From NCBI GenBank assembly GCA_016874005.1, contig VGVQ01000021.1, forward strand, positions 4,005 through 68,004: a stretch of 64,000 bases of DNA, given 5' to 3'. Positions 1 to 64,000 of the stretch are shown one piece after another. The notes under the pieces were generated by a model. The model was not told where the DNA came from. It searched no databases and saw nothing but the letters and a program-made list of their open reading frames with translations. Within the stretch, counting starts at the first letter, position 1; each line of letters opens with the position of its first letter. Source of the stretch: Gemmatimonadota bacterium. GTDB lineage: Bacteria > Gemmatimonadota > Gemmatimonadetes > Gemmatimonadales > GWC2-71-9. The position numbers were made by a program, and so were the translations under genes.

Positions 1-90
1 CCGCTCCGGCGTCTTGTGGAGTCCGAGGCGCGTGGGGTCCTCGCCCAGCCCGTTGAGCAGGGCGAGGATGTGAGCGCTCAGGTCAGTCAC
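1..90 (-). CDS. folE: GTP cyclohydrolase I, N-terminal fragment running off the window
   Basis: Reverse strand from GTG at 90 reads (M)TDLSAHILALLNGLGEDPTRLGLHKTPER, matching the FolE GEDPxRxGLxxTPxR motif. The start overlaps the queD stop. Confidence 0.75.
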   Translation of the reverse strand, partial: MTDLSAHILALLNGLGEDPTRLGLHKTPER

Positions 91-496
91 CGACGTATTC
101 GACATAGTTGCGAGGCGTTTCCCAGAGTCTGATGAGGTGGAGCCGCCCGGCCGGCAGCCGATGGGCCAACTGTTCCCAGCAGAAGGCCGCGATGTTCTCG
201 GCCGACGGGATCCGGCTGGCGAACCAGGGAACGTCGAGGTTCAGGTTCTTGTGGTCGAGCGCCTCGACGATGTGCCGCTCCGCCAGGTCCTTGATGATCC
301 CGACATCCACGACGTACCCGGTCTTCGGGTCGATCGGCCCCTCGACCAGGATCTCGAGTTCGTAGTTGTGGCCGTGATAGTGGGGGTTGTTGCAGGGGCC
401 GAAGGTGGCGCGGTTCCAGTCCGCCGATTCCGCGGCGTTATGGAGCCGGTGGGCGGCGTTGAAGTGGACCCGTTTGGCTACCAGGCATTTCGCCAT
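83..496 (-). CDS. queD: 6-pyruvoyl/6-carboxy-tetrahydropterin synthase (PTPS/QueD family)
   Basis: FNAAHRL, CNNPHYHGHNY, LDHKNLN and LWETPRN motifs; adjacent to folE. Confidence 0.9.
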   Translation of the reverse strand: MAKCLVAKRVHFNAAHRLHNAAESADWNRATFGPCNNPHYHGHNYELEILVEGPIDPKTGYVVDVGIIKDLAERHIVEALDHKNLNLDVPWFASRIPSAENIAAFCWEQLAHRLPAGRLHLIRLWETPRNYVEYVGD

Positions 497-543
497 GACT
501 CGCCCTCGTTCGCCCCGCAGGATTGACCGGCCGGAAAACCAGA

Positions 544-576
544 GGGCGCCGACCCGACTCGCGTCGGTCGGCGCCC
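544..576 (-). terminator. GC-rich hairpin directly downstream of the putative 6S RNA
   Basis: GGGCGCCGAC-C-CGAC tcgc GTCG-GTCGGCGCCC. On the minus strand it is followed by TCTGGTTTT, an imperfect U-tract. Confidence 0.45.
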
Positions 577-580
577 CAAG

Positions 581-741
581 GTTGGCTGGCGGCTGGGAGG
601 TTTATTGAAGCCCGAAGTGGAATGTTCGGCGCCCTCACCGCTACGTCTGTCTTCCCCCGGGGGGCGTGGCATCGGTATCAGTATGTGGGCCCAGCTTCGG
701 ACCTGTTGGCTCAATAACGTGGTTCCCAGCCACCAGCCAAC
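581..741 (-). ncRNA. ssrS: Probable 6S RNA
   Basis: About 161 nt rod. Terminal arms GTTGGCTGGTGGCTGGG / CCCAGCCGCCAGCCAAC pair fully (one G-U), then TTATTGAGCC pairs with GGGCTTCAATAA, followed by a central unpaired region and an apical stem. A sigma70-like promoter lies 6 nt upstream and a hairpin downstream. Confidence 0.6.
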
Positions 742-747
742 GGATCT

Positions 748-776
748 ATAATAGGAAGAGATCGGAAGACCGTCAA
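748..776 (-). promoter_or_regulatory. sigma70-type promoter of the putative 6S RNA
   Basis: Minus strand TTGACG (776-771), 17 nt, TATTAT (753-748); predicted TSS about 741-742. Confidence 0.7.
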
Positions 777-785
777 CGCGGAAGG

Positions 786-956
786 ATGTCACCGGTGAGC
801 ATCGAACTGATTGGCGCCATTGTTGCACTGGCCGCGTGGTTCGTCTTGACGTTCCTGATCACGCCGGGCCTCGGGATCGTTCACGTCCTGCTGGCCGCGG
901 GGGTGGTGCTTTTGATTCGCTGGTGGGCCCTCAAGTTCGCCTCCGATCGAAACTGA
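786..956 (+). CDS. Small two-helix membrane protein, hypothetical
   Basis: MSPVSIELIGAIVALAAWFVLTFLITPGLGIVHVLLAAGVVLLIRWWALK has two hydrophobic stretches. GTG at 795 is an alternative start with better spacing to GGAAGGA. TATAAT at 747-752. Confidence 0.55.
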   Translation: MSPVSIELIGAIVALAAWFVLTFLITPGLGIVHVLLAAGVVLLIRWWALKFASDRN

Positions 957-978
957 CCGGCTCGGCTCTTTATCCGGC

Positions 979-1926
979 TCAGATCTCCCAGTTCGAGAAG
1001 GTCACCGGCCCGTCGTCGCTGACGGGCGGCGGACTGGCCCGTTCCATCCGGAGGTCGGTCCACTGGACCCGAAACCCCAGTCCGATCAGATCGCGGTAAG
1101 CCCCCGCGTAGGCGCTCTGGCAACGAATCGCCACCCGCTCGACCCCGCGACGGGCCCCTTCGGCGAGCAAGGTCTCCGCCAGGAGTCGGAAGGCGCCCCG
1201 GTCGCGGGCCGCCAGTTTGAGCACCCTGAGCTCGGTGGTGGATCGGGAACTCGACAACGGCACCGCGTGCCACAGCGCCGCGGCCGTCCAGCGATCGCCG
1301 CCCACGGCGGTGAGATCGCCTAACGTCGACGCCAGGGTCAGCTCGGTCTCCCGACGGACGTCGAGGCCGGGCTCGACCTCGTTCACCAGGGCATGGAACC
1401 GGTCGGTCGCCATCCCGGCCTCCCGTCCCGCGAACCGCTGCCCGGCCCGCGGCGGTACCCCGTGCAGGTCCCGAACCATCGACACCGTGAGATGGCCCGG
1501 GGTGAAGCCGAGCCGGCTGTAGAACCCGATATTCTCGATGGCCCGCGGCATCGTCTCGAGGCCGATCCGCCGGCAGCCCGCGTGCTCGAGGTACTCCACC
1601 CCGGCCGCCACGATGGTCTGGCCGAGGCCCCGGCCCTGCCAGTCGGTCCGCACCGCGAGCGGGCCCATCCATCCCTCGACGCCGTTGGCGTGGCCCAGGT
1701 TGAACGCGGCAACGCCGGCGTCGTCGCGCCAAACCATCGCCCCCGGACCCGCGGCCGCGATCGCGAACCGCCACACGGCCGGGTTGAGCTCGGGGACGCG
1801 GACCCCGGTCATCCCGTCGCGGTGGTAGCGGTCGGTGAACGCGTCGGAGAAAACCCGATTGACCTCGTCGATGTCGCCCGCGACCAACTGCGAGCGGACC
1901 AGGGAGGCGACCTCAGGCAGCGGCAT
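979..1926 (-). CDS. GNAT family N-acetyltransferase (tandem GNAT fold)
   Basis: GPLAVRTDWQGRGLGQTIV acetyl-CoA binding motif A and NIGFYSRLGF motif B; overlaps the sbcC end by 14 nt. Confidence 0.8.
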   Translation of the reverse strand: MPLPEVASLVRSQLVAGDIDEVNRVFSDAFTDRYHRDGMTGVRVPELNPAVWRFAIAAAGPGAMVWRDDAGVAAFNLGHANGVEGWMGPLAVRTDWQGRGLGQTIVAAGVEYLEHAGCRRIGLETMPRAIENIGFYSRLGFTPGHLTVSMVRDLHGVPPRAGQRFAGREAGMATDRFHALVNEVEPGLDVRRETELTLASTLGDLTAVGGDRWTAAALWHAVPLSSSRSTTELRVLKLAARDRGAFRLLAETLLAEGARRGVERVAIRCQSAYAGAYRDLIGLGFRVQWTDLRMERASPPPVSDDGPVTFSNWEI

Positions 1927-4342
1927 GGGAATCGAACCCGGCCCGCGGCGTTTCCTCCCGCGCCGTCGCGATGCCCCGTTCCACGTCGTAGTCGATCCGG
2001 ATCGCCCGGTCGAACGAGTCGCGGACCGACTCGATGTGGGTGATCAGGATGACCTGGGGGAATCGGTCGGCCAGGCTTCGCAACAGGTCGATGACCGCTG
2101 AGCGTCGCTCGTCGTCCAACGAGCCGAACACCTCGTCGAGCACCAGGAGCGAGAATGGCTGCCCCGCCCGATCGGCGATCATCTGGCTGATCGCCAGCCG
2201 GAGCGCCAGGTTGGCGATGTCTTCTTCGCCGCCCGAGAGCACGGTCTTGGGCTCCCCGTCGTCGACGATCGATGGCTCGTAGTCCTCGGTGATCTCGAGA
2301 TCGCTGTAGCGGCCGGCGGTCAGGTCGCGCAGTAGAATCGAGGCCGCATCCGAGAGATCGGGCCGGAGCGCGGCGTTGAGATCGTCGCGGAGGTCGGTGA
2401 ATGCCCTGTCCAACTCGGTATTGAAGAGCACCTCGCCCTTGAGCCGCTCGATCTCCGCCATTCGAGCATCTCGCTCGGCGCGGCGTCGCGCCACCGCGGC
2501 GCGGTGTTCCTCCGCGGCCTTCCGCTCCCCGTCGGCCCGGACCTGGGTCACCTGCCCGGTTTGCCGAGCCCGCTCAGCCTCGTGGAAGGCGTCGCGCGCC
2601 GCGTCGTACGAGGCCGCCGACCACCCCAGCCCGACCAAACGCTCCTTCAGGGCCGCGACCTGCGCCTCCAGACGCGAGAGGTTCTGCTCCGCCTCGGCCG
2701 CCTTGGGCACCAGCGCCGCGGCCCGCTCCGCCAGGGCCGCGAGCCGGGCGACCTGGGTCCGCAGCGGCTCCAAGGCGAGTAATCGATCGCGGACCCGCTT
2801 GTGGGTCGTCTCGTCGTAACTGGTCGGCACCTCGGCGAGTTTCGCCTCGAGGTCCGCGGCTCTGGCCTCCGCCGCGGCTCGCTCCGCCGCCACCCGCTGG
2901 CGCTCGGCGATGCCGGCATCGGCTCGCACCACGGCGGCTTGGTCGGCTCGACCATCCGCCGTGGCCGCCTCGAGGGTGGATCGCGCCTTCGACAACTCGG
3001 CAGGCTCCGGGGTGAGCTGATCGAGCCGATGGCGATAGAAGCGGCCCTCCTGCATCACCTCGGCGAGCGATGTCTCGAGGTCATCGAGCACCTTATCGTA
3101 CTCCTTGCCGAGCGGCTTGCCACAGGTCGGGCAGACCACCGTCGGGCCGACCTCGCGCAGTCGCTTCAGCTGCTTTTCGAGGTCGTCGTGCTGTTTGAGG
3201 AGACTCGCCCGCTTGGTGGCGGCGTCCTGTTTCTCTCGAACCCATTCGGCTTGGAGGTCCTCGAGCGCCACCGTGGCGGCGGCGACCCGTTCGGCCGTCG
3301 CCGCCGACTTGGCGCGGGCGGCAGCCAGCTGCTCGACGTCAGGCAGCCTGGCGAGGCGTTGGTCGTGATTGGCCAGGGCGCTCTTCACTTCCTTGAGCTC
3401 GGCTTGGACCGCCCGCCGGCCCGCGAAGGCGAGGCTCTCGGCATCGAGCCGATCGCGCTGCGCGGCCAGGGCATCCCACTCGGCGAGCCCCGGGGCCAGC
3501 TCGTCGCGTTTGGCGGCGGCCGCCATCGCCTCGACCAGGTCGCGATCGAGCTCCTGAAAGGCTCGCCGGGCCTCGGTGGCCTGATGCTCGGCGATCTGGA
3601 GGTCGGTCTCCACCGCCTGAACGGTCTCCCGCCGCTTCTCCCACTCTTCCCAAACCGGGCGCCGCTCGGCGACGAGCCGCTCGGCCAGCTCGAGACCGGC
3701 CCGCGCTTCGGCCACCGCCCTGGTGGCGCCGGCGATCCGGACGGTCGCCGCCTGCTCTTCCTGATCGAGCGTCTCCCGATCGATCAAGCCGGTCTCGGCG
3801 GTGGCGAGCGAGGCCCGGAGGGCCGAGCGCTCCTCCTTGAGCCCGATCTGAACGGTGGCCAGCCGCTCGTAGCCGAGCACCCGACTCAGGAACCGGGCCC
3901 GATCCGCGGCGGTCATCGCGGCCATGAAGGCGAGTTCCTTCTGGCCGGTGAAATAGGTGTTGAAGAACTCGTCGCGGCTCATCCCGAAGAGCCGGGTCAC
4001 TTGGTCGGTGACGGCCCCGGCGCTGTTGGCGATCGGGGCGGCCTCGCCGTCGAGATAGAACACCGCGCTCTGGAGCGACCGGACGATCCGGTATCGCCGG
4101 GCGCCTAACGTGAAGTCCAGCTCGACTTCCACCCGGGAACGGGCCGGGGCCGAGCGCCGGCGGATGGTATCGCGAGTCCCTCGGGCGGCCTGGGTGCCGT
4201 ACATGGCCCACGCGATCGCCTCGAGCAGGGTTGTCTTCCCCGCCCCGTTCGGTCCGACGATGCCGGTGAGGCCGGGCCCGAACTGGAGCGTGGTGTCGGC
4301 GTGCTGGCGAAAGTTCTGGAGCCGAAGGCGGTCGAGTTGCAT
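1913..4342 (-). CDS. sbcC: SbcC/Rad50-like SMC ATPase
   Basis: True start MQLDRLRLQNFRQH at 4342 (TGATG overlap with sbcD). Walker A GPNGAGKTT, coiled coil with CPTCG zinc hook, LSGGE signature, Walker B LVLDEVFGSLD. Confidence 0.9.
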   Translation of the reverse strand: MQLDRLRLQNFRQHADTTLQFGPGLTGIVGPNGAGKTTLLEAIAWAMYGTQAARGTRDTIRRRSAPARSRVEVELDFTLGARRYRIVRSLQSAVFYLDGEAAPIANSAGAVTDQVTRLFGMSRDEFFNTYFTGQKELAFMAAMTAADRARFLSRVLGYERLATVQIGLKEERSALRASLATAETGLIDRETLDQEEQAATVRIAGATRAVAEARAGLELAERLVAERRPVWEEWEKRRETVQAVETDLQIAEHQATEARRAFQELDRDLVEAMAAAAKRDELAPGLAEWDALAAQRDRLDAESLAFAGRRAVQAELKEVKSALANHDQRLARLPDVEQLAAARAKSAATAERVAAATVALEDLQAEWVREKQDAATKRASLLKQHDDLEKQLKRLREVGPTVVCPTCGKPLGKEYDKVLDDLETSLAEVMQEGRFYRHRLDQLTPEPAELSKARSTLEAATADGRADQAAVVRADAGIAERQRVAAERAAAEARAADLEAKLAEVPTSYDETTHKRVRDRLLALEPLRTQVARLAALAERAAALVPKAAEAEQNLSRLEAQVAALKERLVGLGWSAASYDAARDAFHEAERARQTGQVTQVRADGERKAAEEHRAAVARRRAERDARMAEIERLKGEVLFNTELDRAFTDLRDDLNAALRPDLSDAASILLRDLTAGRYSDLEITEDYEPSIVDDGEPKTVLSGGEEDIANLALRLAISQMIADRAGQPFSLLVLDEVFGSLDDERRSAVIDLLRSLADRFPQVILITHIESVRDSFDRAIRIDYDVERGIATAREETPRAGFDSHAAA

Positions 4343-5529
4343 CAGCCGGTTCCGCCAGGTTCGTACGGCACCGCTTCGAGCAAGGCGACGCCCCGAGCCA
4401 CGAATCGGTCGCGGTCGATCTGCTCCGGCAGCGGACGGCGGGCCAGAAACGCCCGGAGGGTATCGGCGAGAGTCTGCCGGGGCCCCGGGGCCTCGACCCC
4501 GATCGACCGGGCGGCGTCCGGCCGGCGGAGGTCGAGGTGGAAGTGGAGCGCCGCGGCCTTGGCCGCGCGGACGGCGGCATGATCGATCTCGCGGGCCACA
4601 TGGCGGGGGATGTCGAACACCCGGAGCCGAACGACCTGATCCGCGATCCCGCCAGGCACGGCCGCGAGTCGGGCGGCGATCTCCGCATCGAGTTCGGCGG
4701 CGGAGAGATCGCGGCCCTGGATGTATTTCAGATCGTAGAACCCGCGAGAAGCGGCGACATACTGCCGTTCCGGCGCGACGACCTCCCGATCGAGGTCGAC
4801 CAGGAGCCAGCCCTTCCCCTTGACGCCGCTCTTGCGCTGTTCCTCCAACTCGCCCCAGACGTTGAGGGTGACGTAGTCGAGCGCTCCGGCGTACCACACC
4901 CCCGGGCCGACCTCCCGCATCACGTGGTAGTGTCCGAGGGCCACGTACCGCCAGCCGCCGTGGGTCAGCTCCGAGCCGTCGATCAGCGCTCCTCCGGGCT
5001 CGGTCCACCAGTTGTCGAACTGGAACACCCCTTCGACCTCGCCGTGGACGGCGAGGACCTCGTAGCGGTGCTTCCGGGGAGCCCGGAATTGGAGCTTGTC
5101 GGCGCTAACCACTGCCTGGTGCGGCAGGGCCCGGACCAGGAGATCGAGGTCGGGGTAATAGAGGTCCTCGGCCTGGTCGGCGACGACGTCGATCCCCAGT
5201 TCACTGAAGAGCCGGAGAATCGAGCCGGTCTCGGTGGCGCGCGGGGTGTCGTGATTCCCCGCGATCAGGATGACCTTGGTCTCGGGCAGCGCGGTCCTGA
5301 GTCGCTGGAACTCGCGGAAGCAGAAGACGATCGACTGGTTGCTCGGCCGGACCGCGTGGAAGAGGTCCCCGGCGACGATGACCGCCTGGGGGGCTGCCAG
5401 AATCACCCCGTCGATCGCCCGCCGGAAGGCGTTGGCGACGTCGGCCTCGCGCTGGTTGATGCCAGCGGCGGTCTGCCGGTAGAACTGCCGGTAGCCGAGA
5501 TGGATGTCGCCGAGGTGAGCCAGTCGCAC
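4342..5529 (-). CDS. sbcD: SbcD/Mre11-like metallophosphoesterase nuclease
   Basis: HLGDIHLG, AGDLFH, AGNHD, HGE and LGHYH motifs; coupled to sbcC. Confidence 0.9.
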   Translation of the reverse strand: MRLAHLGDIHLGYRQFYRQTAAGINQREADVANAFRRAIDGVILAAPQAVIVAGDLFHAVRPSNQSIVFCFREFQRLRTALPETKVILIAGNHDTPRATETGSILRLFSELGIDVVADQAEDLYYPDLDLLVRALPHQAVVSADKLQFRAPRKHRYEVLAVHGEVEGVFQFDNWWTEPGGALIDGSELTHGGWRYVALGHYHVMREVGPGVWYAGALDYVTLNVWGELEEQRKSGVKGKGWLLVDLDREVVAPERQYVAASRGFYDLKYIQGRDLSAAELDAEIAARLAAVPGGIADQVVRLRVFDIPRHVAREIDHAAVRAAKAAALHFHLDLRRPDAARSIGVEAPGPRQTLADTLRAFLARRPLPEQIDRDRFVARGVALLEAVPYEPGGTG

Positions 5530-5540
5530 CCCGGAGTTTG

Positions 5541-5620
5541 GGGTGGTGGCCGCGGAAGGGCAAGCCTTCCTGGGGCGACGCCTGGAGGTCCTTCTCCCAC
5601 ACCCCCCGCAGCCCCCACCC
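5541..5620 (-). other. Structured GC-rich element in the sbcD leader (15-bp closing stem; also a G-quadruplex-type motif)
   Basis: Minus arms GGGTGGGGGCTGCGG / CCGCGGCCACCACCC pair at 14 of 15 positions, ending 11 nt before the sbcD GTG. Confidence 0.35.
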
Positions 5621-5859
5621 GAGCATCAAGGGGATCCACCGCGCCGGGGCCTGGCCGGTGATCTGTCGGAGCAGCCTAACGTCGGCCTACTTTCCGCGTC
5701 TGGCTCGAAGCCGAAGGTACCGCGTCGATCTCCGGCTCGGGTGCCGCCGAAGTGCCGCTTGCGTCCCCGGCGGATCGGCCCGTAATTACCATTTCGACAC
5801 GGGGACTCGTCCCTCCCCGGGTCCGACCTGACCCTCGCCCCTTCAGGGAACCCCGAATC

Positions 5860-7008
5860 ATGAGTTCCACCCGACGTGAATTTCTCAAGGTTGGCGCGAC
5901 CGCGACCGGCGCCCTCGCCCTCGGAATCGACCCCAGCCAAGGCGGCGTGATCCCGGCCCTGGCGGCCCCGCTCAAGATCTTGGTCCTCGGAGGCACCGGC
6001 TTCATCGGGCCCCACATGGTCCGACGGGCCCGGGAACGGGGCCACACCATCACCCTCTTCAATCGCGGCAGAAGCAACGACGACCTCTTTCCCGACCTCG
6101 AGACCCTGATCGGCGACCGCGACGGCAAGCTCGACGCGCTCAAGGGCCGGAAGTGGGACGCGGTGATCGATACCTCTGGCTATGTGCCTCGCCACGTCCG
6201 CGACTCGGCGAACCTGCTCAAGGGTAACGCCGACCAATACCTCTTCATCTCCACGGTCGCGGTCTACGCCGACTTCAAGAAGCCGGGCATCACCGAGGAC
6301 TACCCGGGCGGGGCGATGGCGGACCCGACCTTCGAGCGGGTCACCGGGGAGAGCTACGGACCCATGAAGGTCCTGGCCGAGAAGGCGGTCCAGGAGGCGT
6401 TCCCGACTGGGGCGATCATCGTCCGCCCGGGCTACATCGTGGGCCCGGGCGACAGCACCGACCGATGGACCTATTGGCCGGTCCGGGTGGCCGCGGGCGG
6501 CGAGCTGCTCGCTCCCGGGGAGCCGTCGTATCCGATGTCGATCATCGACGCCCGCGACCTGGCCGCGTTCGTGGTCACCCTGATCGAAAAGAAGAGCGCC
6601 GGCGTCTACAACGCGGTCGGGCCGACCAGGCCGGTGCCGATGGGCTCGATGCTCGAGCAGCTCAAGGCCATCACCAAGTCGAACGCGTCGTTCACCTGGG
6701 CCGACGCCGGCTGGCTCGCGGAGCAGAAAGCGACCTTCCCGATCTGGAACGCGCCGACGGGCGGCTACGCCCACCTCCACTCGGTCAGCAACGCCAAGGC
6801 GATCGCCGCCGGCCTGACGTTCCGGTCGCTCGCGCAGACGACAAAGGACACGCTCGAGTGGTGGAACGGGCTCCCGGAGGAACGTCGCGCCGCGATGCGA
6901 TCCGGCCTCCGCAAGGCACCCGAACTCGAGACACCCACGGCGCCGATGGCCAAACAGATGGAGGTGGAGACCCAGCTGCTCGCCGCCTGGAAGGCGCGCG
7001 GGAAATAA
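5860..7008 (+). CDS. NAD-dependent epimerase/dehydratase family protein with Tat signal peptide
   Basis: MSSTRREFLK twin-arginine leader, GGTGFIG Rossmann motif, YGPMK catalytic YxxxK. Confidence 0.85.
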   Translation: MSSTRREFLKVGATATGALALGIDPSQGGVIPALAAPLKILVLGGTGFIGPHMVRRARERGHTITLFNRGRSNDDLFPDLETLIGDRDGKLDALKGRKWDAVIDTSGYVPRHVRDSANLLKGNADQYLFISTVAVYADFKKPGITEDYPGGAMADPTFERVTGESYGPMKVLAEKAVQEAFPTGAIIVRPGYIVGPGDSTDRWTYWPVRVAAGGELLAPGEPSYPMSIIDARDLAAFVVTLIEKKSAGVYNAVGPTRPVPMGSMLEQLKAITKSNASFTWADAGWLAEQKATFPIWNAPTGGYAHLHSVSNAKAIAAGLTFRSLAQTTKDTLEWWNGLPEERRAAMRSGLRKAPELETPTAPMAKQMEVETQLLAAWKARGK

Positions 7009-7068
7009 CGTCTGAAAACGGTGGCGGCCGGGAGCGACCGACCGGCCGCCATCATCCTTCGACCAGCC

Positions 7069-8433
7069 ATGCCCAGACCCGATTCCGATCCCCCGCTCTC
7101 TGCCGAGGAGACCGAGTGCCTCCGCCGCGGGATCGACGAGGCGATGATCCGCTACGCCGGCGCCTTCACCCCGCTGATCGTCACCCGGGCCAGCGGGGCG
7201 GTGATGATCGACGAACGGGGCCGCCGGGTCCTCGACTTCACCTCTGGGCAGATGTGCGCGGTCCTGGGCCACAACCATCCCGACATCACCGCCGCGATCC
7301 ACCGGGCCACTCGGGAAGTGACCCACCTGCTCAGCACCATCCTCGCCCCCTCGGTGATCCGTCTCTGCCAGCGACTCGGGGCGCTGGTCCCGGATCCCCT
7401 CGCCAAGTCGATGCTGCTCAACACCGGCGCCGAGGCCAACGAAGCCGCGATTCGAATGGCCAAGCTCTTCACCGGCGGCTTCGAGGTCGTGAGCTTCGGA
7501 GGCTCGTGGCACGGGATGACCGGCGGCGCCTTCTCGAGCACCTTCTCGTTCGGGCGGCAGGGGTACGGTCCGCTGATGCCGGGAACCGGTGCGTTGCCGG
7601 CCCCCAACTGCTATCGCTGTCCGATCCGGCACTGCACCGACCGGTGCGACACCACCTGTCTCGAGGTGGGGTTCGAACTGATCGACCGGCAGACCACCGG
7701 CGCGCCGGCCGCGGTGATCGTGGAGCCGGTGTTGAGCGCGGCCGGCATCATCGACCTCGGGCCGGGCTACCTCGCGAAGCTCAAGACGATGGCCAACGAC
7801 CGCGGCTATCTCCTCATCCTCGACGAGGCTCAGACCGCCTTCGGGCGAGTGGGTGACCTGTTCGCTTTCGAGCGCGATGGGGTGCCGCCCGACATACTGA
7901 CCCTCTCGAAAACGTTAGGTGGTGGCCTCCCGCTCGCGGCCACGGTGACCAGCGCGGCGATCGAGGAGCGGTGCCACCAGGCGGGCTTCCTCTTCCTCAC
8001 CTCGCACGTCTCCGATCCCCTCCCGGCATACGTGGGGCTCGCGGTGCTCGAGATCATCGAGCGCGACCGGATCGTCGAACGGGCCCGGGAGACGGGCCGC
8101 TACCTCCGAGAGCAGCTCGAGGCGCTCCGGCGGGCCCACGAGTGCATCGGCGACGTTCGGGGCCGGGGCATGCTGCTCGGGATGGAGATCGTGCTCGATC
8201 GGGAGCGGAAAACCCCGGCGCCCGAGCTCGGTCACCAGATCATGGATCGGTGTCTCGAGCTGGGCTTGAGCATGAACATCGTCCGGCATCCCAAGGCGGG
8301 CAGCATCTTTCGGATCGCCCCGCCCCTCACCATCGAGCGACCCGAGGTGGACGAGGGTGTCGCCATCCTGGATCAGGCGATCGGCGAGTGCTGGCGCGCG
8401 GGCCAGTCCTCCGGGAGCAAATCGGGCGGCTGA
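7069..8433 (+). CDS. dgdA: 2,2-dialkylglycine decarboxylase-like class III PLP aminotransferase
   Basis: LDFTSGQMCAVLGHNHP, SWHGMTG, LILDEAQT, PDILTLSKTLG, SHVSDPLPA and LSMNIV...FRIAPPLT closely resemble DgdA as recalled. Confidence 0.75.
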   Translation: MPRPDSDPPLSAEETECLRRGIDEAMIRYAGAFTPLIVTRASGAVMIDERGRRVLDFTSGQMCAVLGHNHPDITAAIHRATREVTHLLSTILAPSVIRLCQRLGALVPDPLAKSMLLNTGAEANEAAIRMAKLFTGGFEVVSFGGSWHGMTGGAFSSTFSFGRQGYGPLMPGTGALPAPNCYRCPIRHCTDRCDTTCLEVGFELIDRQTTGAPAAVIVEPVLSAAGIIDLGPGYLAKLKTMANDRGYLLILDEAQTAFGRVGDLFAFERDGVPPDILTLSKTLGGGLPLAATVTSAAIEERCHQAGFLFLTSHVSDPLPAYVGLAVLEIIERDRIVERARETGRYLREQLEALRRAHECIGDVRGRGMLLGMEIVLDRERKTPAPELGHQIMDRCLELGLSMNIVRHPKAGSIFRIAPPLTIERPEVDEGVAILDQAIGECWRAGQSSGSKSGG

Positions 8434-9080
8434 TGTCGCGGGTCGCCCTGATTCACGCCTTGATCGAGTCGATCGGCCCGATCTCCGAGGAGATCGATCG
8501 GTCCTGGCCCGACTGCGACCGGTTTCACCTTCTCGACGACTCGCTGTCGCGCGATCGCGCCCGGCAGCCGGGACCGCTCGACCAGGCGATGACCGACCGG
8601 TTTCAGCGGCTGGCGGACCATGCGGTGGCTTCGGGCGCCGGCGCGATCCTCTTCACTTGCTCGGCGTTCGGGCCCTGCATCGACGCGGTGGCCCGCCGAT
8701 TGGCCCCGATGGCGGTCTTCAAGCCGAACCAGGCGATGATCGCCGACGCCGTGGCGACCGGCGGACCGATCGGCCTCGTCGCCACCTTTGGCCCCACCCT
8801 CGAATCGATGATCGGCGAGTTTCCGGCCGGGGTCGCCGTCCATGCCAGGCTCGCGGACGGGGCACTCGAGGCGCTTCGAGCCGGCGATCCCCACCGGCAC
8901 GACCGACTGATCGCCGAAGCCGCCCGCGACCTGGTGGAGCGCCACCAGGTCGCGACGATCGCCCTGGCCCAGTTCACCATGGCCCGGGCGGGGCCGGCGG
9001 TAGCCGCTCTGGTGACCCGGCCCGTGCTGACCACGCCGGCGAGCGCGGTCAGGGCGCTGCGAGACCGGCTGGGCGCCTAA
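8433..9080 (+). CDS. Asp/Glu/hydantoin racemase superfamily protein
   Basis: ILFTCSAFG and IALAQFTMA motifs; TGATG overlap with dgdA. Confidence 0.7.
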   Translation: MSRVALIHALIESIGPISEEIDRSWPDCDRFHLLDDSLSRDRARQPGPLDQAMTDRFQRLADHAVASGAGAILFTCSAFGPCIDAVARRLAPMAVFKPNQAMIADAVATGGPIGLVATFGPTLESMIGEFPAGVAVHARLADGALEALRAGDPHRHDRLIAEAARDLVERHQVATIALAQFTMARAGPAVAALVTRPVLTTPASAVRALRDRLGA

Positions 9081-10081
9081 CGGCCTGCCCGGACCTGCTC
9101 GACCACCCGGCGGACCGCGGCGATCACCAGATCGGGCCGGTCCCGCTGAACGTAATGACTCGCGTCCGGGATGATCTGGTGCTCGCTTCGACTCGACCAC
9201 CCGGCCTGCTCTACCTGCAGCGCGGTCCAAATCGCCTGGAACTTCCGGCCCTGTTCCGCCGTCATCTCGATCTGCGCCAAGGTAGCGGCGTCGAGCGGGG
9301 CCGCGGCGGTCAACACCGCCAGCGGCCGCTCGCCTAACGCTCGCGCCTCGCCGGCCTGCGCCATCGTCTCGGACATCGCCCGCGCCTCGGCGATCATCGG
9401 TCCCATCGAGGTTGCCGCGTAGGCCGCCGTCGCCCGCCGGACCGATTCGGGGATCGCCCCGTTGGTGTCGGTCGGCATCACCGCCCGGGCCAGACCGGTC
9501 CACGCCAGGGCCGCCAGCACCTTGAGGGAACCGAGCGGGGGCTCCATTTCCTTCCCGGTGGCCTCCGCCAACCGGGCGACTTGGTCGGGGTGCGAGGCGT
9601 CGACGAAGACCAACCCGGCGACCTTGTCAGGAAACCGTTTGGTGTAGACGCTGATGTATGGCCCACCCAGCGAGTGACCCACCATCACGTAGGGACCGGC
9701 TTCGCCGGCCGCCGTCAAGGCGGCGTCGAGGTCGGCGGCGACCGCGGTCGCGTGGCGCGGTTGTGGTCCGGGATCGCTCCACATGATCCCGGCCCGACTG
9801 TAGCCGCAGGTACGGGTGGTCGCGGCGATCGAATCGTGGACCGCGGCCCAGGCCAGCGATCCGTTCATGTCGAGCCCAGCCTCCAGCACCACGATCGGCG
9901 TTCCGCTGCCACGACAGTCGAGGTGAAGCCGGCGACCTCCGATGTCGACCAGCCGGCCCGGCGGTGGATGGTCCGTCGCGGCTCGACCCCTGGCCACCCG
10001 CTCCGCGATGGCACCGAGCAGCGCGGCGACGACGATGAGCCCGAGGAGGCCGAGTCCGATTCGTTTGAGCCAAGTTCGCAT
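9077..10081 (-). CDS. alpha/beta hydrolase with N-terminal membrane anchor
   Basis: Start MRTWLKRIGLGLLG at 10081; LHLDCRGSG, VGHSLGG nucleophile elbow, ASHYVQ. Confidence 0.85.
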   Translation of the reverse strand: MRTWLKRIGLGLLGLIVVAALLGAIAERVARGRAATDHPPPGRLVDIGGRRLHLDCRGSGTPIVVLEAGLDMNGSLAWAAVHDSIAATTRTCGYSRAGIMWSDPGPQPRHATAVAADLDAALTAAGEAGPYVMVGHSLGGPYISVYTKRFPDKVAGLVFVDASHPDQVARLAEATGKEMEPPLGSLKVLAALAWTGLARAVMPTDTNGAIPESVRRATAAYAATSMGPMIAEARAMSETMAQAGEARALGERPLAVLTAAAPLDAATLAQIEMTAEQGRKFQAIWTALQVEQAGWSSRSEHQIIPDASHYVQRDRPDLVIAAVRRVVEQVRAGR

Positions 10082-10646
10082 GGCGAGTGTCGGGTTGGGT
10101 CGCTCCCAATCTGGAACCGTTTGGCCGTTTCCGCTAACCGCGTCAGGCCGTTCCGGCCGACAGCGAGCGAGATCGGATCCTCCACGACACCCCCGATCGT
10201 ATCTGGCTGGTGGTCCTCCACGCCGCCCTGCCTCTTGCTCGGCGCATCCGCCGGTTCCGAGGCGGTTCGGCGCCCCCGCGAGCGATTCGCAGCGAAGCAC
10301 GGCGAGGGTGCGGCAAAGCCAGCGACCGGGAGTTTGGGAGGGCTGCTTGCGGCGCAGACTGGCGTCCATCATCATACCCCGACATGGTCAGCCGCCGAGA
10401 TTCACCAGCCCCGTTTCGGAGCCGGGAGTCAGCTTGGGAGCCGGATCGCCCGCCCCGGGCGACGTCGTGCCTGTCGTCTCGAGCGTCCCCGACGTGACCG
10501 ATCGCCCGTGACGGAGCACTCATCCGCGGACCGTCCGAGATTCTCCCGGCCGCGGTTCCGGCGGTTCCTGACCGATTACCCGGCACGGCCGAGTCGACGA
10601 CGCGGCCGAAGCCCCGGAAGGCCGCCCCGATGGGACCTCCGACCCT

Positions 10647-12437
10647 GTGGCGGCCCGGAACCGCCGTCGCGGCTACCTCAGGGAGTACCTCCGGTGGCTG
10701 GCGCCCCACCGCTACGCGGTCGCCGGGCTTTTCCTGCTCGCCCTCCTCGTCGCCGCGTTCCAGATGGTCGAACCGCTCTTCATGCGGTTCATCGTCGATC
10801 GGGTCCTGCTCGACCCGGACCTCGACCCGGCGAGGCGGCTCCGGCTGCTCCACCTGGCGGGGGCCACCTTCGTGACGTTGGTCGTCCTCTCGAACGTCGT
10901 GGCCGTCATTCGCGACTACCGCCAGCGACTGCTGAACGCCCGGGTAATGCTCAGTCTCAGGCGGGCGCTGTTCGGGCGGCTGCTTCACCTCCCCCTCCCC
11001 AAGCTCTGGGACATGAAGACCGGGGGGATCCTCTCGCGAATCACCGGAGATGTCGACACCACCACGGGCCTGCTCCAACTCGCCATCGTGTCGCCCGCCC
11101 TCTCGGTGATTCGCCTCCTGATCGCGATCGGGGTCCTGCTGGCACTCAACTGGCGACTGGCCCTCACCGCGCTCGCGATCGTTCCCGGCATCGCGGTCAT
11201 CAGCGTGCTGTTCTCCCGGCGGATCCGGCCCATCTACCGTTCGCTCCGAAAGGACGTGGAGCACATCGACGGCCGGGTCGGCGAAACCTTCTCGGGAATC
11301 CGAGTCGTCCGCGCCTTTCGGGGGGAGCTTCGTGAGCTGTTCGATTTCCTGGTGGGTCGCCATACGGTCATCCGCAAGGAACTGTTCGCCCAACGGCGCG
11401 AAATGGTGATCTGGGCCTCCTGGGGCCTGTTGCTCGGGGCGGTGAACGTCGTGATCCTCTGGTATGGCGGCTACCTGAACCTGGTCGGCCGGGCCTCGGT
11501 GGGCGACATCATGGCGTTCCAGTGGTACACCTTCCTGCTGCTCAATCCCGTGTGGCAGATCGTCAACTCCTTTTCCGAGTTGCAGCGATCGCTCGCGGCG
11601 ACCGAGCGGGTGTTCGAGATCCTCGCGATGCCGGATGACAAGCCGGACCGCCCGGGCGCGCTGCCCGCACCGGCGGCCGTGCGGGAGATCGTCCTCGACC
11701 GGGTGGGATTCGAGTACCGCGAGGGAGTCCCCGTCGTCCGTGACGTGTCGGCCACGGTCCCCGCCGGGACGGTGGTGGCGCTGGTGGGACGAAGCGGCGC
11801 CGGAAAAACCACCGTGACCGACCTGGTGGCGCGGTTCCACGATCCGACCGAGGGCCGGATCCTGGTCAACGGCACCGACATCCGCGACCTCCAGTTGGCC
11901 AGCTATCGCGATCTCGTGGCCATCGTTCAGCAGGATGTCTTCTTGTTCGACGGGTCGGTGCGTGACAACATCGCCTACGGCCGTCACGGCGCCACCAAAG
12001 ACGAGGTCGTCGCGGCCGCGGTGCGGGCCAACGCCGACGAGTTCATCAGGTCGTTGCCGGAGGGGTACGACACCTTCATCGGTGAGCGCGGCGTCAAGCT
12101 GTCCGGGGGGCAGTGCCAGCGGCTCGCGATCGCGCGGGCCTTCCTCGCCGACCCGCAGATCCTGATCCTCGACGAGGCGACCAGCAACCTCGACACCGAG
12201 AGCGAGCAGGCGATCCAGGCGGCCATGGCGAGCCTCCTGGCCGGCCGCACCACCTTCATCATCGCGCACCGGTTGTCCACGGTTCGCCGCGCCGACCTGA
12301 TCCTCCTGCTCGACGGCGGCCGAGTGATCGAGCGGGGGACCCACGAGGCACTGATGGCCCTTGGCGGCCAATACGCCCGGATGGTTCGCCGACAAGCCGA
12401 CTCGGCGGGCCTCGATGCGGCGTTCAGCGACGCCTAA
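10647..12437 (+). CDS. ABC exporter, fused permease and ATP-binding domains
   Basis: TM domain, then GRSGAGKTT, LSGGQCQR, ILILDEATSNLD, IAHRLST. Confidence 0.9.
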   Translation: MAARNRRRGYLREYLRWLAPHRYAVAGLFLLALLVAAFQMVEPLFMRFIVDRVLLDPDLDPARRLRLLHLAGATFVTLVVLSNVVAVIRDYRQRLLNARVMLSLRRALFGRLLHLPLPKLWDMKTGGILSRITGDVDTTTGLLQLAIVSPALSVIRLLIAIGVLLALNWRLALTALAIVPGIAVISVLFSRRIRPIYRSLRKDVEHIDGRVGETFSGIRVVRAFRGELRELFDFLVGRHTVIRKELFAQRREMVIWASWGLLLGAVNVVILWYGGYLNLVGRASVGDIMAFQWYTFLLLNPVWQIVNSFSELQRSLAATERVFEILAMPDDKPDRPGALPAPAAVREIVLDRVGFEYREGVPVVRDVSATVPAGTVVALVGRSGAGKTTVTDLVARFHDPTEGRILVNGTDIRDLQLASYRDLVAIVQQDVFLFDGSVRDNIAYGRHGATKDEVVAAAVRANADEFIRSLPEGYDTFIGERGVKLSGGQCQRLAIARAFLADPQILILDEATSNLDTESEQAIQAAMASLLAGRTTFIIAHRLSTVRRADLILLLDGGRVIERGTHEALMALGGQYARMVRRQADSAGLDAAFSDA

Positions 12438-15121
12438 CCATCGACCCGGAGCGCTTCGATCGGTTCGATCCGAGTCGCCTGCCGTGCTGGGACCCACATC
12501 GCGGCGAGGGCGGCCACCCCCACCATGACCACCACCGCCCCATAGACCGAGAGTTCGACCGGCGCGACCTGGAACAGCATCGAGCGCACCAACCGCGAAC
12601 CGACCGCGGCGCCGACGGCTCCCCAGAGGAGCCCCGCCAGTACCATCCGGAACCCGTCCCGAAGCACCAACCGCCGCACGCTTCCCCGGGAAGCGCCGAG
12701 CGCGATCCGGACCCCGATTTCGCGGGTTCTCGTCGCGGTGAGGAAGCTCAGGACGCCGTGAATGCCGAGCAACGCCAGGACCATCGCCACCACCGCGAAC
12801 GCGCCGATCACCACCAGCGCAAACCGATGACTGGCGACGGTCGCCATGACGGTCGCGGTGAGCGGCTCGACACCGTAGATCGCCAGGGCCGGATCGAGAC
12901 GCCGGAACAGCCCCGGAATCTCGGCCGCGACCGCGCCCAGGTCGCCGCTCACCCGAAGGACCAGCACCCGCGCCATCGGCAGCTGCAGGGCGCTGGCATA
13001 GACCGCGGGCGGCACCGTTTCGGCGACACCGTGGATCCGCTCATCGGTCACGACCCCGACGATCCGCCGAGTGATGCCCCACCAATTGATCTCCTGGCCC
13101 AGCGGAGATCGGTCGGAGAAGAACCGTCGGGCCGCCGTTTCGTTGATGACGGCCACCAGCGGCGCGTCCACGGTTTCCGATTCGGTGAAAACCCGACCGT
13201 CAATGACCCCGAGCCCCACCGTGGTGAAGTAGCCCGGCGAGACCACCCGCACCGAGATTTCGGGCCACGACGCGGCCTCCGCTTCCCGGCCGACGATCCG
13301 AAACGAGTTGGTGAAGCCAGCGTCGAGCGGATGGGCGTTGGCGAGGGCCGCGCCGCTCACGCCGGGGATTCGGGCGGCTTCCTCGAGCAACCTGGCACTG
13401 AATTGCTGGATCGCGGGCCAGCGCGGAAAGGTGGCAAAGTCTCTCGGATAGCGGCTGGCGGGCAGCTGATACTCCGCCTTGAGCAGGTCGTGAGTCCGGT
13501 ATCCCGGCCCGGTTCGTACGATCTCGGTCAGGCTCTTCACCAGGAGCCCGGCCACGATCACCAGCGTGACCGAGATCGCCAACTCGGCGACCACAAGACC
13601 CCGACGAAAGCGGCCCAGCCCGGATGCCACGGCGCGATCCTCGGCCCGCATCGCGACCATCGGATCGATCCGCCGGGCCTGCCAGGCCGGCACCATTCCG
13701 AACAGAAGCCCCATCAGCAGCGCGAGGCCGAGGCTCGCAGCCACGCCAACCCAGTCGACGCCCACCTCCTCCATCCGTGGGAAATCGGCGGGGGCCAAGC
13801 GCAACAGCATCCCCAGCCCCGCCCACGCCAGCGCGAGACCGAGGGCACCGCCCAGAAGGGCTAGCAGGAGGCTCTCGACCGCGAACTGCCGCCCCAATCG
13901 CCCCGCCCCGGCGCCGAGTGCCGTCCGGACGGCGATCTCGCGAGCCCGCACCGCGCCCCGAGCCAGGAGAAGATTGGCGGCGTTGACGACGCCAGCGACC
14001 AGCAACAGCACCCCGGCAACCACCAGCAATCGAAGCACGGGTTTGGTCGGACCGAACACCACCTCCGGATATGGCTCGAGGTTGCTGCCGCGGGCGGTGT
14101 TCGAACCGGGAAACGCCCGCTCGAGGTCGGCGGCGATCGCGGTCGCCTGGCCACTCGCCTGCGCCGCCGTGACCCCCGGGGCGAGCCGGGCCACCACGAT
14201 GGTCGAGTGGGTGTCGCGAACCGATCCGGTGAACGTCCCTTCGATCGGGGCCCAGATGTCGACCCGGCCGACGCCGGCGTACGGAGCGTGGTAGGCCGCC
14301 CGGGCATGAATCTGGTCGAGCCCGAAGTCGGCGCTGTTCGGGAGGACGCCAATGACGGTAACCTCGCCATCGTCGAGCCGAATCGTTCGGCCGATCACCG
14401 CGGGATCGGCGCCGAAGCGCCTCCGCCAGAGTCCTTCGCCGATCAGCACCACCCGAAAGGGACGGACGGCCGCCTCGGCGGCCGTGAAGGCCCGGCCCAC
14501 GAGCGGCCGAACGCCGATGAGGTCGAAGAAGTTGGCGCTCGCCAGGATCGCGGTGAGCCTGAGCGGGTCGCCCTGCCCGTCGGCCAGGCTCAGTTCCGCG
14601 CTGGAGAGGGCGCCGACTTGGCCAAGCAACTGGCCGCGGCTCCGGAAATCGAGGTAGTCCGGCCAGGACATCGGCTCGCGGGTGGTCCCGGTCCGCCGGT
14701 CCGTCTGCCAAACGACGGCGAGCCGCTCCACCTCGGCGAACGGGGCCGGCCGCACCAACACGCCGGTGACCACGGTCCAGATGGCGGTCGCGGCGCCGAT
14801 CGCGAGGCCCAGGGTGGCGATGGTCGCGGCGGAGAACCCCGGCGCCCGGCGGAGTTGGCGCCCGGCATAACCGACATCGCGGCGAAGATCGTCGAGCCCT
14901 CGCCACCCGCGAGCGTCGAGGGCGGATTCTCGGACCTCTTCGACGCTCCCTAACCTGAGCGAGGCCCGGCGGCGCGCCTCCGCCTGGTCGAGGCCTCGCG
15001 CCTCGAGCTGTCTGGCGCTTTGCTCCAGGTGGTAGGCCAGTTCCTCGCGGAGTTCCCGATCCGCGCGGCGGCCCCCGAACAGGGTGCGGAGCCGGTGGCG
15101 GAGTCCGTCCCAGCCGGACAT
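12434..15121 (-). CDS. ADOP-type duplicated ABC permease (MacB/FtsX family)
   Basis: Start MSGWDGLRHRL at 15121; ELREELAYHLE N-terminus, two MacB_PCD/FtsX repeats (REIAVRTALGA, REIGVRIALGA); directly downstream of padR. Confidence 0.88.
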   Translation of the reverse strand: MSGWDGLRHRLRTLFGGRRADRELREELAYHLEQSARQLEARGLDQAEARRRASLRLGSVEEVRESALDARGWRGLDDLRRDVGYAGRQLRRAPGFSAATIATLGLAIGAATAIWTVVTGVLVRPAPFAEVERLAVVWQTDRRTGTTREPMSWPDYLDFRSRGQLLGQVGALSSAELSLADGQGDPLRLTAILASANFFDLIGVRPLVGRAFTAAEAAVRPFRVVLIGEGLWRRRFGADPAVIGRTIRLDDGEVTVIGVLPNSADFGLDQIHARAAYHAPYAGVGRVDIWAPIEGTFTGSVRDTHSTIVVARLAPGVTAAQASGQATAIAADLERAFPGSNTARGSNLEPYPEVVFGPTKPVLRLLVVAGVLLLVAGVVNAANLLLARGAVRAREIAVRTALGAGAGRLGRQFAVESLLLALLGGALGLALAWAGLGMLLRLAPADFPRMEEVGVDWVGVAASLGLALLMGLLFGMVPAWQARRIDPMVAMRAEDRAVASGLGRFRRGLVVAELAISVTLVIVAGLLVKSLTEIVRTGPGYRTHDLLKAEYQLPASRYPRDFATFPRWPAIQQFSARLLEEAARIPGVSGAALANAHPLDAGFTNSFRIVGREAEAASWPEISVRVVSPGYFTTVGLGVIDGRVFTESETVDAPLVAVINETAARRFFSDRSPLGQEINWWGITRRIVGVVTDERIHGVAETVPPAVYASALQLPMARVLVLRVSGDLGAVAAEIPGLFRRLDPALAIYGVEPLTATVMATVASHRFALVVIGAFAVVAMVLALLGIHGVLSFLTATRTREIGVRIALGASRGSVRRLVLRDGFRMVLAGLLWGAVGAAVGSRLVRSMLFQVAPVELSVYGAVVVMVGVAALAAMWVPARQATRIEPIEALRVDG

Positions 15122-15459
15122 CAGGCCCCCTCCCACCGCAGGATCAGCCGGATGGCCTGGGCGGCCCGCTCCCATTCGGAGCGCTCCACTTGCAGCTGGC
15201 TCCGACCCGCGGCCGTGAGCCGGTAGTATTTGGCCCGTCGGTTGTTCTCGGTCAACCGCCACTCCGATACGACCCAGCCGCTGCGCTGGAGGCGCTCGAG
15301 CGAGGGATAGAGCGACCCTTGGTTGACCGAGAGGGCTCGCTCCGAGAGAGCTTCGATCCGCTGGGTGATCCCCCAGCCGTGGATCGGTTCGACCGAGAGG
15401 ACCTTGAGAACCAGGAGGTCGAAGGTGCCTTGGAGCACGTCGGTGCGGCGGTCGGCCAT
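15121..15459 (-). CDS. padR: PadR family transcriptional regulator (acidobacterial type)
   Basis: Start MADRRTDVLQGTFDLLVLK at 15459; GSLYPSLERL and NNRRAKYYRLT motifs. Confidence 0.9.
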   Translation of the reverse strand: MADRRTDVLQGTFDLLVLKVLSVEPIHGWGITQRIEALSERALSVNQGSLYPSLERLQRSGWVVSEWRLTENNRRAKYYRLTAAGRSQLQVERSEWERAAQAIRLILRWEGA

Positions 15460-15470
15460 CGCTCGTTCCT

Positions 15471-15516
15471 CTCGACTGTCAAGTGCAATGTCGCTCACCT
15501 GCTCCTGACCGTCAAG
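15471..15516. promoter_or_regulatory. Two quasi-palindromic candidate PadR operators
   Basis: CTCGAC-T-GTCAAG (15471-15483) and CCTGAC-C-GTCAAG (15504-15516), 33 bp apart. The second overlaps a minus-strand TTGACG. Confidence 0.5.
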
Positions 15517-15556
15517 GGGAGCTTCCGGTCGGGGACCACCCCGCGGCGGAACCGGC

Positions 15557-15585
15557 TTGTCCGCGACCAATCGCGGCGGTACAAT
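15557..15585 (+). promoter_or_regulatory. sigma70-type promoter of the CocE/NonD gene
   Basis: TTGTCC, 17 nt, TACAAT; ATG 25 nt downstream. Confidence 0.55.
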
Positions 15586-15610
15586 CGACCACCCGATATC
15601 GGTGAGCCTC

Positions 15611-17464
15611 ATGTTCCGCTACCTCGCCATCGCCGGACTCGGCCTCGCGGCCGGCTGTGCCCCCGCCGCCACCACCTCGACCGATCGGATCTCCGAGCCG
15701 GGCCGCTACCAGGGGTACGCCACCGCCGATTATGACGGGTACGCCAGGACGTCGCAGTACTTGACGATGCGCGATGGGGTGCGACTGGCGGCCGACATCC
15801 TCCGCCCCACCAAGAACGGCGCGCTCCACGGCGAGAAACTCCCCGTGGTCTGGACCCACCACCGCTATAACCGGGCCTTTTTCCGGGGTGACACCATCGT
15901 GGACTACGCCGCCGGGTTCGGCCGGGGAATCGCCCGGCTCCTCCACCATGGCTACGTGGTGGCGGCCGTCGACACCCGAGGCGGCGGAGCCTCCTTCGGC
16001 ACCCAGCAGGGGTTCTTCATGCCGAGCGAAGCCGAGGACGCCTACGAGATCACCGAATGGCTGGCCGCGCAGCCGTGGTCGTCCGGGAGCGTGGGCATGA
16101 CCGGGCGGTCCTACCTCGGAATCACCCAGCTCTTCGCCGCGAGCAAGAAGCCGCCGAGCCTCAAGGCGATCTTCCCCGAGATGCACGTGTTCGAGTGGTA
16201 TCCGATGATCTACCCCGGCGGCGTCTATCGCGACGACTTCTTCGCCAAGTGGCAGATGCTGACCCACAACCTGGACAATGCGGTGACCTTCACCTGGGGA
16301 CCGGCGCTGTCGTTCGGCGGGGTGGCACCGGTCGACGGACAAGAGGGCATGGCCCAGCGGGACTCCGCCATCGCCGAGCACAGGACCAACCGCGACATGT
16401 ACACGATGTGGGCCGGCGTCCCGTACCGGAACAGCATCGACGCGGTCTCCGGCAAGCCGATTCACCTCGAACGCGGACCGGCGACCTACCTGGACCAGAT
16501 CAACGATTCGGGCATTCCGGTCTACGGGTTGGTGGGCTGGTACGACGCTTTCCCCCGAGATGCCTTTCTCTGGTTCCGCAACCTCAAAGTGACCCAGAAG
16601 CTGATCATGGGTCCGTGGTTCCACGGCCAGACGGACGGATTCGACCTCGGCGCCGAGCGGCACCGGTGGATGGATCGCTGGCTCAAGAACGTCGACAATG
16701 GGATCGACCGAGAGCCGCCGTTGCGTTACTTCGTCATCGACGCTCCCGAGGCTTCGGCCTGGCGCACCGCGACCACCTGGCCGCTCCCCGAGGCCGTCGC
16801 CACCGAGTTCTTCTTCCATGGCGGGAAGGCCGGCAGCGCGGGGTCGTTCAACGACGGCCGCCTGATCCGGACCTCCCCGGGGGACGCCGAGGCCTCGGAC
16901 AGCCGGGTGGTCGACACCACCGCGACGTTAGGTCCGGCCAACCGATGGGCCAATACCTACGGAGGCGCGGTCGGGTACCCGGACCTGGCCGGTAACGACG
17001 CCAAGGGGTTCACCTGGACGACCGCACCGCTCGATACTCCAGTCGAACTGATCGGACATCCGATCGTGCACCTCTGGGTGACGTCGTCGGCCCGCGATTT
17101 CGACGCAATGGTCTACCTGGAGGATGTCGATTCGACCGGACGCTCGAGTTATGTGACCGAGGGCGTGCTCCGTGCCTCCCACCGCAAGCTCGGGACGCCC
17201 CCGTTCGACAACTTCGGTTTGCCGTGGCCTCGAAGCCACCAGGAAGACGTCGCCCCGCTTCCCGCCGAGCCGGCCGAGTTGGTGTTCGACCTCCACCCGA
17301 CCGCCAAGCGGTTCCGGACCGGGCACCGGATCCGAGTCACCCTCCAGGGCGCCGACCGCGACAGCCATCGCGCCGTCTACCCGAAGGTGCCGCCGACCGT
17401 GGCCGTCCATCGCGATCGAGCGCGGCCCTCCCGGATCGTGCTGCCGCTGGTCCCGGTGCGCTGA
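15611..17464 (+). CDS. CocE/NonD family serine hydrolase (S15-like), lipoprotein
   Basis: MFRYLAIAGLGLAAGC lipobox; MRDGVRLAADI, DTRGGGASFG, GRSYLG and a C-terminal PepX-like domain. Confidence 0.88.
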   Translation: MFRYLAIAGLGLAAGCAPAATTSTDRISEPGRYQGYATADYDGYARTSQYLTMRDGVRLAADILRPTKNGALHGEKLPVVWTHHRYNRAFFRGDTIVDYAAGFGRGIARLLHHGYVVAAVDTRGGGASFGTQQGFFMPSEAEDAYEITEWLAAQPWSSGSVGMTGRSYLGITQLFAASKKPPSLKAIFPEMHVFEWYPMIYPGGVYRDDFFAKWQMLTHNLDNAVTFTWGPALSFGGVAPVDGQEGMAQRDSAIAEHRTNRDMYTMWAGVPYRNSIDAVSGKPIHLERGPATYLDQINDSGIPVYGLVGWYDAFPRDAFLWFRNLKVTQKLIMGPWFHGQTDGFDLGAERHRWMDRWLKNVDNGIDREPPLRYFVIDAPEASAWRTATTWPLPEAVATEFFFHGGKAGSAGSFNDGRLIRTSPGDAEASDSRVVDTTATLGPANRWANTYGGAVGYPDLAGNDAKGFTWTTAPLDTPVELIGHPIVHLWVTSSARDFDAMVYLEDVDSTGRSSYVTEGVLRASHRKLGTPPFDNFGLPWPRSHQEDVAPLPAEPAELVFDLHPTAKRFRTGHRIRVTLQGADRDSHRAVYPKVPPTVAVHRDRARPSRIVLPLVPVR

Positions 17465-17542
17465 CGAACGCCGCGGTGGCTCCGTTGCGGCACCTGGCCG
17501 TGAGCCCTAGCTTGGAAACGGCTCCCCTGGCGAGGTCTGGCC

Positions 17543-18694
17543 TTGGCGCGTCGTCGCAGCGGGCGGCTCCTGGTCGTTTCGACGTTGGCATTCCTCGCCA
17601 TCGGCTGCGGAGCTGATGGTGACCTGACTGGCCCGGCCGCGGACGCCTGTGGCCCTGGCCCCTATTTCTCTGCGCTGCCGATTGCCCTGAGCGACATCGA
17701 GCGCATCGTGGTCTTCGGCGGGCTTGGGGCGCCGGGCCACACCCTCCCGACCGCCCACGCCGGGATGTACCTCCTGAACGAGGGCGCGGCGGTGTCCTCG
17801 CCCGGCGACCTCCAGATCACCCAGTTGCGCCGCACCAGGTATTTGGTTTCGCCGAACCGCCAGGGTCGCGAGGACTACGGCGTCTTGTTTCAGGTCTGCC
17901 GGGAAGTGTCCGGCTGGTTCGGCCACCTAACCACACTAGCCGCCTCGGTGGCGCCCGAGGCCACTTGGTCGGATTGCCAGCAATACAGCACCGCTACCGA
18001 GACGGTCGAGTCCTGCAGCGCCAGCTTGAGGAACGTGCTGGTGAGGCCCGGCCAGCCGTTGGGGACGGGTGGGATGTCCCGCGCGTTGGGGTTGATGGGG
18101 TTCGACTTCGGAATGGAAGACTCCCGAGTCGACAATTTCTACATTGCCAGGCAGCGTCACCCGCCTCAGACCTTTCACGCGATCTGTCCGTGGGACCAGT
18201 TCGGACCGGCACTTCGGGATCAGCTGTACACCAAGCTTGGCGATCCTGGCCGGCCTGGCTTGGTCCCGGCCGGTGAGCCCCGCTGCGGCACCATGACCGT
18301 TGACGTGGCCGGTACCGCCAAGGGCGTCTGGGTGCTGCAGGGCAGCAACCCCCAGCCCGGCAACGAAACCGCGTACCTGACCTTGGCCAATTACCCCTAC
18401 CGACCCGAGGACCATCTCGCTTTGAGCCTCGGACCCAACGCTCTGGGCGCTCGGGTAGCGGTGGTTGGCCGCCAGGCTTCCGGTCGAGTCAACCGACCGT
18501 TCGAGTCGGTCACGGACAGCCAGATCTACTGTTACGGTCCCGACGCCGCGTCTCCGACCGTGAGTTGGCTCCTCGCCCTCACTGGGCCGAGCCAACTCGA
18601 TATCAAACGGACCGACCATGCCCTGGGCGCCAGTCCGTGCTTGGCCTCGACGGCAACCTGGAACATGTCCGGGGCCGTGAGGCTGACCCGCTGA
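17543..18694 (+). CDS. Hypothetical Cys-rich lipoprotein
   Basis: LAFLAIGC lipobox and a coherent globular sequence; TTG start uncertain; no family recognised. Confidence 0.6.
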   Translation: MARRRSGRLLVVSTLAFLAIGCGADGDLTGPAADACGPGPYFSALPIALSDIERIVVFGGLGAPGHTLPTAHAGMYLLNEGAAVSSPGDLQITQLRRTRYLVSPNRQGREDYGVLFQVCREVSGWFGHLTTLAASVAPEATWSDCQQYSTATETVESCSASLRNVLVRPGQPLGTGGMSRALGLMGFDFGMEDSRVDNFYIARQRHPPQTFHAICPWDQFGPALRDQLYTKLGDPGRPGLVPAGEPRCGTMTVDVAGTAKGVWVLQGSNPQPGNETAYLTLANYPYRPEDHLALSLGPNALGARVAVVGRQASGRVNRPFESVTDSQIYCYGPDAASPTVSWLLALTGPSQLDIKRTDHALGASPCLASTATWNMSGAVRLTR

Positions 18695-18775
18695 GGCATT
18701 CGTCGCCGAGTCTGGCGTCGGATAACGGTCGGTCGAGCGGCGGTAACCATCTATCGATGTTCCACCGCGATCGGG

Positions 18776-20233
18776 TCAAGCGCCGTCGGCGAGATGGTCC
18801 CCGAGTCGCAGCCCGAGCGCCGCAATGGTGAGCGTGGGGTTGGCGAAACCGGCCCGCGGAAAGACCGATGCCCCGGCGAGGTAGAGGCGGTCGGTCCCGA
18901 ACACTCGCCCATTGGCATCGACTACGCCGTCCCGAGGATCGATCGCCATCCGGGTGGTTCCGGCGTGGTGATGGGCATTCGGGTCCGGTCTGTCATCTGA
19001 GGTGACCACCACCGTGCCCCAACCGGCGGCTTGAAGCCCCTGGGCGACCAGCGTCTTGACTCGATCCAACCGGCGTTGATCCTCGGTCCGCCATTCCCAA
19101 TGGAGATGCGGCTTCGGGATCCCATGCCGGTCGACCGAGCCGCCCAGCGAGACCCGATTGCCAGGGTGGGGGAACTGCTCGGTGTTGATCACCAGTTCGA
19201 TCCGATCGAAGGCCCGCTCGGGCCGCGGCCGGTCCGACCAGCCGTATCCCGCCGTCCCGCGGCGCCCCCGCCACCGAGCCAGCCATCCCGGTCGCCACCG
19301 GGGAAAGAGCGAGACGCTGGCATTGGCCCAATCGGCCCGATCCGGTAGCTGATCCGAGAGGGCCAGGCGGGCAGCGACGGGCGGGTCGCCGCCGAGATCG
19401 AACCGAGTCAGCCGATGCCAGAGGTCGGGGCCCCGGGGAACCAGGGCGAGGGTCCGATCGCGGGGGTGCTCCATGAAGCCGCGACCGAGCCACGACAAGG
19501 TGCCGCCTAACGGCATCGTGAGGAGCAGCCGAGCCGCCTCGATCGCCCCGGTCGCGATGACGACCCGCTGGGCCCTGAGCCGCCACTCGACCCCGGCGGG
19601 GTCCCGGGCGACCAGCTCCACCACGGCCGGATCGCCCAGCTCGAGCCGGACGACCGTCACCCCGCCGAGCACCGTCGCTGCCCCGCTCCGCCGGAGCTCA
19701 CCGAGCACTCCGTCGGTCCAGGCATCTCGCGGGCCCCACCGATACCACCGAGTGACGAGGCCCGACCCGACGGCCGACGAGTCCCCGCCCCCGCCGTTGT
19801 CGGCGCCGTCGGTCACCTGGGGCTCGAGCCCGCAGAGCCGTTCTGCCTCGCGGTACCAGGGCAGCAGGGTCGCGAAGTCGATCGGCCACCCGGCCAGGTC
19901 CCCAACCCGGGCCGAGAGGTCCGATCGGTCGAGCCTGAGGTACTTTGCTCCGACTCGACCCCGATAGGGCGTGTTCCAGATCGCCGCGGTACCGCCAAGC
20001 TGCCGGTGACGGGTGCTGGTCAGACCGGCGTAGCCATCGCCCGAGACGGTGCCGTCGTTGAGCGCGGTCGCGTGGGCGGTCGGGTCCGATTCCCCGCTGT
20101 CGACCAGAATCAATCGACGGCCAGTCCGGGCCAGTCGGTGCGCCACGCTCAGTCCGGCGGGCCCGGCCCCGATCACCACGAACTCCGCTTCGAGGGCTCC
20201 CGCGGGCCCCCGTCGCCAGTCGAGGTCGGTCAC
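18776..20233 (-). CDS. GMC family FAD-dependent oxidoreductase
   Basis: VIGAGPAG, RQLGGTAAIW, HHHAGTTRM and LYLAGASVFP..G.ANPTLTI motifs. Confidence 0.88.
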   Translation of the reverse strand: MTDLDWRRGPAGALEAEFVVIGAGPAGLSVAHRLARTGRRLILVDSGESDPTAHATALNDGTVSGDGYAGLTSTRHRQLGGTAAIWNTPYRGRVGAKYLRLDRSDLSARVGDLAGWPIDFATLLPWYREAERLCGLEPQVTDGADNGGGGDSSAVGSGLVTRWYRWGPRDAWTDGVLGELRRSGAATVLGGVTVVRLELGDPAVVELVARDPAGVEWRLRAQRVVIATGAIEAARLLLTMPLGGTLSWLGRGFMEHPRDRTLALVPRGPDLWHRLTRFDLGGDPPVAARLALSDQLPDRADWANASVSLFPRWRPGWLARWRGRRGTAGYGWSDRPRPERAFDRIELVINTEQFPHPGNRVSLGGSVDRHGIPKPHLHWEWRTEDQRRLDRVKTLVAQGLQAAGWGTVVVTSDDRPDPNAHHHAGTTRMAIDPRDGVVDANGRVFGTDRLYLAGASVFPRAGFANPTLTIAALGLRLGDHLADGA

Positions 20234-20247
20234 GTTAGAATCCGCCC

Positions 20248-21144
20248 ATGGGCGAGGCCTTTCCCCGTGTCAGCGTCATCATTCCGACCCTCGCAGCCCC
20301 AGAAAGAGCCGCCTCGATCCGCCGGGCACTCGCCAGTGTGGTGGAACAGAGTGGCGTCGACGCCGAGCCCATCGTCGTCATCAACGGTCCCGCGCCCGAC
20401 CCCGAGATCGTGGCGTGGCTCCAGCGCGATCGCCGAATCCTGGTGCTCCGACAACCCCAAGCCGATCTCCCAGCCGCCATTCGGCTCGGGCTCGGCGCCG
20501 TCGCCGCCGAATTCTTCACCGAATTGGACGACGACGACGCCTTGCTCCCGGGAGCGCTGGCCCTCCGCCTGGCCACGTTGGCGGGGCACCCCGGCGCCTC
20601 GATCGTCGTCACCAACGGTTTTCGCCGGCTCGACGGCGTGGACACCCCGCTGCGGCCGGACTTCGCCGCGGTTCGACCCGATCCCCTGATGGCGTTGCTG
20701 TCGGGCAATTGGCTGCTGCCGGGCAGCTGGCTGGCTCGGACGGATGGCGTGCCCGCGACGCTCTTCGACGCCATGCCGCGGTACCTCGAGTGTACCTACC
20801 TGGCGGTGCGGTTCAGCCAAACGGGCCGGGTCTGCTTCGACGATCGACCGACGGTCGTCTGGACTCAGTACGGAGGTGAGTCCCGCTCGCTCGAGTTCCA
20901 TCTCGGCCAACCCGATGCCCTCGAGGCCATCCTCCGCCTCGACCTTCCGATCGCCTTCCGCCGCGGCCTCGAGCGCCACCTCGCCGCGGCCTATCACGCG
21001 GTGGCCGAAAGGTACCGCGCCAGCGGCCAGCTGGCGAAGGCGTGGCGGGCTCACCTCCGCTCCCTGACCACCCCGAGCGGATGGCGATTCCTGCCGGCCA
21101 CCCGCCACCTGGTGACGGACTGGGCGCGGCGCCCGCGGCAATGA
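20248..21144 (+). CDS. Glycosyltransferase family 2
   Basis: VSVIIPT, IVVING and FFTELDDDD (DxD) motifs. Confidence 0.85.
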   Translation: MGEAFPRVSVIIPTLAAPERAASIRRALASVVEQSGVDAEPIVVINGPAPDPEIVAWLQRDRRILVLRQPQADLPAAIRLGLGAVAAEFFTELDDDDALLPGALALRLATLAGHPGASIVVTNGFRRLDGVDTPLRPDFAAVRPDPLMALLSGNWLLPGSWLARTDGVPATLFDAMPRYLECTYLAVRFSQTGRVCFDDRPTVVWTQYGGESRSLEFHLGQPDALEAILRLDLPIAFRRGLERHLAAAYHAVAERYRASGQLAKAWRAHLRSLTTPSGWRFLPATRHLVTDWARRPRQ

Positions 21145-22700
21145 CGACCCGGATCCTCGCGGTCGCGATCGACGCCACCAGTCCGGAGCTGGTGGATCGA
21201 TGGTGCGCCGACGGTACCCTCCCCAACCTGGCTGCCCTCCGCGCCCGCGGCCACTGGGGCCCGGTCCGGGGACTCGAGGGTTTCTACGTGGGGTCCACCT
21301 GGCCCTCCGCGATCACGGCCGCGTCGCCCGGGCGGCACGGGCTTCACTACCAGGTACAATTGGTCCCGGGGAGCTACCGGCTCGAGCGAGTCGCGGCCCA
21401 GCGCTACCTGGCGGTGCCGCCCTTCTGGAGGACGTTAGGCGATGCCGGGAGGCGGGTCGCCGTGCTCGACGTGCCGCTCTGTCCGATCGATCCCGAGATC
21501 GCTGGAGTCCAATCCGTCGAATGGGGAAGTCACGATGCCTTTTTCGGGTTCGACGCGCGGCCGGCCGGGTTCCGGGCGGACCTGCTCCGCCGGTTCGGCC
21601 CCCACCCGATGGGACCGAACTGCGACGCGGCTCGCCGCGGCAAAGCCGACTACCGGGCCTTCGTCAGTCGCGCGGTCGCGGGCGTCGAGCGCAAACGCGA
21701 CCTGACTCGCTGGGTCCTCCAGTCGGGCGATTGGGACCTGGTGTTCCAGGTGTTCACCGAGGCGCATTGCACCGGCCACCAGTGCTGGCACCTCCACGAT
21801 CCCGCCCATCCGGCCCACGACCCGGCGGTTCGCGCCGCCATCGGCGACCCGGTGGCGGCGGTGTACCGCGCCATCGATGCCGCGATCGGCGACCTCCTGG
21901 CCGCCGCGCCGGGGGCTCGGATCATGGTCTTCAGCTGCCACGGCATGGGATCGTTCTTCGGGGGTCAGTTCCTCCTCGGCGACCTCCTCACCCGGCTCGG
22001 GGTGACCGCCGCTCCCCCGTCTCCCGGCCGATCGGAACTCGAGCCAACCGTGGTCCAACGAATCTGGCGACGTCTCCCGATGGCGGTTCGCCGGGGGCTC
22101 GAACCGCTCCGGCGGGCGATCCGCGATCTCCCCGGATCACCGACTCTCGGGGCCCACCCGGCCACGAGCCGGTGCTTCGCGGTCGGCAACGGTCAGGCGG
22201 TGGGCGGGATTCGGTTGAACCTGCTCGGGCGGGAGCCCGCCGGGTTGCTCCGCCCCGGGGAGGAGGCCCGCGGGTTCGTCGAGAACCTCCGAGAGGAGCT
22301 GCTCGCCATCGAGCACGCCGACTCGGGGCGCCCCGCGATCCAGCACGTCTGGGCCCCCGGAGAACGGTATCAGGGGCCGGCGTTAGGCGATCTCCCCGAT
22401 TTGTTGGTGGAATGGAACGAATCGATCGCCGTCGGGAGTGCCTCCGTCGCGGACGGGGCCGGGGCGCGTTATCGGCTCCGCTCCGCGCGGATCGGCGAGC
22501 TGGCCGGCGTGAATCAATATGGCAGGACCGGCGAGCACCGCCGGGACGGATTCTTCATCGCGACGGGAACCGACCCCGCCCGCCCAGGCCGCCCGGCCGA
22601 GCACCCCATGAGCGTGCTCGATTTGGCGCCGACGCTCACCGCCTGGCTCGGCCTGGACCTTCCCCACCCGGACGGCCGGCCGCACCCCGAGCTCGGCTAG
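21141..22700 (+). CDS. Alkaline phosphatase superfamily (type I phosphodiesterase/NPP-like) protein
   Basis: Start MTTRILAVAIDA at 21141; GTLPNLAAL, STWPS, SCHGM, GEHRRDG and VLDLAPTL motifs. Confidence 0.8.
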   Translation: MTTRILAVAIDATSPELVDRWCADGTLPNLAALRARGHWGPVRGLEGFYVGSTWPSAITAASPGRHGLHYQVQLVPGSYRLERVAAQRYLAVPPFWRTLGDAGRRVAVLDVPLCPIDPEIAGVQSVEWGSHDAFFGFDARPAGFRADLLRRFGPHPMGPNCDAARRGKADYRAFVSRAVAGVERKRDLTRWVLQSGDWDLVFQVFTEAHCTGHQCWHLHDPAHPAHDPAVRAAIGDPVAAVYRAIDAAIGDLLAAAPGARIMVFSCHGMGSFFGGQFLLGDLLTRLGVTAAPPSPGRSELEPTVVQRIWRRLPMAVRRGLEPLRRAIRDLPGSPTLGAHPATSRCFAVGNGQAVGGIRLNLLGREPAGLLRPGEEARGFVENLREELLAIEHADSGRPAIQHVWAPGERYQGPALGDLPDLLVEWNESIAVGSASVADGAGARYRLRSARIGELAGVNQYGRTGEHRRDGFFIATGTDPARPGRPAEHPMSVLDLAPTLTAWLGLDLPHPDGRPHPELG

Positions 22701-22799
22701 CGCTCGCCGGAAAGACGATCGCCACCCGCATTCTGTGGCCCTTGAAATGGCGGGACGGCGGGCGCACGGGGAACGACTCGACTCGGCGGGGGCCCCGGC

Positions 22800-24713
22800 T
22801 CAGAGATACGGGTCGTCGACCGACTTGAGTGAGGCAACGCCGGAACGGGGCGCAACGGTTCGGGTCGGCACTTCCTTCCCGAGACACTTCACGAAGAACG
22901 GGACCACTTCGTCTGGCCGGGTGCGGATCGTGGCATGGAGGGCGCGCACGACGTCGGTTGGGTCCCGTCCGGAAATCAGATCCTTGATCCGATTGGTCGG
23001 CAGCGACGGCTCCAACGCCCGGAGCCGCCGCAACACCGCGTCCTCGAACGGAATCTCGGCCTCGGGTGGGTATTGGTCGACTCCCTCGCGGCCCGAGAGG
23101 ACCGGCGGCCGGGGAAACCGGACGAAGATCGGCTGAGTGAAATGGGGATGACGGATCATCAGTTCGCCCTTGGGGAGGGCGGCGAGCTTGGCCTTGATCG
23201 CGGGCGAGAGGATTCCATACCCCGGGGTCGCGAGTTCGTCGGCGTCCAGGCGCCCGAACACCGCCGTGCCCGCGTTGCCAACAACCCGTTTGTGGACCTG
23301 AGACCGAAACTGCTGCGCCGAGAACAGAACCAGCCCGAGGTAGCGACCGCGCTCGGACAGGTCGAGCAGCATCTTCCGGACGTAGCTCTCGGGGCCGTCC
23401 TGGGGCGCGTACTTGTTGAGCTCGTCGACGAAGGCCACCACGTGCTCCACCCCGAGGTCGCGACGTTCGAGGTGCTCACGCAGCTTCGACACGATCCGAG
23501 CGAATACCAGGTCCTGGGCCAGGGGATCGAGTCCCGCCACGTCGACCACATAGACGGTGCGGTCCTCGAACCGACCCCAGGGCAAGTCGTTCACCTCGCC
23601 GTTGTCGGTGACGAGGCCCTTGGAGCGAGTGCTGATGTTTCCGAGGCGATTGCGGATCTTCCGAATCGTCGCGACGTGATGGGTGCGCCAGATCTCGGCG
23701 CCTCGGCCGGACATCTCGAGGAAGTTGAAGATCGCCCGGAAGAAATCCTCGAGATCGGCAAAGCTCCTGACCGTGAACGTCCTCCCGAGGACTTCGTCGT
23801 GGAACTCCTTGCCAACCACCCGCTCGGCGAGGAAGTCGATCAGCGCGTCGGCCTTGGCGTCGACGTCGTCGCGGTTGAGGAGGACCTCGGCGTAGTCGAG
23901 GACTTCCCGCAGGCCCCAGACCAACGGTTCGGTCGGGGCGAGCGCCGGATTGGTTCGCAGGGTGTTGAGGTTCACCCCATCCGGCTTGAACGGGGCGAAG
24001 TAACGAACCCGCTCGAACACGGTCGGCTCGAGGCCCAACCGATGGTAGAGTCGCAGGTCGTCGGCCGTGAGCTTGCCGGGCTGATCGAGGAAGCAGAGGT
24101 CGGGCCCCTTCACGTTGAAACACACCGCGGCGATCCGACCTTTGTGGGCCGGGAAGGTCTGGAAGATCGAGGTGAGGAGGAACTCGACCGCCGAGGTCTT
24201 GGTCGCCAGCCCGGACACCCCGGTGATGTTGAGGTGGGCGGCCTCCGGACCGAGCAGAAAATCGGCATCGAGGGAAATGGGGGCTTCCAAGCCGCCGGCC
24301 GCGTAGAGGCCCACCGGAATCGCGGTGGGCCGGTCGCCCCCGGCGTAGCCGCTCATCCGGAGCGCGAACGCCACATCGGCGTCGGAGGCCAGGTGGACCT
24401 CGCCGAGCGGCACCGGCTGGAGCGGTTCCTCGGGCTCGTGGCGAAGGACCGCGGTCTGGTAGAGGCGGATCTCGCTTCGGCTCGACGGTTCGATCGCGGC
24501 CGCGGGGTCGCCGTCAGCGCCATACACCGCGTCCATCGGGGTGGCCAGGTCCGAGTACGCGAACGCGTCGGTTACCACTCCGTACACCTTCCGGCTCGGC
24601 GACTCGACCCGGACGATCGAGCCAATCCCGACGTTGGCGTCGGTCGCGGTCCAGAAAAGGAACTGGTGAGGAGTACTGGGCTTGAGCTCGGTGGCAACGA
24701 CTCGTCCGATCAT
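22800..24713 (-). CDS. herA: HerA-like FtsK/HerA ATPase (HAS barrel plus motor domain)
   Basis: N-terminal MIGRVVATE HAS barrel, HLNITGVSGLATKTS Walker A variant, VAFVDELNKYAP Walker B, RGRYLGLVLFSAQQ. Confidence 0.8.
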   Translation of the reverse strand: MIGRVVATELKPSTPHQFLFWTATDANVGIGSIVRVESPSRKVYGVVTDAFAYSDLATPMDAVYGADGDPAAAIEPSSRSEIRLYQTAVLRHEPEEPLQPVPLGEVHLASDADVAFALRMSGYAGGDRPTAIPVGLYAAGGLEAPISLDADFLLGPEAAHLNITGVSGLATKTSAVEFLLTSIFQTFPAHKGRIAAVCFNVKGPDLCFLDQPGKLTADDLRLYHRLGLEPTVFERVRYFAPFKPDGVNLNTLRTNPALAPTEPLVWGLREVLDYAEVLLNRDDVDAKADALIDFLAERVVGKEFHDEVLGRTFTVRSFADLEDFFRAIFNFLEMSGRGAEIWRTHHVATIRKIRNRLGNISTRSKGLVTDNGEVNDLPWGRFEDRTVYVVDVAGLDPLAQDLVFARIVSKLREHLERRDLGVEHVVAFVDELNKYAPQDGPESYVRKMLLDLSERGRYLGLVLFSAQQFRSQVHKRVVGNAGTAVFGRLDADELATPGYGILSPAIKAKLAALPKGELMIRHPHFTQPIFVRFPRPPVLSGREGVDQYPPEAEIPFEDAVLRRLRALEPSLPTNRIKDLISGRDPTDVVRALHATIRTRPDEVVPFFVKCLGKEVPTRTVAPRSGVASLKSVDDPYL

Positions 24714-24846
24714 TGCTAAGAATGTAGCCAGAGATGGCGACAGCGAGCGAGTCGGCTTGCTCCTGACCGCGTCACGGCGAATATTGGCGAGGTCCGGAAC
24801 ACTGGCGAGGCCCGGTACGACACCCTCGGCGGGATGGCGACCCGAG

Positions 24847-25680
24847 ATGACGCGGCATCGGCCCCACTCCCCTTGCCCGGGGCGCTCCCACGGGCCGAGC
24901 TACCTGCTCCTCCGGCTGGGGCTGGCCGTCGCCCTGGGGTTGCCCAACCCGCTTGCGGGGCAGGCCAACGGCACGGTTCGCGGTGTCGTGCTCGACCCCA
25001 GAATGAACCCGATCGAGGACGCCCTCGTCACTCTCCACACCACAGGCGCCGCACAGCGGACCGACGCCAAGGGTCGCTTCAAATTCGACAAGGTGGCGGC
25101 CGGGGCACACCGGGTCACCGTTCGGGCGTTGGGACTGGGCGCAATCCACTCCGACCTCGACGTCTTCCCGGGCCTGATCCGCGACATCACGTTCCGGTTC
25201 CCGCCGCCCGTTCAGGAGCTCGATTCAGTCGTGGTAAACGCGGAACCGCACCCGTCCGCACGGCTGGCGAGCTTCGAGCATCGGCGGCAGACCGGCATGG
25301 GCCAGTATTTCGATCGGGGCGATTTCGAGAAGATGATGCCCGTGTCGACGAGTCAGATCTTTCGGCTGCTTCCGACCGGCCTCACCGTGCGGGATAGCGC
25401 CGGCGTCCCCCAGGCCATCTCGGACCGAGGCACGAGCATCGTCGTGGATCCGTCGACCGGTGCTCCCACCGTCCGGTCTTGTCAACTCCGGCTGGCGCTC
25501 GACGGCCGGCTGCTGCCGGCGGGAACCTCTCTCGACTTCGTCGATCCTCGGGAGGTCCATGGGATCGAGGTCTACCAGGGCGCCGGGTCGATACCGGTCG
25601 AGTACCTCGGCGGTCAGCGGGATATCGGCTGCGGACTGATAATCATCTGGACCAGGTCCGGCACCGAACGAGACCGCTAG
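24847..25680 (+). CDS. Secreted carboxypeptidase-regulatory-like plus TonB plug-like protein, no beta-barrel
   Basis: Signal peptide, GTVRGVVLD..NPIEDALV, FEHRRQTGMGQYF, GIEVYQG..IPVEY, C-terminal CGLIIIWTR. Confidence 0.65.
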   Translation: MTRHRPHSPCPGRSHGPSYLLLRLGLAVALGLPNPLAGQANGTVRGVVLDPRMNPIEDALVTLHTTGAAQRTDAKGRFKFDKVAAGAHRVTVRALGLGAIHSDLDVFPGLIRDITFRFPPPVQELDSVVVNAEPHPSARLASFEHRRQTGMGQYFDRGDFEKMMPVSTSQIFRLLPTGLTVRDSAGVPQAISDRGTSIVVDPSTGAPTVRSCQLRLALDGRLLPAGTSLDFVDPREVHGIEVYQGAGSIPVEYLGGQRDIGCGLIIIWTRSGTERDR

Positions 25681-25704
25681 CGGAAGGCCGTGGCGGGCGG
25701 GTCG

Positions 25705-26634
25705 TCAGCCCCGCGCCCTGAGGTGTCGCTCGACGGTTGCCACCCCATAGAGCAGTCGATCCCACCGCGGATCCGGCCGGCTCAACGGGACCCGCTCGGC
25801 CATGAGCCACCGCGACACTCGGTCGGCCACCGCCCCTGAGCAGTGATTGGCCGCCATCTCGATTCGCACCAGGCCGTGGAACAGATCCTTGTCCCGGTAG
25901 TCCCACAGCCGCAGACCCCACGAGTGCGCCGGGAGGAATCGCCAGGTCGACGGCTCGAAGATGCTCGACCGGTGACCGGCCTCGATGGTCAGGTACCGGA
26001 GCAGTGACTCGCCCTCGAATGGCAGGGTGGCGTGGCTTTTCGAGACCCCGACGGCCTTCGGGTCGTCGGCCCAGACCTCCGAATCGGAAAGCACCCCATC
26101 CACCACCAGCCAGGCGTCGTAACCGCGCCGAAACTGGGCCCCGAGTTGCCGCTCGAGGGCGGTCCGGCAGGAGTCGATGGCGCGGTGGGCGTGTTCGAGG
26201 GCCTTCAGGGGGTGGAGCGGCTCGTCATGGGGAAGCTCGATCGCCTCGACCCCGCCGGGACAGGGGCCAAAGGTGTCCAGAGCCTCGGCCGCCCCGACCA
26301 GGAGCCGGCGATCGGCCCGCTCCACGGTCCGAAACCGCCCGGCGGTTCGAAGCCGGACCGCCGCGGCGATCCGGGCGGCCACCAGTGGCATGGTGCCGAC
26401 GTAGCCCACCACCTCGTAGCGCTGGGTACCATCGACGAAGGCGATCGGTTCGGGACACGGCTCGGCGGGTCCCACCGAGTATTCCTGGAGCGCCTCGCCT
26501 TCGATCAGCCGGGAGGGCGCGAGTCGAAAATCATCGGGGCGTCCCTCGACCGCCGGAGGCGCCCCGCTCGCACCGGTCACTCCGCGTTCCACCGCGGCCC
26601 GCCGGAGCCGCCGGAAGAACAGCGGATCGGTCAC
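25705..26634 (-). CDS. nurA: NurA-like nuclease
   Basis: IAFVDGTQR, WLVVDG and VGVSKSH acidic/Lys motifs; same strand as herA, 1 kb upstream of it. Confidence 0.65.
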   Translation of the reverse strand: MTDPLFFRRLRRAAVERGVTGASGAPPAVEGRPDDFRLAPSRLIEGEALQEYSVGPAEPCPEPIAFVDGTQRYEVVGYVGTMPLVAARIAAAVRLRTAGRFRTVERADRRLLVGAAEALDTFGPCPGGVEAIELPHDEPLHPLKALEHAHRAIDSCRTALERQLGAQFRRGYDAWLVVDGVLSDSEVWADDPKAVGVSKSHATLPFEGESLLRYLTIEAGHRSSIFEPSTWRFLPAHSWGLRLWDYRDKDLFHGLVRIEMAANHCSGAVADRVSRWLMAERVPLSRPDPRWDRLLYGVATVERHLRARG

Positions 26635-27851
26635 GCCGAGATGGCCTCGAACTCCGCCAAGCAGGCCATGATCCGGTCCATCCCCTTTTCGAGCTCCTTG
26701 TCGGAGGTGGCATAGGAGAGCCGGACCCAGCGGTCGTCACCGAAGGCCGCGCCGGGCACCAGGGCGACGGCGTGTTCCGACAGCAGCCGGTCGCAGAACT
26801 TCGATCCGGTCAACCCGTCCTTGGCGCCGTCGACCCGGAAGAATAGGTAGAAGGCTCCCACCGGCTCGACGAACTCGACCCCCGGCGCTTCCTTGCGGAA
26901 CCGCTCCACCAGCCGATCCCTGCGACGCCGGAACACCGCCGTCATCTTGACGACCTCCTGCTCGACTCTGGGATCGCTGAATGCCGCCGCGGCCGCGATC
27001 TGGGCCGGATGATTGGCCCCGGTCGTGGTGTGGGACTGGAGATTCGCCATGGCCTTGGCGACCGGGCTCGGGGCGTACGCCGCGCCGATCCGCCAGCCGG
27101 TCATCGCGTAGGCCTTGCTCGCTCCATAGATGACGACGGTGCGCTCGAGATACTCGTCGGGCAAATCGAAGAAGGATGGCGCGGGACCTTGACCGTAATG
27201 GATCCGCCGGTAGATCTCGTCACTCACGATCCAGATGTTGTGCTTTCGGGCCCAATCGCCGATGGCCTTGAGCTCCGCGAGAGTATACACGGCACCGGTG
27301 GGATTGCAGGGCGAACAAAGCACCAAGCCACGGGTGAGCTTGTCGGTGTGCCGCTCGAGGTCCTTCACGCCGACCTTGAGCCCCCACTCGACCTCCCCGG
27401 GGACCATCACCGGCTCGGCCCGAGCCAGGTGGATGATCTGCGGATACGAGACCCATGCCGGCGAAGGTATCAGGACCTTGTCCCGTGGGCCGAACAGGGC
27501 AAAACAGGTATTGAACAGCGACTGCTTCGAGCCGGTCGAGATGACGATCCGGTCCGGATCGACCGCCCGGCCGCCCGAGAGATCGCTCAAGTGCTTGGCC
27601 ATCGCGTTGCGGAGGTCGGCGACACCGACGTTCGGCGGATAGCGGGTCAGGCCTTTCTGGATCGCTTGGATTCCCGCCGCGGATACCGGCCCGGGGGTGT
27701 CGAAGTCCGGTTCGCCAACGCTCAGATCGACCACATCTCGTCCCAGCGCGCGGAGCCGGCGTGCCTCGGCGTTGATCGCGATGGTTTCGGAGCCTTTGAG
27801 ATGCTGGAGGTTGGACGAGAGCGGGTCAGGCAAGCGGAGTACTTTGGTCAC
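26631..27851 (-). CDS. PLP-dependent class I/II (aspartate-type) aminotransferase
   Basis: LSVGEPDF, CSPCNPTG, VSDEIY and ASKAYAMTGWRIG motifs. Confidence 0.9.
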   Translation of the reverse strand: MTKVLRLPDPLSSNLQHLKGSETIAINAEARRLRALGRDVVDLSVGEPDFDTPGPVSAAGIQAIQKGLTRYPPNVGVADLRNAMAKHLSDLSGGRAVDPDRIVISTGSKQSLFNTCFALFGPRDKVLIPSPAWVSYPQIIHLARAEPVMVPGEVEWGLKVGVKDLERHTDKLTRGLVLCSPCNPTGAVYTLAELKAIGDWARKHNIWIVSDEIYRRIHYGQGPAPSFFDLPDEYLERTVVIYGASKAYAMTGWRIGAAYAPSPVAKAMANLQSHTTTGANHPAQIAAAAAFSDPRVEQEVVKMTAVFRRRRDRLVERFRKEAPGVEFVEPVGAFYLFFRVDGAKDGLTGSKFCDRLLSEHAVALVPGAAFGDDRWVRLSYATSDKELEKGMDRIMACLAEFEAISA

Positions 27852-27908
27852 GATGCCTCGGCTGGCGTGGGGATCCGGCGCGAAGGTTCGTGGATCGACT
27901 CGGCTAAG

Positions 27909-28280
27909 TCAATGCTGGCGGACCCTGCCGCGATGGAGCAGGTAGCCGTACACCGCGACGTTGACGATCACCACGACACCGGCGAGCAGGTACTGGATGG
28001 CAGGCGTCAGCCCCGAGGGGTAGAGAATCGGGATCAGGTAATGCTCGACAAAACCGCCGGAATACCCTGCCTGCCCGCCTCGGCGCCGGAGGGCGTTCTC
28101 GAGCGGCGTGAGGGGGCAAACCCCGCCACTCAATTCGATCCACGTTCCCCAGATGGCGGCCGGGAGGTGGAACCACACCACCCAGCGCCTCCGAATGGCG
28201 AGAAGACCTCCCAGCACGACGAACCCGACGAACGCCAGATGGAGCAGCACCACGAGGTCCGCCGCGATCCGATAACTCAT
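27909..28280 (-). CDS. DUF2784 family membrane protein
   Basis: Start MSYRIAADLVVLLHLAF; HLPAAIWG, CPLTPLEN.LR..GG..GY..GF.EHY motifs. Confidence 0.8.
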   Translation of the reverse strand: MSYRIAADLVVLLHLAFVGFVVLGGLLAIRRRWVVWFHLPAAIWGTWIELSGGVCPLTPLENALRRRGGQAGYSGGFVEHYLIPILYPSGLTPAIQYLLAGVVVIVNVAVYGYLLHRGRVRQH

Positions 28281-28398
28281 CGCGGCCACCAGGAGAGCCG
28301 GGTCGGTGACATCGGCCAAACCTACCCCGACCTAACCGACTTGCCGAACGGACCCGACCGGACTTTCTTGCCGCCGGTCTTTTCCAACCGAGGCACCC

Positions 28399-40713: not shown

Positions 40714-41520
40714 ATGGCCTCGTTGGACCTCTGGTTGGTCGACGCGTTCACCGAGGTGCCCTTCGAGGGCAACCCGGCGGGGGTGTGTTTCCTCGATGGC
40801 CCGGTCCCGGACCGGTGGATGCAGTCGCTCGCGATGGAGTTGAACCAGGCGGAAACGGCCTTCATCCTGAAAGAGGCCGACGGCCATCGGCTCCGCTGGT
40901 TCACCCCGGTGTCCGAGGTGGACCTCTGCGGCCACGCTACCTTGGCGTCGGCGCACGGCCTCTGGGAAAGTGGCCGACTCCCGGCCGGCCAGCCGGCTCG
41001 GTTCGCGACCCGAAGTGGTCTCTTGACCGCGACCCGGGCCGAAGGCGGCGCAATAGCCCTCGACTTCCCCGTCACCCGGCCGAGCCCCGCGCCGGCGCCA
41101 GCGGGGTTGTTCGAGGCGCTGGGGCTCGTCGAGGGCGCGGTGTTCAGCAACGGCCTCCCGCAACCGGATTACCTCATCGTCACCCAGGACACCACCCGGC
41201 TTCGTCGCTTGGAGCCCAGCTACGGTGGGATTCGCAACCTCCCGGTCCGCGGCGTGATCGTCACCGCACCGGGCGACGAGCCTGGGATCGACTTCGTGTC
41301 GCGCTTCTTCGCCCCGGCCTTCGGGGTCGACGAGGATCCCGTCACCGGATCGGCCCATTGCACCCTGGCGCCCTACTGGGCCAACCGACTCGGTAAATCG
41401 ACGATGGTCGGCTACCAAGCCTCGAAGCGCGGCGGCCGGGTGGGCGTCAGGGTCCGGGGCGACCGAGTCGAACTGACCGGCAGGGCCGTGACGGTTTTCA
41501 AGGGAACGATCCAGCCCTAG
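40714..41520 (+). CDS. PhzF/DAP-epimerase-like family protein
   Basis: VDAF..GNPAGV, ETAF, RWFTP..EVDLCGHATL and EDPVTGSAH motifs. Confidence 0.9.
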   Translation: MASLDLWLVDAFTEVPFEGNPAGVCFLDGPVPDRWMQSLAMELNQAETAFILKEADGHRLRWFTPVSEVDLCGHATLASAHGLWESGRLPAGQPARFATRSGLLTATRAEGGAIALDFPVTRPSPAPAPAGLFEALGLVEGAVFSNGLPQPDYLIVTQDTTRLRRLEPSYGGIRNLPVRGVIVTAPGDEPGIDFVSRFFAPAFGVDEDPVTGSAHCTLAPYWANRLGKSTMVGYQASKRGGRVGVRVRGDRVELTGRAVTVFKGTIQP

Positions 41521-41569
41521 CCGAGGCGCCGGAGTCGGCGCCCGAGCCACCGTGCCGTCGCGCCGGCGC

Positions 41570-42148
41570 CTAGTTGCCTAACGTCAGCATCAAGCGGCGC
41601 TGGACGAGCGGGTTGCCGAGGCCCGCCAGCAGGTAGTCCGGCGCAAACCCAGGCCGATGCACGGCCAACCCCTTGATCACCACGTCGGGCGCGACCGAGA
41701 ACACCAGTTCCTTCTCGAACTGACCGCCCGGGGGCAACGTCTCGGCCACGAAGCCATCGGCCGGCGACCAGCGACGGCCGAGCTGATCGACGATCTCGAA
41801 TCGGAGAAACTGGGGATACTCGTCGATCCGCCGTGCGTCACTTCGAAACCTCACGGTCACCCCGAGGTTAGCACCCCGCTCGATCCTGGTCACCCCGACA
41901 TGGAGGTGGCAATCGAGGCCGCAGAATGACAGCTCTCCCCCGGGCGGAACCAGACGTTCCCTGCCGAGCGGAACCGTCCCGAGCCAGGCGAGCCCGTACA
42001 CCGTGGCCAGGCCCGCGGCGAACCATCCGCCAGCGCGCCGAACCGGCTGGATCCGCCGCCACCGCCCGAAGAGCCAACCGGACAGGCCAAGCCCAATGCC
42101 ACCAAGGGTCGCGAGCAAGGCGAGTTCGCCAATGACTGTGGGGATCAT
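41570..42148 (-). CDS. Hypothetical membrane-anchored protein (2 TM plus beta-rich domain)
   Basis: Start MIPTVIGELALL at 42148 with GGAGG RBS; two hydrophobic segments, FCGLDC motif. Confidence 0.65.
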   Translation of the reverse strand: MIPTVIGELALLATLGGIGLGLSGWLFGRWRRIQPVRRAGGWFAAGLATVYGLAWLGTVPLGRERLVPPGGELSFCGLDCHLHVGVTRIERGANLGVTVRFRSDARRIDEYPQFLRFEIVDQLGRRWSPADGFVAETLPPGGQFEKELVFSVAPDVVIKGLAVHRPGFAPDYLLAGLGNPLVQRRLMLTLGN

Positions 42149-42159
42149 CGTCTCCTCCG

Positions 42160-42894
42160 TTAGGCGTTCTTGATGACGGTCAAGTGGGTCGGGGCGACGC
42201 CGCCAAAGCGACGCTCGCGGGTCCGGAACTCGTGAAGCACCTCCGCGAGATCGCCCGGGCGGAAGTCCGGCCACAACTCGCGCCGGAAAAACAGCTCGGC
42301 GTAGGCGGCCTCCCACAACAGGAAGTCGCTCAACCGCTGGTCCCCGCCAGTTCGAATCAGCACGTCGACTGGCTCCACTGGCCCGCGGCCGTGATCCACC
42401 TCGGCGACCAAGCGCCCGAATCCGTCGAGATCGATGTCGGCGGCGCCCGTTGCCGCCAGGCGAACCGCGGCCCGGCGGATGGCATCCCGGCCCGAGTAGT
42501 CGATCGCGACCCGGAGCCTGAGCCCCCGAGCCCGCTCGGTAACCCGTTCGGCATCCTCGACGGTGGCACGAAGCGGCGCCGGCAATCGGTCCCGGCGGCC
42601 GACGACCTCGAGCGAGACGTCGGCGGCCGCCAGCCGAGCCGATTCGTCGAGCAGATCGCGCCGGAACAGTTGCAGCAGCGCGGACACCTCCGGGAGGGGT
42701 CGCTGCCAATTGTCCGAGGAGAACGCGTAGAGGGTGAGGGTTCCGATACCGAGGCCGCTCGCCACCTCGACGATCCGGCGGACGGTGGTCGCCCCGGCAC
42801 GGTGGCCCGCCGCCCTGGGGAGGCCGCGGCGTTCGGCCCAGCGACCATTGCCGTCCATGATGATCCCGACGTGGAGCCGTGAATTACTTTGCAT
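42160..42894 (-). CDS. uppS: cis-prenyltransferase (undecaprenyl/decaprenyl diphosphate synthase family)
   Basis: IIMDGNGRWA, LYAFSSDNW.R, LIRTGG.QRLSDFLLW and RRFGG motifs. Confidence 0.92.
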   Translation of the reverse strand: MQSNSRLHVGIIMDGNGRWAERRGLPRAAGHRAGATTVRRIVEVASGLGIGTLTLYAFSSDNWQRPLPEVSALLQLFRRDLLDESARLAAADVSLEVVGRRDRLPAPLRATVEDAERVTERARGLRLRVAIDYSGRDAIRRAAVRLAATGAADIDLDGFGRLVAEVDHGRGPVEPVDVLIRTGGDQRLSDFLLWEAAYAELFFRRELWPDFRPGDLAEVLHEFRTRERRFGGVAPTHLTVIKNA

Positions 42895-42902
42895 AACAAA
42901 GT
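42886..42902. promoter_or_regulatory. Palindromic operator overlapping the uppS start codon
   Basis: ACTTTG-CATAA-CAAAGT; near copy at 43942-43958. Confidence 0.6.
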
Positions 42903-42910
42903 TTCCTCAG

Positions 42911-42935
42911 AAAAAAAAGCGGCCTAGGTCACCGC
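42911..42935 (-). terminator. Short hairpin plus U8 between the regulator and uppS
   Basis: Minus strand GCGGT-GACCTAG-GCCGC followed by TTTTTTTT. Confidence 0.45.
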
Positions 42936-43300
42936 CCCCTGGTGGTCCGAATCAGTCCTTCCATGTGGGCCAAGTAGCGCTCCAAGGCGGCCCGACCGAG
43001 GGCGGTGAGCCGGTACTCGGTCTTCGGCATCCGGGCCTCGAACGACTTGTCGCAGCGGAGGTAGCCGGCGTCCTCGAGCTTGCGGGCGTGGACGCTCAGG
43101 TTGCCGTCGGTGGTCCCGAGCAAGCGCTTGAGGTCGACGAAACTCAGGGCGTCGTTGACCGCGAGGGCGCTCACGATCGCGAGTCGGACCCGCTCGTGGA
43201 TGAGTCGGTCGAGATCGAGGGAGCGTTTGGCGGCGGCGACCGCCTGTTTGGGGCCGGCCGGCGCGGTCTCGGCGGCCGCGGCCGCGGCGCGCTTAGCCAC
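42929..43300 (-). CDS. Winged-HTH transcriptional regulator (ArsR/MarR-like, HTH_34 type)
   Basis: LIHERVRLAIVSAL, TDGNLSVHARKLEDAGY and TEYRLTALGR motifs; AGGAGG RBS. Confidence 0.88.
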   Translation of the reverse strand: MAKRAAAAAAETAPAGPKQAVAAAKRSLDLDRLIHERVRLAIVSALAVNDALSFVDLKRLLGTTDGNLSVHARKLEDAGYLRCDKSFEARMPKTEYRLTALGRAALERYLAHMEGLIRTTRGR

Positions 43301-43901
43301 CGTGCCTCCTTGCGATCAGGAGTCCGAAGCCGATGTGGAGCGCTCCGAAGCCCACGGCCATCATCCAGTCGGCGAAGATCGCCGGCAGGAAGAACGCGCC
43401 GGCTCCGACCACCATGAAACAGACGCCCATGACCGGAACCGCCTTGACGGAGAACATCCCGGCGGCCGTGACGGCGGTTCCATAGAGCAGCAGCCAGACG
43501 CCCGGCAGCAGGGCCGTCAGTCCCTGGGTGTAGCAGACCGCCGTCAGCACCGCCCCCGCCAGAATCGGGGGCACGAAGGCGCCCGCGAAGAGCTTCCCGG
43601 CCCTGGCCTTGAGTGGGGTCCCCTGGGCCTCCGACTTGCGGACCATGGTGATGCCACCGATGCCCAGCGCGATGACTGCCTCCCCCAGCCAGACCGCGAG
43701 CCATTCGGCGGCGGTCGCCTGGCGAGCGGCGAGCCACGAAGCGCCGAGCGCCGTCACCCCCATCGCAACCCCGCCCCAGCCGGGCACGGAAGTCACCACC
43801 GCGGCCCGTTCCATGGTGTCGCGGATGAAGGACAGGTCCGCCATGGCCCGGTCGTGGAGCGGGATCGGGTCGGCGGAAGAGCGTGGGGCTGGTCTGGCCA
43901 T
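43293..43901 (-). CDS. Hypothetical six-TM membrane protein
   Basis: DLSFIRDTMERA amphipathic N-terminus followed by about 6 hydrophobic helices; overlaps the regulator start. Confidence 0.75.
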   Translation of the reverse strand: MARPAPRSSADPIPLHDRAMADLSFIRDTMERAAVVTSVPGWGGVAMGVTALGASWLAARQATAAEWLAVWLGEAVIALGIGGITMVRKSEAQGTPLKARAGKLFAGAFVPPILAGAVLTAVCYTQGLTALLPGVWLLLYGTAVTAAGMFSVKAVPVMGVCFMVVGAGAFFLPAIFADWMMAVGFGALHIGFGLLIARRHGG

Positions 43902-43910
43902 GGTTGGACC

Positions 43911-43958
43911 ACGATAGCGAGGACGGCCAATCTTGTCAAGTACTCTATGTTACAAAGT
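43911..43958 (-). promoter_or_regulatory. sigma70 promoter with adjacent operator for the uppS cassette
   Basis: Minus TTGACA (43939-34), 17 nt, TATCGT (43916-11). ACTTTG-TAACA-TAGAGT (43958-43942) lies just upstream of the -35. Confidence 0.65.
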
Positions 43959-43992
43959 GACGATTCCTCCCGCCGGCGGTAGTTTCCCCCCA

Positions 43993-44397
43993 ATGCAACG
44001 CGACCTCGTCCTCCGCTGGCTCGAACAAATGCGGCTCTTGATCGCCCGGATCCTCCGGGGCGACCGAGACGCCGGGACCGAGCTCGCGGAAGCCGAGTTG
44101 GACCAGGCCATGGCCCAGCTTCTGGGCGGGGCCGCCGGTCTGGTCCAGCGGCTCGACGTCCCCTCGGTCGGGATGTTGCTCTCCGACCCCGATCGGATCT
44201 ACGGCTACGCCCAGGCCGTCGCCTTGAAGGCGGCGCTGGTCAGGGCCAGGGGCGGCCGGCCCGAGGAGGCCGAGGCCCTCGCCGACCGTGCCCAGGCCCT
44301 CGCCCGGGAGGCTTACCGCCGGTCGAGCGACCCGCCGCCCGAGTGGAAAGCCTGGATCGAGGCAATGGAGGAGGATCGCCATGTCCTGCCACGGTAG
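43993..44397 (+). CDS. Hypothetical all-alpha protein
   Basis: MQRDLVLRWLEQMRLLIARIL; TAGTTT 7 nt before ATG; overlaps the VHPO start. Confidence 0.6.
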   Translation: MQRDLVLRWLEQMRLLIARILRGDRDAGTELAEAELDQAMAQLLGGAAGLVQRLDVPSVGMLLSDPDRIYGYAQAVALKAALVRARGGRPEEAEALADRAQALAREAYRRSSDPPPEWKAWIEAMEEDRHVLPR

Positions 44398-45826
44398 ACT
44401 GCTGCTGGTCGCCGGTGGGCTGGCGTTAGGCGGATGCGGGCGGCAACTACCTCCGGCCGACCCCCGTTTCGTCGCCGAGCTGATGCAGAACCAATACGGC
44501 TGGATCCGGTCGGAACGGATCTCCCCACCGGTCGCCTCTCGGGTTACCGCTTACGCGGCGCTGGCGGTCTTCGAAGGCCTCGCGACCCAGTCGACCACCT
44601 TGCGTTCTCAGAGCGGGCAGCTCGCCGGTTTCGACCCACCCCCCGCCCCACCCGCTGACCAGCCGGTCGATCGGGTCATCGTGGCCTTGGCTGCCGAGCG
44701 GGTGGTCCTCGACACCCTGTTCCGGGAAGGCCTCCCCCAGACCCAGGCGGCCATCGCGACGGTCCTCGATTCCCTCCGGGCCTCCCGGACCGCCCTCGGC
44801 ATTGCCGAAGAAGTGGTGGCCCGCTCGGAAGCCCATGGGACCGTCCTTGGCGCCGCGATCATCGCCTGGGCGGCCCGGGACGGTTTCGACACCACCCGCG
44901 CCAAGCCCTGGGTACCCCAGAAAGGACGGGCCGTCTGGGTCAACAGTTCCGGGGTCGACGACTACGTCCCGCAGAACCTCTCCGGGGCGCGCGATCTGGT
45001 ATCGTTCGCCAACCCTTCGGCCAGCCTCAAACCGGGTGAGGCGAGCGAGCGGGCCTTGATCGTCAACCGGCCCAAGTCCGACGCGATCGCTACCCTCCGC
45101 GCCATCAACCCCGCCGGCGCCACCGAACCATGGTGGGGGACCCTCCGCCCCTTCATCCTGCGACGGGTGGACGAATGCCCCATTCCGGCGCCGCCGCCGT
45201 ACTCCGAATCGACCGGCTCGGCCTTCCATCAGGAAGGTCGCGCGGTGTTCGAGGCCAGCCGGCAGCTCACCGAGGAGAAGCGACGGATCGTTCTGTATTG
45301 GGCCGACAACCCGGGCCAGACCGGCACCCCCTCGGGGCACTGGCTCGCGATCGGGAGTCAGATGGTGGCGCAGCGCCGCCTCGATGCCGACGCGGCCGCC
45401 GAGTTGTTCCTGGTGGTGAGCCTGGCTCAGGCCGACGCCTTCATCGCGGGGTGGGACGTCAAGTACCGGACCATGGTGGTCCGACCCAACACCTACCTCA
45501 ACCGGGTCTTCGACCGCCGGTGGCGCCCGGAGATCATCACCCCGGCGTTCCCGGAGTATCCCTCCGGGCACTCGGTTCAGTCGGCCGCGGTCGCGACGGT
45601 GATGACTCGCCTGATCGGTGATTCGGTGGCGTTCGACGACAGCACCAACATTTCAATAGGGCACGCCGTCCGCCGTTTCTCGTCGTTCCGCGCCGCGGCG
45701 GACGAAGCGGGGATCTCGCGCCTCTACGGCGGCATTCACTTCCCGATGGCCATTACCAACGGTGCGTCGTTGGGGCAGTGCATCGGGAAGCTCGCACTCG
45801 AGCGGCTCGGCACCCGCCGGCGATGA
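44381..45826 (+). CDS. Vanadium-dependent haloperoxidase/PAP2 superfamily lipoprotein (copy 1)
   Basis: LALGGC lipobox; K-X6-RP (KYRTMVVRP), PEYPSGHS, SRLYGGIHF. Confidence 0.85.
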   Translation: MSCHGRLLLVAGGLALGGCGRQLPPADPRFVAELMQNQYGWIRSERISPPVASRVTAYAALAVFEGLATQSTTLRSQSGQLAGFDPPPAPPADQPVDRVIVALAAERVVLDTLFREGLPQTQAAIATVLDSLRASRTALGIAEEVVARSEAHGTVLGAAIIAWAARDGFDTTRAKPWVPQKGRAVWVNSSGVDDYVPQNLSGARDLVSFANPSASLKPGEASERALIVNRPKSDAIATLRAINPAGATEPWWGTLRPFILRRVDECPIPAPPPYSESTGSAFHQEGRAVFEASRQLTEEKRRIVLYWADNPGQTGTPSGHWLAIGSQMVAQRRLDADAAAELFLVVSLAQADAFIAGWDVKYRTMVVRPNTYLNRVFDRRWRPEIITPAFPEYPSGHSVQSAAVATVMTRLIGDSVAFDDSTNISIGHAVRRFSSFRAAADEAGISRLYGGIHFPMAITNGASLGQCIGKLALERLGTRRR

Positions 45827-45842
45827 GCCGGCCGGCGGCGAG

Positions 45843-48800
45843 CTACTTGGAGACCACCACCTCGCCGGCCCCCGGCGGCACCGGCGTCTCGGTCACCCGG
45901 CCGCCGGGCCACCGGGCCCAGACCTTCGTCGGGGTATCCGCCAGGCCGAACACCATGACCGCCCCGTTCTGAGACCAGTACCCCGACCCCGCCTGGACCT
46001 CCCGCACCGGGCCAAGGCGGTCGCCGTAGCCGACCCGAAGCTGAACCCCGACCCCGTCCGGATTGGACCGGTCACCCTGAACCCGGATCCGTAATCCGAC
46101 CTTCGCCCCGCGGTTGCGGAACAGGCGGGTCGGGGCTCCGTTCTGGGAAACGGCAAGGTCGACCCGGCCATCGCCGTCGAAATCCGCGAAAGCCGCTCCC
46201 CGCTGGTCGCCATAGACCAACAGCCCCGAGCGGACGCCAGCCATCGGGGTCAACGCCCCCGAGCCGTCACCCAGGAGCAGCAGGCCGCGGCCGTCGTCGT
46301 ACCGCGGCGAGCCGATCTCGGTGGGAAAGAAGTTCTGGCTCAAGACGACGTCTTCGTTCCCGTCGCCATCGAAGTCGGCGATCCCCAGGTACGACGCCGG
46401 GGCGAACTGACTCTCCTTGGGTAGCGGTCGAGCCTCGAAACGATCGCCCCGGTTGAGAAAGAGCATGTGGTCGAGCGTGTTCGCCCCCAGCCGGGGACTG
46501 TCCTTGGCGAGCGGCCCGAGCAGGCTGTCGAGGGTCGCGTCGGCGTAGGCACCGAAGCTGCGGACCCGATCGACCACCGACGGAATCGCCACCCGAACCC
46601 GGGCGTAGCTGTTGAGCGGAGCGAGCCCCCCCAATCGCTCATCGTGCCGAGCCAGCAGCATTTCGACGGCGCCCCGGTTCCCGAACGCCCCGAAGACCAT
46701 CACCAACGGGTGGAGGCTGTCGGCATTGAAGGTCGTGTTGCGACCCCAACTCGTCGCGACCAGATCGAGTCGCCCGTCGCCGTCGAGATCGCCGGTCGCC
46801 ACCCCGTTCCAGCGGCTCGACCACCGGTCGAGTCCCAGCGATGCCGGCGCTCGGGTGAACCTCCCTTTGTCGTTCACCCCGACAACGATCGAGCCCCACT
46901 CGCGGGCAAGCACCAGGTCGGCATCGCCGTCGCCGTCGATATCGGCGAACGACGCCGACGATACCATGCCGATCCCCTCGAGCCAGGGAGCCGCGTCGCG
47001 GCTCGGCCGGAATCGGCCTCCCTCGTTGAGGAGCAATTGCGACGAGGGAGACTCGGGGTACCGCGCCGGCACGGCCCGGCCCCCGACGAAGAGATCGAGG
47101 TCGCCGTCGCCGTCGATATCGGCGGCCGCCAGTGGCCCCGGGCTCGAGGAGCTGGCCGGTACCACGGCCTCGGCGCCGGCCGACAGCGATGACCCGGCCG
47201 CAGCGACCGCCACCACCGCCGGGTTGGCCACCATCTCGGCAGAATTTCGGGCCTCCCAGTTCGCCACCCCGGCCAGCACCTGGCTCCGACCATCTGGGCC
47301 TGGCAGGCCGAGCAAGCCGGTCCAGTCGGCCGCGGCGGTGGGGCCGTCGAATCGAGTGAAGGTGCCGCGGTCGTTGCGGAACAACGCCAGCCGACCGCCG
47401 CGCCCGGTGCCGATCAGGAGGTCCTCGTCGCCGTCTCGGTCGATGTCGAACCAGCTGACCCCGGGCCCCAGCTGAGACAGAGCGTTTGGCAGCAGGAACT
47501 GGCGCAGCCAGTCGTCGTACCCGGGTTCGGCGTGACGGTGGCCACCGAGGGCGGGCGTCAGGTCCTCGAGGAGCGGTTCCGGTGCCTTGAAGCCAAGCGA
47601 GTCGGCGGGAATGACGCTCGTCGCCGAGGCCGTGGTGATTTCGTAGAGCCGGTTCGGCGCCGCATCGCGAATCACGGTGCGACGGCCGTCGCGCCAGTCG
47701 ACGACGATGGTAACGGCGGAGGCCGCCCCGGTCGCGAACGTCGTCAGGTAGTCGCTGTGCGACAGATAGCGGCCCCCCACGACCACCTCGCGCTCCTGGG
47801 GATGGGGCGCCCCGCCGATCACCCGAACCTTGGCGCCCACCGCGCGAGTGTTCGGGGCATCGCCCACCAGCCGAACCGCGATCCGGGGCGCGGTGGCGTC
47901 ATTTCTGAGAAACAACGCCGGCGAGCCGAGTCGGTTGAGCACCATGTCGAGGTCGCCGTCGCCGTCGAGATCGGCGGCGGCCATCGCGTGGGTGATGTCC
48001 TCCTCGACCCCGAACCGCCAGCGCTCGCTGACGTCTTCGTAGGTCAGGTCACCCTTGTTCCGGTAGGCGACGTTCTTGAGCGCCAGCCGAGGGAATTCCC
48101 ATCGCTGCCGCTGCCACGCCACGTCGTTGAGCCGGTTCTGGAGCTTCTCCTGGGTGTCGGCGTCCATGACGTCCCAGGTGTGGCCCGTCCCGATCAGGAT
48201 GTCTTGCCAGCCATCGAGGTCGACGTCCATGAACATCGTCGACCACGACCAACCGCTCGCCTCGACCCCGGCGAATTCGGCCACCTCGCCGAAGGTGCCA
48301 TCGCCGCGATTGAGGAAGAGCCGGTTGCGCTGCATCTGAATCCGGGTCTCCAGATCGCCCGGCGTTTTCGGAACCGGCGAGTGGGTCGGCATCTGGGTTT
48401 TGAGCCGGCGGGAGTCGTTGCCGAGCATGTCGACCTCGTAGAGGTCGGGGCGGCCGTCGCCATCGACGTCGCCGACGTCCACCGCCATCCCGGAATTGCT
48501 GGTCTGGCGCTGGGCGCTCCACGGAGCCAATTGGAAGCGTCCAGCCCCGTCATTGATCCAGAATTCGTCCGGGTCCTGAAAATCGTTGGCAACGTAGAGA
48601 TCGGGAGCGCCGTCGCCGTTCAAGTCGCTGAACATCGCGCCGAGACCGAACCACTCCGGTTCTTCGGCCAGCGGCTGGCCTCGTTCGTCTCGGAACCGGT
48701 CGCCCTTGATCGGCACCGGAACGAAACGGCCGCCTTCGTTGAGGTAGAAGTGATCCGGATCGGCCCGTTCCACCAGGGAGACCCCATCGGCCCGGGTCAC

Positions 48801-49529
48801 CGCTCGGAAATCGCGGCGATACTGCGGCCGGACCTCGAACTGGTTGGGCCCGACTTGACGGACGACCTGGTTGAACGCCCTGAGCTGCGGCGCCACGCTG
48901 TCGGTGGCCGTGTACCCCTTGTAGTTGGCGACGTAGAGATCGAGATCGCCGTCGCCATCGACGTCGGCCATGGTGGCCGTGGTGCCTCCGACCGGGGTGT
49001 CGACGAGACCCAGCTCGCGACGCCGTTCGGCGAACACCCCGCGACCGTCATTGAGCAGCACCGTGGTGGGCGACCCGATCGCGAGGAGGATCAGGTCGAG
49101 ATCGCCGTCGCCGTCGATGTCGGCGAGCGCGGCGCCGCTCGAGAACTGGTTCGGCGCCGCGACCCCCGCGGCCGCGGTGATGTCCTCGAATCGCCAGCCG
49201 CCCCGGTTGCGGTAGAGCCGGTTGGGACCCTCGGTCCGGGCCAGAAAGACGTCGACCAGGCCGTCACCGTCGACGTCACCTAACGCCACGCCGGCGCCCT
49301 GGGCCAAGATCCGATTGTGCAGCAGGACCGAATCGCTCACCGTATTCGTGAAGTCGACAGCGAGGTCGTCCTGATTCATCTGGGTGAATCCCGTCGTTCC
49401 GCGGCCCCCGACGGACAGCGCCATCGACCGAAACCCGGCGCCGTCGATCCAGGCTGGGGGGGCCGGTGCCTGGGTACAACCCCACCCCGCGGCGAGCGCC
49501 GTCAGCCACCCGAGCCGTCGGCCGCTCAT
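45843..49529 (-). CDS. FG-GAP/VCBS repeat plus ASPIC-UnbV (CRTAC1-like) lipoprotein (copy A)
   Basis: Start MSGRRLGWLTALAAGWGC; many DxDGDGxxD repeats; two ASPIC/UnbV-type segments (GGRYLSHS, GSGYWSQN). Confidence 0.85.
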   Translation of the reverse strand: MSGRRLGWLTALAAGWGCTQAPAPPAWIDGAGFRSMALSVGGRGTTGFTQMNQDDLAVDFTNTVSDSVLLHNRILAQGAGVALGDVDGDGLVDVFLARTEGPNRLYRNRGGWRFEDITAAAGVAAPNQFSSGAALADIDGDGDLDLILLAIGSPTTVLLNDGRGVFAERRRELGLVDTPVGGTTATMADVDGDGDLDLYVANYKGYTATDSVAPQLRAFNQVVRQVGPNQFEVRPQYRRDFRAVTRADGVSLVERADPDHFYLNEGGRFVPVPIKGDRFRDERGQPLAEEPEWFGLGAMFSDLNGDGAPDLYVANDFQDPDEFWINDGAGRFQLAPWSAQRQTSNSGMAVDVGDVDGDGRPDLYEVDMLGNDSRRLKTQMPTHSPVPKTPGDLETRIQMQRNRLFLNRGDGTFGEVAEFAGVEASGWSWSTMFMDVDLDGWQDILIGTGHTWDVMDADTQEKLQNRLNDVAWQRQRWEFPRLALKNVAYRNKGDLTYEDVSERWRFGVEEDITHAMAAADLDGDGDLDMVLNRLGSPALFLRNDATAPRIAVRLVGDAPNTRAVGAKVRVIGGAPHPQEREVVVGGRYLSHSDYLTTFATGAASAVTIVVDWRDGRRTVIRDAAPNRLYEITTASATSVIPADSLGFKAPEPLLEDLTPALGGHRHAEPGYDDWLRQFLLPNALSQLGPGVSWFDIDRDGDEDLLIGTGRGGRLALFRNDRGTFTRFDGPTAAADWTGLLGLPGPDGRSQVLAGVANWEARNSAEMVANPAVVAVAAAGSSLSAGAEAVVPASSSSPGPLAAADIDGDGDLDLFVGGRAVPARYPESPSSQLLLNEGGRFRPSRDAAPWLEGIGMVSSASFADIDGDGDADLVLAREWGSIVVGVNDKGRFTRAPASLGLDRWSSRWNGVATGDLDGDGRLDLVATSWGRNTTFNADSLHPLVMVFGAFGNRGAVEMLLARHDERLGGLAPLNSYARVRVAIPSVVDRVRSFGAYADATLDSLLGPLAKDSPRLGANTLDHMLFLNRGDRFEARPLPKESQFAPASYLGIADFDGDGNEDVVLSQNFFPTEIGSPRYDDGRGLLLLGDGSGALTPMAGVRSGLLVYGDQRGAAFADFDGDGRVDLAVSQNGAPTRLFRNRGAKVGLRIRVQGDRSNPDGVGVQLRVGYGDRLGPVREVQAGSGYWSQNGAVMVFGLADTPTKVWARWPGGRVTETPVPPGAGEVVVSK

Positions 49530-50977
49530 CGGAGCCGTCCCAGCCCGAGCCGGGCCACGATGCGATCTCCGATGCACTGCCCCGTCCGCTTGCCCTCCAC
49601 CTTGTCCGAGTGGAAGTGAATGCCGCCGTAGATTCGCGACCAGCCCGCTTCGTCCGCGGCCTGATCGAACGACCGGTATGCCCGCGGCGGATGGCCGATG
49701 TTGAGCCCGGTGCTGTCGACGAACGCGACGGAATCGCCGAGTAACGCGCCCAGCACCTTCGAGGCCGCGCCCGATTGGGTCGAGTGGCCGGATGGATAGG
49801 CCGGGAACGGCGGGGTCGGCACCAGTGGCTCCCAAGCCGCATCGATCACCCGCCGGATGTAGGTCCGCGGCCGGAGCAAGTTGTATTGGTATTTGTAGCC
49901 CCAGGTGGCGATGAACGCGTCGGCCTGGGCCACGGCGGAGGCCACCAGGAGTCGGGCCGCGTCGTCCGCGGTAAGGCCAAGTTGGCCGACCAGCTGACTT
50001 CCGATCGCGAGCCAGTGACCCACCGGGGTACCCGTCTCGCCCGGGTTATCGGCCCAGTACAGCGCGGTTTGTTGCCGCTCGGGCGTCCCTCGTTTGCTTT
50101 CTTCGTAGACCTCCATCGCCTCTCGATGGAAGGCGGAGCCGGGTTGAGTGGAAAACGCCGGCGGCTCCGCGATGGGGCATTCGTCGAACCGAGAGAGCAC
50201 GAATGGACGCAACTGCCCCCAATAGGGCTCGGTGGCGCCGCTCGGGTCCATGACCGGGAGGCTGGTGTTGTCGCCGGGCTTGAGCCGGTTGAGAATCAGG
50301 GCCCGATCGCTCGCCGCGCCGGGTTTCAGCTCGCTGGTCGGGTTATTGAACGCCACGAAATCCGACGCCCCCGTCACCGTCTGCGAGGTGTAGATGGCCG
50401 AGGGCGAATCGTTGAGCCACATCGACGGGCCCTTGGGGGGAACGAAGGCCAAGCCGCGGGTCGAGTCGAACCCGTCGCCGTGCGACCAGGCAACGATCGC
50501 GAACCCGATCCGGGAGCCGAGCTCTCGCGACCGCGCTTGCACCTCCTGGGGAATCTTCGCCGCGAGGTGGGCTCGTTCCAGGGAATCGACCAGGTTCGCG
50601 ATGCTGGCCCTCGTGGTCGGAAGCGCCTCGACCAGGAGGGAATCCAACACCACCCGCTCCGCGGCGAGGGCAGCGAGGGTGCCATCGATTCGCTCCGCCG
50701 CCGTGGCGCGGGGCAGGCTGTCCAGTCCGTTGAGGCGGCCGGCGGTGGTGGGCAGGGTCGTCGAACCGGCCGCCAGTCCCTCGTAGAGGGCCACCGCGGC
50801 GTAACCCAGGACCCGCGAGGCCACCGGAGGGGTGAGTCGCTCGGCCCGGATGAGCCCGTAGTACGCCCGCATCCACTCGGCGACCATCTGGGGGTTCGCG
50901 GGCCGGGTGGGCGCCTGACAGGCCATTGAACCGAAGACCGCCGCGGCGGCCAAAACCGAGGTACGGAGATAGGGCAT
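49526..50977 (-). CDS. Vanadium-dependent haloperoxidase/PAP2 superfamily lipoprotein (copy 2)
   Basis: Start MPYLRTSVLAAAAVFGSMAC; KYQYNLLRP, PAYPSGHS, SRIYGGIHFHSD. Confidence 0.85.
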   Translation of the reverse strand: MPYLRTSVLAAAAVFGSMACQAPTRPANPQMVAEWMRAYYGLIRAERLTPPVASRVLGYAAVALYEGLAAGSTTLPTTAGRLNGLDSLPRATAAERIDGTLAALAAERVVLDSLLVEALPTTRASIANLVDSLERAHLAAKIPQEVQARSRELGSRIGFAIVAWSHGDGFDSTRGLAFVPPKGPSMWLNDSPSAIYTSQTVTGASDFVAFNNPTSELKPGAASDRALILNRLKPGDNTSLPVMDPSGATEPYWGQLRPFVLSRFDECPIAEPPAFSTQPGSAFHREAMEVYEESKRGTPERQQTALYWADNPGETGTPVGHWLAIGSQLVGQLGLTADDAARLLVASAVAQADAFIATWGYKYQYNLLRPRTYIRRVIDAAWEPLVPTPPFPAYPSGHSTQSGAASKVLGALLGDSVAFVDSTGLNIGHPPRAYRSFDQAADEAGWSRIYGGIHFHSDKVEGKRTGQCIGDRIVARLGLGRLR

Positions 50978-51147
50978 TGGGAGAAACACCGACGAGCAAA
51001 GGGACAGCCGGAATCTACTCAGGCCACTCACCCACAGCGAACCGGTCGGCCGGTCGGCGTCGAGCGGGTGAAGTCGGATCCCGTCGATCCAGACGCCTCG
51101 ATCGCGCCCGATACCGGCAACCCGGCGCAAGCGGGTAGATTCCCTTG

Positions 51148-54100
51148 GTGCCCGTCCGGTTCCCGTTCCTCGCCCTCTTGGCAGTCGCTGTCGGAAGTTG
51201 CTCCTCGACCCCGGCCGACGCCCCCCTCGTGTGGCAGGTTGGCCCCGGTTATCGCTGGCGCCCGGTGGATCCGGGAGATGGCAAGCCAGGATTCACTCGG
51301 CTCGACCCGTCGGCGACCGGGATCACCTTCGCCAATCAACTCAGCGACAGCGCGGCCCTGAGGAACCAAATCCTCGCCCAGGGTGGCGGGGTGGCGATGG
51401 CGGACATCGACGGCGACGGCCGAACCGACCTGTTCTTGGTCCGGACCGAGGGCCCGAGCGCCTTGTACCGGAACCTCGGCGGGTTTCGTTTCAGCGAGGT
51501 GGCGACGGACGCCGGCGTGGCATTGGGCGACCGGCCGGCGACCGGGGCGGCCTTCGCCGACGTCGACGGCGATGGCGATCAGGACCTCTTGGTCAACGCG
51601 CTAGGCGGCCCCAACGCCTTGTTTCTCAACGACGGGCGGGGTCGGTTCACCGAGGACAGTAGCTACCCCGGGCGGCGCTCCCAGGCGGGAACCACCACCA
51701 GCACCCTGGCCGACATCGACGGTGACGGCGACCTCGACCTCTACCAGGCCAACGACAAGGCCTACAATGCCAAGGATCTCTTCACCCCGCAGGAACTGGC
51801 TTTCGACCAAGCCGTTCGGCAGACCGGACCGCGTCAATTCGAGGTCGTCGAGCGACTCCGGAAGGACTATCGGGTCGACCTCCGTGACGACATCGGTGGG
51901 GTGGTCCTGGTCCAACGAGCCGACCCCGACTCGCTCTACCTGAACGACGGCCGGGGCCGGTTCACCGCCGTGCCGATCGCCAACTCGGCGCGCTTTCTCG
52001 ACGAAGCTGGCCGACCCTTCACCACGCCGCCCGACAATTTCACCCTGGTGGCCCGGTTCTACGACCTCGACGGCGATGGCGACCCGGACCTCTACGTCGC
52101 CAACGACTTCGAGGACCCTGATCAACTCTGGCTCAACGACGGGCGAGGCAACTTCCAGCTCGCCCCCAAACTGGCCCAACGGAACACCAGCAACGCCGCC
52201 ATGGCCGTCGACATGGCCGACGTCGACCGCGACGGCGCCACCGACCTGTTCGCGGTGGACATGCTGAGCCGCGACAGCCGCCAGCTCAAGACCCAGATCC
52301 CCACCCACACCCCATTGCCGAAGCGTCCGGGCGTCATCGACGACCGGCCCCAGCTCCAACGGAACACCCTCTTCCTGAGCCGGGGCGATGGCAGCTACGC
52401 CCAGGTCGCCGAACACGCCGGAGTCGACGCGAGCGGCTGGTCGTGGTCGACGATGTTCCTCGACGTCGACCTCGACGGTTACGAAGACCTTCTGATCGGA
52501 ACCGGGAACCGGTGGGACTTCATGGATGCCGACACCCAGGAGCGGTATCGTAACCGATTGTCGGACCTGGATTCGCGGCAGCAGCGGATGACCTTGCCCC
52601 GTCTCGAAGTGCCTAACTACGCCTTTCGCAACCGGGGTGACCTCACCTTCGAAGACCTCAGCGAGGCTTGGGGTTTCTCGGCCGGCCCCGACCTGAGCCA
52701 CGGCATGGCCGCGGGCGACCTGGACGGCGACGGCGACCTCGATGTCGTCGTCAACCGCCTCGGCGCGCCAGCGCTGGTGCTGCGCAACGACGGTGGGGCG
52801 GGCCGGATCATGATCCAGCTGGCCGGCGAGGCGCCGAACACCGCGGGTATCGGGGCTCGAGTCACCGTGACCGGCGGCCCGGTGCCATCCCAGAGCCGCG
52901 AGGTGACCGCGGGCGGAATGTACTTATCCCATTCCGATCCGGGCCTCACCTTCGCGACCGGCTCGGCAAGCACGGTCGCCGTCGAGGTGCGCTGGCGGGA
53001 CGGCAGGGTCTCGACGATCGCCGACGCCGTGCCGAATCGGATCTACCAGATCGACCAGGCGAACGCGACCCGCCGCCCCTCGGTGTCAGTCGGCAAGGCG
53101 CCGGCACCGCTCTTCGCCGATCGGACCGCCGAGCTGGGCCATTCCCACCTGGAGACCTCGGTGGCGCCTCGGCAGCCGCTGCTGCCCCACTCCTTCTCCG
53201 AGCTGGGGCCTGGGGTGAGCTGGCTCGACCTCGACTCCGACGGCGACGACGACCTGATCATCGGGACTGGGAGCGGCGACCGGCTGGCCGGGTATCGCAA
53301 CGATCGCGGCAGGCTCATCCCGTTCGACCTCGGACTGCCTCCAGCTGACGCGGATCTCACCAGCATCCTCGCCGTCCCCGACGGACGGGGCGGGCTCCGC
53401 CTCCTCGTCGCCCAAAGCAATTACGAGAGCGACTCGCTGGCGACCTCAGTCGCCTTGCCCTCCGTGCTGGGGGTTCCGCTCGACCGGACTGGCCGTCGTG
53501 CCGGGCCCATCGAGGCCGCCATTCCCGGCGACACCGCCACCGTCGGCCCGCTGGCCTTGGCCGACTACGACGGCGACGGCGACCTCGACCTGTTCGTCGG
53601 TGGCCGGGTGATTCCGGGCGGCTACCCGCTGTCGCCGTCGAGTCGCCTGTTCACCAACGACGGCACCGGACGCTTCTCCTTGGATTTGGCCAACAGCGCC
53701 GTCCTTCGAAGCACCGGCATGGTCAGCGCCGCCCTGTTCGCCGACCTCGACGGCGACCGCGACCCCGATCTCGCCTACACCACCGACTGGGGCCCACTCA
53801 AGGTGCTCATCAACACCGGGGGCCGGTTCGCCGCCGCGACCGAGACGTTAGGCTTCACCTCCCGGTTCGGCCGCTGGTGGGGTCTGGCGTCGGGCGACTT
53901 CGATGGCGACGACCGGATCGACCTGGTGGTCACCGGCTTCGGGACCAACGTCCGACCTCGGGCCGACTCGACGTTACCCCTCTACCTCTACTTCGGTGCC
54001 GTCGATGACGACGGCGGCCTCGACCTGCTGCTGGCCCAACACGACCCCCGGCTCGGTGCCATCGCGCCGCTGGAGAGTTACGCGACCCTGAGCCGCGCCA

Positions 54101-54855
54101 TCCCCTCGTTGGCCCAGCGGGTCCGAACCTTCGCCGGATATGCCGACCTCACCATCGACCAGCTGGTGGGCGACCGCCGAGACCGGGTCCTCCGCCTCGG
54201 CGCCAACACCTCCGAACACCTGATCTGGCTCAACAGGGGCCAGCGGTTCGAGCCCCGGCCGCTCCCCCGCGATGCCCAATTGGCCCCGGCGTTGGGACCG
54301 GTCGTCGGTGACTTCAACGGGGACGGCCACGAGGATCTGGCGCTGAGCCAGAACTTCTTTCCCACCCCGCTCAACGCCGCCCGACTGGACGCCGGCCGGT
54401 CCTTGCTCTTGTTCGGCAACGGCTCCGGGGGATTCGAGGCCCAACCGGGCCAGCGGTCGGGAATCGTGGTCTACGGCGACGGGCGGGGCGCCGCCACTGC
54501 CGATGTCGACCTCGACGGCCGCGCCGACCTGGCGATCGCTCAGAACGGCACCGCAACCCGCCTCTACACGAATCAGGCGGCCGCCCAGGGCATCCGAGTC
54601 CGACTGGTCGGGCCTGGCAACAATCCCTGGGCGATCGGGGCCCAGATTCGCGCCAGGGCCGGAACGACAGCCACGCCGTGGCGAGAGATCCAGGCAGGTA
54701 CCGGCTATTGGTCGGTCTCGAGCGCATCCCCCGTCATCGCCCGGCCGGCCGGCGGGCCAACCACCATCGAAGTCCGGTGGCCCGACGGTCGAGTCACCAC
54801 CCACGCGGCGGCCGCCGGCCAGACCCGGTTGGATCTCGCCTGGCCGGTCCGTTGA
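51148..54855 (+). CDS. FG-GAP/VCBS repeat plus ASPIC-UnbV (CRTAC1-like) lipoprotein (copy B)
   Basis: LLAVAVGSC lipobox; DxDGDG repeats; GGMYLSHS and GTGYWSVS UnbV-type segments; collinear with copy A. GTG 51148 is preferred over TTG 51145. Confidence 0.85.
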   Translation: MPVRFPFLALLAVAVGSCSSTPADAPLVWQVGPGYRWRPVDPGDGKPGFTRLDPSATGITFANQLSDSAALRNQILAQGGGVAMADIDGDGRTDLFLVRTEGPSALYRNLGGFRFSEVATDAGVALGDRPATGAAFADVDGDGDQDLLVNALGGPNALFLNDGRGRFTEDSSYPGRRSQAGTTTSTLADIDGDGDLDLYQANDKAYNAKDLFTPQELAFDQAVRQTGPRQFEVVERLRKDYRVDLRDDIGGVVLVQRADPDSLYLNDGRGRFTAVPIANSARFLDEAGRPFTTPPDNFTLVARFYDLDGDGDPDLYVANDFEDPDQLWLNDGRGNFQLAPKLAQRNTSNAAMAVDMADVDRDGATDLFAVDMLSRDSRQLKTQIPTHTPLPKRPGVIDDRPQLQRNTLFLSRGDGSYAQVAEHAGVDASGWSWSTMFLDVDLDGYEDLLIGTGNRWDFMDADTQERYRNRLSDLDSRQQRMTLPRLEVPNYAFRNRGDLTFEDLSEAWGFSAGPDLSHGMAAGDLDGDGDLDVVVNRLGAPALVLRNDGGAGRIMIQLAGEAPNTAGIGARVTVTGGPVPSQSREVTAGGMYLSHSDPGLTFATGSASTVAVEVRWRDGRVSTIADAVPNRIYQIDQANATRRPSVSVGKAPAPLFADRTAELGHSHLETSVAPRQPLLPHSFSELGPGVSWLDLDSDGDDDLIIGTGSGDRLAGYRNDRGRLIPFDLGLPPADADLTSILAVPDGRGGLRLLVAQSNYESDSLATSVALPSVLGVPLDRTGRRAGPIEAAIPGDTATVGPLALADYDGDGDLDLFVGGRVIPGGYPLSPSSRLFTNDGTGRFSLDLANSAVLRSTGMVSAALFADLDGDRDPDLAYTTDWGPLKVLINTGGRFAAATETLGFTSRFGRWWGLASGDFDGDDRIDLVVTGFGTNVRPRADSTLPLYLYFGAVDDDGGLDLLLAQHDPRLGAIAPLESYATLSRAIPSLAQRVRTFAGYADLTIDQLVGDRRDRVLRLGANTSEHLIWLNRGQRFEPRPLPRDAQLAPALGPVVGDFNGDGHEDLALSQNFFPTPLNAARLDAGRSLLLFGNGSGGFEAQPGQRSGIVVYGDGRGAATADVDLDGRADLAIAQNGTATRLYTNQAAAQGIRVRLVGPGNNPWAIGAQIRARAGTTATPWREIQAGTGYWSVSSASPVIARPAGGPTTIEVRWPDGRVTTHAAAAGQTRLDLAWPVR

Positions 54856-54886
54856 CAACCGCCGGGCCCGAGCCGTAATTGTGGCT

Positions 54887-55045
54887 ATGCTGCTCTACTT
54901 CGCCCCCGAAACCGTGCTCCCGATCGCCTCTGCTGCCGCCGCGGCGATTGGCGGGTTCCTGCTGTTCTTCCGCCGTGGGGCAACCGCAACCAAGGCCGTT
55001 TTCGATCGCCTGTTCCGTCGCGGCCGCGGCTCCGACCGGAACTAG
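54887..55045 (+). CDS. Small (52 aa) single-TM protein
   Basis: MLLYFAPETVLPIASAAAAAIGGFLLFFRR...; hydrophobic core then basic tail; TTGACA at 54852. Confidence 0.6.
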   Translation: MLLYFAPETVLPIASAAAAAIGGFLLFFRRGATATKAVFDRLFRRGRGSDRN

Positions 55046-55063
55046 CCCTCCTCCAGGCGACCC

Positions 55064-56872
55064 GTGCGCCTCGGATCGACCGTTCGTTCGCTGATCCTGG
55101 CTCTGGGAGCCGGCCTCGCCATCGGGGCCGCCGAAGTGTTGCTGGTCCAGGTGGCCCTTCGCGGTGGCGTCAACGTCCGCTTGAGCGCCGACTACGTCTG
55201 GATGGCGCCGCTCGCCAACGTGGTCGTGGCGGTGGGCCTGGTGGCCGGGCTGCTGCTCGCGGCCAGGTTCAAGACCGGCTGGGATCCCGCTGGGGCGATC
55301 GTCGCGACGCTCACGGCGCTCGGCATCACCTCCATCGCCTTCTACTACGAATCGCTCCACAAGGCGGCGGTCCTCCTCCTGGCCGCCGGCCTCGGGTCGC
55401 AAGCCGCCCGCCTGGCCCGGGTCCCAGCCCTTCGCCGCTGGTTCGCCCTGGTGCCGGTGACCACGGTCGCTCTGGCGGGGTGGATTGGGATCACCTCGGC
55501 CCGGCTCGTCGGATCCACGGCTCGGCAGGAGGCAACCACGATCGCCGGGCTGCCCAGCCCGCCGGCGGGAGCCCCCAACGTCCTGCTGCTGGTGCTCGAC
55601 ACGGTTAGGCGCCTGAGGTCGTACTCCGGCCTCGACTCGTCGGCGGCGACACCGGCCTTGGACGCGTTCGCGGCGCGAGGGACCTCGTTCGACCTCGCCA
55701 TCGCGCCGGCGCCATGGACGCTGCCGTCCCACGCCAGCTTCTTCACCGGCCGGTTGCCGATCGAGTTGTCGACGAGCCTGTCTGACCCACTCGACGATCG
55801 TTACCCCACCCTGGCCGAATTTCTCGCCGCCCGGGGATACCTGACGGCCGGATTCGTGGGGAACTTGAGTTTCGCGACCCGCTCGAGCGGCCTCGCTCGG
55901 GGCTTCGCGTACTACCGCGACTACGACCGGTCGGTTGGTCAAATCGCCCTCAGCTCGAGCCTCGGACGCGCGGTGCTGGGAGCGGGCTGGATCCGACGGA
56001 CGCTCGGTAATCACGAACTGGCCAATCGCCGCCATGCCCGCGACGTGGTCAGCGAGTTCCTGGCCTGGCATGACGGACATCGGCACCGGCCTTTTTTCGC
56101 TTTCCTCAACCTCTTCGACGGGCACGAACCGTACTTTCCCGAGGGCCGGTCCGGATCGAGCCTGTGGCCGGGGGCCCGCTGGACGAACTACGAGCACGTG
56201 GTGGGCCTCGAGGCCGGCGCCAACGCGGAGGTCGCCGACAAACGGAGCCTGACAGCCGACCAGGCCGCCATTCACGAGCAGGCGTACCTTCGAGCGGCGG
56301 CGACGGCCGCGAGCGAGGCGGCCGCGATGCTCGGTGAATTGGAACGCCGAGGGGCGCTCGACAATACCATTGTGGTGATTGTATCGGACCACGGCGAACA
56401 GACCGGCCAGCACCGGCTCTTCGGGCACCTCAACAGCCTCTACCTCCCGGCGGTGCACGTGCCCCTCGCGATCGTGGGGCCCAACGTCGGTCGCGGCGTG
56501 CGGGTCCGGCACGCCGTCGGTCTCAACGATTTGCCGGTCACTATCGCCCAGTTGGCCGGGGCGCTCGACTCACCGTTCCCGGGGCGATCACTCCTCGACA
56601 CCACCGAGGCCAACCGGGTGCCGGTCGTTTCGATGCTCGAGGGCGGCTATCAAAAGCAGGCGGGCTACCCAATTGGCCAAGGGCGGGAGATGTTCGCGCT
56701 GACCACCACCGGTCACCGATACATCCGCAACGCGGACGGATCGGAAGAGCTGTTCGACCTGCGCGATGGCGTTGCTGAAGCCAGCAATCGCGCAAGCGCC
56801 CCCGGCTACGCCGCTATTCTCGCGGCCCTCCGGCTCCAATTGGATTCGATTATCCGCTCGAGTCGGCCATAG
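55064..56872 (+). CDS. Membrane-anchored sulfatase-like (AlkP superfamily) hydrolase or transferase
   Basis: N-terminal TM helices, then LLVLDTVR, APWTLPSHASFFTG, VSDHGE and HVPL motifs. Confidence 0.8.
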   Translation: MRLGSTVRSLILALGAGLAIGAAEVLLVQVALRGGVNVRLSADYVWMAPLANVVVAVGLVAGLLLAARFKTGWDPAGAIVATLTALGITSIAFYYESLHKAAVLLLAAGLGSQAARLARVPALRRWFALVPVTTVALAGWIGITSARLVGSTARQEATTIAGLPSPPAGAPNVLLLVLDTVRRLRSYSGLDSSAATPALDAFAARGTSFDLAIAPAPWTLPSHASFFTGRLPIELSTSLSDPLDDRYPTLAEFLAARGYLTAGFVGNLSFATRSSGLARGFAYYRDYDRSVGQIALSSSLGRAVLGAGWIRRTLGNHELANRRHARDVVSEFLAWHDGHRHRPFFAFLNLFDGHEPYFPEGRSGSSLWPGARWTNYEHVVGLEAGANAEVADKRSLTADQAAIHEQAYLRAAATAASEAAAMLGELERRGALDNTIVVIVSDHGEQTGQHRLFGHLNSLYLPAVHVPLAIVGPNVGRGVRVRHAVGLNDLPVTIAQLAGALDSPFPGRSLLDTTEANRVPVVSMLEGGYQKQAGYPIGQGREMFALTTTGHRYIRNADGSEELFDLRDGVAEASNRASAPGYAAILAALRLQLDSIIRSSRP

Positions 56873-56920
56873 CGTCAAGGTGGCCAGGCCCGGCCAATCC
56901 CTGGGTTAGGAGCAAACGAA

Positions 56921-56948
56921 AAGGGCGGGCCGCGAACGGCCCGCCCTT
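56921..56948 (-). terminator. Intrinsic terminator after susD
   Basis: Perfect 12-bp stem AAGGGCGGGCCG, TTCG loop (minus strand), followed by TTCGTTT. Confidence 0.8.
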
Positions 56949-56962
56949 CCCGCTGCCTGCTG

Positions 56963-56992
56963 CTACCGGCGCCTACCGGCGCCTACCGGCGC
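56963..56992. repeat. 10-bp tandem repeat, 3 copies, containing the susD stop codon
   Basis: CTACCGGCGC at 56963, 56973 and 56983. Confidence 0.9.
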
Positions 56993-58704
56993 CGACGGCT
57001 GGTCTGCTTCTGCTGCTTTTCAATCTCCGCCCAGATTTCCCGGACGTTCTTCACGTTGCCAACGAGTGGATTGACCGATGGCGCGGCGCCGCCTGGATTG
57101 GTCGGCCCACCGAACGAGTAGATCTCGGCCCGGAGCAATTGGAGGTCCTTGGCCGGAACCGGCATCTGACGCGGAGTGTCCGGCCACATGCGGTTGTACG
57201 CCTCCGGCAACACGACTTGCGCCGAGGAGGTGTAACGCCGACGGTTGAAGTACGGAGCCGGCGCGGTCTCGTACAGGCCAACTTCCTGCTCATAGATGAG
57301 CGCGCGCAGCAAGGCTTGGGTGCCCTCGCCGCCGGTCAAGGCGGGGAGGCCGCCTTTTCCGACTCGACTGTTGTTGATCTTTTCCGCCGCAAGGGTGGCC
57401 GAGCCGTTGGTGCGGAGCAGGGCCTCCGCCCACAACAGGTCGTTGAAGACCTTCGAGTACACCGGAATCGGTCCTTCGCCGGTGGGGCAGTCGTCGTAGT
57501 ACGCCGAGAGACAGTGCTCGCGAACGTAGCCCATATTGCTCTGGTGGAACGAGCCGCGGCCCGGGATGAAGATTGCCAGGGGCGACCAAGCGAAATCGGT
57601 CCCCGAGTTCGGGGTTGCTTTGCAGCCGCCGTTTCCGAGGTAATCGTCTTCTGGACCGAAGCATCCGTCACCGACCCGCCGATCGAGGCCGTAGATACCG
57701 GCGTTAGGCTGCGGGTTCCCGTTGCCGCCGGGCCAGGGGTCAATCTGGTTGGTGGCGAAAAGGCGAGCCACCCGAGTATCGACCCGGACCGTCGTGTAGT
57801 CGTTTGCCCAGCGGTGATAGCCAGTGAAGAAATCGCCGTTCTGATCTTGGTACGCCTCGAAGTTGAACGCCGGCGCGTTGACCGCCGAACTGACGCCTTG
57901 GGAGGCGTAGGTCAGCACCTGTCCCCAATTGACCTGAGCGTTTTCTTCCGAGTTGCGCGGATAGTGCGCCAACAACTCGGCCTGCATGGTCCGGATTGCC
58001 TTGGCCAACTGCTTACTGGTGTAGACCGGGCCGGTTGGTACCCCGAACCAGGTCGCGCCGGTGCTGAAGGTCTTGGTATTCGCCAGCGTGTAGGCGGCCT
58101 CGAGCATCGTCATGGCCGCATCACGGATCGCCCCGCGGGGCTGCAATTGCAACGCGAGGACGTCGGTGTCTTCCTTGACCACGAAGCCCTGGTCGTAATT
58201 GAGCGCGATGAACGCGTGGGCAATACCCTGCGCCATCTGCGAGATCGTCTCGACCGCGTCCTTCTGGGCGCCCAGATCGGGCGGACTCGACGACTTACGG
58301 ATGGCGAAGAGGGCGTCGTTCGCGGACGACAGCAGGGAGTACATGCCGTACCAGTAGGGCTCGACCTGCTGGCCCAACTGGGTCGAGGTGCTGTTCACCC
58401 AGGCGCAGCGATTGGCGCAGTCGACGCCGTAGGACGAATAGTACCGTGAGTTGAAGTTGTTCCACGAGAACGACGTGTGGTCCGCCATGGCCGCGAGCGT
58501 GAGCGACGGGCTATAGGCGTACTTGGTGTTCATCCACGTCTTCATGGTGCCCGCCGCCGACGCGACGATCGTGGCGGGGTCGGAGAAGGCGCGCTCGCGT
58601 TCCGGCGCGTTCGGGTTGGTGACGTCGAGTTCACCGCAGGCGGCGAGTGGCCCGAGCAGGGCCACCGCCGCGAGGGCGAACCATCGGTTGGTCTTTCGAG
58701 TCAT
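56983..58704 (-). CDS. susD: SusD/RagB-like surface lipoprotein
   Basis: Start MTRKTNRWFALAAVALLGPLAAC.ELDVTNPN; LLWAEALLR, INNSRVGKGGL and QMPVP SusD-like C-terminal motifs; directly after susC. Confidence 0.75.
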   Translation of the reverse strand: MTRKTNRWFALAAVALLGPLAACGELDVTNPNAPERERAFSDPATIVASAAGTMKTWMNTKYAYSPSLTLAAMADHTSFSWNNFNSRYYSSYGVDCANRCAWVNSTSTQLGQQVEPYWYGMYSLLSSANDALFAIRKSSSPPDLGAQKDAVETISQMAQGIAHAFIALNYDQGFVVKEDTDVLALQLQPRGAIRDAAMTMLEAAYTLANTKTFSTGATWFGVPTGPVYTSKQLAKAIRTMQAELLAHYPRNSEENAQVNWGQVLTYASQGVSSAVNAPAFNFEAYQDQNGDFFTGYHRWANDYTTVRVDTRVARLFATNQIDPWPGGNGNPQPNAGIYGLDRRVGDGCFGPEDDYLGNGGCKATPNSGTDFAWSPLAIFIPGRGSFHQSNMGYVREHCLSAYYDDCPTGEGPIPVYSKVFNDLLWAEALLRTNGSATLAAEKINNSRVGKGGLPALTGGEGTQALLRALIYEQEVGLYETAPAPYFNRRRYTSSAQVVLPEAYNRMWPDTPRQMPVPAKDLQLLRAEIYSFGGPTNPGGAAPSVNPLVGNVKNVREIWAEIEKQQKQTSRRRR

Positions 58705-58731
58705 TGGCTCTCCATTCGTTCGGAATCGCAT

Positions 58732-61700
58732 TTAGAACGCGATCTCGATGTTGGCCGTGATGGTTCGGAACTGGGGATACTGGAACCAGTCCATCCGAGT
58801 CCGGAACGCCGCCTGACCGCCGTTGAGCTCGCTGAGCGGAGCCACCTCGGGGTCGAGACCCTTGTACGGGGTGAAAGTGAGCAGGTTCCGGCCGATCACG
58901 CCGACCCGGATCTCGCTCATCCACCGGCCCAAGCCGATCTTGTTCAACTCGCTGCGGTTGAAGGTGTAGTTGACCGACAACTCGCGGAGCTTGAGGAAGG
59001 TGGCGTCTTCGACGAACGCCTCGTTGGCGGAGGCACCGTTGTAGAGGCCGACCTGATAGAAGCCCTCGGCGATCCGCTGATCCGCCGACTTGTCGAACTG
59101 ATCGCACAGGTACGACGCGCAGTCCTGGTTACCCCAGTGCGCGGTGCCGTTGTAGATCTCGCCGCCCTGGCTCCAGTCGAGCAGGCCGGTGACGGAGAAC
59201 CGCTTGAACGCGAAGGTGGTGTTCAGTCCGGCGCGGAAGTCTGGCGCCGCCACACCGATATCGAAGATGTTCGTGGTCTTCGTGCAGCTCCCAGAACTCG
59301 AGGTCGCGCGGCACTCGACCCGGGCGATCGGCCGTTCGCCGTTGGCACCGCGGACCGACTTCCGCACCACGTAGCCGTCGCCGTTGATGACGACGCTATC
59401 CGCCGACCAGGTCTGGCCAGCGCCCGAGGCCGCCTTTTTGGCGGGATCGAGATACAGCTCTTCGAGGCTGCGGACCCACTTCTGACCACGCATCGTGCCG
59501 AGCCGCACCCCGGGCGCAAACTTGAAGGGGCTGAAGCTGTCGTCCGGACCATAACCGGCATCCGGCAACGGCCAATCGGTGATCGTTTCACGAGTCCGAT
59601 CGGCGGTGAAGTTCATCTGCAACGCGAAGTCACGCGAGTTGATGACCTGGGCACCGATGGCGATTTCGTGAGTCTTCGAATTCAAAGCACCGACGTTCTG
59701 CCACTGCGACACGAAGCCAGTGGTCGCGAGCAGCGGGGCCTGAACGATCTGGTCTTTGGTGTCCTTGTTCGAGTAGTTGTACTCGAACGTGAGCCGTCCC
59801 TGGGCCAACTCGATGTTGGTGCCAACCTCGAGCTCGGACGACTTCGCCGGCCGGAGGTTGCGGTTACCAAGCTGGTTCTTGATGAACACGCCAGCCGACG
59901 GCGCGAGGATCTCGTACTGGGCCCGATACGGCGGCCGGAGACCGGCGGTGCCGTACGACGCCCGAATCCGCCACTCTTCCGGACCGCTCTCGAGCCCGAG
60001 AAGCTGAGGAACCCGAACCGCGCCCGAGGCCCGCCAGTAGGTCGCGAACCGGGCATCCGGACCGAACAACGACGACCCGTCACGACGAACCAACCCGTCG
60101 AGCAAGACCTTCTCGTTGAAGTCGAGGGTCGCGATGCCGAAGGCGTTGCGGTTCCGGATGATCTCGGTCGACGAGAAGGCCCGCTGATTGGCCGGCTCGG
60201 TGCCCGGGAACTCCGGCACGTCCTTCACGATGAACTTCTGGGCCGATGCGAACAACCGGCGATCTTCCTGGTCCTCGTAGAGGTAGGCGCCCTTCGCCGT
60301 GATCCCGAGGTTGTTGAAGATCCCGCCGCCGTTGAGCCGCCAGATGCCGGTCAGCTGAGCGCCGGCGTTGTACGACCGGTTGTTGTCGGCCAGCCGCGAG
60401 AAACCGCCCGGACTGGCGTTGCCGGTGGCGCCGTAGAAGAGCACCGGCTCGCGATAAGAGAAGTCCTCGTTGACCTGGTCGAAGTTGTAGTTGCCTTCGG
60501 CCGACAGCCACGAGAACGGCCGCCACCGCAACCGGCCACCGCCGGTGAACCGGCTCCGCCCTCGGTCCTGCTTGATGGCGTACAGGTTGTACAGCGGGTT
60601 CGACGCGTTCGACCGCTTGTCGCGAATGAACGAGTTGAACGGCGACCCGTCGGCGTTGGTTCCGATCCGCTGCGATCCGATATCGGAGGTCTGCGGGCAA
60701 GTGAAGCCGTCGCCCCACTTGGTGCAGCCAGCGGTCGGATCGATGTGCGGCTCGAGGAAGGCGATCCCGAAGAACGCGCCACCCTGGCCGGTGCCCTGCG
60801 GCTCCTCGTTGTTCGAACGGCCGTAGAAAGCGTTGAACGAGATGTCGATGTTGTCGGTGAGCACCTGATCGATGTTCACCCGGTAGTTCTGCCGCTTGAA
60901 CCCGTTGACGTTGAAGACCGACCCCTCGTTCGTGGTGTTCTGGAACGAGGCATTGAAGTTGGTCCGACCTCGGCGCTGGCCGAGCGAAACGTACTGAGTG
61001 TAGAACGCCCCCGGATCGAACAGGGCACTTTGGGCCCCGGCGTAGGTCGGGTAGAGCCCGTCTTGGATATCCACCTTGACGGTCCGGCCCAGGCCATCCG
61101 TCCGGGTGGGGCAGGGAGCGCCCAGCAGCGTCTCGTCGCTCGCGGAACAGAGCGACGGAAGCACCCGAGACTGGTTGGTGCGCCGGAGGAAGTTCCCGTC
61201 CGGCTTGAGGATGTACGCGTGGTGCTGAGTCACCGGGTACGACCCGGGGATCTTCGACTGGCCAAACTCACCGCGGGCGGTCACCTGGATCTTGCCGTCG
61301 GCGAGGTTGGAGCCCCGGCGGGTGAAGATCTGGATGACGCCGTTGGCGGCGTTCGACCCATAGAGCGACGAAGCGGCGGCGCCTTTGATCACCTCGACCC
61401 GCTCGATGTCCTCCGACGCGATGTCGGCCAACGAGTAGCGGGTGATGGTGCCGTCGATGATGATCAGCGGATCCGAGGTGCCGGTGATGCTGGTCGCCCC
61501 CCGCAGCTTGATCTGCGGCGCGGCGCCCGGCATGCCGGTCGACGACTGGATCGACACCCCGGCGACCTTGCCCTGCAGGGCCCCGAGGGCCGTGACGGCC
61601 GGAGCCTGCTGCAATTCGGCCTCGGACACCTTGCCGACAGCGAAGGTCAGCTTCTTGGTCGAGGTGGCCTCGGACACGCCCGTTACCACGAGTTCATCGA

Positions 61701-62058
61701 GGCGGAGCGGATCGGCCACCAACTCGAAATTCTGCTCCTGGGTGCCCGGCGTGAGTTGGATCTGAACCGACTTGGGCCGGAACCCGAGCATCCGGGCCGT
61801 CAGGGTCACCGTCTGACCCCGGGCCGAAGCCGCACCGACCGTGATCTGGTACGTCCCGTTCGGCGCCGTGCTCGCTCCGAAATTGGTGCTGTTGACGGCC
61901 ACGGTGGCGCCGCCGAGCGGCTGCCCCTTGTCCGACATGACCCGACCGGTGACGATCGCCTGCTGCTGCGCCTGCGCCAGGGTAGCCCCCGTGCTCAGCA
62001 CCGCACCGGCGACGAGTCCCGCCCGAAGCCACGGACCGAATCGTTGATGCCTCATCAT
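58732..62058 (-). CDS. susC: SusC/RagA family TonB-dependent outer membrane transporter
   Basis: Carboxypeptidase-like domain, LDELVVTG TonB box, IKLRGATSI, DIERVEVIKGAAASSLYGS.AANGVI, RNLLTFTPYKGLDPE, C-terminal Phe. Confidence 0.92.
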   Translation of the reverse strand: MMRHQRFGPWLRAGLVAGAVLSTGATLAQAQQQAIVTGRVMSDKGQPLGGATVAVNSTNFGASTAPNGTYQITVGAASARGQTVTLTARMLGFRPKSVQIQLTPGTQEQNFELVADPLRLDELVVTGVSEATSTKKLTFAVGKVSEAELQQAPAVTALGALQGKVAGVSIQSSTGMPGAAPQIKLRGATSITGTSDPLIIIDGTITRYSLADIASEDIERVEVIKGAAASSLYGSNAANGVIQIFTRRGSNLADGKIQVTARGEFGQSKIPGSYPVTQHHAYILKPDGNFLRRTNQSRVLPSLCSASDETLLGAPCPTRTDGLGRTVKVDIQDGLYPTYAGAQSALFDPGAFYTQYVSLGQRRGRTNFNASFQNTTNEGSVFNVNGFKRQNYRVNIDQVLTDNIDISFNAFYGRSNNEEPQGTGQGGAFFGIAFLEPHIDPTAGCTKWGDGFTCPQTSDIGSQRIGTNADGSPFNSFIRDKRSNASNPLYNLYAIKQDRGRSRFTGGGRLRWRPFSWLSAEGNYNFDQVNEDFSYREPVLFYGATGNASPGGFSRLADNNRSYNAGAQLTGIWRLNGGGIFNNLGITAKGAYLYEDQEDRRLFASAQKFIVKDVPEFPGTEPANQRAFSSTEIIRNRNAFGIATLDFNEKVLLDGLVRRDGSSLFGPDARFATYWRASGAVRVPQLLGLESGPEEWRIRASYGTAGLRPPYRAQYEILAPSAGVFIKNQLGNRNLRPAKSSELEVGTNIELAQGRLTFEYNYSNKDTKDQIVQAPLLATTGFVSQWQNVGALNSKTHEIAIGAQVINSRDFALQMNFTADRTRETITDWPLPDAGYGPDDSFSPFKFAPGVRLGTMRGQKWVRSLEELYLDPAKKAASGAGQTWSADSVVINGDGYVVRKSVRGANGERPIARVECRATSSSGSCTKTTNIFDIGVAAPDFRAGLNTTFAFKRFSVTGLLDWSQGGEIYNGTAHWGNQDCASYLCDQFDKSADQRIAEGFYQVGLYNGASANEAFVEDATFLKLRELSVNYTFNRSELNKIGLGRWMSEIRVGVIGRNLLTFTPYKGLDPEVAPLSELNGGQAAFRTRMDWFQYPQFRTITANIEIAF

Positions 62059-62579
62059 GCTCCCTCGGTGGTGGTGGTGAAACGTCCGTCCCACAGAAAT
62101 CTCGACAACCAAGCCCAAGTGAAGCGTATCGATCACAGGGCGATCGCTCGCCGGCCCGGAAGCTCGGCAGGGTGGGAGCGCCCCACTCGGAATGGTCGTC
62201 GACTGAATCGACGCCTGAGCTTGCAGAAAACGAACCGGACCATGGCTCGGCCGCTATCCGCTTTGCCCACAACTACTTATCACTTCGTCCCCAGATCGTA
62301 TCGTGTCGAAAAGACACTCGACTGGACCACGGCCACGTGTCAGTAACACACGAACGAAGATCGATAGAAACAACCGGAACCCGACCGGGGTCGGTGTCAC
62401 CAGCGATATTCGATATGGGTGAGAAAAGACACGCCGACGCCCGTACCAACGGAGCCCGCCCGTCGGCCACTATGATACCGCCCCGGGGTCCAAATCGCAA
62501 TCGCCTTCGACCCTGTCGCCCCCGAAACCTGCTAGATTCGGAAGCGTCAGGTTACCCACCATTGGTTGGAGGCACTGCC

Positions 62580-63290
62580 ATGACCCGCCACCTCGCCGTC
62601 GTACTGCTCGGTCTGCTCGCACCCACCGTGTTGCTGGCCCAAGGCGGAGCCAGAGTCCTCGTCGTCGATGACGAAACCGGCGACCCGATCCTGGGCGCGG
62701 TCCTCAAGATCAAGAACCGGCCCGATGCCACCACCGACCAGGCTGGACGCGCCTTGATCGACAGCCTCCCGGCCGGCCGGGTGGAGGTCGAGATTCGAGC
62801 CATCGGCTACCTCAACCGGAAAGACTACCTCTCCGTGGGAAGTAGCGGGGTCCGGGAGATCCGGTTCGGGATGTCCTTCACCGGTGAGCAGCTCCCGGAC
62901 CTAGTGGTCAACACCCGCCGGGAAAAGTTGATCGGCCGCTACCAGGATTTCCACCGCCGAATGGCGGTGGGCAACGGCGTGTTCATCGGTTGGGAGGAGA
63001 TCAAGCAGAAGAACTACTACCGCCTCAGCGACGCGCTCCGCAACGTCCGGGGTGTCCGGGTCCACTGCCGAACCCACGATTGCACCATCTCGATGGCTCG
63101 CAGCAGCAGCTGCGCGCCCACCATCTGGGTCGACGGAACCGAAAGCCAGTACTTCGGCGCCAACATGCCGATCGGCGACATCTACGGGATCGAAGTGTAT
63201 CGCGGTTCCGGCGAAACCCCCGCGGAATACGCCGGCACCTCCGCCTGCGGCGCCATCGTGCTGTGGTCGAAGAACCGACCCTACAAGTAG
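62580..63290 (+). CDS. Secreted carboxypeptidase-regulatory-like plus TonB plug-like protein, no beta-barrel
   Basis: Start MTRHLAVVLLGLLAP with GGAGG RBS; FHRRMAVGNGVF, GIEVYRG..TPAEY, CGAIVLWSK. Confidence 0.7.
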   Translation: MTRHLAVVLLGLLAPTVLLAQGGARVLVVDDETGDPILGAVLKIKNRPDATTDQAGRALIDSLPAGRVEVEIRAIGYLNRKDYLSVGSSGVREIRFGMSFTGEQLPDLVVNTRREKLIGRYQDFHRRMAVGNGVFIGWEEIKQKNYYRLSDALRNVRGVRVHCRTHDCTISMARSSSCAPTIWVDGTESQYFGANMPIGDIYGIEVYRGSGETPAEYAGTSACGAIVLWSKNRPYK

Positions 63291-63760
63291 CCCGAAGCCC
63301 GGCGAGCCATGGCGGCCTGATCGCCGCCCTTCTGATTGCCGGGCTCGGCTGCGGCGGAAGCCCGCCGTACCCTGTCACCCCGACGGCGTCCGACGCCCGC
63401 GCCCTGATCGCCGCGGGCCCGAGCCGCAACGTGGCCGTCACCTCGCCCGATCCCGCGACGCCCCTTCAACCTTTGATCGTCCCGCTCCCGTTCGCCGCCG
63501 CCCGGGACTCCCTCGCCGCCCTGATCCGACACCTGCCCCGATGGTCCGTCGCCGGCGCCACCGACTCGGTCGTCTGGGCCACCCGGACTACCCGGCTGTT
63601 TCGCTTCGTGGACGACGTCCTCCTCCTCTTGGAACCCCTCGGCGATTCGACCAGGGTACACGGCCGAAGCGGGTCGCGAGTCGGGAAGGGCGACATGGGG
63701 CAGAATCGAAGGAATCTGGCCGAACTGCGGGACGCCCTCGCCGAGGGCCGCAACCGTTAG
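63263..63760 (+). CDS. DUF1499 family lipoprotein; start uncertain
   Basis: LIAGLGC lipobox; TRLFRFVDDV and RSGSRVGKGDMGQNRR motifs. Confidence 0.7.
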   Translation: MVEEPTLQVARSPASHGGLIAALLIAGLGCGGSPPYPVTPTASDARALIAAGPSRNVAVTSPDPATPLQPLIVPLPFAAARDSLAALIRHLPRWSVAGATDSVVWATRTTRLFRFVDDVLLLLEPLGDSTRVHGRSGSRVGKGDMGQNRRNLAELRDALAEGRNR

Positions 63761-63779
63761 GCGGCGCCTGGTCCGGCGA

Positions 63780-64000
63780 TCACGAGGCCCGAGCCATCAA
63801 CCGCCGAATCGGTGCCACCAGCAAGGCCAGCCCTACCGCGAACACCAGAACAAAGGCCGTGTTGGCGGTGAACAGGCTGGGCAACGGGAGCGATTCGTAC
63901 ATCCCACCGACCCGACCCGCGACCTTGTTACCGATCGAAATCGCCAGGAACCAGACCCCCATCATCAGGCCCTGCATCCGGGCCGGCGCCAGGGTCGACA
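63780..64000 (-). CDS. POT/PTR family peptide:H+ symporter (MFS), C-terminal fragment
   Basis: LAPARMQGLMMGVWFLAISIGNKVAG motif. Confidence 0.8.
   Translation of the reverse strand, partial: STLAPARMQGLMMGVWFLAISIGNKVAGRVGGMYESLPLPSLFTANTAFVLVFAVGLALLVAPIRRLMARAS

Follow-up and report, generated by a model that had tools for sequence, protein, structure and literature searches.

The octamer and its copies in the window

The window, that is, the whole 64,000-nt stretch of DNA analysed, belongs to the 97% complete genome (G000) of a Gemmatimonadaceae soil bacterium and contains 18 exact copies of the octamer CGTTAGGC, 10 on the + strand and 8 on the − strand. The word differs from its own reverse complement and is thus non-palindromic. 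Ten of the exact copies form an in-frame NCG-TTA-GGC, five overlap with a stop codon, one runs antisense to its gene (CCT-AAC) and two lie between genes.

Exact copies of CGTTAGGC
1318..1325, −, in-frame ACG-TTA-GGC (Thr-Leu-Gly), GNAT acetyltransferase gene 979-1926(−)
4103..4110, −, ACG-TTA-GGC, sbcC-like gene 1913-4342(−)
5674..5681, −, intergenic, between sbcD-like gene 4342-5529 and epimerase gene 5860-7008
9075..9082, −, TAA of racemase-like gene 8388-9080(+) and TAG of hydrolase gene 9077-10081(−), convergent
9332..9339, −, GCG-TTA-GGC (Ala-Leu-Gly), hydrolase gene 9077-10081(−)
19505..19512, −, CCG-TTA-GGC, GMC oxidoreductase gene 18776-20233(−)
21433..21440, +, ACG-TTA-GGC, phosphodiesterase gene 21141-22700(+)
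22381..22388, +, GCG-TTA-GGC, phosphodiesterase gene 21141-22700(+)
28979..28986, +, ACG-TTA-GGC, DbpA-domain gene 28399-29808(+)
32420..32427, +, CCG-TTA-GGC at the conserved VPLGY motif, gcvP 31612-34455(+)
34450..34457, −, TAA stop of gcvP (GCC-TAA-CG)
36946..36953, +, TAG stop, solute-binding protein gene 35236-36951(+)
41576..41583, −, ACG-TTA-GGC by the 3′ end, gene 41570-42148(−)
42158..42165, +, TAA stop, uppS-like gene 42160-42894(−)
44424..44431, +, intergenic, between genes 43993-44397 and 44483-45826
53846..53853, +, ACG-TTA-GGC, FG-GAP/ASPIC gene 51145-54855(+)
57702..57709, +, antisense with respect to gene 56983-58704(−), where it reads G-CCT-AAC-G (Pro-Asn)
63755..63762, +, TAG stop, DUF1499 gene 63263-63760(+)

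7-mer copies (deviating letter in lower case)
7913..7919, +, CGTTAGGt, ACG-TTA-GGT, aminotransferase gene
16926..16932, +, CGTTAGGt, ACG-TTA-GGT, peptidase S15 gene
35174..35180, −, CGTTAGGt, antisense CCT-AAC, lipoate ligase gene
35230..35236, −, CGTTAGGg, antisense CTA-ACG
49279..49285, −, CGTTAGGt, GCG-TTA-GGT, FG-GAP gene 45843-49529(−)
12432..12438, −, gGTTAGGC, TAA and TAG of convergent genes 10647-12437(+) and 12434-15136(−)
52611..52617, −, aGTTAGGC, antisense CCT-AAC
55604..55610, +, gGTTAGGC, the sole copy read as GTT-AGG (Val-Arg)

The preliminary description had located all of these correctly, both the 18 exact copies and the five CGTTAGG and three GTTAGGC 7-mers, and had recognized the five stop-supplying copies, the double stops given to convergent genes at 9075 and 12432 and the copy inside a conserved GcvP motif; the in-frame Leu(TTA)-Gly(GGC) pattern that it described is also present, but in 10 copies rather than 11.

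Dinucleotide shuffling of the window leads one to expect 0.88 copies (maximum 5 over 100 shuffles) and an order-3 Markov model 0.75, while codon shuffling of its 47 gene calls gives 0.22 in either orientation, where 10 copies are sense and 1 is antisense. The enrichment also extends beyond the window: the genome carries 779 copies in 3.88 Mb (201 per Mb, about one per 5 kb), compared to 195 copies of the reversed word, a density about 33 times the family background (most relatives have about 6 per Mb, and most genomes of the family 1–17 per Mb). The over-representation of CGTTAGGC, at 20–30 times chance, is thus real and genome-wide, and no description of the word was found in the literature searched, as had been surmised.

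All 30 occurrences of TTAGG in the window, where TTAG totals only 38, are preceded by G, and 14 of its 21 TTA codons stand in the context G-TTA-GG, a preference that the preliminary description had proposed to look for. One-off variants of the octamer are enriched at the two end positions only; CGTTAGGC is a DNA word spread across the genome, strict in its six-base GTTAGG core and softer at the ends. Among 100 genome-wide copies there is no base preference at −1 and none in the 5′ flank; on the 3′ side, the 18 window copies have G or T at +1 and never C, and the flank is purine-rich around the word in Verrucomicrobia. No conserved sequence surrounds the copies, their spacing is not evener than random (CV 0.89 versus 0.99 for random placement, P = 0.16), and no inverted pairs of the core occur within 300 bp of each other in the window.

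Imposition on coding sequence at the level of DNA

A codon alignment of 30 gcvP orthologues, taken from word-rich and word-poor genomes, bears out the earlier claim of a protein-independent signal laid over coding sequence. Word-rich genomes have CCG-TTA-GGC, ACG-TTA-GGC or, with the word on the other strand, CAG-CCT-AAC-GCC, where word-poor genomes encode the same residues with CTC/CTG and CCC/CCG; at the VPLGY site, nine word-rich genomes carry the word as 8-mer or 7-mer and the word-poor ones have CTC/CTG/ATG. The same sites acquired the word independently in other genera and families, and at one site four genomes each gained an antisense CCT-AAC copy on their own. TTA accounts for 15 of 1025 Leu codons in word-rich gcvP, 14 of them within the word core, versus 1 of 1069 in word-poor gcvP.

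Because 10 of the 11 exact copies within coding sequences of the window have the sense orientation and share a single reading frame, and because so many of its TTA codons lie inside the core, the word could be taken for a TTA codon read in a fixed context in mRNA; such an RNA- or translation-level signal is hardly credible and is refuted by the antisense copies, which are as frequent as sense ones per coding opportunity, outnumber them at the Verrucomicrobia loci (22 versus 11) and arose repeatedly in gcvP, as well as by the copies in spacers. Once coding opportunity is counted, the apparent sense bias vanishes (40 sense copies per 109 opportunities and 16 antisense per 44 in 100 genome-wide contexts, Fisher P = 1.0): the in-frame TTA-GGC pattern follows from the peptides able to carry the word and is not a translational property. 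CGTTAGGC thus works at the level of DNA rather than through RNA or protein, and the strand of its copies follows gene orientation because of codability.

Distribution across genomes and a phage

The word had been thought lineage-specific. It is instead patchy within the order, the family and even one genus, and it is shared with a clade of Verrucomicrobia, which it saturates as the 9-mer TCGTTAGGC (up to 877 per Mb); the extra 5′ T of this form is the only dialect seen. No alternative word turned up in word-poor relatives, in 12–23 kb samples of loci. Moreover, in a tailed-phage contig the word reaches the density of the host, with copies inside the terminase and portal genes. The patchy spread of a word that is letter-identical in two phyla suggests that its candidate reader is itself horizontally mobile.

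A candidate tag for DNA exchange

We tentatively favour the view that CGTTAGGC is maintained by a molecular drive of the uptake or recombination type, comparable to that of the DNA uptake sequences DUS and USS, with a reader that is probably mobile. Such drive through uptake has been demonstrated for DUS in Neisseriaceae (GCCGTCTGAA core, read by the minor pilin ComP) and for USS in Pasteurellaceae (AAGTGCGGT core, with helically phased AT-rich flanks), where the words extend through the whole family and pass down vertically, DUS with dialects. In our case the word would be held at high copy number by some step of DNA exchange that is sequence-specific, most likely natural transformation that prefers word-bearing DNA for uptake; word-less alleles would then be replaced by homologous recombination, and the word would build up wherever coding permits: as NCG-TTA-GGC in sense [S/P/T/A]-Leu-Gly, on the other strand as CCT-AAC in Pro-Asn or CTA-ACG in [C/R/S/G]-Leu-Thr, and outside peptides in TAG/TAA stop codons and spacers. 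Directly observed are the enrichment, its orientation-neutral imposition on DNA, the lack of polarity, the phylogenetic pattern and ComEC itself; the uptake or recombination step is what we infer. Homologous recombination, probably via competence, is reported to be common in abundant soil bacteria (PMC7305173).

Like DUS and USS, the word is short, non-palindromic and over-represented tens of times, occurs in both orientations, in spacers and in genes despite the cost of a rare codon, and has a strict core with softer flanks and no conserved surroundings; the competence channel ComEC is present in all 54 genomes tested, the source genome among them, word-rich and word-poor alike, so that its presence does not separate the two. 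Unlike them, the word is patchy within a genus, absent from most of its family and identical in a second phylum; it shows neither the frequent terminator-type inverted pairs of DUS, none of which occur in the window, nor a spacing evener than random, as in USS, and no replacement dialect appears in the samples from word-poor relatives, all of which count against drive. A ComP-type pilin (PF16732) gave no match at E ≤ 0.01 in the source genome or in 12 word-rich congeners, so that a DUS receptor of this family is not supported as reader there; beyond these genomes only weak sub-threshold pilin matches were found. Pure transformation drive accounts for the word-bearing phage contig only if the phage is temperate.

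Overall, the behaviour of CGTTAGGC appears most like that of the self tags of bacteria that import their own DNA. To our knowledge, sequence-specific self tags linked to a function are established in two proteobacterial families only, those of DUS and USS, while the present word occurs in two abundant, mostly uncultured soil phyla. If uptake specificity proves true, preferential import of "own" DNA would shape soil genomes; and, the word being identical across phyla and patchy within them, its reader should be findable by gene-presence association.

Alternative readings

A less probable possibility is that the word serves inside the cell, either as a mark of self, for instance by which a nuclease or defence system spares word-bearing DNA, or as the binding site of a nucleoid protein, with selection instead of uptake drive sustaining the copies. 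The phage contig, whose structural genes bear the word as densely as the host does, would fit this, as phages carry host Chi similarly, and the patchy cross-phylum distribution suits a mobile, defence-like gene set; in Verrucomicrobia, moreover, the two hyper-rich genomes lack RecB/AddAB-type nucleases, which 7 of 7 poor ones have (P = 0.03). In Gemmatimonadales, however, the presence of AddAB is unrelated to the word, the search yielded no candidate reader, end-resection signals come with a polarity that is missing here, and selection per copy would be very weak across hundreds to thousands of copies.

A tie to integrons, with a candidate uptake or recombination reader tuned to the attC core for cassette capture or with copies used by an IntI-type recombinase in the manner of attG, is likewise doubtful. 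GTTAGGC/GCCTAAC matches exactly the published consensus of the integron core, GTTRRRY with the inverse core RYYYAAC (PMC3053210), which occurs in the R′ and R″ boxes of attC, in attI and in attG. In the same lineages, attC sites beside intI read GCCTAACG(A)...GTTAGGC, including the word's extra base or two, in word-rich and word-poor genomes alike; these local attC sites carry the same 8–9 letters as the word. The integron integrase (TIGR02249) is above cut-off in 34 of the 54 genomes versus 0 of 14 controls, and single-stranded DNA acquired through transformation is a source of cassettes for integrons (PMC12614218). Yet intI does not track word density (14 of 20 rich versus 16 of 27 poor genomes, P = 0.55), being absent from word-rich G014, G026, G080 and G098 and a partial, sub-threshold match in the source genome (253.8 bits versus a cut-off of 265), and IntI proteins are more alike inside a phylum (79% identity in Verrucomicrobia) than across phyla (52–57%); the integrase is thus unsupported as driver. 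Cassette open reading frames often end within the R″ box, and TAA and TAG inside the boxes likewise terminate genes in the window. Integron sites consist of paired R″/R′ and L boxes that fold into an attC hairpin, or of an attI next to intI. The genome-wide copies, in contrast, occur singly within housekeeping genes, and neither a partner or L box nor a hairpin accompanies them; insertion at those within essential genes would do harm, and the match in spelling could be a post-hoc coincidence (an estimated 10–20%, roughly, after allowing for many known motifs).

As for the spelling itself, an equally doubtful but far-reaching conjecture is that the word equals the attC/attI core since its reader was selected for cassette DNA: a mobile uptake or recombination specificity that scavenges cassettes from donors of any phylum would drive the word through the host genome and resident phages as a by-product. 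The shared spelling would then bear on cassette capture and connect it with natural transformation and with a "common tag" shared across phyla of soil bacteria.

A HIP1-like drive by methylation-directed repair, in which a methyltransferase would mark the GTTAGG core and methyl-directed mismatch correction would convert near-matches, is improbable. HIP1 (GCGATCGC) is a palindromic octamer of cyanobacteria whose one-letter deviants fall mainly at its two ends; alternate HIPs exist, and HIPs co-occur with cognate methyltransferases. CGTTAGGC shares with it hyper-abundance through synonymous sites, patchiness among relatives and deviants at the ends around a strict six-base core, but it is not palindromic, and the methylation-driven signal suggested earlier lacks candidate enzymes in the three main families: the 97% complete source genome has no match to C5, N4/N6-beta or N6-gamma methyltransferases (PF00145, PF01555 and PF02384). 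PF00145 is also absent from most word-rich genomes, PF01555 from G014, G019 and G064, and PF02384 from G014, G026 and G090. In a control scan of cyanobacterial loci, HIP1 behaved as expected.

Finally, a polar signal such as Chi (GCTGGTGG in E. coli), marking recombination hotspots and recognized by RecBCD or AddAB, or KOPS (GGGNAGGG), orienting FtsK, is very improbable and largely refuted: the word resembles Chi as an octamer found about once per 5 kb, a frequency similar to that of Chi in E. coli, and also found in phage, but the strand polarity that had been suggested as a check does not appear, since the 39 + and 50 − copies along a 333-kb contig stretch are intermingled, with both halves alike, the window's own 10 + and 8 − copies lie under uniformly negative GC skew, and strand follows codability. 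As for the AddAB/RecBCD genes named alongside, the nuclease domain PF12705 (RecB/AddA/AddB/AdnAB) is absent from the source genome and from 13 of 17 rich Gemmatimonadales, an order in which AddAB does not track the word.

The density of the word is a strong compositional marker for metagenome binning and phage–host assignment in these lineages.

The word is a free-standing octamer in excess throughout the genome

The 18 exact copies of the word CGTTAGGC counted by hand in the preliminary description are all present in the window where they were reported, 10 on the plus and 8 on the minus strand, as are the 7-mers listed with them. This number compares with a mean of 0.88, and never more than 5, in dinucleotide-preserving shuffles and with 0.75 expected under an order-3 Markov model; where a codon-preserving null, made by shuffling synonymous codons among genes, predicts 0.22 copies in each orientation, the window has 10 in sense and 1 in antisense. 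No conserved flanks were found around the 18 copies, whose surroundings are unrelated, so that the word stands free and no longer repeat is involved. TTAG occurs 38 times in the window and TTAGG 30 times, always as GTTAGG; 23 of these 30 extend to CGTTAGG, 21 to GTTAGGC and 18 to the full word, which indicates a strict GTTAGG core with two softer end positions. Palindromes of the window, namely CGATATCG (9 sites), CCAATTGG (5) and TTGGCCAA (5), stand 4–6 times above order-3 expectation.

The enrichment reaches beyond the window (contig 21, positions 4005–68004), since the 3.88 Mb assembly from which it comes (49 contigs, 97% complete) holds 779 copies, compared to 195 of a reversed-word control. 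A 9-mer, ACGTTAGGC, hinted at by 10 of the 18 window copies, was dropped because the −1 position shows no preference among 100 genome-wide copies (A 23, C 24, G 33, T 20); the seeming ACG preference of the window was sampling noise.

A codon model, fitted to the window itself, called 47 genes. Their Pfam identities are ordinary and mutually unrelated, and include sbcCD, gcvH/gcvP, thymidine kinase, coaE, uppS, a sulfatase, an Opp-type ABC transporter, FG-GAP/ASPIC proteins and a TonB-dependent receptor. The copies fall as follows.

Window copies of the word relative to called genes
Sense: 10/18, in the single frame NCG-TTA-GGC, encoding [T/A/P]-Leu-Gly
Antisense: 1/18, read as CCT-AAC
Overlapping a stop codon: 5/18
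Intergenic: 2/18

The TTA-GGC frame noticed earlier thus stands, although its 11 copies become 10 on recounting. Gene calls bear out the five stop-codon overlaps, and the word at 9075 and a 7-mer at 12432 each end both genes of a convergent pair. TTA codons are concentrated in the core, with 14 of the 21 found among about 20,000 window codons reading G-TTA-GG. Separately, ARAGORN predicted a 92-nt tRNA-Gly(GCC) at 28101–28192 on the minus strand, within a called DUF2784 gene (27909–28319); this call is doubtful, as an Rfam scan of the window at gathering thresholds found no tRNA.

Copies are blind to replication and transcription

Polarity of the Chi or KOPS type, raised in the preliminary description, is not borne out: the first 333 kb of contig 1 carry 39 plus-strand and 50 minus-strand copies in short mixed runs, with a similar ratio in either half, and the window (69% G+C) mixes 10 and 8 while its GC skew is uniformly negative from end to end. 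These mixed strands rule out a KOPS-like polarity and make a Chi-like one very unlikely, and with the RecB/AddAB nuclease domain absent from the window's genome (G000), a function as Chi or KOPS is highly improbable. Even spacing of the copies was not detectable (the gaps have a coefficient of variation of 0.89, where random placement gives 0.99; P = 0.16), and the window contains no inverted word pairs within 300 bp.

Orientation was assessed on 100 genome-wide copies, each taken with 76 upstream bases (pattern padded with N) and assigned a frame by codon model. Confident calls comprised 38 NCG-TTA-GGC and 2 GTT-AGG in sense, 9 CTA-ACG and 7 CCT-AAC in antisense, and 6 TAG stops. Normalised by the peptides of the window proteome able to carry the word synonymously (67, 42, 32 and 12 opportunities for the four frames, respectively), copies occur at an equal rate in sense (40/109) and antisense (16/44; Fisher P = 1.0). 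This normalisation by coding opportunity is new here. The sole avoided frame is GTT-AGG, for which two disfavoured codons are needed. Among the peptides able to carry the word Leu-Gly is the most common, which is the only reason why the strand of a copy and gene orientation go together. A signal on the sense strand or in translation was dropped on the evidence of these contexts together with the gcvP alignment and the Verrucomicrobia loci described below; an RNA-level signal, suggested by the sense bias of the window alone, is hardly credible given the equal antisense rate per opportunity.

Word density is patchy across the order and shapes gcvP codons

A survey of 81 genomes of the order, of the kind proposed in the preliminary description, found word-rich and word-poor genomes patchily mixed. 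Most species of the window's genus have 100–330 copies per Mb and four have only 30–46, while densities in almost every other genus of the family are 1–17 (median near 6). High density reappears in one more genus of the same family (genome G026) and, outside that family, in several genomes from two others of the order, including G064 (187 per Mb) and G060 and G080 (about 100–120 per Mb). Word-poor relatives contain no replacement dialect in samples of 12–23 kb, an observation that is also new here.

In a codon alignment of gcvP from 30 genomes of the order, the VPLGY motif is written CCG-TTA-GG(C/T) in 9 word-rich genomes and CCG/CCC-CTC/CTG/ATG-GGN in word-poor ones. KTLGY reads ACG/GCG-TTA-GGC in five rich genomes, and LQPNA reads CAG-CCT-AAC-GCC, the word on the other strand, in four genomes (one from another genus), its proline codon being CCC or CCG in all remaining sequences. 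Another Leu-Gly is written CCG-TTA-GGC in the gcvP of a genome from family 3. Of 1025 gcvP leucine codons in rich genomes 15 are TTA, and 14 of these 15 belong to the word core; poor genomes have a single TTA among 1069. As the aligned GcvP proteins are only 70–84% identical, synonymous sites are saturated, so that an active process, and not inheritance, accounts for the shared copies.

Some word-poor genomes show local same-strand runs of the word with spacings of about 400–960 bp (G031, contig C3, 996–7711; G024, contig C15, 8588–11333; G041, 63 plus and 2 minus; G070, 61 plus and 14 minus), probably owing to tandem protein-domain repeats or imported DNA. Window positions 21132–32644 are matched at 100% identity by DNA assembled from five further public samples (Logan/ENA contigs L229–L233, from SRR7990526, SRR16108669, SRR16108670, ERZ27247963 and SRR7053297), so the strain recurs across samples; beyond these, protein identity of GcvP falls to 83% in the nearest remaining relative.

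The same word fills a Verrucomicrobia clade and marks a phage

Among 80 gcvP loci returned from other genomes, mostly of other phyla, three from Verrucomicrobia stood out.

Word copies at Verrucomicrobia gcvP loci
Chthoniobacterales MAG contig: 18 copies in 12.6 kb
Uncultured Verrucomicrobiae MAG contig: 15 copies in 22.8 kb
Third Verrucomicrobia locus: 4 copies

Genome-wide totals for the three are 2544 copies (2.9 Mb), 2595 (4.5 Mb) and 294 (2.9 Mb), and seven other Verrucomicrobia genomes have 11–69 apiece. On a gcvP tree these three cluster as a single Verrucomicrobia clade distant from Gemmatimonadota, which excludes both mis-binning and transfer of gcvP. In 41 of 47 copies here a T occupies −1, which makes the word the 9-mer TCGTTAGGC, and the 3' flank is rich in purines; the variants TCGTTAGGG and TCGTCAGGC are also enriched in the clade, and antisense copies (22) exceed sense copies (11) at its loci. 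Being shared with this clade and patchy within its own order, the signal is not the lineage-specific one that had been supposed. Over Gemmatimonadales and Verrucomicrobia together, about 20 rich and more than 60 poor genomes were recognised.

Scans of viral contigs for pairs of the 9-mer returned mostly chance-level matches, two tandem repeats and one dense IMG/VR contig (16 copies in 13.9 kb). The latter encodes a large terminase, portal, major head protein, holin and repressor-like regulator, and word copies occupy the usual frames inside its terminase and portal genes and are found at gene ends as well. Tandem repetition of a 17-bp unit (CGTACCTACTCGTTAGG) gives six occurrences of the 9-mer in two IMG/VR contigs (L130 and L142); it is a chance carrier with no relation to the dispersed word.

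Mechanism and candidate readers

Any process that explains these facts must operate on the DNA sequence itself, irrespective of the direction of transcription and replication. It must proceed through point substitutions wherever a site tolerates them, be gained or lost as fast as species of one genus separate, have the same specificity in two phyla and mark at least one phage as well. To our knowledge, the one mechanism of such a kind with experimental proof is uptake-biased transformation combined with molecular drive, and for this reason we rank it first, as a tentative choice that fits imperfectly with the patchy distribution, with a word identical across phyla and with copies in a phage. 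Its reader would not be of the ComP type and would probably have been transferred horizontally. The word might instead be a putative intracellular self-mark or binding site, which we consider unlikely; the residual probability goes to mechanisms not yet imagined. Searches of full-text papers on the word, and on uptake sequences or competence in the phylum, turned up no earlier description, in line with the preliminary one.

Candidate readers were compared between rich and poor genomes of both phyla, in 54 genomes or an 18-genome subset. ComEC (PF03772), which is necessary for uptake, was dropped as a discriminator, being present in 54 of 54 genomes. ComP_DUS (PF16732) has no match in G000 or in any rich genome of its genus; this and the negative results for three methyltransferase families, RecB/AddAB and the integron integrase IntI are new here.

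A specificity linked to integrons is about as unlikely as a self-mark. GTTAGGC/GCCTAAC spells an integron core site, whose documented consensus is GTTRRRY/RYYYAAC (PMC3053210), and attC sites adjoining intI carry the same letters (GCCTAACG(A)...GTTAGGC) in rich and poor genomes alike. Integron integrase (TIGR02249) scores above the curated cut-off in 34 of 54 genomes and 0 of 14 controls, some of the 34 holding two or three copies, and these soil lineages of Gemmatimonadales and Verrucomicrobia appear unusually rich in integrons. However, its presence is independent of word density (14 of 20 rich and 16 of 27 poor genomes, P = 0.55), it is missing from several rich genomes, with only a partial, sub-threshold match in G000, and IntI similarity tracks phylum, with no cross-phylum clade. 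IntI was thus rejected as the driver; the spelling is either coincidental or a hint at the target for whose recognition the reader was selected.

Less probable still is a HIP1-like drive by methyl-directed repair, since C5 (PF00145), N4/N6 (PF01555) and N6 (PF02384) methyltransferases all lack a match in G000. The first is also absent from most rich genomes, the second from G014, G019 and G064, and the third from G014, G026 and G090. The C5, beta and gamma enzymes were accordingly dropped as readers, and the methylation-driven signal suggested earlier finds no support from these families.

RecB/AddAB was dropped as a reader because its nuclease domain (PF12705) is absent from G000; it is also absent from 13 of 17 rich Gemmatimonadales and does not track word density there. 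In Verrucomicrobia it occurs in neither of two hyper-rich genomes (G090, G093) and in all seven poor ones (G094, G107, G109, G114–G117; P = 0.03, small sample). In place of a PD-(D/E)XK domain of RecB/AddAB type, G000 has sbcCD and a herA/nurA-like pair.

Other hyper-abundant words emerged from a k-mer scan of gcvP loci of other phyla (L083, Cytophagales SYC-11; L033, Oscillatoria princeps; L108; L104; L046). CCTCCCGC occurs 14 times in 23 kb against 0.1 expected, and CATCGGGC, CAGGGTGA and AGTCGACT 10–11 times apiece. TGCCGGCA and CACCGGCA, found 22–23 times in 16 kb, may represent an alternate HIP; HIP1 itself was recovered, as expected, in other cyanobacterial gcvP loci.

What the first reader, a model, noticed from the sequence alone, without database searches (positions are those of the whole stretch)
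44381..62058. Surface haloperoxidase-CRTAC1-SusCD locus: a possible halogen-chemistry utilisation system
Seen: about 18 kb encoding 2 vanadium-haloperoxidase-type lipoproteins, 2 FG-GAP/ASPIC-UnbV lipoproteins of about 1230 aa, a 52-aa membrane protein, a sulfatase-like enzyme and susD-susC. Both VHPOs, both CRTAC1-like proteins and SusD carry lipoboxes. VHPO2 and CRTAC-A overlap by 4 nt. No glycoside hydrolase is present, so this is not a classical PUL. Established: VHPOs oxidise halides with H2O2; SusCD pairs import ligands via TonB. From memory, similar VHPO/VCBS/SusCD neighbourhoods occur in Bacteroidota with no resolved function. Inference: a cell-surface complex that halogenates or oxidises a substrate (or oxidises iodide) on a Ca-binding propeller scaffold, coupled to import.
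Basis: partly seen in the sequence, partly recalled or inferred. Interest (0 to 1): 0.8.

Follow-up and report, generated by a model that had tools for sequence, protein, structure and literature searches.

The report
Haloperoxidase-propeller module on SusCD importer
A soil-type Gemmatimonadales bacterium carries two copies of a gene pair, a vanadium haloperoxidase homologue plus a giant calcium-propeller lipoprotein, beside a SusC/SusD importer. The pair recurs across several phyla, is sometimes fused into one protein, and often sits in pentose and hemicellulose uptake loci, but its function is untested.

Summary
The stretch encodes two homologues of Zobellia iodoperoxidase Zg-VIPO1, with all vanadate-site residues kept. 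It also encodes two 1,230-aa CRTAC1-like double propellers, a 52-aa membrane peptide, a membrane-anchored sulfatase-fold enzyme, a SusD-fold lipoprotein and SusC.

- A CRTAC-like gene lies next to the VHPO gene, on the same strand, in 65 of 82 loci from five phyla.
- The two families co-diverge as pairs.
- Three natural CRTAC-VHPO fusion proteins exist.
- The close orthologue (95% identical) of the biochemically proven Zg-VIPO1 sits in a CRTACx3-VIPO1 operon.

SusCD is the neighbouring importer in Gemmatimonadota and some Bacteroidota. Elsewhere the pair adjoins xylFGH/xylAB genes, SSF symporters, an arabinan operon with GH43 and GH51, or a GH20 fusion.

The propeller is the commoner part (30 of 121 Gemmatimonadota genomes). 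VHPO is an optional add-on (8 of 121, always in genomes that have a propeller).

The sulfatase-fold gene cannot make formylglycine (T-L-P-S-H motif) and is a lineage-specific insert.

Best reading: a surface propeller-bound oxidative (peroxide/halide) accessory to glycan foraging. The chemistry is inferred, not shown. I found no paper that describes it.

The parts
44381..45826 (+). VHPO1: lipoprotein homologue of the vanadium iodoperoxidase Zg-VIPO1 (481 aa). Member of pair I.
   Evidence: PDB 4CIT E 2.9e-58 over two stretches. W358, K361, R368, S395-G396-H397, R447 and H453 are kept. PAP2 40.7 bits. Groups with L001 VHPO at 98/98 support.
45843..49529 (-). CRTAC_A: 1228-aa double unit (7-bladed FG-GAP propeller plus UnbV_ASPIC, twice). 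Member of pair II.
   Evidence: FG-GAP_3 257 bits, UnbV_ASPIC 68 bits. PDB 9ETN (CRTAC1) E 4.6e-21. 13 DxDxDGxxD motifs. Clade with L008 and L013 at 100/100.
49526..50977 (-). VHPO2: second Zg-VIPO1-type lipoprotein (483 aa). Its stop overlaps the CRTAC_A start (ATGA). Member of pair II.
   Evidence: PAP2 30.7 bits. 53% identical to VHPO1. Motifs are kept. The overlap was read directly. Clade with L008 and L013 at 100/100.
50978..51144 (.). 167-bp divergent intergenic region between VHPO2 and CRTAC_B. It is the presumed junction of the inverted insertion and a promoter region.
   Evidence: Gene layout only. No consensus promoter was found.
51145..54855 (+). CRTAC_B: 1236-aa double propeller/ASPIC lipoprotein. 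Member of pair I.
   Evidence: FG-GAP_3 241 bits, UnbV_ASPIC 81 bits. 11 Ca-type motifs. Clade with L001 and L005 at 97/98.
54887..55045 (+). 52-aa single-span membrane peptide (MLLYFAPETVLPIAS...). Lineage-specific, travels with the next gene.
   Evidence: Translation and one hydrophobic span. A 51-aa counterpart lies at the same place in L001.
55064..56872 (+). Membrane-anchored alkaline-phosphatase-superfamily (sulfatase-fold) enzyme with a Thr in the nucleophile position. Not a formylglycine sulfatase and not a core part.
   Evidence: Pfam Sulfatase 91 bits. T-L-P-S-H at residue 219 aligns with S-x-P-S-R of PDB 3B5Q. 4-5 hydrophobic spans. The same motif occurs in L001. The gene is found only in L001 among 18 Gemmatimonadota loci.
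56983..58704 (-). SusD-fold lipoprotein (573 aa from ATG 58704; an upstream ATG at 58731 would give 582 aa).
   Evidence: No sequence-family hit. AF2 model pLDDT 82.7, pTM 0.86. The top 50 Foldseek PDB hits are all SusD/RagB, probability 1.0. The family is restricted to Gemmatimonadota.
58732..62058 (-). SusC/RagA-type TonB-dependent transporter (1108 aa).
   Evidence: TIGR04056 468.5 bits (cut-off 368); CarboxypepD_reg plus Plug. It is the best-scoring of about 12 SusC genes in the genome.
62580..63290 (+). Barrel-less 'plug-only' secreted protein (CarboxypepD_reg plus Plug), divergent from susC. A probable accessory.
   Evidence: Pfam. Homologues lie beside the SusC or CRTAC genes in L002, L010, L012, L016 and L018. 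Small plug-like ORFs lie next to VHPO in G097 and G061.

Best explanation
The stretch is one outer-membrane uptake locus.

Anatomy. The working core is a two-gene module: a Zg-VIPO1-type vanadium haloperoxidase lipoprotein and a CRTAC1-like calcium double-propeller lipoprotein. The module is present twice. Pair I is VHPO1 plus CRTAC_B. Pair II is VHPO2 plus CRTAC_A, and it is inserted upside-down between the two genes of pair I. A SusD-fold lipoprotein and a SusC transporter follow.

Shown here:
- the homologies and the intact vanadate/phosphate site;
- the pairing of the two families across phyla, their co-divergence and their natural fusions;
- the repeated placement of the pair beside sugar importers and pentosan-degrading genes;
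- that VHPO is an optional add-on to a more widespread propeller-SusCD system.

Inferred mechanism:
1. The propellers sit on the cell surface and hold a carbohydrate-rich polymer. This is probably pentose-containing, phenol-decorated cell-wall material.
2. The attached haloperoxidase uses H2O2 and a halide (I- or Br-) to make hypohalite or a peroxo-vanadate oxidant.
3. The oxidant modifies or breaks non-glycosidic, for example phenolic, cross-links, or otherwise loosens the polymer.
4. The released fragments pass to SusD/SusC and are imported using TonB energy.

The sulfatase-fold membrane enzyme and its 52-aa peptide are a recent insertion and are not part of the core.
For: Enzyme identity
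- VHPO1 matches PDB 4CIT at E 2.9e-58.
- In a 32-sequence alignment K361 and R368 are invariant. S395-G396-H397, R447 and H453 are at least 90% conserved. W358 is invariant and F390 at least 90% conserved.
- A fusion homologue superposes on 4USZ with TM 0.90.

Pairing of the two families
- A same-strand CRTAC-like gene is adjacent in 65 of 82 loci: Gemmatimonadota 17/18, Alphaproteobacteria 29/31, Betaproteobacteria 11/11, Bacteroidota 6/10. The gene order is flipped between clades.
- ATGA overlaps occur here and in L001, L002 and L028.
- The VHPO and CRTAC trees are congruent, including the paralogue split.
- Fusions P0133, P0212 and P0209 come from Chloroflexota, an unnamed lineage and Myxococcota.
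- All 7 other VHPO-bearing genomes of 120 sampled lie among the 29 with propellers (p = 2.6e-5).

Link to a proven enzyme
- The 95% orthologue of Zg-VIPO1 lies in a CRTACx3-VIPO1 operon.

Link to uptake
- SusC/SusD lie beside the pair in 9 Gemmatimonadota loci and in L084, and in G102, G061 and G097.

Link to glycans
- xylF (410 bits), xylB and a ROK regulator lie beside the pair in Proteobacteria. xylA, xylB and SSF lie beside it in Maribacter.
- Fusion P0212 lies inside araB/araD-ABC-GH43-GH51-GH43-araA.
- A CRTAC gene overlaps a VHPO::GH20 fusion by 4 nt.
- After CRTAC1, the nearest structural neighbours of the propeller are GlcNAc lectins.
Against:
- The catalytic residues are the same as those of PAP2 phosphatases, so sequence alone cannot prove halide oxidation.
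- No H2O2 source and no CAZyme is encoded in this locus.
- Iodide and bromide are scarce in most non-marine habitats.
- VHPO genes in 7 Chloroflexota loci lack a propeller neighbour. Two of the three fusions sit in non-carbohydrate contexts.
- The xyl association covers about half of the proteobacterial loci and is partly explained by shared ancestry.
- The fusion model gives only pTM 0.69 and no interface read-out.
- The propellers occur mostly without VHPO, so the oxidant step cannot be essential to the propeller-SusCD system.
- The phenolic cross-link target is my own chemical inference.
Confidence: 0.5

Rival explanations
1. Phosphatase reading. The 'VHPO' proteins work in vivo as PAP2-type acid phosphatases. 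They strip phosphate from a phosphorylated glycan, lipid or sugar held by the propeller, and the locus scavenges phosphate or a dephosphorylated sugar.
For: The PAP2 Pfam match is above cut-off. The same K/R/SGH/R/H site binds phosphate, and PDB 3BB0 is a trapped phosphate intermediate in apo-VCPO (listed). Several sources name homologues 'phosphatase PAP2'. An alkaline-phosphatase-superfamily enzyme with a Thr nucleophile lies in this locus. Periplasmic sugar-phosphatases feeding sugar importers are a known logic (established knowledge).
Against: The closest characterised relative (36-45% identity in the catalytic half, same two-bundle fold) is a vanadate-bound iodoperoxidase. The family consensus lacks the Asp of the PAP2 motif SRxxxxxHxxxD (HYxxA; VHPO1 has HFPMA), although VHPO2 keeps it (HFHSD). 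No pho-type genes are nearby. The AlkP-type neighbour is not conserved. The papers on Bacteroidota phosphate-utilisation PusCD systems do not mention these families.
Confidence: 0.18
2. Defence reading. The module is a surface peroxide- and halide-based protection or interference device used while feeding on plants, algae or neighbours. It consumes host-derived H2O2 with iodide or bromide, or halogenates signals and antimicrobials. The propeller serves as an adhesin. The sugar-uptake neighbours only reflect co-regulation by cell-wall sugars.
For: A Zobellia vIPO (vIPO3) is up-regulated on a brown alga, together with oxidative-stress genes (PMC9296495). VHPOs from diverse microbes halogenate quorum signals (PMC11312541 abstract). 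ROK/XylR-type regulators lie beside the pair in about 21 loci. Hemerythrin and AhpC-type genes lie near some copies.
Against: It does not explain the tight, translationally coupled and sometimes fused link to a 550-1,230-aa propeller. It also does not explain placement inside operons with GH43/GH51 or fused to GH20, or placement directly upstream of SusD/SusC in this and related genomes.
Confidence: 0.15
3. Iodine-capture reading. Iodide is oxidised at the surface to HOI/I2 or bound to an organic carrier, and the product is taken up through SusCD, giving iodine accumulation.
For: Zg-VIPO1 is iodide-specific (Fournier 2014, from memory; PDB title). Flavobacteriaceae strain C-21 accumulates iodine in a process needing H2O2, O2 and Ca2+, and its genome has five Zg-VIPO homologues (PMC5064120). 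The Ca2+ requirement would fit Ca-propellers.
Against: The propellers are not Tyr-rich (1.8-2.2% Tyr here), so they do not look like an iodination scaffold. The neighbours across phyla are sugar genes, not halide genes. The host is a non-marine-type Gemmatimonadales lineage in which the benefit of iodine is unclear. HOI should not need a 22-strand TonB transporter.
Confidence: 0.07
4. The genes are neighbours by chance or by inherited synteny only, and do not work together.
For: Upstream synteny (a prenyltransferase/HTH cassette) is also kept in L001 and L002. This shows that some neighbourhood conservation in this order is mere inheritance.
Against: Adjacency survives across five phyla with reversed gene order. 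Fusions have arisen independently. The paralogue-specific trees are congruent.
Confidence: 0.01

Closest known systems
Zg-VIPO1, vanadium-dependent iodoperoxidase of Zobellia galactanivorans (PDB 4CIT/4USZ)
   Same: Full-length homology (E 2.9e-58). Same helical-bundle fold. All vanadate ligands and the second-shell Trp and Phe are kept. It has a lipoprotein-type N-terminus. Its 95% orthologue is also encoded directly behind CRTAC-like propellers.
   Different: Overall identity is only about 35-45%. The Gemmatimonadota clade has an insertion of about 55 aa (VHPO1 residues about 187-246) and lacks the Zobellia loop CNPYVSVTRGHLMFATKKI. Activity and halide preference are untested. Here the gene precedes the propeller gene, and SusCD is adjacent.
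Vertebrate CRTAC1 (cartilage acidic protein 1, PDB 9ETN)
   Same: FG-GAP 7-bladed Ca-propeller followed by an UnbV_ASPIC domain. Sequence E 4.6e-21. Fold TM 0.71 for a single-unit homologue.
   Different: The bacterial proteins here are tandem double units of about 1,230 aa. They are lipoproteins, have no EGF domain, and are genetically tied to a haloperoxidase homologue and to importers.
Polysaccharide utilisation loci and SusCD 'utilisomes' of Bacteroidota (B. thetaiotaomicron Sus, levan and dextran systems; from memory)
   Same: A SusC TonB-dependent barrel with a SusD lid lipoprotein, plus further surface lipoproteins encoded alongside.
   Different: The locus has no glycoside hydrolase, lyase or esterase and no HTCS, ECF or SusR regulator. 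The cargo is propellers plus an oxidative or phosphatase-fold enzyme. The host phylum is Gemmatimonadota, and its SusD is too divergent for sequence models.
Curvularia inaequalis vanadium chloroperoxidase (PDB 1VNC), proposed to help attack plant cell walls (from memory)
   Same: A secreted VHPO of the same fold. A link between hypohalite chemistry and lignocellulose is the nearest precedent for the mechanism proposed here.
   Different: It is fungal, only distantly related (17-18% identity), stands alone with no propeller partner, and has no uptake system.
Fungal FG-GAP-type propeller lectins PVL and AAL-2 (PDB 2BWR, 4TQM)
   Same: After CRTAC1 these are the nearest solved folds to the propeller unit. 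They are Ca-dependent, multivalent GlcNAc binders.
   Different: Identity is low (16-17%) and TM about 0.5. They have no ASPIC domain. Sugar binding by the bacterial propellers is untested.
PAP2 non-specific acid phosphatases
   Same: Shared catalytic motifs KxxxxxxRP, PSGH and SRxxxxxH. The Pfam PAP2 match is above cut-off.
   Different: The proteins are twice the size and have the extra VHPO-type helical bundle. In VHPO1, and in the family consensus, the motif-3 Asp is replaced.

Membership tests
Vanadium-dependent haloperoxidase, Zg-VIPO1 clade | Full-length homology and fold of the two helical bundles | tested here: met
   phmmer against 4CIT: E 2.9e-58, with N- and C-terminal stretches. 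A fusion homologue superposes on 4USZ with TM 0.90 and rmsd 2.8.
Vanadium-dependent haloperoxidase, Zg-VIPO1 clade | Vanadate ligands Lys, Arg, Ser-Gly-His, Arg and His, plus the second-shell Trp and Phe | tested here: met
   VHPO1 has K361, R368, S395-G396-H397, R447, H453, W358 and F390. VHPO2 has the same motifs. These positions equal the Zg-VIPO1 numbering that I recall, plus 37.
Vanadium-dependent haloperoxidase, Zg-VIPO1 clade | Vanadate-dependent oxidation of halide by H2O2 | not testable with these tools
   This needs an enzyme assay.
PAP2 acid phosphatase | Three motifs: KxxxxxxRP, PSGH, SRxxxxxHxxxD | tested here: inconclusive
   Motifs 1 and 2 are present in both proteins. The motif-3 Asp is absent in VHPO1 (HFPMA) and in the family consensus, and present in VHPO2 (HFHSD). 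Pfam PAP2 scores 40.7 and 30.7 bits against a cut-off of 27.2.
CRTAC1 / ASPIC family | FG-GAP propeller followed by an UnbV_ASPIC domain | tested here: met
   The Pfam matches occur twice per protein. 9ETN E 4.6e-21. 13 and 11 DxDxDGxxD motifs.
SusC/RagA TonB-dependent transporter | Score above the TIGR04056 cut-off; N-terminal CarboxypepD_reg plus Plug | tested here: met
   468.5 bits against 368.25. The short signature TIGR04057 is just below its cut-off (43.1 against 46.2).
SusD/RagB | Match to the SusD sequence families (PF07980, PF14322 and related) | tested here: not met
   No Pfam, NCBIfam or PDB sequence hit. Homologues also have none on record.
SusD/RagB | SusD fold; a lipoprotein encoded directly after SusC | tested here: met
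   AF2 pLDDT 82.7. The top 50 Foldseek hits are all SusD/RagB, probability 1.0, TM 0.45-0.6. The gene abuts the susC stop and has an LAAC lipobox.
Classical polysaccharide utilisation locus | SusCD pair plus at least one CAZyme and a dedicated regulator | tested here: not met
   A SusCD pair is present. No GH, PL or CE domain and no HTCS, ECF or SusR-type regulator lies in 44381-63290.
Formylglycine (type I) sulfatase | C/S-x-P-x-R maturation motif | tested here: not met
   T-L-P-S-H at residues 219-223 aligns with S-Q-P-S-R of PDB 3B5Q. The same motif occurs in L001. The fold match itself is good (Sulfatase, 91 bits).

The most novel reading that the evidence does not exclude
The Zg-VIPO1-type haloperoxidase and the CRTAC1-like propeller form a physically coupled, cross-phylum 'oxidative foraging' device. 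The propeller would be a lectin-like holder, and the vanadium enzyme would use peroxide and halide to break non-glycosidic (phenolic) cross-links of pentose-rich plant or algal wall polymers. This would feed SusCD, ABC or SSF sugar importers. It would be a non-hydrolytic front end to glycan uptake, the first physiological role for this bacterial VHPO clade, and the first molecular function for the CRTAC1 family.
Probability: 0.25. Interest if true: 0.85.

Novelty: new variant of a known kind. Interest (0 to 1): 0.64.

Why it matters
Bacterial vanadium haloperoxidases of the Zobellia type have a crystal structure and an in-vitro activity, but I found no described partner or pathway for them. 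The CRTAC1 family, including the human cartilage and plasma protein, has no known molecular function.

The two families are genetically welded together from Proteobacteria to Bacteroidota and Gemmatimonadota, are sometimes fused, and are repeatedly placed in pentose and hemicellulose uptake loci. This turns two 'orphan' families into one testable system.

If the oxidative-foraging idea holds, it would add a halide- and peroxide-driven step to the known, hydrolase-based models of glycan uptake. It would also link microbial carbon turnover to halogen cycling in soils and coastal waters. The system is tractable, because Zobellia galactanivorans carries the module and has already supplied the characterised enzyme.

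Tried and rejected
- Riboswitch or other RNA upstream of susC: Rfam found nothing in the whole window.
- Consensus promoter and terminator scan: no more hits than in shuffled sequence.
- Thyroglobulin-like iodination scaffold: the propellers have only 1.8-2.2% Tyr here and about 4% in Zobellia, similar to their neighbours. Not supported.
- Phosphate-utilisation PusCD systems of Flavobacterium as a match: neither paper mentions PAP2, haloperoxidase, VCBS or FG-GAP.
- Literature on a VHPO-CRTAC or VHPO-SusCD link: eight searches found none. One of them was wasted, because 'SusC' matched 'susceptibility'.
- Fournier 2014 and Amachi 2007 could not be read. The Zg-VIPO1 residue numbers are therefore from memory, although they fit the alignment with a constant offset.
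- The Zobellia sp. genome could not be opened through the genome search. The upstream region was obtained with the look-up of encoding contigs instead.
- Sulfatase-fold gene and 52-aa peptide as core parts: rejected, because they occur in only 1 of the 18 Gemmatimonadota loci from other genomes.
- Interface between propeller and enzyme: the fusion model gives only pTM 0.69, and no PAE or coordinates are returned. No conclusion can be drawn on docking.

Full report
WHAT IS THERE

The window is contig C21 (4005-68004) of a 3.9-Mb, 97%-complete genome with 69% G+C. Its closest protein relatives are all from Gemmatimonadales MAGs.

Between 44381 and 63290 the real genes are as follows.
- VHPO1 (44381-45826, +).
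- CRTAC_A (45843-49529, -).
- VHPO2 (49526-50977, -). Its TGA overlaps the ATG of CRTAC_A as ATGA.
- CRTAC_B (51145-54855, +).
- A 52-aa one-span peptide (54887-55045, +).
- A sulfatase-fold protein (55064-56872, +).
- A SusD-like gene (56983-58704, -).
- SusC (58732-62058, -).
- A divergent 'plug-only' gene (62580-63290, +).

These assignments rest. Many long antisense ORFs in this high-GC DNA are spurious.

The genome has only these two VHPO genes and only these two double propellers, against about 12 SusC genes. In this genome the propellers are therefore not a general SusCD accessory.

THE INDIVIDUAL PROTEINS

VHPO1 and VHPO2. VHPO1 matches the crystallised Zobellia iodoperoxidase Zg-VIPO1 (4CIT/4USZ) at E 2.9e-58 over both halves. 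I built an alignment of 32 family members that span 30-52% identity.
- The Lys and first Arg of the vanadate site are invariant.
- Ser-Gly-His, the second Arg and the covalent His are at least 90% conserved.
- The second-shell Trp is invariant and the second-shell Phe is at least 90% conserved.
- Both window proteins keep all of these residues.

The same residues define PAP2 phosphatases. The PAP2 motif-3 Asp is absent in VHPO1 and in the family consensus, but present in VHPO2. The Gemmatimonadota clade carries an extra segment of about 55 residues.

The family is large. It has 6,199 representatives at 50% identity with E up to 0.001, and 728 with E up to 1e-30.

The CRTAC proteins. Each is two units of a seven-bladed FG-GAP propeller plus an UnbV_ASPIC domain. 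They have 13 and 11 DxDxDGxxD calcium motifs, and they match murine CRTAC1 (9ETN) at E 4.6e-21.

The SusD-like protein. It has no sequence-family match at all. An AlphaFold model (pLDDT 82.7, pTM 0.86) finds only SusD/RagB structures among its top 50 Foldseek hits.

The 'sulfatase'. It has four or five N-terminal hydrophobic spans. It has T-L-P-S-H where sulfatases have C/S-x-P-x-R, so it cannot make formylglycine and probably uses Thr as nucleophile. This resembles the membrane-anchored phospho-transferases of the same superfamily (the comparison with LtaS/EptA is from memory).

IS THE NEIGHBOURHOOD CONSERVED?

Adjacency of the pair. A pattern scan of one genome per species returned 598 relatives, of which I examined the best 80 together with two further Gemmatimonadales loci. 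A CRTAC-like gene lies next to the VHPO gene, always on the same strand, in 65 of 82 loci.

| Group | Loci with adjacent CRTAC-like gene |
|---|---|
| Gemmatimonadota | 17 of 18 |
| Alphaproteobacteria | 29 of 31 |
| Betaproteobacteria | 11 of 11 |
| Bacteroidota | 6 of 10 (two lack flank) |
| Ignavibacteria | 1 of 1 |
| Chloroflexota | 0 of 7 |

- In Proteobacteria the partner is a single 540-aa unit.
- The gene order is VHPO then CRTAC in Gemmatimonadota and Alphaproteobacteria. It is CRTAC then VHPO in Betaproteobacteria and Bacteroidota. Adjacency has therefore survived rearrangement.
- Start and stop overlaps recur.

Co-divergence. Maximum-likelihood trees of the two families across 16 Gemmatimonadota loci are congruent.
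- VHPO2 and CRTAC_A both group with L008 and L013 (100/100 in both trees).
- VHPO1 groups with L001 (98/98). CRTAC_B groups with L001 and L005 (97/98).
- The pairs L012+L016, L009+L015 and L014+L017 recur in both trees (bit scores).

The window therefore holds two paralogous pairs. Pair I is VHPO1 plus CRTAC_B, the type that carries SusCD in L001 and L005. It has been split by an inverted copy of pair II, VHPO2 plus CRTAC_A.

Fusions. Three database proteins fuse a CRTAC unit to a VHPO domain in one chain.
- P0133 (1000 aa) is from Caldilineaceae.
- P0209 (1110 aa) is from Myxococcota.
- P0212 (951 aa) was seen in two assemblies.

A model of P0212 (pLDDT 83.7, pTM 0.69) matches 4USZ with TM 0.90 and 9ETN with TM 0.71. 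The next-best matches for the propeller are the GlcNAc lectins AAL-2 and PVL, and the integrins.

Which partner depends on which. I sampled 121 Gemmatimonadota genomes. Propellers occur in 30 and VHPO in 8, and every VHPO genome has propellers (p = 2.6e-5 when the window's genome is left out). Nine of the 11 VHPO hits lie beside a propeller.

Propellers sit next to SusC with or without VHPO (G053, G055, G046, G076, G102, G061, G097). VHPO is thus an optional add-on to a more widespread propeller-SusCD system.

WHAT ELSE TRAVELS WITH THE PAIR?

- SusC/SusD are adjacent in nine Gemmatimonadota loci and in the Bacteroidota locus L084, whose SusD does match PF07980.
- The sulfatase-fold gene and the small peptide occur only in L001, so they are a recent insert.
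- A plug-only gene recurs in L002, L010, L012, L016 and L018. Small plug-like ORFs lie next to VHPO in G097 and G061.
- In Proteobacteria the pair is divergent from, or adjacent to, genes that pass NCBI's equivalog cut-offs for xylF (410 bits) and xylB (556 bits), together with ABC permease and ATPase genes and a ROK regulator. At least two of these components are present in 17 of 42 loci, and 6 of 7 long betaproteobacterial loci have them.
- The orthologue of the biochemically proven Zg-VIPO1 (95% identity, Zobellia sp.) is the last gene of a CRTAC-CRTAC-CRTAC-VIPO1 operon, divergent from an SSF symporter. All four products have lipoprotein N-termini.
- In Maribacter algarum the same operon follows xylB, xylA and the SSF gene.
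- Fusion P0212 sits inside araB-like kinase / araD-like aldolase / sugar ABC / FUSION / GH43 / GH51 arabinofuranosidase / GH43 / araA.
- Another database protein, P0253, fuses the VHPO domain to a GH20 hexosaminidase. Its gene is overlapped by 4 nt by a double-propeller gene.
- Two other fusions lie in uninformative contexts.

INTERPRETATION

Shown: the VHPO and CRTAC families form a conserved, probably physically interacting pair of exported proteins. The pair is repeatedly placed at the front of sugar-uptake systems, and in this genome it is doubled and attached to a SusCD importer.

Inferred: the propeller binds a carbohydrate-rich polymer. The enzyme then applies peroxide and halide chemistry to it, and the fragments are imported.

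I suggest phenolic cross-links of pentose-rich wall polymers as the target. Examples are ferulate bridges of arabinoxylan and phlorotannin links in brown algae. The reasons are these:
- electron-rich aromatics are the classic VHPO substrates;
- the neighbours are xylose and arabinose genes;
- a lignocellulose role has long been proposed for the fungal enzyme (from memory).

This last step is speculation. I give the whole reading 0.5.

The phosphatase reading (0.18) cannot be excluded from sequence. A defence or peroxide-removal role (0.15) and iodine capture (0.07) remain possible.

COMPARISON WITH WHAT IS KNOWN

Each part belongs to a known family: the Zg-VIPO1 clade, the CRTAC1 family, and SusC and SusD.

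The locus fails the definition of a classical PUL, because it has no CAZyme and no regulator.

Eight full-text searches found no paper that connects haloperoxidases with FG-GAP, CRTAC1 or SusCD genes. I could not read Fournier 2014 or Barbeyron 2016, which might mention the Zobellia gene context.

Earlier notes of this scan report the same SusCD-propeller-VHPO cassette in at least 17 other genomes. They reach similar, equally untested readings. They are leads, not independent evidence.

- the proteobacterial single-unit pair beside xyl genes;
- the natural fusions and their GH43/GH51 and GH20 contexts;
- the congruent trees;
- the asymmetry between propeller and VHPO within Gemmatimonadota;
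- the fold-level identification of the SusD.

LIMITS

- ORFs in the fetched loci were called with a crude longest-ORF rule, so the neighbour counts are lower bounds.
- The 80 loci are the best-scoring of at least 598, and are therefore biased towards relatives of the query.
- The xyl association is not corrected for phylogeny.
- No expression, localisation, activity or interaction data were obtainable.

Noticed in passing
window 62580-63290 (+); also L002:18341-19084, and near L010, L012, L016, L018; G097:C191:9472-9801; G061:C11:17134-17520: A barrel-less 'plug-only' secreted protein (CarboxypepD_reg plus Plug) recurs beside SusC or the CRTAC/VHPO genes in several Gemmatimonadota genomes. It may be an accessory or regulator of these importers.
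   Followed up: partly
window 54887-55045 and 55064-56872; L001:15194-15349 and 15359-17188: A 52-aa single-span peptide (M-L-L-Y-F-A-P-E-T...) always heads a membrane-anchored sulfatase-fold enzyme whose nucleophile motif is T-L-P-S-H instead of C/S-x-P-x-R. The pair is inserted between the propeller gene and susD only in this genome and in L001.
   Followed up: partly
VHPO1 residues about 187-246 (window about 44939-45118); alignment A1 columns about 250-315: The Gemmatimonadota VHPO clade has an insertion of about 55 residues that is absent from Bacteroidota, Proteobacteria and Zg-VIPO1. In turn, the Zobellia-type loop CNPYVSVTRGHLMFATKKI is absent here.
   Followed up: no
L030:2249-8136, L029:12769-17559, L086:1-3058, L087:8176-9828: Xylose genes lie directly beside the VHPO-CRTAC pair in Beta- and Alphaproteobacteria (xylF, xylH, xylG, ROK regulator, xylB) and in Flavobacteriaceae (xylA, xylB, SSF symporter).
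   Followed up: partly
L088:1885-16216: A natural CRTAC::VHPO fusion gene is embedded in a same-strand arabinan/arabinoxylan operon: FGGY kinase, class II aldolase, sugar ABC transporter, GH43, GH51, GH43, L-arabinose isomerase.
   Followed up: partly
L091:2-7092: A double-propeller gene overlaps by 4 nt a gene that encodes a VHPO domain fused to a GH20 chitobiase/hexosaminidase with CHB_HEX modules.
   Followed up: partly
window 41570-43958; L001:7113-9499; L002:75-2303: The upstream cis-prenyltransferase / HTH regulator / membrane-protein cassette is syntenic with the VHPO locus in two other Gemmatimonadales genomes. This is probably inherited synteny rather than function.
   Followed up: no
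window 62059-62579: An unusually long (520-bp), lower-GC intergenic region lies between susC and the plug-only gene. It has no Rfam match and no convincing promoter consensus.
   Followed up: partly
L085:11360-13164 and L086:11353-13102: In Zobellia and Maribacter the VIPO1 gene is followed by a conserved GyrI-like protein of about 299 aa and a protein of about 288 aa with no family match.
   Followed up: no
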